DNA of 64,000 nucleotides from the NCBI GenBank assembly GCA_031425655.1, contig JANPJS010000193.1:1-64000 (forward strand), written 5' to 3'. Origin of the DNA: Abditibacteriaceae bacterium (GTDB taxonomy: Bacteria > Armatimonadota > Abditibacteriia > Abditibacteriales > Abditibacteriaceae). The notes beneath the pieces are model-generated. The model was not told where the DNA came from. It worked only from the letters and a program-made list of their open reading frames with translations, and ran no database searches. Made by a program: the position numbers and the translations under genes. Positions 1 to 64,000 of the stretch are shown here, one piece after another (the stretch's first letter is position 1; each line of letters begins with the position of its first letter).

Positions 1-42
1 GCGCATGAAATCCGCGAAGCGAAGCTCCGCGTCCCATTGAAA
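1..42 (+). repeat. REP/MITE-like end, copy of the element at 50692-50831
   Basis: gcgcatgaaatccgcgaagcgaagctccgcgtcc is near-identical to the reverse complement of 50697-50734, and its 3' part matches 50806-50830. Confidence 0.75.
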
Positions 43-217
43 AGTCTTCGGTGTTTAGATTAACCTGCGTGATGCGCGATTTCTGGCGTTCGTGCCGCTT
101 GGAAGAAAAACTGATTTTGCTGTTGTGCGGCGCGGTTTTAATTTTCTGTGCCGGCAGCGAATGGGGCCGCCGTCAGCGCCCTTTGCCGCCGCTATTTCAC
201 GAGGCGCCGGTTCGGCC

Positions 218-979
218 ATGACACTTTTAAAACGCGAATTGAAAATTATTTTGTGCGCGGTCTGCTGCGTTTTGTCGGCAAGCGGATGGGCGCAAGCGGA
301 AGGCCCGCCTAAGTCAACCGAAGCAGGCGAAGTTGCGCCGCCCAGCGCGCCACCAGCGCCGGAGCGTCTTGTTTGCGATGGCCTGCCTTATGCCGACCGA
401 GGCGTAGCGATGGCGCCGCTGCGCACGGTTTGCGATTTTTTGAAGGCGACGACGACTTACCAGGACGGCCTGCTTTCGCTTGTGAAAACATTCGAGGGCG
501 GCACGGCGCGCACCGTGACGTTACGTCTGGGCGGAAAAAGCGCGCAAGTTTGGGATGGCGCGGCACCGCGCACCGTGGCCTTAGCGCGTCCGGCGGAATC
601 GCGTTTGGGCGTGATATTCGTTCCCGCGAAATTTCTGAGCGAAATTTTAGGCGGACAAGTCGAAGTGGATACTTTAGGTGTGCCGATTCGCGTGCTGAAT
701 GGTGAGCGTCAGGGCGTTTTCGTCGGCAACGAAAAATACGCGGGCGCCGACGCCGCCAAAGTGACGCTGACCAATCGCGTCGGCAAAGCGATGAGCTTGC
801 GCTTGACCGGGCCGCAAAAATTGCGCGTCGAAGTCGGGCAGGGCGGCACGATTTACTTGCAGGTCAAGCCCGGCGTGTATTATTTTCAAGCCAACTCAGC
901 GGGAATGCAAACCATCAACGGCGCGCGGCGCTTTTTAGCGGGCCGCAAAACGACTTGGGCGTGGGGACGGAAGCAATAA
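218..979 (+). CDS. Secreted protein with copper-amine-oxidase N-terminal (stalk)-like domains
   Basis: Signal peptide after ATG 218; MAPLRTV and FVPAKFLSEILGGQV motifs typical of stalk domains. Confidence 0.6.
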   Translation: MTLLKRELKIILCAVCCVLSASGWAQAEGPPKSTEAGEVAPPSAPPAPERLVCDGLPYADRGVAMAPLRTVCDFLKATTTYQDGLLSLVKTFEGGTARTVTLRLGGKSAQVWDGAAPRTVALARPAESRLGVIFVPAKFLSEILGGQVEVDTLGVPIRVLNGERQGVFVGNEKYAGADAAKVTLTNRVGKAMSLRLTGPQKLRVEVGQGGTIYLQVKPGVYYFQANSAGMQTINGARRFLAGRKTTWAWGRKQ

Positions 980-989
980 AAGGAGAATC

Positions 990-1166
990 ATGGCAAAAAT
1001 CGTATCGGTAAAACGGGAAATGGTGCCGACAGCGCAGCAGCGTCAAGACCAAACCGGGCAAGTTCCGGCTTCGGCGCTGGTCTCGTTGACCGGCATCGTG
1101 CTGGTCTCGCTGCTCGTGCTGGGCGCGGTCGCAATCGTCGTAATGGCGTTCAATTACAAACCGTAA
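990..1166 (+). CDS. Small single-pass membrane protein (58 aa), absent from the ORF track
   Basis: AGGAG RBS at 981-985, ATG 990, MAKIVSVKRE...LTGIVLVSLLVLGAVAIVVMAFNYKP*, followed by a terminator. Confidence 0.75.
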   Translation: MAKIVSVKREMVPTAQQRQDQTGQVPASALVSLTGIVLVSLLVLGAVAIVVMAFNYKP

Positions 1167-1179
1167 GTTCGCAAATCGC

Positions 1180-1215
1180 AAAGGGCCGCGCATCGAAATG
1201 ATGCGCGGCCCTTTT
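1180..1215 (+). terminator. Rho-independent terminator (possibly bidirectional)
   Basis: aaagggccgcgcatc-gaaat-gatgcgcggcccttt(t) perfect 15-bp stem between convergent genes. Confidence 0.8.
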
Positions 1216-1256
1216 GTGATTCTGAGAAGCAGTTTGAAAAGTCGAATCAACGCCGA

Positions 1257-1308
1257 AAGTAAGAGTTGAGTCATCCTTCGCAAGCTCAGGATGACTCAAC
1301 TCTTACTT
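1257..1308. repeat. 21-bp perfect inverted repeat (REP-like hairpin)
   Basis: aagtaagagttgagtcatcct-tcgcaagctc-aggatgactcaactcttactt. Confidence 0.75.
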
Positions 1309-1318
1309 AAAACTGATT

Positions 1319-2668
1319 CTAACGCCACAGTCGCGCCGCGAGGTTGGCGGCGTTGGCGCCGGATGGCAGTCCTTCTAAAATCACTACGCGCTTGCCGCGA
1401 CGCTCCATCCACACGTCGCCTTCGCCAATTTTCCAGACGGCGCGTGATGTATTATTGCTGGCCGGGTTGATGCTGTAACGTGTGTTTGTGCGCGCGATGT
1501 AAGCGTCGAAAAACTCTTTAGCGTCGGCTGCGGAGTCCCAGGCGCAAACCTGTGCAAAAAGCGACTGACCTTGCGGGCCGCGATATACCGCGTATTGATC
1601 GCCGGCCCAGCCGGCGGCGGCGTTTGCGACTTGCGTTGGTGAAGCGACGAATTCTTTTAAAATCAGCGCGAGACCGAACTCGCCGTTGACATCGTAATCG
1701 AGGCGCCGCCAGCCTTTGCCCAGCGACGGCGAAAGATCGGGCGTGCGAAGTTTTAGCGGCGCTTCACGGGCCAGATATTTTTCGGGATGGAGAATCTGCT
1801 CGCTCGACTGCGGGAATCGCTTGAATGCCCCGGACACTGCCGCCCAGCCCCCGTGCGAATACAGTGCGCGGGCGAAGTTCATGCCTTGCACATAGGGAAA
1901 AGTGAGGCCTTCTTTCAATGCGTTGGGGCCGGAAGTCAGGATGGGCGAGCTATTGGCCGGTGAAAGCGACGAGGCCAAAAGGCCCAAAGCGCGCAGCGGA
2001 TTATTCACGGCGTAGCGCGCCATCGTGAAAGTCGCATCGCCTTCGACTAAGGCCGAAATCGCCATTTTCGCGTCGGAATCGTGCTTGGGCCATTTTTCCA
2101 GGCGCGTCAAATCGAAATGCTGGTCTTGCAGCGCGTGCGTGAGTTCGTGCGCCATGATCGTTTCCAATTGTAGGCGATTAACGTGTTCGGTTGTGTAGAA
2201 TTTTTTGGTTTTGGTGTCGTAATAACCGGCCAGTTGCTCGCCGAGCATGGACACGTAATACGATTTTAAATCGAAATTCGCGGGCGCCAAACCGAGCTTT
2301 TTAAGCAATAATTCGGTTCCGACCACTTCGTCCGCATTCGCCGATTTTGCGATTTGCTCGCGCACCATTTTCTCCACGCCTGCCGCGCTCTGAATGCCAG
2401 CGGGCACCTGACGCAAAACCTTCAATCCTCGCACCTGACTGGTTTCCTTCAGCACCGCGCGCACCATCGAGGCCGCATAATCGGCGGTTGTTTTTTGCGG
2501 CGGAGCTTTCGGAGGAGCTTTGGGAATCGGCGGTTTGGCGACGGTCGCATCAGGAACCGAAACGGGCGGCGAATCCGGCGTAATAATGACGACTTGCGAA
2601 GAATCTTGCGCTTGCGCCGCGATGGTCAAGACCGGCGTAATTGCGAGCAGCAGGGTAATGATTTTCAT
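1319..2668 (-). CDS. Secreted putative zinc metallopeptidase (HExxH)
   Basis: Signal peptide MKIITLLLAI at 2668 overlapping the upstream stop (ATGA); AHELTHALQDQHF and ALVEGDA motifs. Confidence 0.75.
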   Translation of the reverse strand: MKIITLLLAITPVLTIAAQAQDSSQVVIITPDSPPVSVPDATVAKPPIPKAPPKAPPQKTTADYAASMVRAVLKETSQVRGLKVLRQVPAGIQSAAGVEKMVREQIAKSANADEVVGTELLLKKLGLAPANFDLKSYYVSMLGEQLAGYYDTKTKKFYTTEHVNRLQLETIMAHELTHALQDQHFDLTRLEKWPKHDSDAKMAISALVEGDATFTMARYAVNNPLRALGLLASSLSPANSSPILTSGPNALKEGLTFPYVQGMNFARALYSHGGWAAVSGAFKRFPQSSEQILHPEKYLAREAPLKLRTPDLSPSLGKGWRRLDYDVNGEFGLALILKEFVASPTQVANAAAGWAGDQYAVYRGPQGQSLFAQVCAWDSAADAKEFFDAYIARTNTRYSINPASNNTSRAVWKIGEGDVWMERRGKRVVILEGLPSGANAANLAARLWR

Positions 2669-3354
2669 TTGAAGGTAATTAAAGCAGGTCGAGTCGGCGC
2701 GATGTTGCGCGCGATGAGTGTGACAAAAGGTTGTGCCGCGCCGCTTGATAAATTCCACTGATAAAGCGTGGTCGCTTCGAGCGGCTGCCAATTTTGGAAC
2801 AAGGCTAAAATCTCGTTCAAAGTCGTGAAATATACGCTTCCCTGCACAGAATTTTGCCCTTCTTCGCGCGCGAAAAGGCTGACGCCGATGACACCGCCCG
2901 GCGCGACGGCATCCTTCAAAGCATTCAGGCATTCGGGAGCATCATTTCCCAGAAACTGGAGCGAATTCGAAGCTAAAACCAGGTCAAATTGTTGATTTAG
3001 CTCCATTTTTCGTAAATCACACTCGCAAATGGTCGCATTTAGGCTCATTGTCTGAAGGATTTTGCGAGCTTTGTCCAAAGCGGCGGGGATGAAGTCGAAA
3101 CCTGTAACTTCGTAACCGCAGGACGCTAAAAACGCCAAATCCTGACCTTCCCCGCATCCGATGTCTAAAGCGGTGCCGCGCGCCGCAAACGCGCGATGAT
3201 AACGCACGGCGCGTCGGGCCAGCGGCCCCGGTTCGTGTCCGTAAAAATAATCTTCGCCCGCAAAAAGGCGCTGCCAGCGTTGATGCTCGAAATCCGGCGC
3301 GCTGCTTAATGAGGCATCGCTTTCCACAAAGGTCGGGCAGGGAAGGTTTTTCAT
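2665..3354 (-). CDS. Class I SAM-dependent methyltransferase (TehB-like)
   Basis: ALDIGCGEGQD motif I; start trimmed to ATG 3354, just downstream of the upstream gene's stop. Confidence 0.8.
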   Translation of the reverse strand: MKNLPCPTFVESDASLSSAPDFEHQRWQRLFAGEDYFYGHEPGPLARRAVRYHRAFAARGTALDIGCGEGQDLAFLASCGYEVTGFDFIPAALDKARKILQTMSLNATICECDLRKMELNQQFDLVLASNSLQFLGNDAPECLNALKDAVAPGGVIGVSLFAREEGQNSVQGSVYFTTLNEILALFQNWQPLEATTLYQWNLSSGAAQPFVTLIARNIAPTRPALITFK

Positions 3355-3355
3355 A

Positions 3356-4744
3356 TTAATTGGTGGGCGGCAAAACGGCGAATTCCCAGTCGGGCGTGTC
3401 GGTTGCCTCAAAAGGGCCGTGGTCGAATTCAAGGCGGGCACGGATTAAATCGGGCGCATCGAGAGGAACACGCCAAACCGCACCGAATTTCGCCTGACCT
3501 TCGGGCATCAGCCGGACGCGGGCCAAAGGACGGCCTTCTGTGTCGAAAAGCCGCAGTTGCGGCTCCTGATTCGTCCCGGTCAACGGCGCGAGGCGCAGCA
3601 GAGTATCCCCGCCCGCTGTGCCGACAGCCAAAGAAAAGCGCAAGCCGTCGTCCTGGCGATCTACGTTGAGAACCGGCGATAAGTCCGCGCGCAACTTAAG
3701 CTGGGCCGACTGGGCGCCGATTTCGATTTGCGGCGGCGTGGCGTTTCCGGCTTTCATCTCCCAATCGCGCCCGTCCGGGGCGGTTTGTCGCGCGATCCAC
3801 AGCAAAAGCGAATATTTGCGGGCGGGCAACTCGACCGAACCGTTTCGGATGGGCGCGACTAATAATCCGTGCGGCGAAACAAGATGGATTTCGCGCACCG
3901 AACTATCGCAATTGAAAACGCCGGTTTCACCGACAACGCGCTGCAAATTCAGGCGCGCTGCGCCCGCCGCGATGGTGACGGCGCACAGTTGATCGCCGGC
4001 AAAAACAAAGCGACCGGCGCGCAGCACTTCGCGGCTGCCGAAGAATTGCCCGTCGCCGTTCCAATCGAAGAACATCAAATCACCGGCGCCTTGCTGTCTC
4101 ACTTGAAACGGATCGTCGAAGCGTCCATTACTATCGTCGTCCTGCACGCCGACGGGAACGCTGCGCCCGTTCCACTTCAGCACGCCTCTGGCCCAACCCA
4201 CGCTGCGCAGCGTGCCTTTCCAACTCGTTTCCACGCCGTTCGTCGTCCAGTGTGTGACGCTTTCCAAACCGAGTCGCAGGCCGTATTTTGCATTCGGCGC
4301 GCCGGGCACCGCGATGAAAATCGGCTCAGAACTCAGATTTGGGCCGTCTGGGTTTGAACGAGAGGCTGTTAGCGTGGTCGTAACATCGCCGTCATCGAAA
4401 TTGCGGTTGCCGTTGGTATCCGCTACGACACGATCCGGCACAGCGCCGCTTCCGAAGAAAGCGATGTTCAACTCGCGGCCCGCGATTTTCGGCATCCCGA
4501 ACAAGTAGTTTTTTGCTGTTTTTTGCGCTTTGAAAACCACTCCCTTTGGCGCCACAGTCGAAAGGGAAAACGAATTGGGCCGGCCTACGACGGTTTTTAC
4601 GGCGCCACGGCTCACGGTGTGATGCAAAGCAGCATCTGTCGCCTGCGATACAGACGCGCACGCCAGGAGCGCCGATAATGTCAAGCCAGCGGCGGACGGA
4701 AAATGCGCGCGTCCGAGGATAAGAAAAGCACGAAGATCGTTCAT
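3356..4744 (-). CDS. Secreted hypothetical protein with DxNGNxxFDD (Ca-binding-like) motifs
   Basis: 462-aa ORF, signal-like N-terminus, DTNGNRNFDD / DDDSNGRFDD / DWNGDGQF. Confidence 0.6.
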   Translation of the reverse strand: MNDLRAFLILGRAHFPSAAGLTLSALLACASVSQATDAALHHTVSRGAVKTVVGRPNSFSLSTVAPKGVVFKAQKTAKNYLFGMPKIAGRELNIAFFGSGAVPDRVVADTNGNRNFDDGDVTTTLTASRSNPDGPNLSSEPIFIAVPGAPNAKYGLRLGLESVTHWTTNGVETSWKGTLRSVGWARGVLKWNGRSVPVGVQDDDSNGRFDDPFQVRQQGAGDLMFFDWNGDGQFFGSREVLRAGRFVFAGDQLCAVTIAAGAARLNLQRVVGETGVFNCDSSVREIHLVSPHGLLVAPIRNGSVELPARKYSLLLWIARQTAPDGRDWEMKAGNATPPQIEIGAQSAQLKLRADLSPVLNVDRQDDGLRFSLAVGTAGGDTLLRLAPLTGTNQEPQLRLFDTEGRPLARVRLMPEGQAKFGAVWRVPLDAPDLIRARLEFDHGPFEATDTPDWEFAVLPPTN

Positions 4745-4821
4745 GGTTTAAACTGGGTCAATCTCCGGCAACCGGGATGACAATCGCGGCGCCGGGTAAG
4801 TTGAATTTAACCTGTTTCATC

Positions 4822-4851
4822 TTGACAACACAGGGTTTTTTCTCTTAGAAT
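4822..4851 (+). promoter_or_regulatory. Sigma70-type promoter
   Basis: TTGACA-N18-TAGAAT upstream of the 4979-10447 operon. Confidence 0.6.
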
Positions 4852-4978
4852 AGGGTCACCTTATATCGTAATTCTGCAAGGGGACACGGGAATGTTTGGT
4901 CGTTCGTTTCAAACTGCATCTACCGTGTTTATGCCCTTTGTGTTCGACATCCCCGCCGTTCCTTCCGACTTAAGAATT

Positions 4979-7024
4979 ATGCACAAAAAAACTCGTCGTC
5001 AAGCGTCCAATTTTGCGGTTCCGCGCCGCGCCGGTGGCTTTCGCGCCTTCGGTTTCCTGTTCGCATTGCTTTGCGCCGCGTGGCTGACCATTTTGCCCAC
5101 GCAAGCGCAAGTGCAAGTGCAAACCGTGGTCGTTCTCGATTTCTCGGTCGCGCCGGGCATTGATCCGATTCTCGGACGCAAAGCGGCGGATGCGCTGGCC
5201 GTGGAATTACAGCGTTCCGGCGATTACGAAGTCGTGGCCCGGCAGCGCGTGGAACAGGCCATTGCCGAGCAGCCCGGATTGGCGCCGCCTTACAACGAAT
5301 CTACGCAAGCGCGTCTGGCGCAGGCCGTGACGGCGCGCGGCGTGTTTTCCGGACAAGTGCTGGCTGCGCAGATCAACGCAGGTCGCTCGGCGCGTGTCAC
5401 GCTCGAAGCGCGTTTGCTGGACGGCGCGACTCAGGATTACGTCAACGGCACCTCGGTTTCCGAATCCACCGAAGATCAATTAACCCAACTGACAACGGAA
5501 GTCTTGATTGATCAGGCGCTGAACAAAGCCGCAGTCACTGCGGTGCGCCGTATCAAGCAACAGCCGATTCCGTCGGGCACGGTTCTCAATACGACGGTCA
5601 GTGATGCCGAATTGAACGTCGGCGCTCGTGTTGGCGCTTCGGTCGGCCAGCGCTACGCCGTGCTGCGCGATGTTTACAATAAAAGCAAAGACCGCGTCGA
5701 GCGCATTAAAATCGGCGAGGTCGTCATTTCCAGTGTGGAAATGGATCAATCCGTCGCCCGCATTTTAGGCGATAACGTCAGCGGCGTCAAAACCGGCGAC
5801 AAAATCCGCTTGATTTTCGCACCGACGACCTATGCGGTGAGTCCAACGGGTGTTGTTTCGACCGCGACGGTAGGAAGCGGCAAGCGCGGCAGAAGCAACG
5901 CAGGCGGACTTATCGGCGGCATCGGAGCGCTGGCGATTTTAGCCGCAGTATTTGGTCTCGGCGGCGGCGGGAGTAACGGAACTATTTCGCCCGGCAATGT
6001 TACGGCCCGCACTTCTCCGGCTGGAACACCGGCCATCACGGTCAATTTCTCCGACGGAGTGCCGCGCTTGACTGTGCCCCGCGAGTGCATTGTAGGCTTT
6101 TTGATCTATCGCGGCGAAACTCCAGAGTTTGCTGCCGGGCCGGGTTCGTTGATTGCATACCAACCAGGTGCCAGCACATCTTATCAAGACTCCTCGCAGT
6201 TTTTCACGCAGAACACCATAAATGTTGCGTCTGCCGCCGGCGGCAACACCACTGATCCATGTCCGGCACCGGCCCGAAATGACGATGCCACAATTCCTTC
6301 GGTCAATCTCAACTCTACCTTCACTTCCAACAACACCACAGTGACGGCAGTATTCAATGCAGAGCCGCTCCTTCCGGGAGCGCAGTATTTTTATCGTGTG
6401 CGCCGCCTAACGACAGAACGGCGCTCGCCAACTCCAACCACTGTAGCCTATGACCTTGTCATTTCAGGAGAATCGGCGGTCGGTGGAGGCGCAACGGCGC
6501 TTATCAAGCCTGAGGTAGTGCGCACGTCGGGAACCTTCGACACCAACTTCTCCGTAACGATCAACGGTTTAGATTTCGTGGCTAACCCGCCGCCGATTCC
6601 TGTTGGACAACCTGCATTCTCTCAGGGGCTGGCCTTTAGCGACACCAATATTCGCTTTCTGATTCGCATCAGCAACGATCCGAACTTCGCCACCTTTTTC
6701 GAGGTGCCGCAACCGAACAAAGCCCCCGAAGCACTGACTGGTGAAATCACCTTTAACTTAGGTCCTGTGCAAGCGACGGGCGTTGATCCTCTCGAACCTG
6801 TTTTCATCCGCGTGGCGGTGACGAACCCATCTGATCAGTTTCCGGTTACTGTTGTCGGCGACCGCGCTGATGTGACTTTCGGCTCGGCTTTGCTGGGAAC
6901 CCGTTCCAACGCCAGCAGCAAACGGCGCGTCGGCGGCGCCGGAGTGCCCGGTTCGCCGGGTAACCGTGGAATTAACGCGCGTGGCGGCAGCCGCCGCACC
7001 CCGGCCTCCATCGTCCGGCATTGA
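4979..7024 (+). CDS. CsgG/FlgT-like secreted protein with C-terminal fibronectin-III-like region
   Basis: VVVLDF...ADALAVEL..SGDYEVVAR (CsgG-like); LNVGARVGASVGQ (FlgT_C-like); FLIYRG and YFYRVR FN3 motifs; start uncertain (4892-4979). Confidence 0.55.
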   Translation: MHKKTRRQASNFAVPRRAGGFRAFGFLFALLCAAWLTILPTQAQVQVQTVVVLDFSVAPGIDPILGRKAADALAVELQRSGDYEVVARQRVEQAIAEQPGLAPPYNESTQARLAQAVTARGVFSGQVLAAQINAGRSARVTLEARLLDGATQDYVNGTSVSESTEDQLTQLTTEVLIDQALNKAAVTAVRRIKQQPIPSGTVLNTTVSDAELNVGARVGASVGQRYAVLRDVYNKSKDRVERIKIGEVVISSVEMDQSVARILGDNVSGVKTGDKIRLIFAPTTYAVSPTGVVSTATVGSGKRGRSNAGGLIGGIGALAILAAVFGLGGGGSNGTISPGNVTARTSPAGTPAITVNFSDGVPRLTVPRECIVGFLIYRGETPEFAAGPGSLIAYQPGASTSYQDSSQFFTQNTINVASAAGGNTTDPCPAPARNDDATIPSVNLNSTFTSNNTTVTAVFNAEPLLPGAQYFYRVRRLTTERRSPTPTTVAYDLVISGESAVGGGATALIKPEVVRTSGTFDTNFSVTINGLDFVANPPPIPVGQPAFSQGLAFSDTNIRFLIRISNDPNFATFFEVPQPNKAPEALTGEITFNLGPVQATGVDPLEPVFIRVAVTNPSDQFPVTVVGDRADVTFGSALLGTRSNASSKRRVGGAGVPGSPGNRGINARGGSRRTPASIVRH

Positions 7025-7095
7025 TGCGGGCACGCTTAAAGCGACTCGGAGACCCGCGCGATGCGATTCCCAGTGGCGAATCAAGGTTGAAACCA

Positions 7096-7971
7096 ATGAA
7101 ATTCATCATCCCAAGAAAACAACCCGCGCACGGTAGCACGCGAGTGTCCTGTGCATTGATTTTGTTGTCCGCCTTATGCGCCGCGTTTCCCGTTATACAG
7201 TCGAAGCCGGCACAGGCGAAGCCCGCAGTGTCTACGTCCGAAGTTTGGCCGGGGCGCCGTGTGGTCTTGTTGTTGCCGCTGAAACTCAGCGATAACTGGA
7301 ACGCGGATGCGGTGTGGGGACAGCGTTTACTGCGTCCTTCCGAGCATCTTTTGCGTCGCGCGCTGGAAGACACCGGGAAATTTTCCGTGGTTCAAACTTA
7401 CCAGTTCGACCCGGTTTTGCAGCGCGCCTTGCAAGATAAGCTCATCGAAAAAGCACAACTGGATGCGATGGTCGAAGCCCCGACGATACAGTCGGCCAGT
7501 AACATTCTCGACAAATTAGGTTTTCCCCTCAAGCCGCTGATCGTCGAGTTTCATCTGGAAGAAGTTCGCTCCGGCGGCGATGTCAAAGCGCCTTCCGTCC
7601 AGGTTCAGGTGCTTGGCAAGCTTTACGAATTAAATTCCGAGGGCGCCGCGCAAACAAAAGAATTTACCTCCGACCCGATTAAGAAGCGTGGATCGCAATT
7701 CGATCAAGTGCTGGAGGCCGCAGATAATGCTTTTCGCATGGTAGCGAATGATTTTGTGCGCCCACCGGCGGATATTGCCCTGCCCCGTATCGAACCCGCC
7801 AAGACTGAGCCAAAACCCACCGGCAAGAAGCCTGTGAAACCCGTCAAACCCAGTCCTGTTGCGCCCTCGGCAGCTCCGCCCATTGCTCCTAACGCGGCGA
7901 CGACTCCACCCCCGACCGTAATTGGCCCTCCGCTAACCGCGCCGATTGACCCGGCTTTTGCCAACTCGTAA
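7096..7971 (+). CDS. Secreted protein, CsgG/TolB-N-like, with Pro-rich tail
   Basis: Signal peptide; LRRALEDTGKFSVV; start uncertain. Confidence 0.5.
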   Translation: MKFIIPRKQPAHGSTRVSCALILLSALCAAFPVIQSKPAQAKPAVSTSEVWPGRRVVLLLPLKLSDNWNADAVWGQRLLRPSEHLLRRALEDTGKFSVVQTYQFDPVLQRALQDKLIEKAQLDAMVEAPTIQSASNILDKLGFPLKPLIVEFHLEEVRSGGDVKAPSVQVQVLGKLYELNSEGAAQTKEFTSDPIKKRGSQFDQVLEAADNAFRMVANDFVRPPADIALPRIEPAKTEPKPTGKKPVKPVKPSPVAPSAAPPIAPNAATTPPPTVIGPPLTAPIDPAFANS

Positions 7972-8032
7972 GGCGTAAGTCGCCGGCAGAATTGCTTAGC
8001 CTTCGGCGCAGGCCCGACTTTCGTGCGCTTCT

Positions 8033-10447
8033 ATGATGCACTTTTCGCTTCCATTTTTCGCGGGTCGGCGGCTTGGTTTTCTTTTTCTCGCCGTCAGCAT
8101 TATGCTGACGGCGCTTTTTTTGCCGGCGTCCAAGTGTCAGGCGCAATCGTTTCGCTTTCTTCTGCGTGCCGAGCCGGACGCGATTCCGGCCAACGGCATC
8201 TCATCTACTTCTGTTCTGGTGCAGGCGCGCAATCTCCCTGTCAGTGGCATTTCGGCGCAGCCTGTGGTGCGTTTCGCTACCACATCCGGCACCATTGAGT
8301 CACAGGCGCGACTGGTCAACGGCGTTGCGCGTGTGCTTTTGCGTTCGGCGAACCTGCCGGGCACGGCCATCGTGACTGCGTTTATCGGCAGTTCGCGCGA
8401 GCAAGTCAGTGTCGAGTTCACCGAAGGCACTCCGACGATTTCGCGCTCCTGGGAGATTAAAGGCTCGCCCGTCGCTTGCGGCAATGCTTGGAACATCATT
8501 AGCGCCGCCGGGCCTTGTTCGCTGGACATTGGCGGTTTGCACATTGAAAGCGACGTGCGTCTCGATATTGATATTTCCAACCGTTGGTTGTGGGCGCAGG
8601 GCAACGCAGGACGCGTCATTATTCGGCAGGGCGATGGCCAAAAAGCGCACGAGCTGCGTGGCGACCGCCTTTTCTACGACTTGCGGCGTCGGCGCGGCAT
8701 TATGCGGCGCGGCGATACCTCGAACGGGCCGGCGCTTCAAGAGTTTGCGGGAAGCCAATTTCTGCCCGTAGCGGCCAATGAAACTGAAATTTCGCCGCCG
8801 CCCGCTGTTTCTCCGGCGACGATTCAACCCGTGGCGGCTGAATCGGCTGCGCTTACGCCCTCGTCACCTTCAAAAATTGAAATTCAATCTGTTACACACG
8901 ATGCAAGGATGCGTCCGGCGTCCATCCGCTTCGTTGATAGCGCCGTCGTGCCCGCTGAACTGCGTTCGCCGAGCGCGCTATCCCTATCCCCGGATCAAGC
9001 GCCGCGCGTGGCTGCCTTGCCGCAATCGCTGGCTCCCAATTCAAAAACGCCGGCTGGTGAAGATGCTGATCCCGGCTTGACGGCGCCGCCTTCCGAATCT
9101 CCCGAATACCGCGCTCTGCCCAGCAACAAGGCGACTTTCGACGAACCTGCGCCGCCCCAAACCGATTACAAGCGTGGCTACTGGGTCGTTTCGCGTTGGG
9201 CACGCGTTTTTCCCGACGACAAGCTGCAATTCGGCAGCGCAACGGTGTTTCGGAACGGCGACAAACTGTTTTTCATGCGGCTTTACGTGGCGCCGCTGAA
9301 CGGTGACTTTAACCCGGCGACCAGCATGGTCGGAGTCAACAGCTCTGCCGGGTTGAGTCTGCGCGTGCCCTATTTTTATCAAGCGTCGCCGCGCGGAACG
9401 GGCGCGGTTTATCTGGTTCACGCGCCAAGTCGTGGTTTCGTCGCCGAGAAGCCGGGGTTTTCGTTGGCCGTAGACCACGAATATTATTTGTCGAAACGCG
9501 CGCAAGGGCGCCTGACCGTTGATGAAATCGGCCACGGCGGCTGGAATCTCGATTGGAGCCATCAGTTAGAGCTTTCTCCGTCGCTGCGCGCCTCGCTGTA
9601 TCTCAATATGCCGGAGCATCGTGATGCTTATCTCAGCGGCACTATTTCCAAATCGTTTCGCAACGTAGATATTGGATTAGAAACTTTCTATGCGCGCCCA
9701 TCCAGCACACCGGGCACTATGCAGGGGAATTTTTACGCGCGTCTGCGCCCCAAAGAAATCGGCGTATCCGGGTGGACGTATACTGTCGCCGCAAATTTGT
9801 CCGGTTTACGCAACCATTATGCGCAGACAACCGGCTCCGGCGGCGGCATTGGATTACCGGGACACACCCGGCCCGGCCAGACACCGAGTTCGACTCTGGT
9901 CTCACGATCTATTCTTGGACAAACGGTGAGTGCGGTGCTTGTGGCGCCGACTTACAAACTCTGGAAAGGTGGCCGGCTCCAAGCCTCGTTTTCGGGAACG
10001 GCGTTCAATTATTCCGACGGTAATCGCGGCGTGTCGCCGGGCGTGACTCTTGGTTTAAACCAGAATATTGGCTCTTCCGGCTCTCTGAGCATCAATTATC
10101 AGTATGATCGCGGTTTGATTAATCAGGTCGGTGGCACCGTCGTTGGGCGCTCGACGAATAATTTGGTTGCTTCGATGTCCATGAACCTCGGCCCGCGCAT
10201 CGGCTCTTATTTTGAACTGTCGCGTGGCCTTTCCGACGGCTCGACCTACGGTTACTCAACCATTGATTATCGCTTTGCTCCCAAGTGGCGCACCGGCCTG
10301 TTCAGCGACTATTCGCGCTTTGACGGCGCCGGTTTCCTCAACTACGGTTTCAGTCTGGGCCGACAAATCGGCCCTCGTGAGCTGTCACTAAACTGGGATC
10401 GCAGCCGAGGCCGCTTCTACTTTGAGTTCGGAAATTTCCTGAATTAA
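8033..10447 (+). CDS. Outer-membrane protein: N-terminal Ig-like (Big_1/invasin) domain plus LptD-like beta-barrel
   Basis: AEPDAIPANGISST...VRFATTSG (Big_1-like); LRGDRLFYDL (LptD-like); amphipathic beta-strands ending FYFEFGNFLN. Confidence 0.55.
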   Translation: MMHFSLPFFAGRRLGFLFLAVSIMLTALFLPASKCQAQSFRFLLRAEPDAIPANGISSTSVLVQARNLPVSGISAQPVVRFATTSGTIESQARLVNGVARVLLRSANLPGTAIVTAFIGSSREQVSVEFTEGTPTISRSWEIKGSPVACGNAWNIISAAGPCSLDIGGLHIESDVRLDIDISNRWLWAQGNAGRVIIRQGDGQKAHELRGDRLFYDLRRRRGIMRRGDTSNGPALQEFAGSQFLPVAANETEISPPPAVSPATIQPVAAESAALTPSSPSKIEIQSVTHDARMRPASIRFVDSAVVPAELRSPSALSLSPDQAPRVAALPQSLAPNSKTPAGEDADPGLTAPPSESPEYRALPSNKATFDEPAPPQTDYKRGYWVVSRWARVFPDDKLQFGSATVFRNGDKLFFMRLYVAPLNGDFNPATSMVGVNSSAGLSLRVPYFYQASPRGTGAVYLVHAPSRGFVAEKPGFSLAVDHEYYLSKRAQGRLTVDEIGHGGWNLDWSHQLELSPSLRASLYLNMPEHRDAYLSGTISKSFRNVDIGLETFYARPSSTPGTMQGNFYARLRPKEIGVSGWTYTVAANLSGLRNHYAQTTGSGGGIGLPGHTRPGQTPSSTLVSRSILGQTVSAVLVAPTYKLWKGGRLQASFSGTAFNYSDGNRGVSPGVTLGLNQNIGSSGSLSINYQYDRGLINQVGGTVVGRSTNNLVASMSMNLGPRIGSYFELSRGLSDGSTYGYSTIDYRFAPKWRTGLFSDYSRFDGAGFLNYGFSLGRQIGPRELSLNWDRSRGRFYFEFGNFLN

Positions 10448-10451
10448 GGGC

Positions 10452-10552
10452 CACCCGGCGATAAGCCGTGCGGAACAGCCTCGTAGCCCAGCCCCGCAGG
10501 GGCTTTGTATTTCAGCCCGGCACCACCCAGAGGGTTCCCGGATCGCCGGGTG
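10452..10552. repeat. REP/MITE-like element
   Basis: Terminal IR cacccggcgat/atcgccgggtg enclosing the hairpin agccccgcaggggct, between convergent genes. Confidence 0.5.
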
Positions 10553-10597
10553 ACACAAGCACAAGGCGATGGGTTTTCATGTCTTTAAATCAAAATT

Positions 10598-10630
10598 AAC
10601 TTGTCACAACCGCAATTGAAATAACAAGTT
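10598..10630 (-). repeat. Dispersed 33-bp site, copy 1
   Basis: Reverse complement: AACTTGTTATTT caattgcg GTTGTGACAAGTT. Confidence 0.75.
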
Positions 10631-10655
10631 CAAGGGCCAAAGAACTCGAAAATCT

Positions 10656-12560
10656 CTACACGCCGCGATGGTAGACCCACCATTCGATGGCGAGTAGGGC
10701 AAGAGCGGCTAAAGTGATCAGACCCCATAATTCACGATTGGCGCGAGCCGAGTTTTCGGCGACCAATGGTTTGCCTTCCTGCAATTGCAGCGTGGCGCCG
10801 GGTTGAATATCGCTTTCCGATTTACTAAGCAGGCTCACGGCAAAGGGTTTTCGCCATGCGCTGCCTTTGGCCCCGGCAGTGTAAATGCCGACGCGGTCGG
10901 CGCCGGAATAAAGCGCGGTTCCGCCTTTGACATCCAGGGTTTGCGACGATTTATCGGGCGAGGTGACGGTGATCTGCGAAATTCCCTGCGGCGGGGCCAG
11001 CGGAATCATGCTTCCGGGGCGTTGTGACACGCCTTCGGAGGAGCTACGTCCCTCGGCCAGCCAATGCACCGCGTTGTGGATAAAGATAGGAAAAGCCACG
11101 CGCAACGGTAAATCGGTTTCGCGGATGTCGAAGCCGCACCAAACCACGCGGCGCGTGCCGGTATTGAGAAGTTTCTCGCCCGCCACGACCAGAGGCGTGC
11201 GTTCCGCTTCGACAAGAGGCACGCCCCATCCTTTCAGCGTGACGGCTTTCGAGCGCGAGAAACGCACATCGCCCCACGGCTCGTAGCGCGTTACGGGATG
11301 CTTTTTGTCCCAGTCGGCAACGCCGGGCGAGACCGCTTCGCCCGTCACGGTGACCGGCGCCAAATCAGTGGTCGTAACGAATAAAAGTTGATTTGTATCG
11401 GGTAATTTGGCTGGAGCCACGTCGTCAAGCACGATGACATCGTATTTTTCCGAGGCTTTACCGGCGTCGAAATCAGCTTTGCTGGCGCGAAATAGCTTGA
11501 CGAAAGGGTCAATGTTGAGAGCGCGTTCCAAGAACGACATTTGTGTATCTTCGGAAACCAGCAGCACGCTCAAATTCTGCGGCGGCTCCAAATCGGCGAA
11601 GGCGGCGTTATCGGCGAGCAAGGAATCGCTTTCGTCGAAGCGCGCTTGAAACAAGCCCTGCTGAAACGGCAGATTTTCAAAAACGTGCGATTTTTGGCCG
11701 CTATCGGGCTGTTTTCGGTCATAAGCGGCCAATTGAAGCGGCTCAACCGCGATTAAATTGTTGTCGCGCAGCAGTTCGAGATTGACGCTGCGCGGACGAT
11801 TGGAGAAGTTGCGAATATTGACGAAAATCTGATTATTAGCGCGTGCGGAATAATCGCGGCGCACATCCATGGCCGTGATCGCCACATTGTCGGAGCCTTT
11901 GCCGACTTTTACGAATTGCAGACCGACCGCGCCCGTATTTAAGTCGGAAAGCGGCGGCACAGCGCCATCGCTGTAAAGGTAAATTTGCCCGGCGCCTCGT
12001 CCTGCTGCGGCTTTCTGAGTGCGCAGCAGCGAGGCCGCCAGCACGATGCCTTCGCGCAAATTGCTGCTCGTATCCTGCGTGCGCGCACGCGCTAAAGCGC
12101 GTTTGAGCGCACCTTTATCAGCGGTTAGAGGCGCTAAAACGCGCGTTTGGGCACCGCATTCAATAATGGTGGCGCGGTCGCCGGTCGCCATGCCGTTGAG
12201 CAGTTTTTCGGCTTGGCTGCGGGCGTTGGCAAAGCGCGTTGGCTTAACATCGGTGGCCGCCATGGAAGCCGACGCGTCAAGGACAATCGCTATGGTTTGG
12301 CCGCTGGTGGCCAGCATTTTTATAGCGGGACGCGCCAAAGCGATGGCGGCCAGCACTAAAAACGCGACTTGCAGCCACATCAGCAGCGAGGAGCGCAGCT
12401 TTTGCCACGGCGCGTTCGCCTGCAAATCGCGCAGTGCCGATTGCCAGAGCAAAGTCGAGGAAACTACGCGCTCTTTGCGCTTGAGCCGCAAAATGTAGAG
12501 CAGCACAATCGCGCCGGTGAGGCCGAGAAACAGCAAGTTAAGAGGGGCGATAAGGCTCAT
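10656..12560 (-). CDS. BatA/VWA domain membrane protein
   Basis: N-terminal BatA double-TM (LLYILRLKRK...LARP); MIDAS DASASM; C-terminal LAIEWW. Confidence 0.85.
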   Translation of the reverse strand: MSLIAPLNLLFLGLTGAIVLLYILRLKRKERVVSSTLLWQSALRDLQANAPWQKLRSSLLMWLQVAFLVLAAIALARPAIKMLATSGQTIAIVLDASASMAATDVKPTRFANARSQAEKLLNGMATGDRATIIECGAQTRVLAPLTADKGALKRALARARTQDTSSNLREGIVLAASLLRTQKAAAGRGAGQIYLYSDGAVPPLSDLNTGAVGLQFVKVGKGSDNVAITAMDVRRDYSARANNQIFVNIRNFSNRPRSVNLELLRDNNLIAVEPLQLAAYDRKQPDSGQKSHVFENLPFQQGLFQARFDESDSLLADNAAFADLEPPQNLSVLLVSEDTQMSFLERALNIDPFVKLFRASKADFDAGKASEKYDVIVLDDVAPAKLPDTNQLLFVTTTDLAPVTVTGEAVSPGVADWDKKHPVTRYEPWGDVRFSRSKAVTLKGWGVPLVEAERTPLVVAGEKLLNTGTRRVVWCGFDIRETDLPLRVAFPIFIHNAVHWLAEGRSSSEGVSQRPGSMIPLAPPQGISQITVTSPDKSSQTLDVKGGTALYSGADRVGIYTAGAKGSAWRKPFAVSLLSKSESDIQPGATLQLQEGKPLVAENSARANRELWGLITLAALALLAIEWWVYHRGV

Positions 12561-12564
12561 GGAA

Positions 12565-13437
12565 TTATTTCACCACGCCGGTGCCGCGCAAAAGGCGCGT
12601 GACGACCGTTTCCACCGGCGTATCATTGGCAACAAGCAGATAATTCATGCCATAGCGCAGGCAAAAAGCGCGCAGACCGGACGTGTGGTTATCCAAGTTG
12701 CGCTTGTAAATCCGCAACAATGAATCCGTGACCGACACTTCTTTAAAAGTGCCGGTTTCCGCGTCTACCAGCTTGAAATCGCCACGAACATCCGGCTCTA
12801 ACTCGTGACGGTCAAGCAGTTGAATTGCCGTGACCTCAAAGCCGCGCGCCGCCAGCGTTTTGAGACCGGCTTCGTAGCCTTCGGGATAAAGAAAATCGGA
12901 AATCACGAAAATTACGCCGCTGCGCCGCGCCTGCGTGGCGACACGTTTGGCTGTGGCGCCCAAATCCGCCGCGCCTGCCGCTTCCTGCTTTTCAAGGAAC
13001 TTGAAGAATCCCCCGATGCCGCCGCGCCCGCGCGTGGGCGGAAACCAGCCGCGAATGCTCTGGTCGAAAATCGCCGCACCGACGCGGTCATAATTCGCCA
13101 AACCGATATAACCAACCGCCCCGGCGATTTCCAAACTGGCGCGCAGCTTCGTCGGAGTGCCGAAATTCATCGAAAGACTGGCGTCAATCAGAATCGTAAT
13201 GTCCAGGTCTTCTTCTTCGAGAAACATCTTCAGATACAATTTCTCGAAGCGACCATAAGCGTTCCAGTCAATACGCCGCAGGTCGTCGCCGCTGTTATAA
13301 GCGCGAAAATCAGCGAATTCGACTGACGAGCCACGCTTTGTCGAGCGTTTCTCGCCTTTTGAGGAGCCGGTAAACGCGCGCTTGGCTTGCAGAGAAAGCG
13401 CGTCGAGTTTCTTGAGAAGCTGCGGAGTAAGAAGCAT
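12565..13437 (-). CDS. DUF58 domain protein
   Basis: GSSVEFADFRAYNSGDDLRRIDWNAYGR signature. Confidence 0.9.
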   Translation of the reverse strand: MLLTPQLLKKLDALSLQAKRAFTGSSKGEKRSTKRGSSVEFADFRAYNSGDDLRRIDWNAYGRFEKLYLKMFLEEEDLDITILIDASLSMNFGTPTKLRASLEIAGAVGYIGLANYDRVGAAIFDQSIRGWFPPTRGRGGIGGFFKFLEKQEAAGAADLGATAKRVATQARRSGVIFVISDFLYPEGYEAGLKTLAARGFEVTAIQLLDRHELEPDVRGDFKLVDAETGTFKEVSVTDSLLRIYKRNLDNHTSGLRAFCLRYGMNYLLVANDTPVETVVTRLLRGTGVVK

Positions 13438-14384
13438 TATGCGGCTTTTTGATATTCGGCAAACGCTTGCTCAACGCTCAAGCTTTGATCGAGGACAGCG
13501 CGTAATGCGCGCACGATGGCGCGTGGGTTGTCGTCGTCGAAAATCGTGCGGCCAAAAAGCGCGGCGCGGCCTCCATTTGTGACGACAGCGTGCGCCAGTT
13601 CCAATGTTTTGCGCGGATTCTGACGCGGCCCGCCCAACGCGCCGATAATCAGCGTCGGATCGAAATCACACAATTCGCGCCACGTCGCGGCGCTGGTAAA
13701 TTCGGTTTTGATAAAGCGCGGACGTTGTTTCTTTTGCAAATAACTGAGCGTGCGCACAATCGAATCGGCGACGTATTGTCCGCGCTTCTCGCGGTCAAGG
13801 CCGGGCAGGTTAGTGTTCGGTAAGAAGACTTCAAGAAAGTAGTCGAACTGCGCGTGTTCGCCGGCATTGCGCGCGAATTCGAGATAAGCGCTCAGCGTGC
13901 GCGCGTCGGCCTGCGTGTCGTTGTTCAGCGTGATCGAGTAAAGTCCGATTTTGACATGGCATTCCAAGTCAGTGCCGCGCAATTCGCAAAAGGCGGCTTC
14001 GGGCGAGGAATTAAGCGACACCGTTTGAAAAGGCTGCGAAATCTGGCGATTATAATTGCCGTGGCGCGGCGACCAAATCCAGGTTTCAGCATTCAAGCGC
14101 ACCATCGGCGTGACCGGAGTTGCATCGAAAAGGCGCTCTTCGACGGCTAAGCTTTCCGCGTCGGCGGGTGTCAGCAGGCATCCATCAATAAAGCCGTCCG
14201 CCGTCAAATCGCGGCAAAGCTGAAGAAATTCAGCCTGACGGCGTGGCCGCCATTGCCCTTTTTCCTGAACGCGTCCTAATCCTCGCAATCCTCCGGCGAC
14301 CAGAGCATCGCCTGCGAACACTAAAATCGGCGCTTGATACAACTTTTGCGGTTCGGCTATCTTGTCAAAAACACGTTGGCCCAT
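13437..14384 (-). CDS. Class I aldolase-like (DhnA/TIM barrel) protein
   Basis: PRFIKTEF Schiff-base-like Lys, GGRAALFGRTI C-terminal motif; start at ATG 14384 with GAGG RBS (the longer ORF overlaps the tRNA promoter). Confidence 0.6.
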   Translation of the reverse strand: MGQRVFDKIAEPQKLYQAPILVFAGDALVAGGLRGLGRVQEKGQWRPRRQAEFLQLCRDLTADGFIDGCLLTPADAESLAVEERLFDATPVTPMVRLNAETWIWSPRHGNYNRQISQPFQTVSLNSSPEAAFCELRGTDLECHVKIGLYSITLNNDTQADARTLSAYLEFARNAGEHAQFDYFLEVFLPNTNLPGLDREKRGQYVADSIVRTLSYLQKKQRPRFIKTEFTSAATWRELCDFDPTLIIGALGGPRQNPRKTLELAHAVVTNGGRAALFGRTIFDDDNPRAIVRALRAVLDQSLSVEQAFAEYQKAA

Positions 14385-14487
14385 AAACGAAAAACCTCTC
14401 AAATCCCCTTTCATTATGACTAATAACCCAGGTTGCCACCTATTTTGTCCCCGATTGAAATCGGGGACACTCGAAAAGCGGCTTAAC

Positions 14488-14516
14488 TTGCAGCCATCCG
14501 CCAAGCTCTGTATAAT
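14488..14516 (+). promoter_or_regulatory. Sigma70 promoter of tRNA-Glu
   Basis: TTGCAG-N17-TATAAT. Confidence 0.65.
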
Positions 14517-14549
14517 CTTCTGGGCCGATGAGGATTGCATCGGCCATGC

Positions 14550-14621
14550 GGCGCTATCGTCTATCGGTTAGGACACGACCCTTTCAAGGTCGAGAGACGG
14601 GTTCGACTCCCGTTAGCGCTA
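14550..14621 (+). tRNA. tRNA-Glu (TTC), CCA not encoded
   Basis: Acceptor GGCGCTA/TAGCGCT, anticodon arm CGACC-CTTTCAA-GGTCG, T arm ACGGG-TTCGACT-CCCGT. Confidence 0.95.
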
Positions 14622-14804
14622 TCTCTTTCCTTTGAGCCACGAATTTCCTGACCACGTCGTAAAAGGGGTCGGCTCACGAAACGGATTATAAAGCACGTTA
14701 ACCCGCGTGAAGGTTTCAATTTCTTCTCTTCAAATCCCGCTCAAGGGCACTTGTCAAGCCGGAATCTAAGACCTTCTGGCCTAATTTTTAGATGGCGTAG
14801 GATT

Positions 14805-15401
14805 TTACGCAGAATTGGCGTTTTGCAAGGCATACACACGAGCACCAAGTGACACCGTGACCGTTTCTGCGCTGGCGAGTTGGCAATAGTAGCCACGAAT
14901 ACCTGAGTCGAGAAACTGCAAGGTCGCCTTTATTTGTGCAGGCTCGGCTGATGGCTGTGCGAGTGCATACTCGCTAAAGGGTCGGCACGGCGAGGCGACG
15001 ACTACATTGCCAAGGATTACATGACCTTGATGGGTTTCGATGGCCAAGCCGCCAGCGATTTCGGCCAAAGGTATTTTGACCGCACTTTCGATGAGAATAT
15101 TTTCGCCTGCACAGCCAATGGTCAGATGCTCTCCAAAGCGCGATTGCATGGCCGCGTAGTGGCTGGAAAAGAGAATGGAAAGAGAATTTACCCCACGATG
15201 TTTGCTCTTCGGATGAGCCAAATGATGAACGTCTGCGATAAAGCTGCCGTCGTCCGCGCCAGCCCACGCGCCGCCAGTGCTGAGAACCAGATCGCTCACC
15301 GCCATTAGGGCAGAAGGCTCATAGACACGCTTGCCACCGACCTCTCGTTTGAGGTTATGCCTCTGGATTTGCAAACGAATAATGTTGCCGATGTAGATCA
15401 T
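14805..15401 (-). CDS. MOSC domain-like protein
   Basis: GCAGENILI, SPCRPF and GIRGYY motifs. Confidence 0.65.
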   Translation of the reverse strand: MIYIGNIIRLQIQRHNLKREVGGKRVYEPSALMAVSDLVLSTGGAWAGADDGSFIADVHHLAHPKSKHRGVNSLSILFSSHYAAMQSRFGEHLTIGCAGENILIESAVKIPLAEIAGGLAIETHQGHVILGNVVVASPCRPFSEYALAQPSAEPAQIKATLQFLDSGIRGYYCQLASAETVTVSLGARVYALQNANSA

Positions 15402-15521
15402 GGTGCGGATTCCGAGAAGATGTAATTGAGGCCAAAAAAGGAGCGGGAACCGACAGGTTTGGGTTTGGTGCCGGTAGATTGGGGAACGAAAACGATTCCT
15501 TTATTTTAGTGGTTTGGGGCG

Positions 15522-15570
15522 CAATGGAACAATAAATGAACTTAACGGAAGTTTATTTATTGTTCCATTG
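15522..15570. repeat. AT-rich 22-bp inverted repeat
   Basis: caatggaacaataaatgaactt-aacgg-aagtttatttattgttccattg (21/22 matched, one G-T). Confidence 0.75.
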
Positions 15571-15740
15571 AATTTCATATTGACAGTGAGACGAGTCTAC
15601 GATTGTTTATGGCGTTGCACAAACGACCGATTTCGAGATTGTGCCGGGCACTCCAAGAAAGTGAACGTGCCATAACCCGTTTCAGTCTTTCTTTTTCAAC
15701 TGTCCACATTAGCGGGTGAAGTCCAGTTGTGGAACACGGT

Positions 15741-15776
15741 TTATCTATCACTGATGAATTATCTATCACTGATGAA
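15741..15776. repeat. 18-bp tandem duplication
   Basis: ttatctatcactgatgaa x2. Confidence 0.8.
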
Positions 15777-15808
15777 AACCTCTTGCAACTTGCAACTGTA
15801 GGAATTAT

Positions 15809-16801
15809 TTAACTTGTCACAACTGAATTTGAACTATCAAATTCAGAAGGAGAATTAAAATTCACAGCCAATAAAGCACCGGGCAAACTGGATAACCACG
15901 TCGTTACTTGCCAGAGCAACGACCAAGCTACAATAATCGCGGCAGGCTCGGCGTGGCCTAACACCGATACGGCTGCGACTTCACGCACTCCCAAGCCGCC
16001 GATGCCGATGGGCACCATGCTAATCAAGGCTAAAAGCGGCACCAGCCACAGAAAAACCGCATTTGCAGTGTGTAATCCGACCGCGCGAGCCAAGAAAATC
16101 TGAAGCGCCACCTGCGCGCCTTGAAATAATAACGATACGAGAAATGCCATGACTAAAGCGGATCGGCTTTCGCGCCGCGCATAGAAATCCAATTCACGAA
16201 AAACCGAGGCCGCTTTGCTTATCGCACGCGCAAAACGCCGCGCCGACGGCTCCAAACGGTAAATCGCAGCGCGCAGGGCACAAAAAGCGGCGCCAACACC
16301 AACTAAAACGCCGATAACACGCGGCAAAACGGCGGGGCCAAGCGTTGATGTTTCCGAACCCCAAAGCGCGATGCCGGTCACGCCAATCGTTAGCAGCGCG
16401 GCCAAGCCGGTAAGGCGTTCGACCAAGATGGAAGAAAGCGCCGCCGGGACTCCGCCACAGCGTGGCGCGGCGGCGATGGCGCGCATCGCATCGCCGCCGA
16501 TAGTCGTCGGCATCCACAGATTCCAAAACATACCTAATAAATAAAGCCGCGCACATTCGACGAAGGAAAATTGTGCGCCGCGTGCGCGCAATAAAAGACG
16601 CCATTTCGCGGCGCTCAGACATTGCGTGAGCCAGTAGAACAGCACAGAAAGCAGAGGAACATACCACGGCACGGCACGCAAAGCATCGCGGAGCTTATAG
16701 ACATCGCCACGGGTTACGAGCACGCCTAAAACGAACAAGCCGAGGCCCAAACGCAGCAGCCACTTGCGCCGGGCTTTCAGTGCCGCAAAGAGTGAAGTCA
16801 T
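15809..16801 (-). CDS. Lysylphosphatidylglycerol-synthase-TM (UPF0104) flippase-like protein
   Basis: KWRLLL, PTTIGGDAMR, PIGIGGLGVRE motifs; multiple TM segments. Confidence 0.85.
   Translation of the reverse strand: MTSLFAALKARRKWLLRLGLGLFVLGVLVTRGDVYKLRDALRAVPWYVPLLSVLFYWLTQCLSAAKWRLLLRARGAQFSFVECARLYLLGMFWNLWMPTTIGGDAMRAIAAAPRCGGVPAALSSILVERLTGLAALLTIGVTGIALWGSETSTLGPAVLPRVIGVLVGVGAAFCALRAAIYRLEPSARRFARAISKAASVFRELDFYARRESRSALVMAFLVSLLFQGAQVALQIFLARAVGLHTANAVFLWLVPLLALISMVPIGIGGLGVREVAAVSVLGHAEPAAIIVAWSLLWQVTTWLSSLPGALLAVNFNSPSEFDSSNSVVTS
15811..15843 (-). repeat. Dispersed 33-bp site, copy 2 (overlaps the stop codon of 15809-16801)
   Basis: Reverse complement: AATTTGATAGTT caaattca GTTGTGACAAGTT. 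Confidence 0.75.
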
Positions 16802-18558
16802 GGCTGAGGCGGCAAACCGGCGGATGGATCGGTGTCGAGTCGGGCTTTTTTCGGTGCCGTGAAATCGTAGCGAAAGTCGCGCGGCGCCGGACGATTGGAA
16901 AGGAGCTTGAAATCGTTGTTGCGCGCCCAGGTAAAGGCGCCCGGTGGCACGCGATAATCTTTGCGGCGCCAGCGCGTGAGGATGAAAATCCGCTCGCGTC
17001 GCTGGAATAGCCAGGTGAGATCGTGTGATTGGTTTCGCGGAAAAAACGGCGATTTTGCCAGAGCAACGGCGTTTAAACCGGACGTATTGTTGAAGTTCGG
17101 CAGCATTACGGGGCGCTGAAGATAGAAAATCTGCGTCGGCGAAAACGAGCTGACCTGCGCTACAATGTCATCGGCTTGCAATTGCGGGCGCAAGGCGATG
17201 AACATCCGGGTCGAATCCTCATAATAGGCCGCGCGGCCTGCGAGAGCGAGAACACAAACGTAGAGTAGGGCAGCCATGCAAAATTGCGTGACAGCGGTTT
17301 TCCACAATTGTTCCGCTTTCCAGAAGCGAACGATAAAGACGGTGCCTCCGAGCAAAATCAAGGCACAGCAAAGCGCGTAGGGCAAACCGACGGCGCGCGG
17401 CAATGTATTGTTGTCGGTCAGAGAAATTATGGTGGCGATTGCCGCGATTATATATAGCGCGACCAATGCTCCCGTTACTCGGCGGCGCGTCAGCGGTGCG
17501 GCGCGCAAAATCCCATCTGCGGCCAGCAACGCTAAAGCGGGATAGGCCGGAAGAATGTAGGAAAACAGCTTGGTGCTGGAGTTCGAGAAAAACAGGATGA
17601 TAATTCCGGCCCACAGCCACAAAAACAAGCGATTGGCGCGGCGCGTGGCGTCTTGGTCATGAGAACGAGCCAACGCGGACAACGCCAGAGGCGTCCACGG
17701 CAGTAAACCCAGCAGCGTAACCGGCAAGTAATACCAGATGGGCGAAGGCTTGTGATGCTCGACAGAACCGGAGAATCGCGCCAAATTTTCGGTAAAAATG
17801 AAATTTTTGGTAAAACCCGGCTGCCGCTGCTCAATAGCGAAAAACCACGGGGCCGAAATCGCCGCCGCGATGAGAAAAGCGGCCAGCACGCCGGGCCAGC
17901 GCAGGCGATTCCACAGTCGCGTGCGCCACAAATAGAGAAGACCGATGAGCAACGGAAGAGCAACGCCGACCGGGCCTTTGGCGAGCATGGCTAAGCCCAT
18001 TCCGATGCCGGCAATGGCATAAGGCCGCCACGACGCGCCTTCGCGCACTGCGAACCACAAGCCGTAAAGCACGATGGTCATGGTCGCGCTGAGCAGCATA
18101 TCCGTATTCAGCGTGCGGCCCAGTGAGACGGGAAATATCGAACTCGCCCACACCAGCGCCGCGATGATGCCGGTTTTCTCATCGAACATGGCGCGGCCCA
18201 ATTGGAACACCAGCCACAGCACGAGGACGGCGGCTATGGCCGAACCGAGCCGCCCGGCCCAATCGTGAACGCCGAATATTTTGAAAAACGTGCCGGCCAG
18301 CCAATAAACCAGCGGCGGCTTGTTGAGGCGCGGAATCGTGTTGAGATGCGGCACGACCCAATCGGGCTGCGAGCCTTCCACGCCGCCGATCATTTCCAGT
18401 GACGACGCGGCATAGCGGCCTTCGTCGGGATTCCAGTAAGGCGCATAGTTAAGCCAACCCGCCAGCAAAAGCGCGCCCGCTAAGAGCCACCAACGGGGAG
18501 AATATCGAGACACGGAGTGAGGAGACACGGAGTGAGGAGAGTCAACGAGCCGTCGCAT
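16798..18558 (-). CDS. ArnT-like lipid A/phospholipid glycosyltransferase (GT39/PMT_2)
   Basis: WNPDEGRYA, PRLNKPPLVYW, LAKGPVG, KLFSYILPAYPALALL; exact start uncertain. Confidence 0.85.
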   Translation of the reverse strand: MRRLVDSPHSVSPHSVSRYSPRWWLLAGALLLAGWLNYAPYWNPDEGRYAASSLEMIGGVEGSQPDWVVPHLNTIPRLNKPPLVYWLAGTFFKIFGVHDWAGRLGSAIAAVLVLWLVFQLGRAMFDEKTGIIAALVWASSIFPVSLGRTLNTDMLLSATMTIVLYGLWFAVREGASWRPYAIAGIGMGLAMLAKGPVGVALPLLIGLLYLWRTRLWNRLRWPGVLAAFLIAAAISAPWFFAIEQRQPGFTKNFIFTENLARFSGSVEHHKPSPIWYYLPVTLLGLLPWTPLALSALARSHDQDATRRANRLFLWLWAGIIILFFSNSSTKLFSYILPAYPALALLAADGILRAAPLTRRRVTGALVALYIIAAIATIISLTDNNTLPRAVGLPYALCCALILLGGTVFIVRFWKAEQLWKTAVTQFCMAALLYVCVLALAGRAAYYEDSTRMFIALRPQLQADDIVAQVSSFSPTQIFYLQRPVMLPNFNNTSGLNAVALAKSPFFPRNQSHDLTWLFQRRERIFILTRWRRKDYRVPPGAFTWARNNDFKLLSNRPAPRDFRYDFTAPKKARLDTDPSAGLPPQP

Positions 18559-18934
18559 TTTGGTGAAGGAGCCACTTTGGAGCGTTATTGATCATGGAAA
18601 CAATCATGCGAAGTATTTGCTCGTATTCGTTCAGCAGTTGTTGACCGCTATCAGAGGCGAGATAACCGCAGCGCATGGCGAACTCGATCCATGTCTGAGT
18701 TTCTGCTGCTTCGGTTTCCGCATCGGAGAGTTTGGCTATAAAAGCGGCTTCATAGCGGCGCTTTCGCCATGCTTCGGTAACATTAGCCGCCACCGAGCGA
18801 GACGAACGACGCATTTGATCTGTGAGTGAATACAGTTCCTCTCTGGGAAAACTCTTTGTCAGTTGAAAAACGCGCATGGCAGCCTCGAACGACCTCTTAA
18901 AAACATCCAAATCCCGATGACTGGTAATAGTCAT
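18542..18934 (-). CDS. Four-helix-bundle protein (23S rRNA IVP-like)
   Basis: HRDLDVF, FPREELYSLTDQMRRSSRSVAANVTEAW, EAAETQTW. Confidence 0.9.
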   Translation of the reverse strand: MTITSHRDLDVFKRSFEAAMRVFQLTKSFPREELYSLTDQMRRSSRSVAANVTEAWRKRRYEAAFIAKLSDAETEAAETQTWIEFAMRCGYLASDSGQQLLNEYEQILRMIVSMINNAPKWLLHQNATAR

Positions 18935-18964
18935 CGTTCGTCTCCGTGTCTCGCGTCTCCGCAC

Positions 18965-19729
18965 TCACCGCGCCGCGTTTTTGACCGGGTTAGTCAGCGG
19001 CCCCATCGGGCCGATGCGCGTTTCGATAACATCGCCGTGCGTCAGAGGGCCGATGCCGAAAGGCGTGCCGGTCATGATGCAGTCGCCCGGTTCTAAAGTG
19101 ATGGCTTCGCTGAGAAAAGCGACCAATTTCGCCACGCTAAACACAAGTTGATTGGTGCTGCTGTTTTGGCGCACTTCGCCGTTAACGCGCGTTTCGACGG
19201 GCAAATCGGACGGATCGAGACCGGTGTGGATGAAAGGGCCGAGCGGCGCGTAAGTGTCGAAGGATTTGGCGCGTGCCCACTGCGATTCGGAGTTTTGCAC
19301 GTCGCGGTCGCTGATGTCCTGGCCGATGGTGTAGCCGAAAACGTATTGCAGCGCCGAAGCTTCGTTGACGCCTTTGCAGCGTTGGCCGATGACGATAGTG
19401 AGTTCGCCTTCGTAATCGGTGCGATGTTCGGGAAAGGCGATTTCGACGGTTTCGTTGTGCGCGATGACGGCGGTTGTCGCCTTGAACCACATTAAAGGCA
19501 CGTCCGGCAGTGCTTTGCCGGATTCCTTCGCGTGATCCACGTAATTGAGGCCGATGGCGAACAGTTTTGGCGGTTGCACCGGCGCCAAAATTTGCAGCGT
19601 GTTCAGCGGCGCCGTCGCGCCGGTTTTGCGCGCTTCGCCGAAAAGATCATCCACGAAATACACCGTTTCGCCGTTCACTTCGCCGTGTTGGGGCTTTCCG
19701 TCCACTAAAAATCGTCCGTAAATGGGCAT
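18965..19729 (-). CDS. Fumarylacetoacetate hydrolase family protein
   Basis: AIGLNYVDH, DYEGEL, DISDRD, RAKSFDTYAPLGP, LEPGDCIMTGTP. Confidence 0.92.
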   Translation of the reverse strand: MPIYGRFLVDGKPQHGEVNGETVYFVDDLFGEARKTGATAPLNTLQILAPVQPPKLFAIGLNYVDHAKESGKALPDVPLMWFKATTAVIAHNETVEIAFPEHRTDYEGELTIVIGQRCKGVNEASALQYVFGYTIGQDISDRDVQNSESQWARAKSFDTYAPLGPFIHTGLDPSDLPVETRVNGEVRQNSSTNQLVFSVAKLVAFLSEAITLEPGDCIMTGTPFGIGPLTHGDVIETRIGPMGPLTNPVKNAAR

Positions 19730-19765
19730 TGAATGTTCCTTGATTGAAGTCAGTTGAATTTTAGC

Positions 19766-19797
19766 AAAAAAAGGCGCCCCGATTCGGGACGCCTTTT
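19766..19797 (-). terminator. Terminator of the efflux operon
   Basis: aaaaaaaggcgccccgattcgggacgcctttt hairpin giving a U-tract on the minus strand. Confidence 0.7.
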
Positions 19798-19814
19798 CTG
19801 CTTTCGTCATCAAA

Positions 19815-21887
19815 CTAATTTTTCGCCAGCTTGACTTTGCTGTTGTCGCCAATCGGTGGGCTGCCGATGACGATGCGGTCGCCGCGCGAAACGCCGCCTA
19901 AAATCTGCGTTTGTTCGCCGATAGTAATGCCGGTCTTGACATTGAAGGCTTTGATGTGGGCGCGATTTCCCGATTCGGGCACGGCCACATAAACGCTACG
20001 GGCGCCATCTTCGGCGGCGCGCACGGAGTCGGCGGGCACGATCATGGTGTTGGTGAAAACTTGCGTGGTGATGGTGCCGCGCGCGAAGGCGCCAGCCGGC
20101 AATTCGCTGGGCGGACGCGGAATCGAAATGCGCACGCGGAACTGGCGCGAACGCGCATCGGCTGAGGGAATAATATCGGTGACGGTCGCGTCAATCGGCT
20201 CTTTCGCTACTGCGGGAATCGAAACCCGCGCACTCTGGCCTCGGCGCAGTTGTTGAATTTCGGTTTCGGAAACCAAAGCTTCAAAATAAACTTCGTCCAA
20301 CGCCACGAGGTTCATAATCGGTTGCGTCGGCGACACGGTTTGCCCGACATCCGCTAATTTCTGGCTGACCACGCCGTTGACCGGCGAGAAAATCTGCGCG
20401 TTGGCCAAGTTAATTTGCGTTTGCTTTAATTGCGCCTGCGCCGATTGCACGGCGGCTTGTGCGGCCTGCACGTCCTGACGCGCCAAAGGCACCTGCGAAC
20501 GATTGGCGATGGCCTGCGTGAGCGCGGCTCGCGCCTGATTGACGGCTTCGAGCGCCACGCGCGATTCCTGAAGCGTAATGGGAATTTGCAGGCGTTGCGA
20601 GCGCGCCGCTTCCACAGCGCCGCGTGCTTGCTGCACGGCTTCGCCCGCCGCGCGGGTTTCCTGTGCCGAGACGCCGATGATGGACAAATTGGATTCCGCC
20701 GCGCGCTGATTTTCCTGCGCTTGCTGCAAAGCCGCCAATGCTGTCGTGACTTCGCCCTGCGCGATGGGAACACGAAGCCGCCCGGACTGCGATGTGGCCA
20801 GTCCAGCTTCGGCCTGCCGCACGGCTTCCTGCGCTTGCCGGACTTGCTCGGTCGTAGCGCCTTCCTTAACTAAGGAAAGGTTTTGTTGCGCCGCTTGCAC
20901 TTGCGCTCTGGCGACTTCAAAATTCGTTTGCGCTAAATCCACGTTTTGGCGCGGCGCGGCGCCGCCTTCGAAAAGAATCTTGGCGCGATTAAGTTCGGTT
21001 TCGCTGCTGCGAAGCTGCGCTTCGGCCAGATTGACCTGCGCTTGCGCCGCCGCGATTTGCTGGGCACGGGCGCCGCGTTGCACTTCGGCCAAAGCCGCGC
21101 GCGAGGCTTCCACGCCCGATTGCGAGCGTTTAATATCGGCTTCGACTTGCTGTTGTGTTTGCTCCGCCGTCTGGCGCGCTTGTTCGATGCGCGCTTGCGC
21201 GGTTTTTACGACTTCTTTGGCATTGGCAAGCTGCGTTTGCGCGCCGGTTACCTTCGACGGCTCGCTAAGTTGCGCTTGACGCAAACGCGCTTGCGCTTGC
21301 TGATAAGCCGCTTCGGCTTGTTGAATCGCGGTTTCGACGGTGCGAACTTTCAAAGGCTCGCTGAGCAAGGCTTCCTGATAGCGGGCTTTGGCGCTGTCGA
21401 GAGCGGTTTGCGCTTGCTCGATGCTGGTTCCCACTTGCTGAATGCGCGCGGGCAGGCCGGTTTGCGTTTGTGCGAGGCGAACTTCGGCGGTGCGAACTCC
21501 GGCGCGAGCCGCGTCTACTTGAGCGCGCAAATCGTCGTCGTCGAGCTGCATCAAAAGCTGCCCACGACGCACACGGCTGCCTTCGCGCACTGCCACACGC
21601 TCCACGCGCCCGATGATTTTCGAGCCGAGATTAATGTTCTGATTGCTGCGCAGCGTGCCCGTGACTTCCAAAGTCTGCGTCAGATTGCCCAATCTCACCG
21701 GCACCGTTTTCACGACCGGCACTTCCTCGACTACGGTTTTGCTTTCCGCAGTCTTCGCGGGTGAATTAGCCAACTTAGCCTGCCGCGACTTGAAAAACAA
21801 TCCGCTGCCGACTAAAGCCGCGACTACGACGTAAGGCACCCAGTTTGTTCCTGCTTTGCGTGGAGCACGTAATTCTCCTGTTGCCAT
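19815..21887 (-). CDS. RND efflux periplasmic adaptor (MFP) with very long coiled-coil
   Basis: N-terminal TM, GRVERVAVREGSRVRRGQLL and IFSPVNGVV lipoyl halves separated by an Ala/Gln-rich helical region of roughly 380 aa. Confidence 0.9.
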   Translation of the reverse strand: MATGELRAPRKAGTNWVPYVVVAALVGSGLFFKSRQAKLANSPAKTAESKTVVEEVPVVKTVPVRLGNLTQTLEVTGTLRSNQNINLGSKIIGRVERVAVREGSRVRRGQLLMQLDDDDLRAQVDAARAGVRTAEVRLAQTQTGLPARIQQVGTSIEQAQTALDSAKARYQEALLSEPLKVRTVETAIQQAEAAYQQAQARLRQAQLSEPSKVTGAQTQLANAKEVVKTAQARIEQARQTAEQTQQQVEADIKRSQSGVEASRAALAEVQRGARAQQIAAAQAQVNLAEAQLRSSETELNRAKILFEGGAAPRQNVDLAQTNFEVARAQVQAAQQNLSLVKEGATTEQVRQAQEAVRQAEAGLATSQSGRLRVPIAQGEVTTALAALQQAQENQRAAESNLSIIGVSAQETRAAGEAVQQARGAVEAARSQRLQIPITLQESRVALEAVNQARAALTQAIANRSQVPLARQDVQAAQAAVQSAQAQLKQTQINLANAQIFSPVNGVVSQKLADVGQTVSPTQPIMNLVALDEVYFEALVSETEIQQLRRGQSARVSIPAVAKEPIDATVTDIIPSADARSRQFRVRISIPRPPSELPAGAFARGTITTQVFTNTMIVPADSVRAAEDGARSVYVAVPESGNRAHIKAFNVKTGITIGEQTQILGGVSRGDRIVIGSPPIGDNSKVKLAKN

Positions 21888-21902
21888 TAGTAATCCTTAA
21901 AT

Positions 21903-24900
21903 TCAATTGCCTTCGGTTGTTGGTGTGGCTTCGGCTGCCGGAAGCAGTCCGAGCATACGACGCAGGCGCGTGATAGCGTGGAAATTCGCCATATCGTCGA
22001 AGATGGAATAGGCGACCGGCGTTGCCAGCAGCGTAAGCATCAGCGACAGGCTTTGGCCGCCGAAAATCACCGAGCCGATGGCGCGGTTAGTGCCCGAACC
22101 GACGCCGCTGGACAAAACCAGAGGAATCATGCCGGCTACGAAGGCCAATGTCGTCATCAAAATCGGGCGTAAGCGTTCGCGGTTCGCTTGAATAATGGCC
22201 GCGTTTCGCTCCATGCCGCGCTCTCGAAGCTGGTTGGTGTGGTCTATCTGCAAGATCGCGTTTTTCTTGACGATGCCGAATAATACCAAAATGCCGAGCA
22301 TTGAGAAAATGTTGATGGACTGGCCGGACATCAGCAGCGAAAGCAGCGCGAACGGCACAGTCAAAGGGAGCGAAAGCAGAATCGTAATCGGGTGAATCCA
22401 GCTTTCAAACTGCGCCGCCAAAATCAAATACATGAACACGATGGACATGGCAAACGCGGTCATAAAGGCTTTGCCGGAGCGCGCCTGCTCCTTCGAGCGA
22501 CCCGCCGCGCTGTAAGTGTATTCCGGCCCCAAATCGAGGCCTTTGGTGATTTCTTCCAGACGCGCCATTACTCCGGCTTCGGAGGTGCCCGGCTTGACGT
22601 TGGCCGATAATGTGACTTGTGGGCGTCCGTTGTAGTGCTCGATTTGTGACGGCCCCGTCCCGGACTCGAACGTCACCAGTTGGCCAAGCGGAACGGCGCC
22701 TACGTCCGGTTTGGTCGAAGGCACGGTCAGCAGGCCAATGGATTCCGCCGTGGTGCGAAACGATTCCTGAGAGCGAATATGCACTTCATATTGCTCGCCT
22801 TTTTCGTTGTAATTCGTGACTTCGTCGCCGCCCACGAAATAGCGCAGCGCGTTGGCTACGTCCGCAGGCGCCACGCCGAGTTGATTGGCCAATTCACGGT
22901 CAATTCGCACTTCGAGTTCGGGTTTTCCCGTGTTCAAGCTGGTGTCGGCGTCCACCACGCCGGGGATTTTGCGGAACTGCTCTAAGGCTTTAACGGAGGC
23001 TTTGGCAAGCGTGTCCAAGTCCGGCCCGGCGATCAGAAATTGAATCGTCGCGCCTTGGCGTCCGCCGCCGCCAAAGCTCGAAACCGGGCCGACAATCGAG
23101 CGCAAGTTTTCGACTTGGAATTTCGGCACGACTTCCTGGCGAACACGCTGAATCAGTTGATCTTGCGAGATTTCGCGGTCGTCGAGCGGCACCATTTGCA
23201 CATAAATTGAGCCGGAGTTGGTTTCGCTGCCGGTTTCCAATCCACTGCTGCTGCCGCCGACCGTCAGCAAGGTATATTTGATACCCGGCATCTTGCGAAT
23301 CATGGCATCCATGCGCTCGGCGATAGTGCGCGTGGCTTTCAGGCTGCTGCCTTCGGGCGCCGTAAACGAAACCTGCATTTGCGATTCGTCATCGGTCGGC
23401 AGGAAATTGAAAGGCACGCGCTTGCCGATTTGAGGAATCGAAATCAGCGCGAGGAAACACACCAGCACGATGACCCAGCGATGTCCCATGCTCCACTTCA
23501 AAATGGCCGTGTAAACCCGGTCAATGACGCCGAAAAAGCCGCGTTCACGCGATGATTGATGCTCAACAGGCGCTAAATGCGCATCGGGCGTGCCTTTTGA
23601 GGTGCCGTTCGCCGGGGCTTTCAAAAATCGCGCGCTCAGCATCGGCGTGAGCGTGAAGGAAACCAGCAGTGACATCAAAATCGCCGCTGTCATGGTCAGG
23701 CCAAACGAACTCATGAAGCGGCCCACGATGCCGCTCATAAACGCGACCGGCAGGAATACCGCGACGAGCGATAAAGTCGTCGCTAAAACCGCCAAACCGA
23801 TTTCCTGCGTGGCATCAACCGCCGCTTCGTAAGGGTCTTGGCCCTTTTCTTCGATGTGCCGAAAAATGTTTTCCAGCACCACGATAGCATCGTCAATCAC
23901 GATGCCGACGGCTAAAGTCAGCGCCAACAGCGTGATGAGATTCAAAGTGAAGCCCAACATCCACATCACGCCGAACGTGGCGACAATCGAAATCGGAATT
24001 GAAATCGCCGAAATCAGAGTCGAGCGATAATTCCACAGAAAGAGCAGCACGACGAGCGAGGCCAAAATCGAACCGAGAATCAAGTGTTCTTGGACGGCAT
24101 GAACGGCGGCTTCGATGAATGTGGACTCGTCGCGCACGATGCTGATGTTAAAGCCGGGCGGCAGCGACTTCTCGATGACATGAAGCCGCTCTTTGATGCC
24201 GTCAATGACCGCCAGCGCATTCGTCCCGCTTTGCTTGCGCACGCTAAGCTGAACCGTCGGTTTTCCGTTGATCTGCGAAGTCGAAGTTTCATCTTCGGCG
24301 CTGTCTTCGATGCGCGCAATATCGCCCAATCGGACGGAGCCGCCCGCATCCGACGAACTTAACTTGATGTTGCTGAATTCGCTGACAGATTTCAAACGGC
24401 CCAGCGTGCGGAGGGTTAAATCCCGCGCGCCTTGTTCCACGCGACCGCCCGGCACTTCGATGTTTTGCCCTTGCAGGGCGCGCATGATGTCGGCGGTTGT
24501 GATGCTAAAAGCGCGCATCTTGTAAACATCGAGCAGCACGTTAATTTGCCGCGCGCGTCCGCCGATGATGTCTACTGAGCCGACGCCGTTGGTGTTTTCG
24601 ATCTGTTTGCGCAGCGTTTTGTCGGCGAATTCGGTCACGTCGCGGATTGGGCGCGGCGCCGACAGCGCAAGAGTCAGCACTGGAATCGCGTCCGGGTCGA
24701 AAGTGTTGACCGTGGGCTGCTCAATATCCTGAGGCAAGCGCGGGATGACCTGATTAATCTTGTCACGCACTTCCTGCGCGGCAATATCCACTTGTTTTTC
24801 CAACACGAAGGTGACCGTGACCACGGAAACGCCTTCCGACGAGGTTGAGCGCACTTCATCAATGCCGCTGATGGTATTGATGGATTCTTCGATTTTGTCG

Positions 24901-25094
24901 GTGATTTCCGTTTCGACGGCTTCAGGCGAGCTTCCCGGCGACGGCGTCACGATGACGACCGTGGGAAAATCCACTTTCGGAAAGCGATCCACGCCCAGCC
25001 GGCTGAAGCCGACTATGCCGACGACGATGAAGATTAAGATCAGAACGGAGGCAAAAACGGGCCGATCTACGCACAATTTCGCTAATTTCTGCAT
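21903..25094 (-). CDS. RND efflux permease (AcrB/MdtB family)
   Basis: GIVIDDAIVVLENI, RLRPILMTTLA; 1063 aa. Confidence 0.95.
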   Translation of the reverse strand: MQKLAKLCVDRPVFASVLILIFIVVGIVGFSRLGVDRFPKVDFPTVVIVTPSPGSSPEAVETEITDKIEESINTISGIDEVRSTSSEGVSVVTVTFVLEKQVDIAAQEVRDKINQVIPRLPQDIEQPTVNTFDPDAIPVLTLALSAPRPIRDVTEFADKTLRKQIENTNGVGSVDIIGGRARQINVLLDVYKMRAFSITTADIMRALQGQNIEVPGGRVEQGARDLTLRTLGRLKSVSEFSNIKLSSSDAGGSVRLGDIARIEDSAEDETSTSQINGKPTVQLSVRKQSGTNALAVIDGIKERLHVIEKSLPPGFNISIVRDESTFIEAAVHAVQEHLILGSILASLVVLLFLWNYRSTLISAISIPISIVATFGVMWMLGFTLNLITLLALTLAVGIVIDDAIVVLENIFRHIEEKGQDPYEAAVDATQEIGLAVLATTLSLVAVFLPVAFMSGIVGRFMSSFGLTMTAAILMSLLVSFTLTPMLSARFLKAPANGTSKGTPDAHLAPVEHQSSRERGFFGVIDRVYTAILKWSMGHRWVIVLVCFLALISIPQIGKRVPFNFLPTDDESQMQVSFTAPEGSSLKATRTIAERMDAMIRKMPGIKYTLLTVGGSSSGLETGSETNSGSIYVQMVPLDDREISQDQLIQRVRQEVVPKFQVENLRSIVGPVSSFGGGGRQGATIQFLIAGPDLDTLAKASVKALEQFRKIPGVVDADTSLNTGKPELEVRIDRELANQLGVAPADVANALRYFVGGDEVTNYNEKGEQYEVHIRSQESFRTTAESIGLLTVPSTKPDVGAVPLGQLVTFESGTGPSQIEHYNGRPQVTLSANVKPGTSEAGVMARLEEITKGLDLGPEYTYSAAGRSKEQARSGKAFMTAFAMSIVFMYLILAAQFESWIHPITILLSLPLTVPFALLSLLMSGQSINIFSMLGILVLFGIVKKNAILQIDHTNQLRERGMERNAAIIQANRERLRPILMTTLAFVAGMIPLVLSSGVGSGTNRAIGSVIFGGQSLSLMLTLLATPVAYSIFDDMANFHAITRLRRMLGLLPAAEATPTTEGN

Positions 25095-25106
25095 GTTTTT
25101 CTGTGT

Positions 25107-26621
25107 TTATTGCTTCAAACGCCCGATTTCTTCGCGCAATTGCGCTTCGTAAGCGATTTGCCAGTCTTTGGAAAGCATTCCAATCGAAGAAGCCAACTGG
25201 GCGCGGGCATTGGCCAGGTCAAAGCGCGCGTTAATGGCTTCGGTTTGGGCGGTCAGCAGCGCGCTCTGGGCATCCGAAACGTCAACGGAAGTGCGTGCGC
25301 CCGCCTGATAACCGATCTGCGCGGCGCGCAAAGCCTCGCGTGCCGTGACGATGGCCGCGTCGGTGCTTTCTAATTTCTGCTGTGCGGCGTCTACGGCTAA
25401 AATCTGCTGATCTAAGGTAAAGGCGACTTGCTGGCGCTGCAAATCAAGCCCACGTCGGGACTGTTCGGCCAACGCCTGCGCTTCCACAATTTGCGATTTC
25501 GAGCGCCCGCTGTCGAACAGCGTTTGCGCGAGGCTTAAGCCGAGCGTAGCGGCGAAACGGCCTAAAAACGTCACGGGATTCCGCAAAATCCCGCCTAAGC
25601 TGGCACTGAGCGAAGGCTTGCGCGCGGCTTTAGCCACGTCCACATTGGCTTCGGCGGCGTTGACTTGCTCTTGCGCGGCCACCAACGTCGGGCGTTTGCT
25701 GTTAGCCAGATCGCGCAACGCTTGCGGCGCCACATTTTGCACCGGCAACGCGAAACTTGAAGAATCGGCGGGCGCAGCCGTGGCGGCAGCGCCCGCCGCA
25801 ACTGGGGAAACCAGCGACACAAGACGCAACGGAGTTTCGGGCGGGCGGCCCATGACCGTATTAAGATTCGCTTTGCTGCGCGCGACATTGTTTGAGGCAT
25901 TAATTCTTCGCACCTGGGCATCGGAGAGCGTGCTTTCCGCGCGCAGAACGTCTAAACGCGCTGCGGCTCCCGCGTCGAAACGCACACGCGCCACGCGCAA
26001 GCGCTCACTCGACACCGCCAAATTGCTTTTCTCGACCTCATGCAACTCTTGAGCGCGCAACACCGCCAAGTAGCCAACCGCCGCGTCGTAAACCAGGTCT
26101 TGCTCGACTTGCAGGGTTTGCTGCGCTTGAACACGCGCTAAGGCTTCGGCGGCGCGCGTGCCCGCCTTCACGCGCCCGCCGCTGTAAATCGGTATCGCCG
26201 CATTGACGCCTAAAGTTTCGTTCAGCCCTTGATTATTGAAATTGAAGTCGCCGCCGGGATTTCCACCACCGCCAGCCGTCGTTCCGCCGCCAAACTGCTT
26301 GTCATAAGTCGCGCCGCCGTTCAGTCCAATCTGAGGGCCGCCCTGCGACTTGGCTTGTCCAATTCGCGCCTGAGCCGCCGCCAATCCGGCGCGTGCCGCC
26401 GCCCGTTGCGGATTGTTTTGTAAAGCCAGCGCGATAGCCTCTTGCACCGTCAAAATCGGCGCCTCTTCGGATGCGAGTTGGCGCTTGTCGGCGACCGTCG
26501 CGGGGGGAACGGGAATGCCAGGAACCGTTTGAGGTGACGAAATCGCCGATTGCGCCAGCACAGGCTGCACCATGATCTGCGCCGACAACACTAATAATGC
26601 CGATGATAAATTTCGTTTCAT
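25107..26621 (-). CDS. TolC family outer-membrane efflux protein
   Basis: Signal peptide, LTVQEAIALALQNNP, RFDAGAAARLDVL, YQAGARTSVDV. Confidence 0.9.
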   Translation of the reverse strand: MKRNLSSALLVLSAQIMVQPVLAQSAISSPQTVPGIPVPPATVADKRQLASEEAPILTVQEAIALALQNNPQRAAARAGLAAAQARIGQAKSQGGPQIGLNGGATYDKQFGGGTTAGGGGNPGGDFNFNNQGLNETLGVNAAIPIYSGGRVKAGTRAAEALARVQAQQTLQVEQDLVYDAAVGYLAVLRAQELHEVEKSNLAVSSERLRVARVRFDAGAAARLDVLRAESTLSDAQVRRINASNNVARSKANLNTVMGRPPETPLRLVSLVSPVAAGAAATAAPADSSSFALPVQNVAPQALRDLANSKRPTLVAAQEQVNAAEANVDVAKAARKPSLSASLGGILRNPVTFLGRFAATLGLSLAQTLFDSGRSKSQIVEAQALAEQSRRGLDLQRQQVAFTLDQQILAVDAAQQKLESTDAAIVTAREALRAAQIGYQAGARTSVDVSDAQSALLTAQTEAINARFDLANARAQLASSIGMLSKDWQIAYEAQLREEIGRLKQ

Positions 26622-26630
26622 TGAACTCTT

Positions 26631-27173
26631 TTAGCCGGTCAAAGTCGGGTCCATACGCGCGGCGTTTTCCAGCAGTCGCTCCAGCACTAACTGCATTTTC
26701 AGCAAATCCTCATCTTTCAAGCCTTCACAAATTTCAGCAGACAAGATTCGCAGTTCCAATCGCACAGCTTCCCAAGCTTCTTCGCCTTTGCCGGTAATTT
26801 TTACGCGAGAAACCCTCCGGTCATGGGCATCCGCTTCGCGCACGACGTAGCCGCCTCGCTCAAGGCGGTCTACTACACCGGTAATTGGCGCCTTGGAAAG
26901 CATTAAGCGCTGGCCTAATTCGGAATGCGTTACACCTGCAATCCCGGCGTGTCCGGCACAGCCCAGAGCGAACCATTGGGCCATGGTTAAGTTATGCGAA
27001 GCTGCTCTGCGATCTCCGGCGCGTTCGATAACGCTGTTAAGCAAACAAACGTGCGCAAGCAACGACGAAGCGGGTGTCATCTGATGTGCTTTTGATGGAC
27101 ATGACAGCATCTTCTCCACGAAATCGGTTCGCTCCGATAGCGAGGCCTTTGTTTCCTTTTTATTAATACTCAT
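26631..27173 (-). CDS. MarR family transcriptional regulator
   Basis: APITGVVDRLERGGYVVR..DAHDRR; start uncertain. Confidence 0.88.
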   Translation of the reverse strand: MSINKKETKASLSERTDFVEKMLSCPSKAHQMTPASSLLAHVCLLNSVIERAGDRRAASHNLTMAQWFALGCAGHAGIAGVTHSELGQRLMLSKAPITGVVDRLERGGYVVREADAHDRRVSRVKITGKGEEAWEAVRLELRILSAEICEGLKDEDLLKMQLVLERLLENAARMDPTLTG

Positions 27174-27325
27174 AGGAATAGTTCCAACCAGAACTATTTT
27201 ATTGAGAACCACAAAATTTGGCAAGGGTTTATTCCGCAAAATATTGAAGGATGGTTATAATTTGATTTGAAAGCGGCTGTGCTCTTTTAGGCAACTCGCG
27301 CCTCTAAAGCAATAGGTGACCAAAT

Positions 27326-28267
27326 ATGGCAATGATTGAAATTCATAATTTGAGCAAGCGATACCGTGAGCTAACGGCTGTCAAGGATTTGAATCTATCT
27401 ATTGAAAAGGGCGATGTTTTCGGCTTTATTGGGCCAAACGGCGCAGGAAAAACGACGACGATTAAGGTTTTGGCTACGCTGCTGGAACCGACTACGGGAC
27501 AAGCTTTCGTGGATGGGATTGACGTTGTGCGGAATCCTCTGGAAGTGCGGAGGGTCATCGGCTATATGCCAGACTTTTTCGGTGTCTACGATGACGTCAA
27601 AGTCTGGGAATACCTCGATTTCTTTGCTGCCGCCTATAAAATTCCCGCTAACAAACGTAAAAGTATTATTGATGACGTGCTGGAACTCACAGATTTAACC
27701 GGAAAACGTGAAGCTTATGTAGAAAGCTTGTCGCGCGGCATGAAGCAAAGATTATGTTTGGCCAAGACTTTAGTCCACGACCCTAAAGTTCTGCTATTAG
27801 ATGAACCGGCCAGTGGTTTAGACCCCCGCGCCCGAATCGAATTTCGGGCATTGCTCAAGGAACTTCAGGCAATGGGCAAAACTATTTTCGTCTCGTCCCA
27901 CATTCTGCCTGAGTTGGCCGATTTTTGTAACGTCGTAGGCATCATGGAACGCGGTCAACTCATCGTAGCCGGCGACGTGAACGATATCGTGAGAAAACTC
28001 GAAGGCGGAATGTTACTGGATGTGCGCCTAACCGGTGACGACACTAACGGCGAAAAAGCTGTCCGAATTCTCGAAGACTTTCCCTTGGTCCGTGAAGCAC
28101 ACGCAGAAGGAAATCATCTGACGATTGGATTTACCGGACACCATGAGGATTTGCCGCACCTGCTATCGCATCTCATTTCAAATGGTCTGCCAGTAGCCAC
28201 ATTCTCTCCGCGTGCCGCCGATTTAGAAGATGTATTCATGAAAGTGACAAAAGGAATCGTGCAGTAA
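27326..28267 (+). CDS. ABC transporter ATP-binding protein (no permease adjacent)
   Basis: GPNGAGKTT, LSRGMKQR, LLLDEP. Confidence 0.92.
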   Translation: MAMIEIHNLSKRYRELTAVKDLNLSIEKGDVFGFIGPNGAGKTTTIKVLATLLEPTTGQAFVDGIDVVRNPLEVRRVIGYMPDFFGVYDDVKVWEYLDFFAAAYKIPANKRKSIIDDVLELTDLTGKREAYVESLSRGMKQRLCLAKTLVHDPKVLLLDEPASGLDPRARIEFRALLKELQAMGKTIFVSSHILPELADFCNVVGIMERGQLIVAGDVNDIVRKLEGGMLLDVRLTGDDTNGEKAVRILEDFPLVREAHAEGNHLTIGFTGHHEDLPHLLSHLISNGLPVATFSPRAADLEDVFMKVTKGIVQ

Positions 28268-28515
28268 ATCTTATCTCAAATACACAGTAGAGAAGTTGTG
28301 TAAAGTTGGAAGAATTCGAGAGCAAAGTAGGAATGGTTGCTACGCGCAAGAATACAGGTGCAAATTTTAATAATAACAATAGGATAAGTAAATTGAATTT
28401 TTTATTTCATAAAATGAAATTTTTCAATAATACAGAAAATAATTATTTACTGTTGTAATTTTTTCAGGCAAATTAAGTTTTTCACGTAAACTGTGGCATT
28501 AAAGCGGAGTTTTTA

Positions 28516-30189
28516 ATGAGTAACGGCATAATTTTCGTAGTCAATTCGGAAGCTCCCGAAGTTCGTGTTGCTGAGATACGAAACAATCGCCTTTTTGATA
28601 TTGATATAGAGCGTGGCAATCAGGGCTTGGGAAGCATCTACCGTGGCGTCATTTCTAACGTGGTTCCTGGGATGGAAGCTTTTTTCATTGACATCGGGCA
28701 TTCAAAGAAGGGGCTGCTGCACTTCAAAGACTGTATTGAAAGCAAGGAAGAATCTGGTGATTTAAGACTTTTAAATCTGCGCGTTGGCCAATCGCTATTG
28801 GTGCAGGTATCGAAACCGGCGGTCGCTAAAAAAGGGCCACGCTTAACCCAAAGGTTGTCGCTTCCCGGACGTTATCTGGTCCTTATTTCTCCGTGGGACG
28901 CAGTGGGCGTTTCGAGACGGATTGAATCTGAAGTTGAGCGAACAAGACTGAAAAATCTTGGCGAAACTTTTCGTCCGTTGGATTACGGCCTGATCGTGCG
29001 CACGGAAGCCGAAGGCGTCACAGAAGAACTAATTCGCAAAGACGTAGAAGAATTACTTTCCCAAATTGAAGTCATTCAACAGCGCTTTCACGCGGGTTTA
29101 ACCCCGGAGTTGCTTCATCAGGACTTAGGCTTATTGGGAAGGGTCATGCGCGACCGATTCAATGAGGATGTGGATCAAGTCGTGATTGACTCCAAACAGC
29201 AATACGATTTCTGCCGCACTCTGGTAGCGTCGCTATCACCCCATTTAGTGGATCGCATTCAGTATTACGGCAATGAAAAACGGAAGCCGCTCTTTGATTT
29301 CTTCGGCGTAGAACACGTCTTAACGCAGTCACAGCAAAAAGCGGTTTCGCTACCACATGGCGGTTCTATCGTGATCGAAGAGACTGAGGCGCTCACTGCC
29401 ATTGATGTCAATACCGGAAAATTCGTGGGACGCACACGACTCGCCGATACCGTTCTTCAAACTAACTTGGAAGCCGTGGAAGAGGTCGCTCTTCATTTGC
29501 GCTTGCGTGGGATCGGAGGAATTATCGTCGTTGATTTTATAGATATGGAGCGCACTCGTGATCGTATTCGAGTTATGGATGCTTTGGAAGCCGCGCTGAA
29601 GTTGGACCATGTAAAAACGCACATCGTCCAACTTTCACCATCGGGTCTGGTAGAAATTACAAGGCAACGCGAAGGGCTGTCACTGAGGCAGCTTATGAAC
29701 AGTCCTTGCCCTAAATGTCACGGAGAAGGCGTCTTGAAAACGCCGGAAACTGCCGCAATTCAGGCTCGTCGCCAATTGCGGCAATTAGCATTAGAACATC
29801 CAGGCCGCTTCTTCAAAGTTCGCCTAAATCCTGCGACCGCATTCCATTTTGTTGGCAGCTCGGCACAACAAATAATGCAGTTTGAGGACGCGATAAAAAC
29901 TCAAATCACAGTGAGGGTGGACTCGCAAATGAATTTTGAATCCACTCAAATAGAGATTTTAAACTCGGCCTGGGAACCTGAACGCAGCTTAGCCAGATTT
30001 ACGCTGGGAATGCATGACCAGCTCTTTCCACCAATTGCTCCGGAATTCGCGGTTTGGAACGATCTTTTAGTTTTACTTCCGGTTGAAATATCTGGCGATG
30101 AGCAACAATCGCAACTTCAGCAGGTCGTGGTGCTTGAAATCCGGTCAATTGAACGCTGGTATGCGACTTCTGCGTTATTGCGACCCTGA
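28516..30189 (+). CDS. rng: Rne/Rng family ribonuclease (RNase G-like)
   Basis: S1 domain, TEALTAIDVNTGKFVG, GGIIVVDFIDM, CPKCHGEG. Confidence 0.88.
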   Translation: MSNGIIFVVNSEAPEVRVAEIRNNRLFDIDIERGNQGLGSIYRGVISNVVPGMEAFFIDIGHSKKGLLHFKDCIESKEESGDLRLLNLRVGQSLLVQVSKPAVAKKGPRLTQRLSLPGRYLVLISPWDAVGVSRRIESEVERTRLKNLGETFRPLDYGLIVRTEAEGVTEELIRKDVEELLSQIEVIQQRFHAGLTPELLHQDLGLLGRVMRDRFNEDVDQVVIDSKQQYDFCRTLVASLSPHLVDRIQYYGNEKRKPLFDFFGVEHVLTQSQQKAVSLPHGGSIVIEETEALTAIDVNTGKFVGRTRLADTVLQTNLEAVEEVALHLRLRGIGGIIVVDFIDMERTRDRIRVMDALEAALKLDHVKTHIVQLSPSGLVEITRQREGLSLRQLMNSPCPKCHGEGVLKTPETAAIQARRQLRQLALEHPGRFFKVRLNPATAFHFVGSSAQQIMQFEDAIKTQITVRVDSQMNFESTQIEILNSAWEPERSLARFTLGMHDQLFPPIAPEFAVWNDLLVLLPVEISGDEQQSQLQQVVVLEIRSIERWYATSALLRP

Positions 30190-30208
30190 TGAGCCAACGA
30201 CCAAAGGT

Positions 30209-31216
30209 TTACGAATTCGCCGAAACATTAATAAAGTTTGAAGGGTTGTTTTTGGCTCTCTCCACAGCTTTGACGTAAAGGCTCGTCGTTTCGATTTTGC
30301 TATGCCCCATAGCATCCCGCACATGTTCGAGCTTGGCGCCGCCGGCTACAGCTAAAGTGCCGAACGTATGGCGCAAAGCATGGCATGAAACCCCCGAACG
30401 CTTCAAAGCAGCGCGACTCAGGTATTTGTCCACGATTTCATTAATGGCCTGACGGCTGATGCGTCCGCCGCGCCCGTGATTTCCGTGTCCCACAAAAATC
30501 GCGCTTTTGATAGGATACCCCGCGTTGAATTTACCGTGCGCATAAGTTTGGAGGCACTCGTAAGTGTCTTCGCGCAAGTAAACACGTCGCTGCTTATCAC
30601 CCTTCCCGATTACGATTAAATAAGCCAGTTCGCCTTCGAGCTGAATGCTTTCGTGATTCAAGCGATGCACTTCGATGCGGCGCAGGCCATGTATGGACAT
30701 CAAGGCAATCAACGCGCGATCTCTCGCACCGGCCAATGTATCGGTTGGAATTTGAGCCAGCAGTGTCGCCAAAGCTTGCTCCGCCAGAAAATGGATCTTT
30801 TCTTCCGGCGCCGTCAAATCCTTGCCGCCTTTCACTCCATCGGCGGGATTGTATTCAATGAGAGCGTATTTCTGTGCGGCGGCATAAAAGCGCCGGATAA
30901 TCGAAAGCTTATGCTTGCGGGTCGCCACGGCCATTCCCAAAGCCTTCAACGCCTGCCGATAGGCCTCGACATCGCCGCGCCGCGCGCGAGCGGGATCAAT
31001 CGAGAATTCGTGGCACCAGCGAACCCAAGCCGCGACTTCGCGCCGGTAACCTGCGACGGTATCGGCTGAAGCATCGCCATTAGCGACATCAATTTGCAGA
31101 AATGCCTCAAACGCATCCAAAATCGCTGTGTCAAGGCCAAAAACCTTGTCATCTAAGACGATTTCTCCATCTAAAATGGTGGGTTCATTTTGAGGTGTTG
31201 GGTTTGCGGTTGCCAT
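30209..31216 (-). CDS. Tyrosine recombinase (Xer/resolvase-like, not IntI)
   Basis: HGLRR, GKGDKQR, HALRH, MGHSKIETTSLY catalytic residues; no evident IntI-specific insertion. Confidence 0.92.
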   Translation of the reverse strand: MATANPTPQNEPTILDGEIVLDDKVFGLDTAILDAFEAFLQIDVANGDASADTVAGYRREVAAWVRWCHEFSIDPARARRGDVEAYRQALKALGMAVATRKHKLSIIRRFYAAAQKYALIEYNPADGVKGGKDLTAPEEKIHFLAEQALATLLAQIPTDTLAGARDRALIALMSIHGLRRIEVHRLNHESIQLEGELAYLIVIGKGDKQRRVYLREDTYECLQTYAHGKFNAGYPIKSAIFVGHGNHGRGGRISRQAINEIVDKYLSRAALKRSGVSCHALRHTFGTLAVAGGAKLEHVRDAMGHSKIETTSLYVKAVERAKNNPSNFINVSANS

Positions 31217-31229
31217 TACCTTGCTCCTG

Positions 31230-31262
31230 AAATTGATAGTTTTTAATCAATTGTGACACGTT
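31230..31262 (+). repeat. Dispersed 33-bp site, copy 3, just upstream of the recombinase RBS
   Basis: AAATTGATAGTT tttaatca ATTGTGACACGTT. Confidence 0.75.
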
Positions 31263-31305
31263 GATTATAACTGAAACGTCGGCTTTTTGTCCAACGAATT
31301 TGGGG

Positions 31306-32193
31306 TCACGTTTCGTTATAGCCCAAGCGCTTGATCCACATTTCGTCGTCGCGCCATTTGTCGCGCACTTTGACACGCAAATCGAGAAATACCGCGCGGC
31401 CCGTCAGCTTTTGAATTTCCTCGCGGGCCGCTTTGCCGATTTCGCGAATGCGTTGCCCGGCTTCGCCAATAACGATGCGTTTCTGGCTTTCACGCTCAAT
31501 GAAGAGGAAAGCCGCGATGTATAAAACACCGTTCGGACGCGGCTCCATAGTTTCAACGCTCACAGCAATGGAATGCGGAATCTCTTGCAGCAATTGGTGC
31601 AGAGCGGCTTCCCGAATCAGTTCTTCGATATGGAATTCTATCGAGCGGTCTCCGGTCATGTCCGGCGGAAAATAGGGGTCGCCGTCGGGCAAGCGCCGCC
31701 TAATTTCCGATTTCAAGGCATCTAATCCGGTGCCTTTTAGCGCCGAAATCTCGACGATGCTACCCCAATCACGCAAACCTGTAAATTCGGCGCGATTAGT
31801 GGCGTAGCGCGCATCATGTTTCGAGGCATCGCACTTGTTAAGCGCCAGCAAAACCGGCGCTTTGACATTATGCAGTGCTGCGGCAGCGCGTTTGTCGTCG
31901 TCGTGCGGTTTATCGGTCGTGTCGGCGACGAAAACCACGCATTCGATGTCCTGCAAAGCGCCTTTTGCGTTTCTGACTAAGGCTTCGCCGAGCTTATGCT
32001 GCGGATCGTGGATGCCCGGCGTGTCGAGAAAAACGATTTGAAAGTCTTCGCCGTGTAAAACACCCGCGATACGATGGCGCGTGGTTTGTGGGCGAGGCGA
32101 AACGATGACGTGCTTGCGTCCCAGCAGCGCATTGAGCAGCGTGCTTTTTCCGGCATTGGGACGACCCCACAGAACGCAAAATCCAGATTTCAT
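31306..32193 (-). CDS. era: GTPase Era
   Basis: GRPNAGKSTLLN, PQTTR, DTPG, NKCD, C-terminal KH domain. Confidence 0.96.
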   Translation of the reverse strand: MKSGFCVLWGRPNAGKSTLLNALLGRKHVIVSPRPQTTRHRIAGVLHGEDFQIVFLDTPGIHDPQHKLGEALVRNAKGALQDIECVVFVADTTDKPHDDDKRAAAALHNVKAPVLLALNKCDASKHDARYATNRAEFTGLRDWGSIVEISALKGTGLDALKSEIRRRLPDGDPYFPPDMTGDRSIEFHIEELIREAALHQLLQEIPHSIAVSVETMEPRPNGVLYIAAFLFIERESQKRIVIGEAGQRIREIGKAAREEIQKLTGRAVFLDLRVKVRDKWRDDEMWIKRLGYNET

Positions 32194-32201
32194 AAGATTA
32201 C

Positions 32202-32311
32202 TTTAACCGCAGAGGACGCGGAGAGCGCGGAGGAAAATGAGAAAAGTAGGGCCAAAGCACGCACAAAATTGAGTTTTATTCTCCGCGCTCTCCGCGTCCT
32301 CTGCGGTTAAA
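32202..32311. repeat. 31-bp perfect IR built from 9-mer repeats
   Basis: tttaaccgcagaggacgcggagagcgcggag (32202-32232) and its reverse complement at 32281-32311. Confidence 0.9.
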
Positions 32312-32312
32312 T

Positions 32313-33140
32313 TCAGGCTGAGAGACGGCGCTGCGACGGGTCGAGCGAAGGAATCGCGCTCAATAAACGTCGCGTGTATTCCTGTTGCGGTGCGTCGAAA
32401 ATCTGCTCAATCGCGCCGGTTTCGACGATGCGCCCTTTTTCCATGACGGAAATCGAATCGGCTAAATATTCAACGACGCCCAAGTTGTGCGTGATGAATA
32501 AATAGGTCAAACCGCGTTCGCGCTGCAAACCGCGCAGCAAGTTCAAAATCTGGCTTTGAATCGAAACATCTAAGGCGCTGGTCGGCTCATCAAGCACGAT
32601 AAACGATGGCTCGACCGACAAAGCGCGGGCAATAGCAACGCGCTGGCGCTGCCCGCCCGAAAATTCGTGTGGATAGCGGTCTATAGCGCTCGGTGACAAG
32701 CCGACTTGCGCCAACAAGGCGCGGGCGCGTTCGTCGCGTTCCTGCGCGTTTTTGCCCAGTCCGTGGATAATCATGCCCTCGGTCAAGGCTTCGCGCACGT
32801 TCATGCGCGCGTTTAGTGAAGCATACGGGTCTTGGAAAACCACCTGCATTTCACGCCGCAGAGCGCGCTTTTCGCGGCCCGAAAAAGCCGAAAAGGGCCT
32901 GCCGTCGAAGAGAATTTCGCCGCCGGTCGGCTCCAATAAACCCAAGAGCATCGCGCCGACAGTGCTTTTTCCCGACCCGCTTTCGCCAACCAAAGCTAAT
33001 GTCTTACCGCGCGCCACGTCGAACGAAACATCATCTACGGCTTTGTTCCAAAGGCGCGGTGCGAACAGGCCGCCGCGCAAAGGAAAATGCTTCGACAGGC
33101 CACGCACCGACAGCAAAACCTCGCTTTTTGCATCGCTCAT
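32313..33140 (-). CDS. oppF: Oligopeptide ABC transporter ATPase (OppF-like)
   Basis: GESGSGKS, YPHEFSGGQRQR. Confidence 0.88.
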   Translation of the reverse strand: MSDAKSEVLLSVRGLSKHFPLRGGLFAPRLWNKAVDDVSFDVARGKTLALVGESGSGKSTVGAMLLGLLEPTGGEILFDGRPFSAFSGREKRALRREMQVVFQDPYASLNARMNVREALTEGMIIHGLGKNAQERDERARALLAQVGLSPSAIDRYPHEFSGGQRQRVAIARALSVEPSFIVLDEPTSALDVSIQSQILNLLRGLQRERGLTYLFITHNLGVVEYLADSISVMEKGRIVETGAIEQIFDAPQQEYTRRLLSAIPSLDPSQRRLSA

Positions 33141-34150
33141 TGCGCGGCCTCCACAGGAATGTTTGCGCTTGCGGGTTTGGGAATTTCCGGGTCGAAAAGA
33201 TGGCAGCGCACAGGGCGGTCAGTGCCCGCCGGGTGATATTTTGGCGCGATGCGGGCACATTCATCCCAGCGAAAAGGGCAACGCGGCTCGAAGCGGCAGG
33301 CAGGCGGCCACTGAGTCGCATCAGGCACGATGCCTTCCAATGTCGCCAAATCTTGCCCGCGCCGGTTGCGCGCCGGGAGGCTGGCGAATAATCCGCGCGT
33401 GTAAGGATGGCGCGGCTCACGGAATAATTCTTCGACGGGGGAAACCTCGACGAATTGCCCGGCATACATCACAGCCGCGCGGTCGGCGACTTCAGCCACG
33501 ATGCCCAGATCGTGTGTAATCAGCAAGACCGCCATGCCGGTTTCTTTTTGCAACTGGTTCAGCAATCGCAGAATCTGCGCTTGAACCGTCACGTCTAAAG
33601 CCGTCGTCGGCTCGTCGGCGATGAGCAGTTTCGGCTCGTTGACAAGCGACATGGCGATCATCACGCGCTGGCGCATTCCACCAGAAAGCTCATGCGGATA
33701 TTGACGCAAAAGCTGCGCGGTCAGCCCGACGCGTTCCAGAGCTTCGCCCGCGCGTTTATGGGCCGCATTTCCTTCAGCGGTGCCGTGAATTTCCATCGCT
33801 TCGATGAGTTGGTTGCCGATGGTGAACACCGGGTTCAGGCTGGTCATTGGCTCCTGAAAAATCATGCCGATGTCTTTGCCGCGAATCTGGCGCATATCAT
33901 CCCACGTTTGCTCCAATAAATCGCGGCCTTCAAACAAAACGCGGCCTCCGGCGATGTAACCGGCGGGTTCGGGCACCAGTTGCAGCAACGAGAGCGCCGT
34001 CATGCTTTTGCCGCAGCCGCTTTCGCCGACGATGGCTAAAGTTTCGCCACGATCTAAGGTGAAACCGACACCATCCACAGCCCGCGCCGTGCCGCGCTGC
34101 GTGTCGAAATAAGTTTTCAGGTTTTCAACCTGTAGAAGCGGTTCTGACAT
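33137..34150 (-). CDS. oppD: Oligopeptide ABC transporter ATPase (OppD-like)
   Basis: [31 protein letters not shown]. Confidence 0.88.
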
Positions 34151-34167
34151 AAAAATTCAGTTCATCA

Positions 34168-34285
34168 AACACAAAGAACACAAAGGACGGCGCACAAAGA
34201 ACACAAAACATCGAAATTGGACGACCAGACCTCTTAAAATCATCCTTTGTGCCCTTTGTGCGCCGTCCTTTGTGTTCTTTGTGTT
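34168..34285. repeat. 40-bp IR built from cacaaagaa-type 9-mers
   Basis: 34168-34207 versus 34246-34285, 38/40 complementary. Confidence 0.9.
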
Positions 34286-34290
34286 GGAAT

Positions 34291-35289
34291 TCACGAGCGC
34301 AAACGCGGATCAATGGCATCGCGCAGGGCGTCGCCGAAAATGTTGAAAGCTAAAACTAAAACGAACATCGCACTCGAAGCCGCAGCCAGATTCCACCAGA
34401 TGACCGGCTCGCGCGCTAATTCCAAACGCGCGCCATCAATCATGTTGCCCCAGCTTCCCACGCCTTCGCCGACGCCCAACTGCAAATACGATAAAACTGC
34501 TTCGGCCATCACCAGACCGCTGAAGCCGAGCGTGGTCGAAATAATCACAATCGGTAGCAAATTGGGCAGAATGTGGCGAAACATGATGCGTGCGTGCGAA
34601 GCGCCCAAAGCGCGGGCCGACCGCACATATTCGCGGTCGCGGTGCTTGAGCGTTTCGGCGCGTGTCAGGCGGCACAACCCTACCCAACTCGTCACGCCCA
34701 ATGCCACGCATAATTGCCACAAACCTTGCCCCAGCACCAGCAAAATCGAAATCAACAGCAGAATTTCGGGAATCGAATTGAGCGTGGTGTAAAAATACTG
34801 CACCGCGTCATCCACGCGCTTGCCGAAATAGCCGGCTAACATTCCAAACAGCAGCGCCAGCGGCGTCGAAATCAAGAGCGTCATGCCGCCGATAATCATC
34901 GCCGTGCGGCAGCCTTTCAAGGTGCGATACAAAACGTCGTTGCCGATGGCGTCGGTGCCGAAAAGGTGGCGTTTCTCTAAAGCACGGGGCTTGGGTTCTC
35001 CGGCTGTGGTTTTGGCTAAAGGCGCCGAGTAATAACGCTCTTGAGGCTGCTCGAAAACGCGGTCAATGACGGTTTTGCGTTCGCCGCTTTTGTCGGGCCA
35101 GCCGACGGAATCCAAAAACGCCACGCCGCCGTAAAGCGCGATGACAAACAGCGCCGCCATCGCCGCGCGATGGCGCCTCAAGCGCCGATACGCTTCGGCC
35201 CACAAGGGCGCTTGCCCGGCTTTCCAAAACGCGAAAAGCATGAGGGCTAAAATCAGGCAAGGCCACAAATTAGAAATCCAGTTAAGCAT
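34291..35289 (-). CDS. oppC: Oligopeptide ABC permease (OppC-like)
   Basis: HLFGTDAIGNDV, EYVRSARALGAS..RIMFRHILPN. Confidence 0.88.
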   Translation of the reverse strand: MLNWISNLWPCLILALMLFAFWKAGQAPLWAEAYRRLRRHRAAMAALFVIALYGGVAFLDSVGWPDKSGERKTVIDRVFEQPQERYYSAPLAKTTAGEPKPRALEKRHLFGTDAIGNDVLYRTLKGCRTAMIIGGMTLLISTPLALLFGMLAGYFGKRVDDAVQYFYTTLNSIPEILLLISILLVLGQGLWQLCVALGVTSWVGLCRLTRAETLKHRDREYVRSARALGASHARIMFRHILPNLLPIVIISTTLGFSGLVMAEAVLSYLQLGVGEGVGSWGNMIDGARLELAREPVIWWNLAAASSAMFVLVLAFNIFGDALRDAIDPRLRS

Positions 35290-35309
35290 GAGAAATCGGA
35301 GCCTGAGCT

Positions 35310-36251
35310 TTATTCGAGTCGCACGCGCGGATCGAAGAGCGCGTAAGAAATATCCGTGAGAATCAGGCCGATGATGTAAAGAATCGTCCCCAAAAACACC
35401 AGAGCGCGCACGACGGCGAAATCCTGACTTTGAATGGCATCGAACAAAATGCTGCCCATGCCGGGAATATTGAAAAACGATTCCAGAAGCAAACTGCCCA
35501 AAACCAGCGACGGAATCGCCGTCACGGTCGAAGTCAGAATGGGAATCGAAGAATTTTTCAAAACGTGGCGAAACAAAACGCGCTGTTCGCCGACGCCTTT
35601 GGCCCGCGCGGTTCGCACATAATCCTGATTGACTTCTTCCAAAATCACGGTTCGATAAAAGCGCACGCCGCCGCCAATGCCGGACACCACGCCGATAATA
35701 GCCGGCACTAAAATGAATTTCAGCGCCGATAGGCCGCTTTCATAGCCCGCCATCGGCGCGAGGCGCAGCAATTTCGAGAAAATCCACTGCCCGACTAAGA
35801 TATACACAATGATGTTGACGCTCATCAGCAACACCGTCAGAAAAGTCGCCCAATGATCGAGATATGTCCCGCGATAATAGGCGACATAAAGCGACAATGT
35901 CAGCGTCGTGAGCAGCCCGGCAAAGAATACGGTCGAACCCAAAAGCAGCGACGGCCCGGCACCGGCTTTGAGCTTGTCCCAAATCGGTTCGCCGCTGGCG
36001 TCGGAGTTGCCGAACTGCAAGAGAAAAAGCTCCTGAACGTGCTTTTTGAACTGCTCGGAGCGCGGCTTATCGTAGCCGTGTTCGACCAGCCAGCCTTTAA
36101 TTTGTTCGGACGACGGGTTTTTCGCCGATAAATTGCGCCGCGCCATTTGTTCGGGTGAAACCGTGCAATAAAACAAGAGAAACGTCAGCAGCGAGACGCC
36201 GATGAGAATCGGAATCGCATACAAAACGCGGCGAATCACATAACGCAGCAT
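35310..36251 (-). CDS. oppB: Oligopeptide ABC permease (OppB-like)
   Basis: MLRYVIRRVL, DYVRTARAKG, HVLKNS. Confidence 0.88.
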   Translation of the reverse strand: MLRYVIRRVLYAIPILIGVSLLTFLLFYCTVSPEQMARRNLSAKNPSSEQIKGWLVEHGYDKPRSEQFKKHVQELFLLQFGNSDASGEPIWDKLKAGAGPSLLLGSTVFFAGLLTTLTLSLYVAYYRGTYLDHWATFLTVLLMSVNIIVYILVGQWIFSKLLRLAPMAGYESGLSALKFILVPAIIGVVSGIGGGVRFYRTVILEEVNQDYVRTARAKGVGEQRVLFRHVLKNSSIPILTSTVTAIPSLVLGSLLLESFFNIPGMGSILFDAIQSQDFAVVRALVFLGTILYIIGLILTDISYALFDPRVRLE

Positions 36252-38260
36252 CAGGATTTCACCTCGGTTTCGGATGAATCGCGGCGCAAACGGCGTGTGC
36301 GGCGCTGTTTAATGGTGTTGGCGGCGGGAATCGAGCCTAAATACAGCAGAACGCCAAAAACTAAAATCGGCCAGAGAATAGGCCGGTTCCACTTGCTTTG
36401 CGAATCGGCTCGTGTCGGGCCGTCCACGCGGCGATATTTCGTGACATCGTTGGCGATGGAGTGGATTTTGGCATTTTTGAGCCAGTTGTAATTCAAGGCC
36501 AAGTCTTCGCCGTGTTCCATGTAAACCATCGGGCAATCTTCGACGGCGATGGCACGCATCTTTTCAATCAGAACGCGCCGCGCCGGTGAATCTTCCATCG
36601 CGCGCATTTTCTCGAAGAGTTTGTTGTATTCGGCGTTGTTGTAGTTGGTGTGGTTGGGGCCGGGCCGTTTGTTGGGGCCATAAAGTAGGAAAACGAAGTT
36701 TTCCGGGTCGGGATAATCGGCCAACCAGCCGTAGGAAATGAATTGAAACTGGCCTTTGTCCACGCGAGCTTGCCAGACGATAGGTCGCCATGGCCGCGAT
36801 TCGACTTTGATGCCCAAACGCGAGACTTGCTTAATCAATAATCCCGCGTATTGACGGCCCGCGGCAGTCACTCCGGCGTTGTCGTAATAAATCGTCAGTT
36901 TTTCGCCGGTTTTTTTGTCTACGCCATTTGGATAGCCGGCTTCGGCCAACAATTCTTTGGCGCGCTTCAGATTCGGTTCGTATTGGCGATAGGGGTTTTT
37001 GTAATTCTCGTCGTAGCCGAAAAGCCCCGGCGGAATGAGCGACTGCGCCAGTTTTCCGTTGCCCTGCGAGAACAAATCGAGAAACGCTTGCGCATCAAGA
37101 GAAAGCGAAATCGCCTGCCGCAACTTCCGCTTTTGCGGCGTATAACCGCCAATCACCGGGTCTTCCATGTTGAACAGCAAATAGGAAATACCGGGATCCA
37201 CGACTTTGCTGAGCGTGATGCCTTTGGCCTTCATTTCCGGCGTCAGCGAACCGGCGCGGCTCACGACCTGCGAATAGTTTTCCTGCGTTACGCCGTAAGC
37301 ATCGAGATAGCCTTGCGAAAACATATTCCAGCTTGTCGTGCTTTCGCGCATCGCCGTGTAAATGACTTTCTCGTTCAAGGGCAGGCGTTTTCCGGCGTCG
37401 GCCAAAAGTCCGGCTTCGCGGTCGCCCGGCTCGCCTTCGCTGGGATAGAATTCTTCCATGCGATTGGGATTGACTGTCAAAACGATGCGTTTTTTTTGCG
37501 TCCACTCTTTCAGAATATACGGCCCGCAGCCGACGGGATGGCGCGCCAAATCTTTGCCGTATTTTTCCGCCGCCTCGCGCGCAATCGGCGTGGTGAAGTG
37601 CATCGCCATCAAAAACTTGAGTTGCGGATACGGCTGATTGAGTCGGATTTCAAAAGTGTGCGGGTCGGACAGATCGAGCCATAAGCCTTCCACCGGCACG
37701 TCGTAATCGGCTTTTTGCTTTTTCTCCTGACGCGCGCGGTTGGCTTTGATGTAATCCGAAAACCCAAGAATTTTATCTTCAAAAAAGCCCAAAACCGGAC
37801 AGGGAACAGCGGGGTCGGCCATGCGGCGAAAGGCGTAAAGAATGTCTTTGGCGACCACTTCGCGGCCTTTGCCGCCGGGAAAACACGGGTCGTCCTGAAA
37901 GCGCAAGCCCTTTTTCAAAGTGAAACGCCACGCCTCACCCTGCCCGCTTTTACCGTTCGCCTCAAACGCATAAACGCGGCGTTCCGGCTCGCGTGCGCCC
38001 AACATCGGCTCCAATTTAAACGGCGACTGCTTGAGGAAATGGTAGTGGTAAAACGAGGGATAAATCGCGTCAACAGTTTGTGCTTCGATGCCCGCCGAAT
38101 AGCTGACCGTCGGGTCGAGCGTGCGCGGGTCGTCGGACATCGCGCGAAAGAGAATCGGCTTGGCCGCTTCGCCCGGCTCATACGGGTTATTGCCGCAACC
38201 GGAGAATAGCAGCGTTCCTAAGATAGCAGCGGCGAGCGAGCGAGAAGCGATGCGGAGCAT
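36251..38260 (-). CDS. oppA: Peptide ABC substrate-binding lipoprotein (family 5) with C-terminal TM
   Basis: Lipobox LFSGC, TLDP, PVGCGPY, WLADYPDPENF. Confidence 0.85.
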   Translation of the reverse strand: MLRIASRSLAAAILGTLLFSGCGNNPYEPGEAAKPILFRAMSDDPRTLDPTVSYSAGIEAQTVDAIYPSFYHYHFLKQSPFKLEPMLGAREPERRVYAFEANGKSGQGEAWRFTLKKGLRFQDDPCFPGGKGREVVAKDILYAFRRMADPAVPCPVLGFFEDKILGFSDYIKANRARQEKKQKADYDVPVEGLWLDLSDPHTFEIRLNQPYPQLKFLMAMHFTTPIAREAAEKYGKDLARHPVGCGPYILKEWTQKKRIVLTVNPNRMEEFYPSEGEPGDREAGLLADAGKRLPLNEKVIYTAMRESTTSWNMFSQGYLDAYGVTQENYSQVVSRAGSLTPEMKAKGITLSKVVDPGISYLLFNMEDPVIGGYTPQKRKLRQAISLSLDAQAFLDLFSQGNGKLAQSLIPPGLFGYDENYKNPYRQYEPNLKRAKELLAEAGYPNGVDKKTGEKLTIYYDNAGVTAAGRQYAGLLIKQVSRLGIKVESRPWRPIVWQARVDKGQFQFISYGWLADYPDPENFVFLLYGPNKRPGPNHTNYNNAEYNKLFEKMRAMEDSPARRVLIEKMRAIAVEDCPMVYMEHGEDLALNYNWLKNAKIHSIANDVTKYRRVDGPTRADSQSKWNRPILWPILVFGVLLYLGSIPAANTIKQRRTRRLRRDSSETEVKS

Positions 38261-38311
38261 AGAAAATTGGGCGCGACGAAGATAATTATACAAAGCGCAC
38301 CGACAAACGGA

Positions 38312-39184
38312 TTACGACCACTGAATTTTGCCTTCTAACTGCTCAATTCCGTGCATTTTACCTTTTTGAGATTTGCTCAACGCGAGCCAGTGTAAGTTGG
38401 GCAAAACGCCCAATGGCGTTACGTCCCTTACATTTGTGTCGCACAGGATGAGAGCTTGCAATTCAGTCAATACAGACATGGGCCTCACATCATCCACTGG
38501 CGTGCCACGCAAATCGAGATATTTCAGGTTGGTGAGTGAAGTCAACACTGTCAATTTTCTTACATGAGTGCCGCTCAGAATCAATGTCTGCAACTCAGTC
38601 AGCCCACTCAACACCGTAATATCACTTACCTGCGTATCAAATAAAATCAGAAATTGTAGTTTCGTTAGTTTGCCCAACGCTGTTATGTCATTCACACTAG
38701 TGCCGCCCAAGTATAGGTGGTGCAAATTGAGCAGATTGCCAAGAATTGTCACATCCTCTACCATTGTGTGGTTCAACATAAGAAATTGCAGATTAATCAA
38801 CTTGCCCAGCGCCGTTACATCGCTGACATTCGTATGCAACAGACTTAGAAATTGCAAATTGGTCAGAGCGCCTAACGCCATTACGTCACTTACATTTGTG
38901 CTACTCAAGTCAAGGCGAGTCAGGTTAGTTAACGCTGCCAACGCGGTTATATCACTAACTTTAACACCGTTCAATTCTAGCCATTTCAAATTGGTTAAAG
39001 TCGCCAACGGCGTCAGATCACGCACGTTGGTAGCCCAAAGATTAAGAGCAGTTATTTCCTTATGCGTCGTCAATGGATTGAGATCAACAATAAGTCGGCG
39101 CCATTCTTCCTCATCGTTATTAGGCTCAAGTGATTGCAGAAGTGCCAGCTTTTCGGGGTCAAGTAATGGATTTTCTGGATTCAT
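38312..39184 (-). CDS. Leucine-rich repeat protein (internalin-type, 22-aa repeats)
   Basis: About 11 repeats of LtnLxxLxLxxTxVsDvtaL; lower GC than neighbours. Confidence 0.9.
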   Translation of the reverse strand: MNPENPLLDPEKLALLQSLEPNNDEEEWRRLIVDLNPLTTHKEITALNLWATNVRDLTPLATLTNLKWLELNGVKVSDITALAALTNLTRLDLSSTNVSDVMALGALTNLQFLSLLHTNVSDVTALGKLINLQFLMLNHTMVEDVTILGNLLNLHHLYLGGTSVNDITALGKLTKLQFLILFDTQVSDITVLSGLTELQTLILSGTHVRKLTVLTSLTNLKYLDLRGTPVDDVRPMSVLTELQALILCDTNVRDVTPLGVLPNLHWLALSKSQKGKMHGIEQLEGKIQWS

Positions 39185-39208
39185 GCGCGGCGTCTGTGGG
39201 AGCGTGAG

Positions 39209-39466
39209 TTATTTATCGGAGTTTTGCGTGCCGGGCGGCAACTGCTTGCCGGATTGAAGAAGTTCCAGCTTGAGGCGTAGCTCAATTTTTTCTAACTCGT
39301 GCGCCTGATTTTCGCGCGTGCGCTGTAATTCAAACGCTAATTGGCGAACCACTAAGGTAAGATCGCGAACTTCCTGTTCCAACCGCTCGGTATTGGCACG
39401 ATTTTCCTTCAAGTCTTCGCCTAAGTTGAAGAGCAATCGTCCAAAGTTGTATATCTTTTCCCACAT
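39209..39466 (-). CDS. Small coiled-coil hypothetical protein
   Basis: 85-aa ORF with heptad pattern. Confidence 0.6.
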   Translation of the reverse strand: MWEKIYNFGRLLFNLGEDLKENRANTERLEQEVRDLTLVVRQLAFELQRTRENQAHELEKIELRLKLELLQSGKQLPPGTQNSDK

Positions 39467-39482
39467 AATTAAAAGGAGACGG

Positions 39483-39683
39483 TCAGGCGCCTGCTAATTT
39501 GTTGAGGACACTTCGCGTTTCATCTAACATTCCGCTTGTTTCCATTCTCAGCCGCTCAATGCGACGCTGACTTTCGGCCATATCTTGCCGGAGATGCTCG
39601 ATTTCGACGATATAGCGCTCCACTGCCACTTCATAATCGCTGTCTTTCTGTGGCGCGGCCTGAATGATATTTGCTTTATTCAT
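39483..39683 (-). CDS. Small coiled-coil hypothetical protein
   Basis: GGAGG RBS before ATG 39683; 66 aa. Confidence 0.6.
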
Positions 39684-39788
39684 TGTTTTGCCTCCGAACT
39701 CAATTTTACAGTATCCGCCGGACACGAGCTTTGCTTGACTCACCTCCTTAAACTTCACAAAATGAAAAGGTCAACTCAGGAAACTATC

Positions 39789-42683
39789 ATGCCCCATAAT
39801 CTTTTCGACACTTTGCAGACTTTCGACTCCGGTGCCGGACAAAACGCGCACTTTTACTCGCTGCCGCAACTGGAAAAACAAGGCTTTGCTATCTCACGCC
39901 TGCCGGTTTCAATTCGCATCGTGCTGGAATCGGTTTTACGCAACTGCGACGACCTGAAAATCGGCGAAGACGACGTGAAAACGCTGGCCGCGTGGCAGCC
40001 AAACGCGCCGCGCACCGACGAAATTCCCTTCGTGGTCGCGCGCATCGTGTTGCAGGACTTCACCGGCGTGCCTCTTTTGGTTGATCTGGCCGCCATGCGC
40101 GCCGCCGCTGCCAAATTGGGCAAAGACCCTAAGATAATCGAGCCTCTGGTGCCGGTTGACCTTGTGGTTGACCACTCGGTGCAGGTGGATTTTTCGTCCA
40201 CGTCGGACGCTTTGCGCCTCAATATGGAAATGGAATTTAAGCGCAATCAATCGCGCTACGAATTTCTCAAATGGGGAATGCAGGCTTTCGATACCTTTAG
40301 CGTTGTCCCGCCCGGCATCGGCATCGTGCATCAGGTGAACCTCGAATATCTTGCCAAAGGCGTGCTCAGCAAGGACGGCGTTTATTATCCAGACACGCTT
40401 GTCGGAACCGATTCGCACACCACGATGATTAACGGTTTGGGCATCGTCGGCTGGGGCGTGGGCGGCATCGAAGCCGAAGCCGGGATGCTCGGACAGCCGG
40501 TTTATTTCCTGACGCCCGATGTCGTCGGCGTGAATCTGACGGGCAGTTTGCGCGAAGGCGTGACGGCGACCGATTTGGCATTAGAAGTCACCGAAGCGTT
40601 GCGCGCGGCCAAAGTTGTCGGCAAATTCGTGGAGTTTTTCGGTGCGGGCGCGGCCAGCCTGCCCCTGCCCGACCGCGCGACCATCGCCAATATGGCACCG
40701 GAATATGGCGCGACGATGGGCTTTTTCCCGATTGACGAAGTGTCTTGCGAATACCTCGAAGCGACGGGCCGCACAACCGAGCAAGTCAGCGCCTTTCGCA
40801 ACTATTTCAAGGCGCAAAACCTGTTCGGAATGCCGCAGGCGGGCGACATTGACTATTCGCAAGTGCTGCAAATTAATCTCGATGAAGTCGTGCCCGGCGT
40901 GGCCGGGCCGAAGCGTCCGCAAGACCGCATCAATTTGCCGGAATTGAAAAATCGCTTTACCGAATTGTTCCAGAAACCCATCGCGGAAAGCGGCTACAAC
41001 AAAACACTGGCGCAAATGGATGAGCGTTTCGAGACGGCCATCGGCCTCACGGCGCGTTCGCCGCGCAAAATCGAGGGCGGCGGCGCGCAGGACAGCGAAT
41101 CGGCGCCGACTGCGGTTTCGGGCGAAGTGCAACACGCCGTCGCAGGCTTGGAATCGGAAAATGACACCGCCGAACTGACTGAAATCGAAATGATGCAAAA
41201 CCGGCCCACGCCGACGCATCTGAAAGTCAGCGAAGTGCCGGATGATGAATTTCCCACCGGTGTCGCGGATTTGGGACACGGCGACGTAGTCATCGCCGCG
41301 ATTACAAGCTGCACCAACACCAGCAACCCCAGCGTGATGTTAGCCGCCGGTTTAGTCGCCAAAAAAGCCGTCGAAAAAGGCATGAGCATCAAGCCGACGG
41401 TGAAAAGTTCGCTCGCGCCAGGTTCGCGCGTTGTCACGGAATATCTGGAAAAATCCGGCTTGATGCCGTATCTCGATCAGCTTGGATTTCACGTTGTCGG
41501 CTACGGCTGCACGACGTGCATCGGCAATTCTGGCCCGCTTGATCCGCGCATCGAAGATGTCGTGACTGGCAACGATTTAGTCGTCGCCAGCGTGCTTTCA
41601 GGCAATCGTAACTTCGAGGCGCGCGTGCATCAAAGCGTCAAGGCGAATTTCCTGATGTCGCCGCCGCTCGTCGTCGCCTTCGCACTTGCCGGAAATGTGG
41701 CGATTGACATGACGCAAGAGCCTTTGGGCGAAGGGCTGGATGGCCCGGTTTATCTGCGCGATATTTGGCCTACGATGGACGAAGTGCGCGATCTGTTGCA
41801 AACCTCGTTCGACGCTGACACGTTTCGTCGCATGTATGCCGATTTCGAGGCGGGAAATCCGCTGTGGAACGAAATCCACGCGCCGACCGGCAATCTTTAC
41901 GAGTGGAACACGCAGTCTACTTATATTCAGGAACCGCCATTCTTCGAGAACTTTGGCCCAGATGCGGGCACGATTTCCAATATTCAAGGCGCGCGGCCAC
42001 TGGCGATTTTCGGCGACAGCGTAACAACCGATCATATTTCGCCCGCCGGAGCCATCAAGCCGACTTCGCCCGCAGGCCAGTATTTGCAGGCGCACGGCGT
42101 CAAAATCGAAGATTTCAACTCTTACGGCTCGCGGCGCGGCAACGACCGCGTGATGACGCGCGGCACCTTCGCCAACGTGCGCATCAAAAACCTGATGGTG
42201 CCGGGAACCGAAGGCGGCGTGACCAAGCATCAACCGTCGGGCGAAGCGATGAGCATCTACGACGCCGCGCAGCGTTACGCCGATGGCGCCACGCCCTTGA
42301 TGATTTTCGCCGGGCAGGAATATGGAACAGGAAGCTCGCGCGATTGGGCCGCGAAGGGCACGCGACTGCTCGGAGTGCGCGCGGTTGTCGCGCAAAGCTT
42401 CGAACGCATTCATCGCTCGAATTTGATCGGCATGGGCGTTCTGGCGCTGCAATGGAAAGAAGGCACTAGCGCGCAATCGCTGCATTTGGATGGAAGTGAA
42501 ACCTTCGATTTAATCGGTCTCGACGACGTGAAGCCGCAGCAGGACGTGACTTTGGTGATCCATCGTCCCGGCGCCGAAAGCGAGCAAGTGCCGCTGATTT
42601 TACGCATTGATACGCCGATTGAAGTCGAATATTATCGTCACGGAGGCATTTTGCCCTTCGTATTGCGCCAGTTAGTCAGCTAA
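39789..42683 (+). CDS. acnA: Aconitate hydratase A
   Basis: [49 protein letters not shown]. Confidence 0.97.
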
Positions 42684-42689
42684 TTTTTC

Positions 42690-42755
42690 AGCCGGATGCC
42701 GGCGCGCGGGCCAGTGAAAATTGGCGGCGCGGCATGGCATCCGGCTTTTGCTTTT
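42690..42755 (+). terminator. Probable terminator after acnA
   Basis: agccggatgcc...ggcatccggct stem followed by tttgctttt. Confidence 0.55.
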
Positions 42756-42758
42756 GCC

Positions 42759-44441
42759 ATGTCAACCACTACAGAAATCGAAAAAAATCAGGAATTCCAA
42801 ACAGAAACCCTTTTGAAATCGGAACAAAGTCATGCAACGGACAAAGCCGATTTATGGCAGAGTCTCACGGCTCGGCTCAGCCCGGAAACGCTGCACGCGA
42901 TGTTGGAATTTCTCGCGCGCAGCGCTCCCACGCGAGAACTTTGGAAATTGCTGGGCCAAAACGAGCATTTGCTGTTGCAATTACGCCTGACAAAAGGCTT
43001 CCAACGCACCGCAGGCGCCCTGCGCCAGACTCCTGTGCGAAACCGCCTCGTCCACGAAATGAACAACAGTTTCGCGCTCACGGCGCTCTTGCTCGATTTG
43101 TGGACGGAAACTATGCCAACAGTGCTGTCAAGCACGCGAGAATTCGCGGATGACGAGGCACTTTTGGGTCAAATCCCGCAATTATGGAAGCGATTCAGCA
43201 CGGAAGCCCTTTTCTGGAGCCTCCTTGCCGAGGGCCGTGAAGATGTATTGGATGGCTGGATAGAGCAACTCGCCAATGGCGCCACCGCTCCGGGCGAGGA
43301 TGAAACCGAAGCGTCCGAACCAGCCGGCGACAAGGCTTTGACCGAAGTCGCATCGCCCGCGCTGGAAAAGTCCCTCAATGAAGCCCGCCAATCCGCCGCG
43401 AAATGGCAAACCCGCGCCGAGAATGCGGAAACCAAGCTGCGCGCGGCTGCAACGGCGCTGACATCGGAGCGCGCGGAGCATTCCAAACAAGCGCACGACC
43501 TGCGTGCCCAGGCGCGTCAGGAAGAAAATCGCTATGTCGCTGCGCACGAGAAGCTCGTGGAATCGGAGAAGAATTTAGACCGCACCACGCGCAAGCTCAA
43601 AAGCACCGAAAAGCACTTCGAGGAACTGGAAACCGACAACAAACGCTTGAAAAAACAAGTGCGTCAGCAACAGGAACTCAACGAAGAACTGAAAAAAGAA
43701 GCCGCCGGTGTGCGCGCGAAAATCGAGGCATTGGAAAGCGCTTCGGAGGTAGCCCCGACGCCGGATTCGACGCCTTCGTCGCCAGCCACGACACCCTCGA
43801 CCGTTTTGCGCTTTTATCCCGCCGCGCCGACTGTGGCGCCGCAGGAACAGCAATTTATCTGGGACGCCGACGGCCACACAATTCGCGTGACGCCGCGCGA
43901 TATCAAGCGCGCCGTAGATCGCAACGACGAGAATTTCGTGTTTGCGCTGATTCAAGCCATGGACGCTCTGCGCCAGACCTCGGCGGAGGGTTTCAAGCTT
44001 TTAATCGAGCGCCTCAACGACTATGATCGCTACTACGCGCAGGTTTTGACCAAGCACACGACGCGCATTTTGGTGGACGCCAGTAACGTCGCGCGCTATG
44101 AAAAAAATCGCTTCGGCAAAGGCCAAATCCGCTTTCTGTTGGCGATGCGCCAGGAGCTTCGGCGGCGCAACTGCTTTCCGATTCGCTTCATCGCCGATGC
44201 CTCCCTGCCCTACAACATTGATTCGCCTGAGGAATTATTAGCGATGGCCAAGCGCAGCGAACTGGAATTAAGCGTAGCGGGTCAGGAAGCCGACGAAATT
44301 TTGGCCAGAGAAGCCCGGCGCAGCGGCGCTTTTGTGGTTTCCAACGACCGCACATTTCATCATAAAGTGTCGCCCGGTTTTGAGCCGCCCAGAGTCGGTT
44401 TCCAGTTCTACGACGCTTATGTTGTCGTAGATGAATTTTAG
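42759..44441 (+). CDS. Coiled-coil protein with C-terminal NYN/PIN (Zc3h12a-like) ribonuclease domain
   Basis: ILVDASNVA, IADAS, EADEIL, VVSNDR acidic active-site motifs. Confidence 0.75.
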   Translation: MSTTTEIEKNQEFQTETLLKSEQSHATDKADLWQSLTARLSPETLHAMLEFLARSAPTRELWKLLGQNEHLLLQLRLTKGFQRTAGALRQTPVRNRLVHEMNNSFALTALLLDLWTETMPTVLSSTREFADDEALLGQIPQLWKRFSTEALFWSLLAEGREDVLDGWIEQLANGATAPGEDETEASEPAGDKALTEVASPALEKSLNEARQSAAKWQTRAENAETKLRAAATALTSERAEHSKQAHDLRAQARQEENRYVAAHEKLVESEKNLDRTTRKLKSTEKHFEELETDNKRLKKQVRQQQELNEELKKEAAGVRAKIEALESASEVAPTPDSTPSSPATTPSTVLRFYPAAPTVAPQEQQFIWDADGHTIRVTPRDIKRAVDRNDENFVFALIQAMDALRQTSAEGFKLLIERLNDYDRYYAQVLTKHTTRILVDASNVARYEKNRFGKGQIRFLLAMRQELRRRNCFPIRFIADASLPYNIDSPEELLAMAKRSELELSVAGQEADEILAREARRSGAFVVSNDRTFHHKVSPGFEPPRVGFQFYDAYVVVDEF

Positions 44442-44474
44442 GTTTTGGTTGCCGACATCTTTTTGCGTTCCTCG

Positions 44475-44507
44475 AACCTGATAGTTTTCAAACGATTGTG
44501 ACACGTT
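44475..44507 (+). repeat. Dispersed 33-bp site, copy 4
   Basis: AACCTGATAGTT ttcaaacg ATTGTGACACGTT, 5 bp before the larA ATG. Confidence 0.75.
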
Positions 44508-44512
44508 GAATT

Positions 44513-45793
44513 ATGAAGATTCAGCTTCGTTATGCGCGGGCTTCGATTGATGTCGAGGTGCCGGACTGCGCTCATATTTTGCGACTGCAAGCGTCGGCTC
44601 CTGTTGCGGATGAGCACGAAGGTATTGTGAGTTCGTTGCGGTCTCCGCAGGGTTGCATTTCGCTTGATTCGTTGGCGGCAGGACGCGATAATGCCTGCAT
44701 CGTCGTCTGCGATTTAACGCGCCCCGTCCCCAATGAAAAGCTGTTGATGCCTTTACTTGCTTGCCTCCACGACAGCGGCATCGCAGAAAGCAAAATCACC
44801 ATTCTGGTTGCGACCGGCCTGCATCGTCCGAATACAGAAAGCGAGTTGCAGGAAATGTTGGGCAGTGAAATCGCGCGTAAATATCTTGTGATAAACCACG
44901 ATGCGCGCGATGCGGATATGAATTCTTCGCTTGGCGAGGTGCCATTTGGTGAGGACGGTCAATCCGCAACCGTCGCCATCAACAAGCATTACTTGAATGC
45001 CGATTTGAAAATTACCACGGGCCTGATAGAGCCGCATTTCATGGCCGGCTATTCCGGCGGACGCAAGTTGGTTTGTCCGGGCATCGCGTCGGCGGAAACC
45101 ATTTTGCAATTTCACGCGCCGCACATGATCGCTCATCCGCAGGCGCGAACCGGCAATTTGAGGGACAATCCGGTGCATTTGATGAGCCGCACCGTAGCGA
45201 CGAAAGCCAGCATGGATTTCATGTGTAACGTCACGCTGAGCGAAGACCGGCGCATCACCGGCGTGTTTAGCGGCGCAATGGACGCGGCACACAACGCGGG
45301 CGTCGAACACGTTGATAGGCAAAGCAAAGTCAGTTGCCAACCCGCCGACATTGTCATCACTTCGGGCGCCGGATTTCCCTTAGATGCCACGTTTTATCAG
45401 TCCATAAAGGCGATGGTCGGCGCGTTGCCGGCGGTAAAACCGGGCGGCACCATTATCGTGGCGGCCAGCATGAGCGAGGGCATTGGCGGGCGCGAATTCG
45501 CCGCCATGTGCGAATCTTTCGTTTCGCGCGAAGCCTTCACCGAAACGATTTTCAGCGCGCCGTCGGTGACGATTGACCAATGGCAACTGCAAAAAATGAC
45601 GATTGCTCTTGAAAAAGCGCAAATTATGGTCGTCACCGAAGGCGTATCGCCCGAATTTTTGCGGCGTTGTCAACTCACGCCGATGCCAACTCTGGCCGAT
45701 GCTCTGGACGCCGCGCGAAAAATCCACGGCAACGCGGCGACGATAACCGTGATTCCCGAAGGGCCATATGTTACACCAGTCCCGGTGATTTGA
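44513..45793 (+). CDS. larA: Nickel-pincer-dependent racemase/epimerase, LarA family
   Basis: DLTRPVP, ATGLHR, EPHFMAGYSGGRK, FYQSIKA. Confidence 0.88.
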   Translation: MKIQLRYARASIDVEVPDCAHILRLQASAPVADEHEGIVSSLRSPQGCISLDSLAAGRDNACIVVCDLTRPVPNEKLLMPLLACLHDSGIAESKITILVATGLHRPNTESELQEMLGSEIARKYLVINHDARDADMNSSLGEVPFGEDGQSATVAINKHYLNADLKITTGLIEPHFMAGYSGGRKLVCPGIASAETILQFHAPHMIAHPQARTGNLRDNPVHLMSRTVATKASMDFMCNVTLSEDRRITGVFSGAMDAAHNAGVEHVDRQSKVSCQPADIVITSGAGFPLDATFYQSIKAMVGALPAVKPGGTIIVAASMSEGIGGREFAAMCESFVSREAFTETIFSAPSVTIDQWQLQKMTIALEKAQIMVVTEGVSPEFLRRCQLTPMPTLADALDAARKIHGNAATITVIPEGPYVTPVPVI

Positions 45794-45797
45794 ACGC

Positions 45798-46580
45798 ATG
45801 AATCCAGCGCATTCGACAGAGCAAACCCAATTTGGCGATTTGGCGCCGTTTTACGATGAATTGATGGATGTCGTGCCTTACGACTTCTGGGCCGAATATG
45901 TAATGACCTTGTTCGGTTTCGTGGGCCATAATGCCAGCCGGCTTCTCGACTGCGCCTGCGGCACCGGCAATTTGTCCTTCAAGCTGGCAAAACAAGGTTT
46001 GGATGTGACGGGAGTTGATCTTTCTCCCGAAATGATCGAGCAGGCGCTGGCTAAAGCGCGCGGCATTTATTGCGATTTGAAAGTTGAGTTCGCGCAAGCC
46101 GACCTGACGGATTTTTGTCTCAACAAAGCCTTCGATTCGGCGACGTGCCTTTACGATTCCTTAAATTATATTCTCGATGCGGATAAGCTCCAAAACGCCT
46201 TCGCGCAAGTCGCGGCGCATTTAACTGCCGGCGGCGTCTTCGTGTTCGATTTGAATGCGGTTTATGCCTTTGAAGCGAACTTGTTTTCGCAAAGCAATCG
46301 CAATCCGCGCAAGCAGCTTCACTACGATTGGAAAGCCAACTTCGACAACGAAACGCGCATTTGCACCGTTAAAATGGAGTTCAAGCGCCAATTACGCGAC
46401 GGCTCGGTGCAAATTTTCCACGAAACGCATCGAGAACGCGCTTATACGCGCGAGAAAATCGAAGCGATGCTGCACGCAACCGGCTGGGAATTGCTGCACA
46501 CCTTCGACGCCTACACCTTGAACCGGCCCCACGACCGCTCGGAGCGATGGTTTTTCGTGGCGCGCAAACGCGAGAACTAA
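45798..46580 (+). CDS. Class I SAM-dependent methyltransferase
   Basis: LLDCACGTG, GVDLSPEM, CLYDSLNY. Confidence 0.9.
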   Translation: MNPAHSTEQTQFGDLAPFYDELMDVVPYDFWAEYVMTLFGFVGHNASRLLDCACGTGNLSFKLAKQGLDVTGVDLSPEMIEQALAKARGIYCDLKVEFAQADLTDFCLNKAFDSATCLYDSLNYILDADKLQNAFAQVAAHLTAGGVFVFDLNAVYAFEANLFSQSNRNPRKQLHYDWKANFDNETRICTVKMEFKRQLRDGSVQIFHETHRERAYTREKIEAMLHATGWELLHTFDAYTLNRPHDRSERWFFVARKREN

Positions 46581-46656
46581 GCGTGGGCCTTACAAATCGA
46601 GTGAGAATTTGCATACTGTGAGGAAGTAGGCGTCAAGACCTGCGACAAGGAGACCG

Positions 46657-47565
46657 ATGGAACTCTACCAGTTGAAACTTTTCGTTGACCTTGCAGAAAC
46701 CGGCAATTTCACCAAAGTGGCGGGCGAAAACTATGTCACACAGGCCGCCGTTACGCTGCAAATTCGCAAATTGGAAAGCGAATTGGGCGTTCCCTTGTTT
46801 CATCGCACCACGCGCTCGGTGACGCTGGTGGAAGCCGGGCAAAAACTGCTTCCTTACGCCCGTCTCATGCTGCAACAAGCCGAAGAAGCCAAAATGGCGG
46901 TGCGCGACACCCGCGAAGAAGTTTCTGGCTTTGTGCGCGTCGCGGCGGTGCATTCCATCGGACTTTACGAGCTTCCGCCTTACATCAAGAAGTTCCTGAA
47001 AAAGTATCCGGGCGTGAATTTGCGCATCGAATATCGCACTTCAGAAGAGATTTACCGGCTGCTACACGACGGGGATATTGATGTGGGCTTAGTCGCCTAC
47101 CCGACCGAAATGCCGCGCGTGGAAAACATCCCGTTTATGAAAGACAGCCTGGCGATTTTCTGTCCGAAAGAGCATCCTTTCGCCAACAAGAAATTCGTGG
47201 CCATCAGCGAACTTCAAGGCCAGCCTTTCGTGCAATTCGGCGAAGAAACACCGACGCGCAAAGCCACCGATGAACTGCTCCTCGAACACGATTTAACCGT
47301 TAGCGTGCGCATGGAATGCGACAATATCGAGATTCTCAAGCAAATGATCGAGGTCGGCTTCGGTATCGGACTTTTGCCGAAAAAAGCCCTCACATCGGCA
47401 GATCGCGCCGCCGGTTTAGTGGCGGTGCCGATTAAAGACGCCGTGATCGAGCGGCCCATCAGCTTGCTGCTCTTGAAAAACACGCCGCGATTCAAAGCCA
47501 TGCGCGCGTTTGTTACGACCTTGATCGGCAGTCGCAAAAAAGAAGAAGCCGACGAAAACGGCTAA
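46657..47565 (+). CDS. LysR family transcriptional regulator
   Basis: N-terminal HTH TQAAVTLQIRKLESELGVPLFHR. Confidence 0.93.
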   Translation: MELYQLKLFVDLAETGNFTKVAGENYVTQAAVTLQIRKLESELGVPLFHRTTRSVTLVEAGQKLLPYARLMLQQAEEAKMAVRDTREEVSGFVRVAAVHSIGLYELPPYIKKFLKKYPGVNLRIEYRTSEEIYRLLHDGDIDVGLVAYPTEMPRVENIPFMKDSLAIFCPKEHPFANKKFVAISELQGQPFVQFGEETPTRKATDELLLEHDLTVSVRMECDNIEILKQMIEVGFGIGLLPKKALTSADRAAGLVAVPIKDAVIERPISLLLLKNTPRFKAMRAFVTTLIGSRKKEEADENG

Positions 47566-47578
47566 TCGAGGCAGAGAC

Positions 47579-48895
47579 ATGGAAGCCACATTAACGCAGA
47601 CCTCGCAGGCCAACGGCCACCAAAACGGCCACGCCGCGCCCGACGAAACCAGAGCGCACGTCGAGGCATTGGCACAACGCGCCTGCGCCGCCGCCACGCA
47701 ATTGCGCACAGCGGGCACCGAAATCAAAAACCGCGCCTTATTAATGATGGCTGAGCAATTGGTCGCGCGCCAAAACGAAATCACCGAGGCCAACGCGCGC
47801 GATTTGGAAGCGGGCCGCGCACGCGGAATCGGCGAAGCCATGTTGGATCGCCTGCGCTTGGACGAAAAACGCATCGCCGCGATGGCCAACGGCTGCCGCG
47901 AAGTTGCAGCCCTGCCCGACCCGATTGGGCAAATTATCGGAGGCGGGCCGCGTCCTAACGGTCTGCGCATCGAACACCTGCGCGTGCCTTTGGGCGTCAT
48001 CGGCATCATTTACGAATCACGCCCGAATGTGACGGTGGACGCCGCGATTTTATGCTTGAAAGCGGGCAACGCCGTGATTTTGCGCGGCGGCTCCGAAGCG
48101 TTTCACTCCAATACTTGCCTCGCAGAGATTATCGCTTCTGCCGCCTGCGAAGCGGGCGCGCCTGCCGACGCCATCCAACTTATCGGAACTACTGACCGCG
48201 CCGCGACCACGCATTTGGCACAAATGAACGGGCTGGTTGACCTCATCATTCCGCGCGGCGGCGAGGGCTTGAAAAAGGCGCTCGGCGCCGTGGCTACGGT
48301 GCCGATTATCTTCGCGGCGGGCGGAATTTGCCACGTTTTCGTGGATGAATTCGCCAATTTGGAAGACGCCACCAATATCGCCTTGAATGCCAAAGTGCAG
48401 CGGCCTTCGGTCTGCAACGCGATGGAAACTTTGCTGGTGCATCAAGCGGTCGCCGACCGTTTTTTGTCTTCGATTTGCGAAAAAATGCGCGCTGCGGGCG
48501 TGGAGTTGCGCGGTGACGAGCGTGTTCAGGCCATTTCGCCAATGGACGCCGCGACCGTCGAAGATTGGGACACCGAATATAACGCGCTCACTCTTTCCAT
48601 CGCGGTCGTGGACAATCTTGACGCGGCTATTGAACACATTTCCCGCCACGGCACCGGACACTCGGAAGCAATAGTCACGCAGAACTACGCGAACAGCGAA
48701 AAATTTCTGGCGCAGGTAGATGCGGCGGCGGTTTTCGTCAACGCCAGCACGCGCTTCACCGACGGCTACGAGTTCGGATTAGGCGCCGAAGTCGGCATTT
48801 CCACGCAAAAATTGCACGCGCGCGGCCCGATGGGCCTCGAAGCCCTGACCTCCACAAAATTCGTGGTGCGCGGCGACGGCCACATCCGAAAGTAG
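47579..48895 (+). CDS. proA: Glutamate-5-semialdehyde dehydrogenase
   Basis: VPLGVIGIIYESRPNVT, VCNAMETLL, GISTQKLHARGPMGL. Confidence 0.97.
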   Translation: MEATLTQTSQANGHQNGHAAPDETRAHVEALAQRACAAATQLRTAGTEIKNRALLMMAEQLVARQNEITEANARDLEAGRARGIGEAMLDRLRLDEKRIAAMANGCREVAALPDPIGQIIGGGPRPNGLRIEHLRVPLGVIGIIYESRPNVTVDAAILCLKAGNAVILRGGSEAFHSNTCLAEIIASAACEAGAPADAIQLIGTTDRAATTHLAQMNGLVDLIIPRGGEGLKKALGAVATVPIIFAAGGICHVFVDEFANLEDATNIALNAKVQRPSVCNAMETLLVHQAVADRFLSSICEKMRAAGVELRGDERVQAISPMDAATVEDWDTEYNALTLSIAVVDNLDAAIEHISRHGTGHSEAIVTQNYANSEKFLAQVDAAAVFVNASTRFTDGYEFGLGAEVGISTQKLHARGPMGLEALTSTKFVVRGDGHIRK

Positions 48896-48969
48896 TTTTG
48901 AGTTTTGAATTAAGAGTTTTGAGTTATCAAAACTCAAAACTCAAAACTCAAAACTCAAAACTCAAAACT
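48894..48969. repeat. Inverted heptamer tandem arrays (agttttg)n / (caaaact)6
   Basis: Fills the proA-aroK intergenic space; six perfect caaaact copies at 48928-48969. Confidence 0.9.
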
Positions 48970-48973
48970 TTCC

Positions 48974-49525
48974 ATGCTTCTTCTCATCGGCTTTATGGGC
49001 AGCGGCAAAAGCAGCGTTGGCCGACGATTGGCGTCGGCTCTGCGGCTGCCTTTTGTTGATCTCGACACCGAAATCGAACGGGCCGCCGGGACGCGGATTC
49101 CGCACATCTTTGCGACTAAAAGCGAAGCCGAATTTCGCCGTTACGAAACGCAGGCGCTGCGCGAGGCGCTTGATAAATCTGCCGTAATCTCCTCCGGCGG
49201 CGGCTTGGTAACGCGCGAAGAAAACCGCATCTTGCTCGGCGCGGCGGCACAAAGCGGTTCTCACATCGTTTACCTTCGCGCCCAGCCAAACACGTTAGCT
49301 GCGCGCATTCGCAGGCAGCCGGGCACGCGTCCGCTTATTGACGGCCCCGGCGCGCCTCTGGATTTGGAAGCTACGCGCACGCGCGTGGCGCAACTTTTGG
49401 CCGAGCGTGCGGCGTGGTATGAAGGCTGCGCCACATTGACGATTGACACCGATCATCTGAACGCCGATGGCGTGGTTTCACGCATTGTGCAACGCTTACC
49501 CGAAGACCGTAATGAGCAATTGTAG
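48974..49525 (+). CDS. aroK: Shikimate kinase
   Basis: LIGFMGSGKSSVG, DLDTEIE, SGGG, RPL. Confidence 0.93.
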   Translation: MLLLIGFMGSGKSSVGRRLASALRLPFVDLDTEIERAAGTRIPHIFATKSEAEFRRYETQALREALDKSAVISSGGGLVTREENRILLGAAAQSGSHIVYLRAQPNTLAARIRRQPGTRPLIDGPGAPLDLEATRTRVAQLLAERAAWYEGCATLTIDTDHLNADGVVSRIVQRLPEDRNEQL

Positions 49526-50558
49526 AGGCACCGCACCGACGACTGCGCCGTCTGGACACGCCGTTATGCTTTCCGACCGGTTCAACCGCGTTATTTCCTA
49601 TCTGCGCATCAGCGTCACCGACCGCTGCAATTTTCGCTGCGTTTATTGTATGCCTGCCGACGGCGTGCATCTGATTCCGCGCGAGGAAATTCTCACTTTC
49701 GAGGAAATCGCGCGCGTGGCGCGCGTGGGCGCCGGTCTTGGACTTACTAAAATTCGCCTCACCGGTGGCGAACCGACGGTGCGCCGCGATTTGCCGCGTC
49801 TGGTGCAAATGTTGGCCGCAATTGAAGGCATCCGCGAGGTTTCCCTGACCACCAACGCCGCACGTCTGCGAGAACTGGCCGCACCTCTCAAAGCCGCCGG
49901 GCTAACGCGCGTAAATATCTCGCTCGATACTTTGCGCCGCGACCGCATGAAGGAAATCGCGCGCCGCGATTTCTACGACGAAGTCATGGCCGGCATCAAC
50001 GCCGCGATTGAAAACCAACTCACGCCGCTAAAATTCAACGCCGTGATTATGCGCGGCGTCAACGACGATGAGCTTTGCGAATTGCTTGCATTCGCGAATG
50101 AACGCAACGCTCAGATGCGTTTCATCGAATATATGCCGATGGGCGCGGCGCGCTTCGACGAACACAATAAGCTGATAACCGCCGCCGAAATGCGCGAAAA
50201 GTTGGCTGCCCGCTTTGATTTAATTCTTAATTCAAAATTCAAAATTCAAAATTCAAACGATCCCGCGCGCGGCTGGATTTGTCGCAAAACCGGCGCAAGG
50301 GCCGGCTTCATTACTTCGATGAGCGAACACTTTTGCGATACTTGCAACCGAATGCGGTTGACTGCCGAAGGCGGCCTGCGTCCGTGCCTACACCAAGACG
50401 CCGAAGTGGACGTGCGCGCCCTCTTGCGCTCTGGCGCCGGTGACGAAGCGATTGCCAATGCTTTCCACGCCGCCGCCAATCTCAAATGGCCCGGCCACCG
50501 CATGATGGACGTGATCCCGCTTTACAGCACCAAGGAAATGGTCGCAATCGGCGGCTGA
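49512..50558 (+). CDS. moaA: GTP 3',8-cyclase MoaA
   Basis: LRISVTDRCNFRCVYC, FCDTCNRMRLT, C-terminal IGG; start 49512 or 49566. Confidence 0.95.
   Translation: MSNCRGTAPTTAPSGHAVMLSDRFNRVISYLRISVTDRCNFRCVYCMPADGVHLIPREEILTFEEIARVARVGAGLGLTKIRLTGGEPTVRRDLPRLVQMLAAIEGIREVSLTTNAARLRELAAPLKAAGLTRVNISLDTLRRDRMKEIARRDFYDEVMAGINAAIENQLTPLKFNAVIMRGVNDDELCELLAFANERNAQMRFIEYMPMGAARFDEHNKLITAAEMREKLAARFDLILNSKFKIQNSNDPARGWICRKTGARAGFITSMSEHFCDTCNRMRLTAEGGLRPCLHQDAEVDVRALLRSGAGDEAIANAFHAAANLKWPGHRMMDVIPLYSTKEMVAIGG
50229..50256 (+). repeat. (AATTCAA)4 inside moaA
   Basis: Four perfect copies plus a degenerate aattctt at 50222; translated as LNSKFKIQNSN. Confidence 0.9.
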
Positions 50559-50691
50559 ACGCTCAAACTCTGCCGCAGACGCCGCGCAGCGAGGAGCGAA
50601 TGAAGCAAAGCGGCTTGTTCGATGGCCTTGCGGATTTTGCGGAGAGATTTAAGGAACTGTCTGAAAATTCGTTACAGAGTAACATCAAAGA

Positions 50692-50831
50692 CTTTAAATA
50701 GGACGCGGAGCTTCGCTGCGCGGATTTCATGCGCGGATTTTCGCTGGTTTTTATTTGGATCAAACCGCGCCTTCAAAGCCGTTTCGGGCGCCCTGTGGAC
50801 AGGAAAGCGAAGCTCCGCGTCCTATTGAAAG
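50692..50831. mobile_element. MITE/REP-like element with 21-bp perfect terminal IR
   Basis: aataggacgcggagcttcgct (50697-50717) / agcgaagctccgcgtcctatt (50806-50826); another end at 1-42. Confidence 0.7.
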
Positions 50832-50884
50832 CGACTCAACTTTTGTGTTTTCAGGGAATTGTGTTTTATCAGGAGCTACATTTC

Positions 50885-51709
50885 ATGATTATTGATGCCC
50901 ATCACCACTTTTGGCATTATTCGGCTGAGGAATACGGCTGGATTAGCCAGGAAGCCGCGCGCATTCGCCGTGACTTTTTGCCCGCCGATTTACAAACCGA
51001 AATCACAGCAGCCGGCGTAGACGGCGTGGTTTCAGTGCAAGCGCGCGAAAGCGTCGAAGAAACCGCGTGGCTTCTGAAAATGGCGCAGGAACACGATTTC
51101 ATCAAAGGCGTGGTCGGCTGGCTGCCGCTCGCCGAAGCGCGGCTCAGCCGGCATTTAGAGCGATTCGCCCATGCGCCGAAGCTGAAAGGCGTGCGCCACG
51201 TCGTGCAAAGCGAGCCGGACGGTTTCATGCTGCGCGACGATTTCAACGCCGGCGTGGCCGCGCTGCACGGTTTTAATCTGGTTTACGACGTGCTTATCAC
51301 GGAGCGGCAACTCATCGAAGCAATTGCATTTGTAGATCGCCACGCCGAGCAGGTTTTTGTGCTGGATCACCTGGCTAAACCACACGCAAAAGCCAGTGAA
51401 ATCGAGCCGTGGCGCACGAATTTGCAGGAATTGGCGCGGCGCGAGAACGTGTTTTGCAAAGTATCGGGTTTAGTCACCGAAGCCGATTGGCATCGCTGGT
51501 CGCCGGATGCGCTTAAGATTTATTTCGATAGCGCCATAGACGCTTTTGGCCCGGCGCGGCTGATGTTCGGCAGCGATTGGCCTGTCTGCCTACTGGCCAG
51601 CGATTACGCGCGCTGGATTGAAACCGTGCGCGCCTGGGCCACCCCGCTTTCCGCCGATGAACGGACTGCTCTTTTCGGTGGCACCGCGGTGCGCGCTTAC
51701 GATCTTTGA
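50885..51709 (+). CDS. Amidohydrolase family 2 (L-fuconolactonase-like)
   Basis: IIDAHHHFW, LDHLAKP, CKVSGL, RLMFGSDWPV. Confidence 0.9.
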   Translation: MIIDAHHHFWHYSAEEYGWISQEAARIRRDFLPADLQTEITAAGVDGVVSVQARESVEETAWLLKMAQEHDFIKGVVGWLPLAEARLSRHLERFAHAPKLKGVRHVVQSEPDGFMLRDDFNAGVAALHGFNLVYDVLITERQLIEAIAFVDRHAEQVFVLDHLAKPHAKASEIEPWRTNLQELARRENVFCKVSGLVTEADWHRWSPDALKIYFDSAIDAFGPARLMFGSDWPVCLLASDYARWIETVRAWATPLSADERTALFGGTAVRAYDL

Positions 51710-52035
51710 AAGCAAGATTTGCGGCGTTAATTCTGCAAAACCAGCCCCAAGAGGCTTGAAAACAAGGGCCGGAAAATAAAAAAAGACAAGAGGTCGTTTT
51801 ACCCCTTGTCAACATAGTCTCTTGTTGGGCAGCACTGGATTTAACGACGCGAACTGATGCCCAAACGCTGCGCCAACGCCGAAAAGCCGGCGCACCCGAA
51901 AACCAGAACGTATCGCTGGAACCCGCCAAAATGCGGATAAAAGCACGCCGCCGACACGAAAAGCTGAGAAAACGAGGCAAAACGCCGCCGCCAGAAGCCC
52001 AAAAACGCCTCAGATAAAGAAACGTGAGCGTTGCG

Positions 52036-52121
52036 GCCCAACGCTGAATTCACCCGCTGCGGAAGGCGCAGCGAGGAACGAGCGGAGCCTGGAGCAGTCG
52101 CGGTGCAATGTTTGGTTGTGC
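52036..52121 (-). other. attC site (86 bp)
   Basis: GCACAAC caaac ATTGCACC ... GGTGAAT tcagc GTTGGGC. Confidence 0.85.
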
Positions 52122-52144
52122 GGTGGTTGGTCGCTCTTGCCGAC

Positions 52145-52585
52145 TCATAATTTCTTGGGAGCATTGCGCTTCACCGAAATAGTTTCTGAGGTTGTTGCCG
52201 TGATAGAACCATCTGGCCCTGTGACTGTCACTTTCTTCTTGATTTTGAAATCCACAGTTTGCATTTTCTCAAACGCCACAGACGGCCCAAACTCCATAAA
52301 CGTGATGCCTGAATCTGTTTTGCTTGTGAATTTTTGCCCGTCCCAATATATCTCAATATCCGCCTTTGAATTGGAGTTGACCTCAAACGATGTTGATGCA
52401 GTGTGGTTAAAACCAGGTTTAGCGGACTCGATTGTGATCTCAACTTTTTTGACAGCACTGGGTTTGGGAGCTGCTTTGACGGTGGAAGTAGACGTGTTGG
52501 ATTGTTGACAACCAGCCATAAAAAAGCACATGGCAAAAAAGATAGCGAAGGAAGTGGTAATCGAGGTTGTTTTCATTATGTTCAT
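52145..52585 (-). CDS. Cassette-borne lipoprotein of unknown function
   Basis: Lipobox FMAGC; low GC; start 52585 or 52576. Confidence 0.75.
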   Translation of the reverse strand: MNIMKTTSITTSFAIFFAMCFFMAGCQQSNTSTSTVKAAPKPSAVKKVEITIESAKPGFNHTASTSFEVNSNSKADIEIYWDGQKFTSKTDSGITFMEFGPSVAFEKMQTVDFKIKKKVTVTGPDGSITATTSETISVKRNAPKKL

Positions 52586-52633
52586 ATTTATCACAAAGCA
52601 CCGCACATTACGCAACGGCATGCGCCGCCGCAC

Positions 52634-52653
52634 AACTCTTTATTCTGTCGCTG
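52634..52653 (-). other. Truncated attI-like junction in place of an attC
   Basis: CAGCGACAGAAT AAAGA GTT; the 11-bp core is identical to 54602-54612. Confidence 0.7.
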
Positions 52654-52663
52654 TTGGTCGGTA

Positions 52664-53332
52664 TTAAGACTCATTTTCTGAGCTTAAGAAGAGCAATAAA
52701 GCGTTTCGGGCTTTCTCGACACTCGGTAAAGCGGTCGTGATGGCCTCGATTGCCCTGCCTTCCAAGCCGGGCCTTACCATCCCACTATCAGTTGAGAAAA
52801 CCGGTGGTATGGCTTGATTCGCTCGATTGGTTGCGCGATAAGATTCCAGAATATATGCCTTTAGCTCATCGTGCAAGATGGAAATAACTCCTTCTCTTAT
52901 AGCTCTACGAAATTGCTCATCAACGAATAAGCATCCTAAATTTGACTTGTCGCAATGTTGAGCAATGTGGAGATTAAAATCCAATTCATCAATCAAAGCC
53001 TGTAGCGGGCCAACATCTGAATCTCTGGCGACTTCTCTAAAAACTTCCGGTCTCTTCTGACAGATTTCTATCCATTGATCTCGGTGTTTCTTCAATTCTT
53101 CTGGCCGAAACTTTCTGCCCCTGGGATGGTTGATATTGTAGCTATGAATTTCCGCATGACATTCAAAACACACGGGAATAGCGTTGTCAATATCGCCAGA
53201 ACCTTCTTCCCGTCTGGGAACAATGTGGTCAATTTCGAGCTTGACGCCGCAGAAGCGGTGACAAATGCAACAACGGCGATGACATTTAACCAGTAGAGTA
53301 TCAATTTCTTTCGACGAAAAATCAGCAGCCAT
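52664..53332 (-). CDS. Cassette-borne HNH endonuclease domain protein
   Basis: CCIC...EIDHIVPRREEGSGDIDNAIPVCFECH. Confidence 0.88.
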   Translation of the reverse strand: MAADFSSKEIDTLLVKCHRRCCICHRFCGVKLEIDHIVPRREEGSGDIDNAIPVCFECHAEIHSYNINHPRGRKFRPEELKKHRDQWIEICQKRPEVFREVARDSDVGPLQALIDELDFNLHIAQHCDKSNLGCLFVDEQFRRAIREGVISILHDELKAYILESYRATNRANQAIPPVFSTDSGMVRPGLEGRAIEAITTALPSVEKARNALLLFLSSENES

Positions 53333-53377
53333 AATGCTTAAGTATATCTACGATTCACCGTAACGCCGCGCGCAGCG

Positions 53378-53450
53378 ACAGAACGACTGAGTTCACCCGA
53401 CCCGTAAGGAGCCTGCGACTGTAGGGGTCGGGTGCAACGATTTGTTGTGT
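53378..53450 (-). other. attC site (73 bp)
   Basis: ACACAAC aaatc GTTGCACC cgaccc...gggtcg GGTGAAC tcagtc GTTCTGT. Confidence 0.88.
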
Positions 53451-53456
53451 TGCACG

Positions 53457-53783
53457 TTATGAGGTTTGGGTTGGCATGAACGACAAATCAAGCGCACAGT
53501 GCCCAAACGAAATGTTAATTGTGTAGCAAATTCTGCCATGCTTTTTGGCAACGGGTTCGCCTATCGGGAAAGCACTAAACCGATGCTTGATTTTATCTAA
53601 GATGCTTTGCGGCTCCGACGGGAACTCTACCCAAGGCACCGCGATTAAATCAAAATCGCGCGCCATGCTGCCATGCACCGCTAACGCATAGCCATGATTA
53701 ACGAAAATTGTCGCTAATTCAGGATACATCGCCGCCGCGTAAAAGGGCGCAAAATTCGGTTTCACTTCCTCTGCTGTTTTCAT
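53457..53783 (-). CDS. Cassette-borne small protein with nucleotidyltransferase-like GS..DxD motif
   Basis: YALAVHGSMARDFDLIAVPW; GAAGG RBS before ATG 53783. Confidence 0.6.
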   Translation of the reverse strand: MKTAEEVKPNFAPFYAAAMYPELATIFVNHGYALAVHGSMARDFDLIAVPWVEFPSEPQSILDKIKHRFSAFPIGEPVAKKHGRICYTINISFGHCALDLSFMPTQTS

Positions 53784-53815
53784 AGTTTCGCCTTCCGAAA
53801 CGCTGCGCGCGTGCA

Positions 53816-53930
53816 ACACAACGACTAAGCTCACCCGCCGCCCGCCGAATTGCGACCAAGTTTAGCCCAACGCGACCACACTCGAAAACCAGCCAAGCTG
53901 CGGGCGGTCGGGTGCAGCGCCTTGTTCGGC
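53816..53930 (-). other. attC site (115 bp)
   Basis: GCCGAAC aaggc GCTGCACC cgaccgcccgc...gcgggcggcg GGTGAGC ttagtc GTTGTGT. Confidence 0.88.
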
Positions 53931-53943
53931 GGCTTGTTGGTGC

Positions 53944-54558
53944 CTACCACCACCAACTCGCGGTAGTGGCTTGCTCCGCGATTTTCCGTCCTTCTTTATA
54001 TGTGCTGATGACATATGAGACGTTGCCTTTTTCCGACTTTCTATCAACAAAAGTTCCCTCCCATCGTTGGTTATTTTTGTAACTTCCCTGATAGAGAATA
54101 TTTTGCTTTGTGTCCCAACCAATTTCGCTGACAATATTGCCTTTTTCGTAGAGCAACTCACGCATCTTGTTGCCATCTCTCCACTCTAAGTATTTGCCGT
54201 TTAGCAAGCCGCCCACCCAATGCGCCTCACCCGTCTTTGTCCCATTTTCTGCCCAGAACAAAAACAGACCATCTCGCTTGCCATGACGGTATACGCCTTC
54301 ATACCGTTTGGTTCCATCCTCACGGTAGCAGACCATAGGCCCATGCCACACTTCCACCTGAAATTCTGTCCCGTCGGTATCTTTGATGGCTTTGCCGTAA
54401 GCCTGATACACCTCTTTGTTGTAGTTTTGGTAATCGTCAGTCCACACTTTGGTGAACTGGCGGACGCGCTTTCCTTCAAAGTCGCTGCTTTGCGCGAAAA
54501 GCGGGCAAGCAAGGATTAACAAGAGAGCCGGAACCAACAAGGTGATTTTCATTCTCAT
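53944..54558 (-). CDS. Cassette-borne secreted MORN-variant (YwqK-like) repeat protein
   Basis: Signal peptide; HGPMVCYREDGTKRYEGVYRHGKRDG...WAENG repeats. Confidence 0.75.
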   Translation of the reverse strand: MRMKITLLVPALLLILACPLFAQSSDFEGKRVRQFTKVWTDDYQNYNKEVYQAYGKAIKDTDGTEFQVEVWHGPMVCYREDGTKRYEGVYRHGKRDGLFLFWAENGTKTGEAHWVGGLLNGKYLEWRDGNKMRELLYEKGNIVSEIGWDTKQNILYQGSYKNNQRWEGTFVDRKSEKGNVSYVISTYKEGRKIAEQATTASWWW

Positions 54559-54591
54559 ATCGGTGATTATAAGACACAGCCAAGCCGCGCG

Positions 54592-54645
54592 CAAGCCGCC
54601 GAACTCTTTATTATGCCGCAAATTCTTGCTTATCTGCGGTATAAC
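54592..54645 (-). other. attI-like site at the head of the array with a 41-bp mini-cassette
   Basis: GTTATACCGCA-14nt-TGCGGCATAAT AAAGA GTTCGGCGGCTTG. Confidence 0.65.
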
Positions 54646-54759
54646 GCTCATTTCTCTTAGTAAAACCGCTGTTTGGGCATTCGACCGTGGATTTGCGGTC
54701 TATCATCCAAAACCCAGAAAAGAATCGTAACACAGCATAGCCGACCGAAGTGTAGACGG

Positions 54760-54794
54760 GACAAGTGCGACAAGAAATTCTCGTCGCACTTGTC
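54760..54794. terminator. Hairpin directly after the thioredoxin-family gene
   Basis: gacaagtgcgac-11nt-gtcgcacttgtc. Confidence 0.55.
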
Positions 54795-54795
54795 T

Positions 54796-55377
54796 TTAAA
54801 CTAAATCGCAGGCCTCGGCGGGCATCCAGTGATGATCTTGGCCCTGCCATTTGACGTTGCAGCCGATGGGGTTAGTCAAGGTTATCGGCGGCTCGTTTCC
54901 GGCAAGTAACGCGTCGAGGGCATCGCGCAATTCGTGCGTGGTTTCTTTGCCGGGATTGCGCGGATTGTCGTCCATGCGGCCCGTGTAGCGAAGTTTGCGC
55001 TCGTTGTCGAAAACGTAATAATGCGGCGTGCGTAATGCACCGTAGGCTAACGCCACGTCCTGTGAATCGTCGCGCAGATACGGAAATTGGTAGCCTTTTT
55101 CCTTCGCGTGTTCAACCATGTGCTCGAACGAATCGGTCGGATGATTTTCGGTTTCGTTGGAGTTGATGCACACCAGCTTTACGCCGCGCGGCGCGTAATC
55201 GGCGTCGAGTTTGAGGATGCGCTCTTCGCTGCCCACGACGTAAGGACAATGGTTGCAAGTGAAAGCCACGATGAGCAGTTGGGCGGCGGCGAAGTCGGCC
55301 AGCGAGTAATTTTTGCCGTCCACGCCGGGCAGATTGAAGTCCGGTGCCGGCGCGTTAAGTTGAAGGGTAAAAGCCAT
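54796..55377 (-). CDS. Thioredoxin-fold AhpC/TSA family protein
   Basis: APDFNLPGVDG, FTCNHCPYV, YTGRMDD, PIGCNVKW. Confidence 0.9.
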   Translation of the reverse strand: MAFTLQLNAPAPDFNLPGVDGKNYSLADFAAAQLLIVAFTCNHCPYVVGSEERILKLDADYAPRGVKLVCINSNETENHPTDSFEHMVEHAKEKGYQFPYLRDDSQDVALAYGALRTPHYYVFDNERKLRYTGRMDDNPRNPGKETTHELRDALDALLAGNEPPITLTNPIGCNVKWQGQDHHWMPAEACDLV

Positions 55378-55444
55378 GAGTTGTCTCCGTTAAAATGTGA
55401 TGTCGAGGGTTAGTTTATCCCGACTTCGCCCGAACCAAGAAACA

Positions 55445-55530
55445 GCCGCGAAACAGCACAAAACGCACAAAGAAAGCCAAAAAACGGGTTCACCAAAGCT
55501 GTTTCTGTGCCTTTTGCGCGTTTTCGCGGC
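55445..55530. repeat. Imperfect IR of 9-mer repeats
   Basis: gccgcgaaacagcacaaaacgcaca / tgtgccttttgcgcgttttcgcggc. Confidence 0.7.
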
Positions 55531-55537
55531 CATCGCT

Positions 55538-57715
55538 TCAGGCTTTTCGCAGCGTGACTTCGACGTTTTTGAAGCCCGGCGTTTTCGAGCGAGGATCGAG
55601 TTTCCGCGGCACGAGGGCGTTGGCTTCGGGATAATACATCGCCAGATTGCCCGCGCGAATCTCTAAAATCGCGGCCACGACTTCCATTTTGCCGGTTTCA
55701 TTCTCGACGATCATTTTGTCGCCTTCGCGCACGCCCAATTTGTCGGCGTCTTGCTGCGAAAGCATCACCACATCGCGCCGCGAGTTGCCGCGATATAAAT
55801 CTTCTTCGTCGTAAACCACCGAGTTGAATTGGCCTTCGGAGCGAATCGTCATCATGCGAAAAACGCCTTCGGGCGCTTTCTCCGGCAGAGGCGTGACGCC
55901 AAAATGCGCTTTGCCGTCCAACGTGTTGAATTTCGGCTCATTGAACGTGCGTCCTTTAATTTGGAACTCTTCTTTGCTGGCGCCGATTTTCTCGATGGCC
56001 TCATATCCGCCGACTACCTGGGCAATTTGTTCGCGCAGTTTGTCGTGCGAACGCATCGCTTGCCAATCGAAGCGGCCCGCGGGCAGGATTCGCGCGGCTA
56101 AACTGGCGATAATCTCCACTTCCGAGCGCATTTCGCCTTCTAAATACGGCTTGCCGCCGTCCGAAAGGCGCACGTAGTTGAACATGGATTCCTGCGTGGT
56201 TCCTTGCGGTTCTTCGTCGCGCGCTAAGGCCGGAAGCAAAATCGTCGTCTTGCCGCGACCTTTGATATGGCCTTCGTTCAGCTTCGTCGTAATTCCGGCG
56301 ACGAGGTCAATGTTGCCAAGCGCCTGCCCCGACCATTCGCTGTCGGGATTACTGGCGTAAAGATTCCCACCGAATAGAATTGCGGCGCGCACGCGCCCTT
56401 CTTTGGCGGCCAACATCGAAGAATAAGTGTCCTGGCCTTTTTGCGCCGCCGGTTTGATGCCGTAAAGCTCCTCCATACGACGCGCGAAAGTCGCCTTCAT
56501 TTCCGGCGCCACGCCCATCGAGCCGACACCCTGCACGTTGGAATGACCGCGAATCGGCAGCAATCCGCAGCCTTCGCGTCCCAGCCAGCCGCGTGATAAC
56601 GCCACGTTGCCCAACGCCTGAATGTTGTCCACGCCGTTGACATGATGCGTTAAGCCCATCGCCCAACAGACGATGCCGCGCTGCGCCTTGCAAATGGCCT
56701 CGACAGCGCGATCAATGTCGCGTTTGGCGACGCCCGACGCCGCGATTAATTCGTCCCACGACGCAGCTTCGGCATCGGCGCGCACTTCGTCCCAGCCCGC
56801 CGTGAAATTTTCGATGAAGTCATTATCTGCCGCGCCGCGCTCGATAATGCCTTTGAGCAGCGCCTTGAACAGCGGCACGTCGCCGTTAATATGCGGCTGC
56901 AAATAAATATCGCTGACTTGCGAGCCAAGCAAAAAGCTTTTGGCCTGCGACGGCACGCGAAAACGCACCAACCCCAATTCCTTCAGCGGATTGATAATGA
57001 TGACTATCCCGCCGCGCTTACGCAGATTAACCAGTTGCGTAATCAGTCGCGGATGGTTGCTGGCCGGATTCGCGCCCACAACCATCATAAAATCGCTGTG
57101 TTCAACGTCTTCGAGCGACACCGAGGCCGTTCCGGTGCCGTAAATATGGCCCAGCGCCACGCCCGACGCCTGATGACAATAAAACGAGCAATTGTGAATA
57201 TTCGCCGTGCCGTAAGCCCGCGCTACGAGCTGCATGAGAAACGCGGCTTCGTTGGAAAATCGGCCCGACGCATACCAAAAAGTCTCTTCGGGCAACGAAG
57301 TTTTGAAGGCTTGTGCGATGCGATCCAGCGCCTCGTCCCAAGAAATGCGGCGGAATCGCTTGTCGCCGTCTTCGGCAATCACCGGAAAAGCCAGACGTCC
57401 CGCCGCCTCGAATTGCGCCGAACTCATGCGCGATTCCATGTAGCCGATGGGCGTGCGCGCGAACCATGCTTCGGAAATCGCCGCCGTCATGTCGCCGGCC
57501 TGCGCCTGCACTGACTTTTTGCAGACTTCAGGAAAGTGCCCGGCCTCGTTGACCATGCCGCCTTTTTGACCGCCCATGCCCAACGCGCAGGTTTTGCAAG
57601 CGTTGCGCGAACGCAAGCGTTGATACAACTTGAGATAGCCGGTCTGCCTGCCCTTTTTTGCGACATAAAGCATCGCAGCCATGCCGCCCGCCGCCGAGAC
57701 TTTTGGTTTTGCCAT
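55538..57715 (-). CDS. FdhF/YdeP family molybdopterin oxidoreductase
   Basis: CKTCALG, HNCSFYCHQASG, GANPASNHPR, PIRGHSNVQG, TIRSEGQFN. Confidence 0.92.
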   Translation of the reverse strand: MAKPKVSAAGGMAAMLYVAKKGRQTGYLKLYQRLRSRNACKTCALGMGGQKGGMVNEAGHFPEVCKKSVQAQAGDMTAAISEAWFARTPIGYMESRMSSAQFEAAGRLAFPVIAEDGDKRFRRISWDEALDRIAQAFKTSLPEETFWYASGRFSNEAAFLMQLVARAYGTANIHNCSFYCHQASGVALGHIYGTGTASVSLEDVEHSDFMMVVGANPASNHPRLITQLVNLRKRGGIVIIINPLKELGLVRFRVPSQAKSFLLGSQVSDIYLQPHINGDVPLFKALLKGIIERGAADNDFIENFTAGWDEVRADAEAASWDELIAASGVAKRDIDRAVEAICKAQRGIVCWAMGLTHHVNGVDNIQALGNVALSRGWLGREGCGLLPIRGHSNVQGVGSMGVAPEMKATFARRMEELYGIKPAAQKGQDTYSSMLAAKEGRVRAAILFGGNLYASNPDSEWSGQALGNIDLVAGITTKLNEGHIKGRGKTTILLPALARDEEPQGTTQESMFNYVRLSDGGKPYLEGEMRSEVEIIASLAARILPAGRFDWQAMRSHDKLREQIAQVVGGYEAIEKIGASKEEFQIKGRTFNEPKFNTLDGKAHFGVTPLPEKAPEGVFRMMTIRSEGQFNSVVYDEEDLYRGNSRRDVVMLSQQDADKLGVREGDKMIVENETGKMEVVAAILEIRAGNLAMYYPEANALVPRKLDPRSKTPGFKNVEVTLRKA

Positions 57716-57725
57716 AAGCCAAAGT

Positions 57726-58313
57726 TTAACAACTCATGCGACTCGTCATAGCCGCCCATTCCTCCTGCGTGTTTACGTTGATTAAGGTTGCAGCCACTTC
57801 CGGTGGAGCCGGCACGCAAGAGAATTCTCCCGCCCGAATCAGAGCGTGCATCGAGCGCCGCCCCTTGGCTAAATTCGCTTCGATCAGAGGCAGGCACGCG
57901 CGATGATAGATCGAAAACAACGGCTCCCATTGCTCGCCGTTTTCTACGATGACGCCGTGCAAAGCCGAACTCATTCCCCCCTGCTCTATCAGCCAACGTA
58001 GGGCATATGGCGTCAGAAGCGGCAAATCGCAGGCTAAGACTAAAACCGCCTCTTCTTTTCGCAGTGCCGTCTGCAAAGCGCCCAGAGGCCCCAAGCCCGG
58101 CGTTTCGTCCGGCAGAAATTCCGCTTGAGACAAAAGCCAGTTTTCGGGCTGACTGCGCCCCACCACCAAAACGCGAGGCGCCACAACCAGAGCCGTGCGA
58201 ACCGTCCGTTCGAGCAGCGTTGCATCGCCAAAACGCAACTCGGCCTTGTCGTGCCCCATTCGCCTGCTTTCGCCGCCAGCAAAAAGTGCAATAGTTGGGA
58301 AGAAGCTATTCAT
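57726..58313 (-). CDS. mobA: Molybdenum cofactor guanylyltransferase
   Basis: AGGESRRMGHDKA, GPLGAL, LACDLP, EPL, NVNT. Confidence 0.92.
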   Translation of the reverse strand: MNSFFPTIALFAGGESRRMGHDKAELRFGDATLLERTVRTALVVAPRVLVVGRSQPENWLLSQAEFLPDETPGLGPLGALQTALRKEEAVLVLACDLPLLTPYALRWLIEQGGMSSALHGVIVENGEQWEPLFSIYHRACLPLIEANLAKGRRSMHALIRAGEFSCVPAPPEVAATLINVNTQEEWAAMTSRMSC

Positions 58314-58374
58314 GTCAATAAATATGACAAATTAGCGGGATTTCTTCTGCGGATTTTGTCCCTTTTTAACGATT

Positions 58375-58408
58375 AACTTGATATTTACCTGAGAGATTGT
58401 GACAAGTT
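58375..58408 (+). repeat. Dispersed site, copy 5 (34 bp)
   Basis: AACTTGATATTT acctgagag ATTGTGACAAGTT. Confidence 0.72.
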
Positions 58409-58443
58409 AATTCTATCGTTCGCTTTTAGGTGCCGCGGCTGTT

Positions 58444-59556
58444 TCAATCAACAGCGCGGAATGCCTCTGCTAAAACTTGGGCGTTATGCAGTGCATCGAA
58501 ATCGCGTTCGACTTTCTTGCGCGCCTCTCGGCAACGAGCGCGCGTATTTTCCTCATCCGTGAACAATGCGCGCAGAGATTCAGCCAGCGATTCGGCGTTT
58601 CCGGGACGGCAAAGCCAGCCTGTTTTTTCATCTACAAACTCTTCGATGGCACCGGCGCGCGTGGCGACAAGGGGCAAGCCACAGGCAGCGGCTTCGAGGA
58701 CGACGTTGGGCAGGCCGTCGCGGTCGCCGTCCTGAGCCACAAGACTCGGCACGGCCAGACAACTCGCCGCGCGCATAATATCCATGACTTCATTTTGCGT
58801 CATCGCGCCGGGCAAGCGCACACAGCTTTGCAAACCAAGATGATCGCGCCGTGCCATCAATTGTTCGCGCAGCGGCCCGTCGCCGAGAATCTGCGCTTGA
58901 AAATCGAAGTCTTGCGCGCGAAGAATGGCCAGCGCGTCCAGCAGAATGCCGAAGCCTTTTTTCTCGACCATGCGCCCGACCGCCAAAATCAGCGGCGCGT
59001 CCGGCGGCGTGCATTCGCGGAAAGCAATGGTGCCCGCTTCGATGCCATGCGGCGCGCAAAGCACTTTTTCGGCGCACGCCGGGCTGATTTGGCGCAAATG
59101 TTCTGCGCCCGCGCGCGTGCAAACCGCCGCAAAACGCGCCGAGGCCAATTTCGCTTTCAAGTCGCCGCCGGAAACGAATAAATCGCGCGCGTGGCCGCTA
59201 AAGCTCCACGGCAAACCCGACGCTTCGGCGGCGCCCCACGCCAATAAAGCCGGATGCGAGGCCCATCCGGCGTGAATATGGTCGAAAGTGCGCGCTTCGT
59301 CGCCTAAATCGCGCCACCACTGCGCGCCCAACGCCTTGAAATAATTTGCGCGCTCGCCGCCGCGGACTTTTTGCCATGCGCCGCGCAGCCAGAGTGACGA
59401 AAACGGCATTGGCGGCGTAATTGGCCGCGCACCGGTTCCGGCGTGCAAGGCGAAGACGTGAATATCAAGGCCGTGACGGCGCAGAGCCGCAATTTCGCGC
59501 GCGATGAAGGTTTCGGTGAGCGAAGGGAAGCTGTCGAGAACGAACGCGATTTTCAT
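58444..59556 (-). CDS. Glycosyltransferase family 4 (WcaL-like)
   Basis: FPSLTETFI, VGRMVEKKG, DRDGLPNVVLEA. Confidence 0.9.
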   Translation of the reverse strand: MKIAFVLDSFPSLTETFIAREIAALRRHGLDIHVFALHAGTGARPITPPMPFSSLWLRGAWQKVRGGERANYFKALGAQWWRDLGDEARTFDHIHAGWASHPALLAWGAAEASGLPWSFSGHARDLFVSGGDLKAKLASARFAAVCTRAGAEHLRQISPACAEKVLCAPHGIEAGTIAFRECTPPDAPLILAVGRMVEKKGFGILLDALAILRAQDFDFQAQILGDGPLREQLMARRDHLGLQSCVRLPGAMTQNEVMDIMRAASCLAVPSLVAQDGDRDGLPNVVLEAAACGLPLVATRAGAIEEFVDEKTGWLCRPGNAESLAESLRALFTDEENTRARCREARKKVERDFDALHNAQVLAEAFRAVD

Positions 59557-59571
59557 GGGATTGCGCTGGTT

Positions 59572-60747
59572 TCAGGCGGTCTGCAAAGCCCGCGCGCCGA
59601 TGTTTTCGTAGATTTGCAATGTCTGGCGTGCGCTGCGCTGCCATGTAAATTGGCGCGCGTAATCACGCCCGCCGGCACGCAAGCGTTTTTCCAGCGCGCT
59701 GTCGCTGAGAACGCGCCTGATATTGGCGGCCAGCGCGGTTTCCTCGCGCGGAGAGGAAATCAGCGCGACTTGTTCCAAATTCGGCAGCGGAACCGCGTCG
59801 CTGGTGATGACCGGCGCGCCCGCCGCCAATGCTTCGGCGACCGGCAGACAAAATCCCTCGGCCAGCGAAGGAAAGACAAAGGCGCGGCATCCGGCGAAAA
59901 TGGCCGGCATATCGCGCCTGCGCACGTAGCCGATGAGCCGCACGCGCGAACGCACCGCGCGCGGCACACCGAGCAGCAGCGACTCGAAATCGTGACCCGA
60001 CCACGCGCGTCCGCCGCCCACTAAAGCCAGAGGCGGCGCGTCCGGCAACTGCTCCAGAGCGCGCAGCAGCGTCACCAGATTCTTTTTCGGCTCGAAATTG
60101 CCGCTGAAGAGCAAATATTCGGACGGCAGGCCATAACGCTCAAGCACCGCACGCTGCACGCTCGAATCTACGGCTTCAAAGAATGAGGATTCGACGCCCA
60201 AAGGCACCACGTCCACGCGCCCGTCGGTGCCCGGCACTAAACGCTCCACATCGTTTTTTACCGCAAGGCTGGGCACCACAATGCGCGTGGCGTTGGCTAA
60301 ACAGCGCGGCAAAACCACGCCATAATGGCGACGGTTGGACGGCGTTGCAAATTCGGGATGCGTTAAAGCGATGAGGTCGTAGACACCAAGCACGACGGGA
60401 ATCCCGGCGCGCAACGGGGCGACATAAGTCGGAGCGTGCAGCAAATCGCATTTGTGGCGAGCCAGTAAACGCGGCAACTCGCACTGCTGCCAGAAAATAC
60501 GACGAATCTTGGCCGAACCGCGAAAAGGCAAGCGCCGCCACGTCCAGTTAGCGCCAAACGTCGCCGTTTGATTCTCCGTGGGGCCATCTTGGGGAATCCA
60601 GACGGTGAAGCGGTGCGCGGTTTCAAGAGCGCGCAGGGCCGCCAGCAGATTCCACAGCGAATACTCGACGCCGCCGTAAACGCCATAAAGTGCAGTGCCG
60701 TCAATGCCGATATGCAGCGGCGGCGATAGCGAAAGGGGCTTCTCCAT
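59572..60747 (-). CDS. Glycosyltransferase family 4 (GT-B, MtfB-like)
   Basis: EPKKNL, FVFPSLAEGFCLPVAEA. Confidence 0.9.
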   Translation of the reverse strand: MEKPLSLSPPLHIGIDGTALYGVYGGVEYSLWNLLAALRALETAHRFTVWIPQDGPTENQTATFGANWTWRRLPFRGSAKIRRIFWQQCELPRLLARHKCDLLHAPTYVAPLRAGIPVVLGVYDLIALTHPEFATPSNRRHYGVVLPRCLANATRIVVPSLAVKNDVERLVPGTDGRVDVVPLGVESSFFEAVDSSVQRAVLERYGLPSEYLLFSGNFEPKKNLVTLLRALEQLPDAPPLALVGGGRAWSGHDFESLLLGVPRAVRSRVRLIGYVRRRDMPAIFAGCRAFVFPSLAEGFCLPVAEALAAGAPVITSDAVPLPNLEQVALISSPREETALAANIRRVLSDSALEKRLRAGGRDYARQFTWQRSARQTLQIYENIGARALQTA

Positions 60748-60850
60748 AAGCAAAACTCTCCCTTAGAGCGCCGCCTCGCCGCCCTGTTTCACCGCCGCCG
60801 CGATTTAGCGTTTCTTGACCGCTTCTCATAGCTCGTGTAGCCTTTTCAGT

Positions 60851-61687
60851 ATGCAGATTTTGTCGCGCCTTGTGATTGTAATGGTGCTGCTGGGCAGCCT
60901 CGCCTACGGTTCTTACGCTTTTGGAAAATACGTGCTCAGCGCCCACTTGTTGAATGAATCTTCAGGGAAAGGCAATGCGAGCGCAGCCGTCAAACGCTCG
61001 ATGCGCGCCGCCGGAGCCGTGACGCGCCAAACCGATTTTAAAGGCAGCCAGCCCAAAGTCGAGTTAAAAGTGTTGCCCGCCGGCGACGACGGCGAAGGCC
61101 CGGCACCGCCGCCGCGCCGTTCTTTAGTCCGCCACACCGAGGAAGAGCGTTCCCCTACTCGCTCGTCTGAAAACGCCGCCGATGCCGCCGCCGAAAAACT
61201 CGTGGAAGAAGAGGCACGCCGCGCCGAACGCATCTTGACGGGCGCCGAACGCACAACGCGCAACAACGATTCTTCTAACGACGACGGAGCATCCTCAACT
61301 TCGCCGACGCCCTCGTCAGGCCGAGCCGAAAGTTCTGCCGACAGGCGCCGTGCGAAGCGCATCGAAAACAATCCTTTTGCCGATTTGGGCACCTCAAGCA
61401 GCACTCCGAATGTAAATAGACCAGTTGCAGGTGTTAACGGTTACCGCGGCGGAGATGGCGCCTTCGGCACCGATGGAGAAACGCCGCGCAGAAAGCGCCG
61501 CCGTCGTAAACCGCGCACCGACACCCAAATTGCGACGAGCGCGCCCGCCCCGGACAGCGGCTCGATGGTGCCCGTCCCCGAAGCCTCAGCGCCACGCGCC
61601 ACACGCCGCGCGACGGTGACTACCGATTCCCCAGTGCCTCGCCCCGAAGGCGGCGGAGGCGAATCGCCGGTGCCTCAGCCCGAATAA
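60851..61687 (+). CDS. Membrane-anchored, largely disordered hypothetical protein
   Basis: One N-terminal TM helix, then a Ser/Pro/Arg-rich low-complexity region. Confidence 0.6.
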   Translation: MQILSRLVIVMVLLGSLAYGSYAFGKYVLSAHLLNESSGKGNASAAVKRSMRAAGAVTRQTDFKGSQPKVELKVLPAGDDGEGPAPPPRRSLVRHTEEERSPTRSSENAADAAAEKLVEEEARRAERILTGAERTTRNNDSSNDDGASSTSPTPSSGRAESSADRRRAKRIENNPFADLGTSSSTPNVNRPVAGVNGYRGGDGAFGTDGETPRRKRRRRKPRTDTQIATSAPAPDSGSMVPVPEASAPRATRRATVTTDSPVPRPEGGGGESPVPQPE

Positions 61688-61695
61688 ATGGGACG

Positions 61696-61786
61696 AGTAA
61701 AAAGTGAAAAGTGATGAGTGAAAAGTAACGGCTTCCTGCGCACTACTTTTCACTTTTCACTTTTCACTCTTCACTCTTCACTCTTC
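61696..61786. repeat. Inverted heptamer tandem arrays (agtgaaa)n / (actyttc)6
   Basis: Left arm 61696-61726, right arm 61745-61786, ending 2 nt before the pcrA ATG. Confidence 0.88.
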
Positions 61787-61788
61787 CA

Positions 61789-64000
61789 ATGGATTTATTA
61801 GCCGGACTCAACGCCCCGCAACAAGCGGCGGTGCTGCATGAAAACGGGCCTCTGCTCATCTTCGCCGGCGCCGGTTCGGGCAAAACTCGAACGCTCACGC
61901 ATCGCATCGCGCATCTCATTCACCATCGCGGCGTGTCGCCTTCGCGCATCTTAGCCGTGACTTTTACCAACAAAGCTGCGCGCGAAATGCAGGAGCGTTT
62001 GGCATCGCTGGCCGGCCCTGAATCGCGGCGCTTGTGGCTGGGCACTTTTCACGCGATGTGCGCGCGAATGCTGCGAATGCACGGCGAATTCTTGGATATT
62101 GATCCGCGCTTCGTCATTTTCGATTCCGACGACTCGACGCGCTTGATGAAAGAAGTGCTGCGCGAAGCCGACGTGGATTCCGACCGTTATCCAGCGGCGC
62201 GCGTTTTGGGCCGCATTTCGGATGCCAAAAATAATATGCGTTCGCCGTCGGACGTAGCCGCATTAGCCGCCAGCCCCGCCGACCGCGTTATCGCGCGCCT
62301 TTACGCCCGCTATCAAGAGCGCCTCAGCGGCTCGCGCGCCCTTGATTTCGACGATTTGCTGACTTTCGCCGTGAAACTGCTGCGCGACACGCCCGCCGGC
62401 GAGATTTTCGCCCAGCGCTTCGAGCATATTCTCATTGACGAATTTCAGGACGTCAACAAAGCGCAATTCGAGTGGGCGCGCGAACTGACGCGTGTCCATA
62501 AAAACATCGCGGTCGTTGGCGACGACGACCAAAGCATTTACAAATGGAGGGGCGCCGACATCAGGCTCATTTTGGATTTCGAGCAGGAATTTCCCGATGC
62601 CAACGTCATTTATCTGGAGCAAAATTATCGCTCGACGCAAACGATTTTAGACGCTGCGCACGGCGTCATCGCGCGCAACGCCGGACGGCGGCCCAAAAAG
62701 CTTTGGAGCGAGGAAAGCGGCGGTTTGAAGCTGGAATTGCACGGCTTGGCCAACGCGCAGGAAGAAGCGATGTGGGTGGCGCGCAAGATTCAGGAATTGC
62801 AGCGCAGCGGCCAGCGGCCACTCAGCGATTTCGTGATTTTATGCCGCGTCAACGCGCAAAGCCGCCCTTTTGAAGAAGCCTTTATTCGCATGAGAATGCC
62901 GCTGCGCTTGGTCGGCACGCAGCGATTTTACGAGCGCCGCGAAATCAAAGATTTGCTGGCGTATTTGCGGGTGCTTTTCAATCCGAACGACGGCGTGGCG
63001 CTGCTGCGCATCATCAATACGCCGCCGCGCGGCATCGGCGCGACGACGCTGGAACGCCTTTCTCAACTCAGCGCCACGCACAATCTGCCGATTTTCGACG
63101 TGATTCACAGCGATGAACTGCTGGCCGGTTTGGGAAGCGGCCCCAGAGCGAAAATCGGGGCGGTGCGGCACCTTTTGGACAATCTCGGCGAAGATTTGCG
63201 GAGCAGTGAAAGCATGGCGGAACTGCTCAACCGCGTCATTGAGCGCAGCGGCTACGAAGAGTTTCTGCGCCGCGAACGCTCGAATGACACCATTGACCGC
63301 ATCGCCAACGTGGACGAATTTCTCAGCGCCGCCGTCGCTTTCGATGACCGCGTGCGTCAAGACGGAACCGAAGATTTGGAAGAATCGCCTTTCGCCGAAG
63401 GCCCGCCGTTTCTCGGATTATTTCTCGAAACCACGACGCTCGACAGCGATGCGCACGCCGCGACCGGCGAACACGAAGCCGTCACCTTGATGACTTTGCA
63501 CGCCGCCAAAGGCCTGGAATTTTCCGTCGTTTTCGTCGTCGGCGCTGAGCAAGGCTTGCTGCCCCATTCGCGCGCCTTGTGGGGCGATTCGCCCGATGAA
63601 CTCGAAGAAGAACGCCGCTTATGCTACGTCGGCCTGACACGGGCGCGCGAGCGCGTTTTTATCACTTACGCGGCACAGCGAACCTTGCATGGCCGCACGG
63701 AAACCACGCAGCCCTCGCAATTTATCGAAGAGATTCCGGGGCACCTGATGGAGCGCGGCGGCTTCGCGTCCTCGCGCTCGTTTTCGCCGGCCCGCGCTTC
63801 CACGAACTGGGCTACAACCGCGATGGCAGCGCGCCCCGCTGCTGCGGTCGAGCCGCCGAAATTTCAAATCGGCGACCGCGTCAAGCATCCTTCGTTCGGC
63901 GAAGGTTTAGTCGTCACCGCATCCGGCAGCGGCACGGCGGAATGGGTCGAAGTCGCTTTTTTGCTGGGCGACACCGGCAAAAAGAAGCTGATCGTGGCTT
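61789..64000 (+). CDS. pcrA: ATP-dependent DNA helicase PcrA/UvrD (truncated by window end; absent from the ORF track)
   Basis: MDLLAGLNAPQQAAV...AGAGSGKT, DEFQD, VGDDDQSIY.WRGA, LEQNYRS, MTLHAAKGLEF, EEERRLCYVGLTRA. Confidence 0.95.
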   Translation, partial: MDLLAGLNAPQQAAVLHENGPLLIFAGAGSGKTRTLTHRIAHLIHHRGVSPSRILAVTFTNKAAREMQERLASLAGPESRRLWLGTFHAMCARMLRMHGEFLDIDPRFVIFDSDDSTRLMKEVLREADVDSDRYPAARVLGRISDAKNNMRSPSDVAALAASPADRVIARLYARYQERLSGSRALDFDDLLTFAVKLLRDTPAGEIFAQRFEHILIDEFQDVNKAQFEWARELTRVHKNIAVVGDDDQSIYKWRGADIRLILDFEQEFPDANVIYLEQNYRSTQTILDAAHGVIARNAGRRPKKLWSEESGGLKLELHGLANAQEEAMWVARKIQELQRSGQRPLSDFVILCRVNAQSRPFEEAFIRMRMPLRLVGTQRFYERREIKDLLAYLRVLFNPNDGVALLRIINTPPRGIGATTLERLSQLSATHNLPIFDVIHSDELLAGLGSGPRAKIGAVRHLLDNLGEDLRSSESMAELLNRVIERSGYEEFLRRERSNDTIDRIANVDEFLSAAVAFDDRVRQDGTEDLEESPFAEGPPFLGLFLETTTLDSDAHAATGEHEAVTLMTLHAAKGLEFSVVFVVGAEQGLLPHSRALWGDSPDELEEERRLCYVGLTRARERVFITYAAQRTLHGRTETTQPSQFIEEIPGHLMERGGFASSRSFSPARASTNWATTAMAARPAAAVEPPKFQIGDRVKHPSFGEGLVVTASGSGTAEWVEVAFLLGDTGKKKLIVA

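Follow-up and report, generated by a model that had tools for sequence, protein, structure and literature searches.

In the available text of the reports on XerS/difSL, XerH/difH and XerL/dif, a single recombinase lies beside an asymmetric terminus site and replaces XerCD, and the central region can exceed 6 bp (11 bp in difSL, 6-10 bp in difH) (PMC5357621, PMC2965235, PMC2731167, PMC9765430). The accessible part of one report uses a single copy per chromosome as a criterion for predicting dif (PMC2731167), and that of another describes XerS/difSL functioning with host FtsK in E. coli (PMC2965235). Multiple dif-like sites are known from other settings. In B. subtilis, according to the excerpts available, XerD unloads Smc-ScpAB at dif-like XDS in the ter region (PMC11840125, PMC11894783). 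On Acinetobacter plasmids, the many dif-like sites of pdif modules have variable spacers and mark the borders of gene modules, with inversion taking place where two sites are opposed (PMC13141974).

We analysed a window of 64,000 nucleotides, positions 1 to 64,000 of contig C193 (JANPJS010000193.1), from the 6-Mb assembly of an Abditibacteriaceae bacterium (GCA_031425655.1, here G000). A preliminary description had reported five copies of an asymmetric 33-bp site, and all five sequences, coordinates and strands matched on re-checking. Site 1 (10598..10630, minus strand) consists of a left box, a 9-bp centre and a conserved arm that faces outward to the left, with convergent genes on either side. 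Site 2 (15811..15843, minus), the innermost on the left, falls within the last codons at the 3' end of the ORF at 15809-16801. Site 3 (31230..31262, plus), the innermost on the right, has the start codon of a recombinase gene 13 bp away on one side and the predicted promoter of that gene on the other. Site 4 (44475..44507, plus) lies 5 bp ahead of the start of a LarA-like gene, and site 5 (58375..58408, plus) has a 10-bp centre. These placements between convergent genes, at an ORF end and 13 bp from the recombinase ATG are as originally described, while the reported coincidence of copies with AT-rich/GC-rich transitions holds only loosely. The two reported orientations are both present and are not random, following the order -,-,+,+,+ along the window.

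The sites are commoner than in shuffled sequence: with up to one mismatch, the window holds five copies of the 12-mer TTGTGACAMGTT, where 0.52 would be expected and none of 100 shuffles had more than two. A two-box position weight matrix (PWM) trained on the five sites gave eight matches genome-wide at a score of at least 28, and none in each of three local shuffles. The proposed chromosome-wide spread did not hold, since these eight strong copies comprise five on C193, one near the end of contig C306 and two on the plasmid-like contig C135. Synteny in G001 and G002 indicates that C306 probably adjoins C193. A candidate overlap between C193 and contig C312 was rejected, being a 42-bp match only, inside a repeat with 30 copies.

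In loxP the arms are perfect inverted repeats and the spacer is fixed. The window sites resemble the Cre/loxP system in their length and in the tyrosine recombinase fold of the neighbouring protein, but their arms are unequal and their centres unlike in each copy. Symmetry is confined to the outer bases (AACTTG...CAAGTT) of 12-bp boxes that lie 9-10 bp apart, and the loxP-like geometry first proposed is thus not borne out. All six G000 satellite centres differ from one another, and box spacing (8-10 bp) varies inside single genomes.

Between the left- and the right-pointing sites lie the recombinase gene, another arm (the sixth) that the preliminary description overlooked and a switch in KOPS polarity. 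The sixth arm, TTGTGTAAAGTT at 28296-28307, is the intact part of a degenerate central dif-like site (28276..28307, plus strand) upstream of an RNase E/G gene; at the matching position upstream of that gene, G002 and G003 carry a 12-6-12 dif. The left part of 28276..28307 resembles an eroded arm that follows an ABC gene in G001-G003, and the element is possibly a hybrid of the central arm and the eroded ABC-side arm. Across the family, a single 12-6-12 dif-like site was detected in 8/27 genomes, with no hits for reversed-pattern controls. The central site of nine relatives has two arms, one of them XerD-like, around a 6-bp centre, compared with centres of 9-10 bp in the G000 satellites and a degenerate central site; the central-site arm, TTGTGWMARGT, is similar to the arm bound by XerD, TTATGTTAAAT (table in PMC13141974). 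Neither a regular expression nor a PWM for such central sites found a canonical 12-6-12 dif in G000, where the best score was 18.6 against 27-39 for the training sites and 28.7 for the central site of G004, which was unseen in training and lies at the KOPS switch of its genome. The canonical G000 dif may have decayed or be unassembled.

KOPS (GGGNAGGG) change polarity at 29136..30607, from three plus and one minus before this interval to zero plus and six minus after it (Fisher p 0.033, post hoc), and the cumulative G-C maximum of G000, at 29604, agrees with this switch. The curve of 6-mer strand bias has its peak at 2.2 kb, stays flat as far as about 16 kb and so does not itself place the terminus at 29 kb. 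In G012, G004, G009 and G016, KOPS converge on the array centre, and the distance from dnaA to the array makes up 49% of the contig in G004, 49% in G009 and 42% in G012. The array centre in the window is likely the chromosome replication terminus. The idea of a chromosome-organisation motif, raised earlier as an alternative, was half right, namely on location.

The recombinase gene (30209..31216, minus strand) encodes P0001, an Xer-like tyrosine recombinase of 335 aa with R179, K205, H279, R282, H305 and Y314; in an alignment of 17 sequences, these R-K-H-R-H/W-Y residues vary little or not at all. P0001 scored 146 bits with the XerC model TIGR02224 (cut-off 335), 143 with the XerD model TIGR02225 (cut-off 330), 82 with the XerS model (cut-off 267) and 112 with the XerA model (cut-off 220). 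Its match to XerH was weak (E 1.6e-11) and poorer than that to XerD. By these scores P0001 belongs to a separate family, unlike XerS, XerH and XerA. The AlphaFold model is middling (pLDDT 70, pTM 0.56) and supports a tyrosine recombinase fold only. A sigma-70-like promoter match (31264..31293, minus; TGGACA-18-TATAAT, 11/12) points towards site 3 and the gene for P0001, which it would drive; at site 2 and at the central arm, promoter scans gave matches no better than chance. A site occupies the same position ahead of the recombinase gene in all four genomes of genus g1.

The same array layout was found in eight relatives, at the terminus wherever KOPS and dnaA could be checked. In these nine genomes, which as relatives are not independent, 44/44 satellites face outward from the central dif-like site; G000 has six satellites and one arm, and the relatives have three to eight. 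The recombinase family occurs in all 17 g1 and g2 genomes and forms three supported clades, each with its own motif. The two-box motif of the g1 clade was present in 4/4 genus-g1 genomes and 0/23 others. TTGTGWDAAGTYCARGT is the motif of the second clade (three genomes) and GYATTGTGAGCGAYW that of the third (four genomes, one by a lone match); these motifs were tuned clade by clade after data inspection, and looser patterns yield a few wrong-way matches. Genus g2 has two recombinase paralogues, and its arrays track paralogue B, not the P0001 orthologue; clustered arms were absent from four g2 genomes with paralogue A alone and from G024.

Four relatives have no recognisable XerC/XerD: G004, G009 and G016 encode just three tyrosine recombinases, none of them XerC/D, and an XerD model at 1e-50 matched nothing in G000, G004, G009, G016 or G018. 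G000-G003 retain one XerC-like gene, which in G000 is a diverged XerC, and part of g2 keeps both XerC and XerD. The control genome G011, with XerC and XerD and no member of the family, carries a single canonical dif, and the 140 kb examined contain no array. The locus is like XerS/difSL, XerH/difH and XerL/dif in pairing an Xer-like gene with an asymmetric terminus site where canonical XerCD is absent (a diverged XerC remains in g1), but differs in having 3-8 polar satellites where those systems, in the accessible text, have one site per chromosome. With E. coli XerCD/dif and FtsK-KOPS it shares the 12-6-12 central site of the relatives, the XerD-like arm, KOPS convergence, FtsK and plasmid-borne copies; unlike there, G000 lacks XerD, its one XerC is diverged, the central site is degenerate and the array is polar and multi-copy. 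With six satellites and one arm in G000, the sites are not single-copy as expected of dif.

Comparison of close relatives revealed two inversions, one between G016 and G018/G009 and one between G004 and G012, and in both cases (2/2) the two ends lie in intervals with opposed sites. The innermost opposed pair of G016 has the centres TTGGTA and TTTGTA, unlike at one of six bases, and at such divergence the crossover point is beyond resolution. In g1, recurring gene ends keep the same side, or half-site, in 8/8 cases (22 occurrences among 24 sites) and are joined in five different pairings, which indicates that partners swap. Synteny was broken at 8/9 site junctions compared with 61/112 matched junctions that lack a site (p 0.076, after 22 out of 189 had been excluded), and this simple test of synteny breaks was not significant.

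The mirror-image terminus array probably serves the neighbouring Xer-like recombinase for binding and crossover, and this protein would have replaced XerC/XerD in chromosome unlinking. The analysis shows the sites and their polarity, the terminus position in relatives, the matching of clades with motifs, the loss of XerCD and the inversion endpoints; together these are best read as a lineage-specific Xer/dif system, polar and multi-site, in which terminus DNA is now and then inverted between opposed sites. This agrees with the earlier assignment of the sites to the 30209-31216 gene and with rearrangement at them; gene shuffling as a demonstrated purpose is not supported. The conserved XerD-like arm of each site is turned outward, so that FtsK moving terminus-ward on either replichore would meet it first and activate the bound recombinase; genes for FtsK-gamma and SMC are both present. 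Crossover catalysed between sister copies of one site would resolve a chromosome dimer, and unlike centres would prevent deletion of essential genes between neighbouring sites. When opposed sites occasionally crossed over, the block between them would be inverted while KOPS polarity stayed intact, and such inversions would account for gene-order differences among relatives. At site 3, the recombinase may also repress its own gene. More tentatively, the new Xer family would have displaced XerCD and dimer resolution would itself be distributed: in G000, with its single 6-bp-centre dif decayed, FtsK would activate each outward satellite as a resolution site in its own right, the individual spacers would keep the satellites orthogonal, and nested inversions between opposed sites would permute terminus gene blocks and could part the recombinase gene from its promoter.

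Alternatively, the satellites might be mainly non-recombining pads for SMC unloading or terminus organisation, with the central dif alone resolving dimers and inversions being accidental. As with B. subtilis XDS, as far as the accessible text describes them, several dif-like sites lie in ter and are bound by an Xer protein (here, predicted to be), and a gene for SMC is present; the near single-arm satellites of g2 and the variable spacing in g1 would also fit pads. We nevertheless regard this as unlikely, because G000 lacks an intact central dif and the satellites coincide with inversion endpoints and partner swaps; the array may also differ from XDS in being mirror-polar and, in g1, two-boxed. 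An XDS-like role and the recombination system favoured here can both hold together. Quite improbable is programmed inversion like that of a shufflon or pdif module, in which members of one population would differ by flipped terminus blocks and hence in expression, for example when a flip at site 3 parts the recombinase gene from its promoter, which lies outside that site. Inversions at opposed sites point that way, as do 6-bp centres shared exactly by opposed sites in G009, G016 and G012 and, in G003, a 30-mer common to two sites, one of which has a contig start about 35 bp away. Multiple variable-spacer dif-like sites that border gene modules, with inversion endpoints at opposed copies, recall pdif modules, but here they are chromosomal, co-oriented on each side rather than alternating C/D, and not XerCD-type. 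The cargo of the blocks is housekeeping genes rather than variants of surface or defence functions, the G000 centres are all unlike, and the arrangement is unchanged between G009 and G018 although their DNA identity is about 80%. No isoform was seen in the probable source run, whose contigs (which lose rare variants) cross sites 1-4 intact, and no site-bound joint is among those listed; runs X2-X6 hold small shares and say little here.

It is very improbable that another protein, such as the residual XerC or an unrelated polar terminus binder of the fork-trap kind, reads the sites and that the recombinase is a mere neighbour. Tus-Ter likewise forms polar arrays at the terminus, and one XerC-like gene is kept in G000-G003; yet arrays persist in genomes without XerC/D, the motif changes along with the recombinase clade, and the site stays ahead of the recombinase gene throughout g1. 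The location of sites at gene boundaries, one abutting a promoter, could suggest a transcription-factor regulon or a MITE/IS scar, the latter having been proposed earlier as a minimal MITE. Orientation is, however, set by position about the centre whichever way the genes run, 3' ends and gaps between convergent genes hold many of the sites, the interior is not conserved and the sites are confined to one region and plasmids. The uniform outward polarity largely excludes this reading, which we consider extremely improbable.

As dif is normally single-copy, a mirror array together with a co-varying Xer family and loss of XerCD points to a different terminus design, with the new family tracking the site motif in three clades. 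The array offers a site-specific route to terminus-centred inversions, and its sites would give a natural orthogonal recombination set, for which E. coli would be a direct test bed given that XerS/difSL works there with host FtsK. Our literature search, with most subscription papers outside its scope, found no paper on Abditibacteriota dif or polar multi-dif arrays. Rfam and ARAGORN found a tRNA-Glu alone, and in a scan of viral contigs the matches were single ones in the 80 loci listed out of 120.

All five satellite sites in the window were found exactly as the preliminary description gave them: sites 1 and 2 at 10598-10630 and 15811-15843 on the minus strand, and sites 3, 4 and 5 at 31230-31262, 44475-44507 and 58375-58408 on the plus strand. 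Each consists of a left box AACNTGATWKTT, a 9-10-bp centre and a conserved arm TTGTGACAMGTT, and no two centres in this genome (G000) are alike. Five copies of the conserved 12-mer are present in the window, where 0.52 would be expected. The organism belongs to Abditibacteriaceae, judging from protein matches. Scanning its whole 5.98-Mb assembly with a two-box PWM gave eight matches at a score of at least 28, and none in three shuffled controls. The spread envisaged at the outset, chromosome-wide, was not borne out: five matches lie on the window's contig (C193), one on C306, 4.7 kb from its end, and two on the plasmid-like contig C135, so the site set is regional. C306 probably adjoins C193, judging from gene order in the congeneric genomes G001 and G002; sequence overlap between the two contigs was not found. 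C135 carries ParA, a DnaB-like helicase, a primase, a serine resolvase and IS1, its homologues are found on plasmid-like contigs of G021, and such contigs bear the motif version of their own host. At 8712-11384 on C135 (L031), host-type sites surround small ORFs without assigned function, resembling pdif modules; a 12-6-12 site there (10313-10342) has the centre CGCCCC, similar to the CGCCTA of the chromosomal dif of this genus (g1). On the G021 contigs, a 12-6-12 site whose arms are perfect inverted repeats adjoins the same helicase homologue.

Sites 1 and 2 are directed left and sites 3-5 right, and the C306 site is directed left too if the contigs join as inferred. Between the two groups lie a sixth arm (28296-28307), an RNase E/G gene and the Xer-like tyrosine recombinase P0001 (30209-31216, minus strand). 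KOPS polarity in the window also switches here. Octamers of GGGCAGGG, named as KOPS in PMC2965235, number three plus and one minus before 29.2 kb and none plus and six minus after 30.6 kb, and cumulative G-C peaks at 29,604. A less precise 6-mer strand-bias curve is strongly leading in C306, stays flat up to about 16 kb into the window and is lagging in the remainder. In the near-complete relatives G012, G004, G009 and G016, KOPS converge on the array centre, which lies approximately opposite dnaA in the three relatives with array and dnaA on one contig. An asymmetric 12-6-12 site with the arm TTGTGWMARGT was present once per genome in 8 of the 27 family genomes, with no control matches; that of G004 was added by PWM and coincides with the G004 KOPS switch. 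The G002 and G003 copies precede the RNase E/G gene on its upstream side, the exact place of the 28296 arm in G000. The left arm of the central site is degenerate in G000, and the PWM found no good 12-6-12 site in that whole assembly. In loci of recombinase clade B1 (L020-L023), the B1 paralogue directly follows the tmRNA gene, and beyond its stop codon comes a separate 12-6-12 site of its own with inverted arms, 1-5 kb from the asymmetric dif, giving these genomes two central sites.

Across nine genomes, 44 of 44 satellites face outward around the centre, over spans of 14-48 kb, a count obtained with patterns tuned per clade after inspection and from genomes that are kin, not independent. Looser patterns returned a few degenerate matches in the wrong direction, and the nominal p-value for the polarity exaggerates its significance. 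The two-box motif occurs in all four g1 genomes and none of the 23 others, TTGTGWDAAGTYCARGT in three genomes, and GYATTGTGAGCGAYW in four, one with a lone match. Each motif has its counterpart in one supported recombinase clade (g1, B1 or B2) of a tree that kept 31 of 37 rows; the six left out were the XerC on a long branch, L125 and, of the five outgroup rows from outside the family, four. Some genomes count against a simple protein-array picture. Arrays in genus g2 follow paralogue B, not the P0001 orthologue, and clustered arms were not seen in four g2 genomes with paralogue A only, nor in G024. G006 and G008 have a P0001-family member, and no array was found in them under the patterns used.

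P0001 keeps all catalytic residues and scores far under the XerC, XerD, XerS and XerA cut-offs; its closest relative of solved structure, by sequence, is XerD. A member of its family is encoded by 19 of the 27 family genomes, and none of the 17 g1 and g2 genomes lacks one. G004, G009 and G016 each have three tyrosine recombinases, two of the P0001 family and none XerC/D. With the XerD model at 1e-50, G000, G018 and these three gave no match, G001-G003 one weak copy each and most other genomes two copies. The sole XerC/D-like gene of G000, where XerD was not found, is a diverged XerC (C182, 9964-11004) with its catalytic residues kept and a conserved C-terminal segment missing. G011 has XerC and XerD, no P0001-family member and a single canonical dif at 746 kb; the array is absent in the 140 kb examined. 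G000 also encodes an integron integrase (C103, 4880-5845), and a 1.6-kb contig (C192), possibly contamination, carries a second FtsK-gamma domain.

Gene order is otherwise kept in g2, and a single inversion sets G016 apart from G018 and G009; its ends fall within 824,907-825,238 and 828,591-829,080, the intervals that contain the innermost opposed sites at 825,049 and 828,947. One inversion separates G004 from G012, and its ends contain the opposed G012 sites at 6,917,265 and 6,923,109. Among the 24 g1 satellites, eight gene ends are found next to a site in more than one genome (22 occurrences); all eight keep their side while partners vary. Recurring ends form five different pairings, of which two genomes share only one. 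Such a pattern is what crossovers within the sites would be expected to leave. A cruder synteny test, with synteny broken at 8/9 site junctions and 61/112 matched controls, was not significant (p 0.076). Contigs from the probable source run span sites 1-4 unbroken, which, although assembled contigs do not exclude rarer rearrangements, is as expected if unequal G000 centres stop recombination between different sites. In G003, two opposed sites (L048, C6 18728-18757; L050, C7 8733-8762) are identical over 30 bp, and C6 starts about 35 bp away from the C7 site, a hint that an active inversion made the assembly branch; where the contigs overlap, they are only 90% identical. In G002, two diverging sites (L079, C61 13597-16681) surround 3 kb of DNA that carries the gene of an unrelated tyrosine recombinase and may be a mobile element inserted at a satellite.

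We propose that P0001 binds both boxes of each site and that the outward arms would encounter FtsK coming along either replichore; in E. coli, activation requires DNA adjoining the XerD arm (PMC2673442). Crossover between sister copies of one site would resolve dimers, while rare crossover between opposed sites would invert the block between them with KOPS polarity kept. PMC5357621 gives centres of 11 bp for difSL and 6-10 bp for difH, so longer centres are no bar to a Xer site, and according to PMC13141974 pdif rearrangement is governed by spacer identity. A sigma-70-like promoter (11/12 match) terminates 2 bp from site 3, which places this site between the predicted promoter and the P0001 start codon. 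Site binding, catalysis, FtsK dependence and autoregulation are putative properties of P0001, and an additional XDS-like SMC-unloading role is possible. P0001 and its array putatively work like single-recombinase Xer/dif systems, but the sites are not single-copy and P0001 belongs to none of XerC/D, XerS, XerH and XerA. The literature searched yielded no description of such a polar multi-site array.

Several smaller features of the window were recorded. A tRNA-Glu lies at 14550-14621. Immediately outside site 2, at 15744-15776, two copies of TTATCTATCACTGATGAA make up a short tandem duplication. At 46580-46657 (MTase/LysR) and 19815-19852 (HlyD/FAA), gene ends join without a site, although in relatives they are linked to one, the former junction retaining a faint remnant resembling one. 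A four-helix-bundle gene (23S rRNA IVP/bAvd-like, 18542-18964) is inserted among housekeeping genes, with no reverse transcriptase seen in the window ORF scan. Finally, an AT-richer island (51841-54651) holds an HNH endonuclease gene (52664-53332) surrounded by small unassigned ORFs, and within this gene lies one arm-like 12-mer (52944-52955) in the wrong-way orientation.
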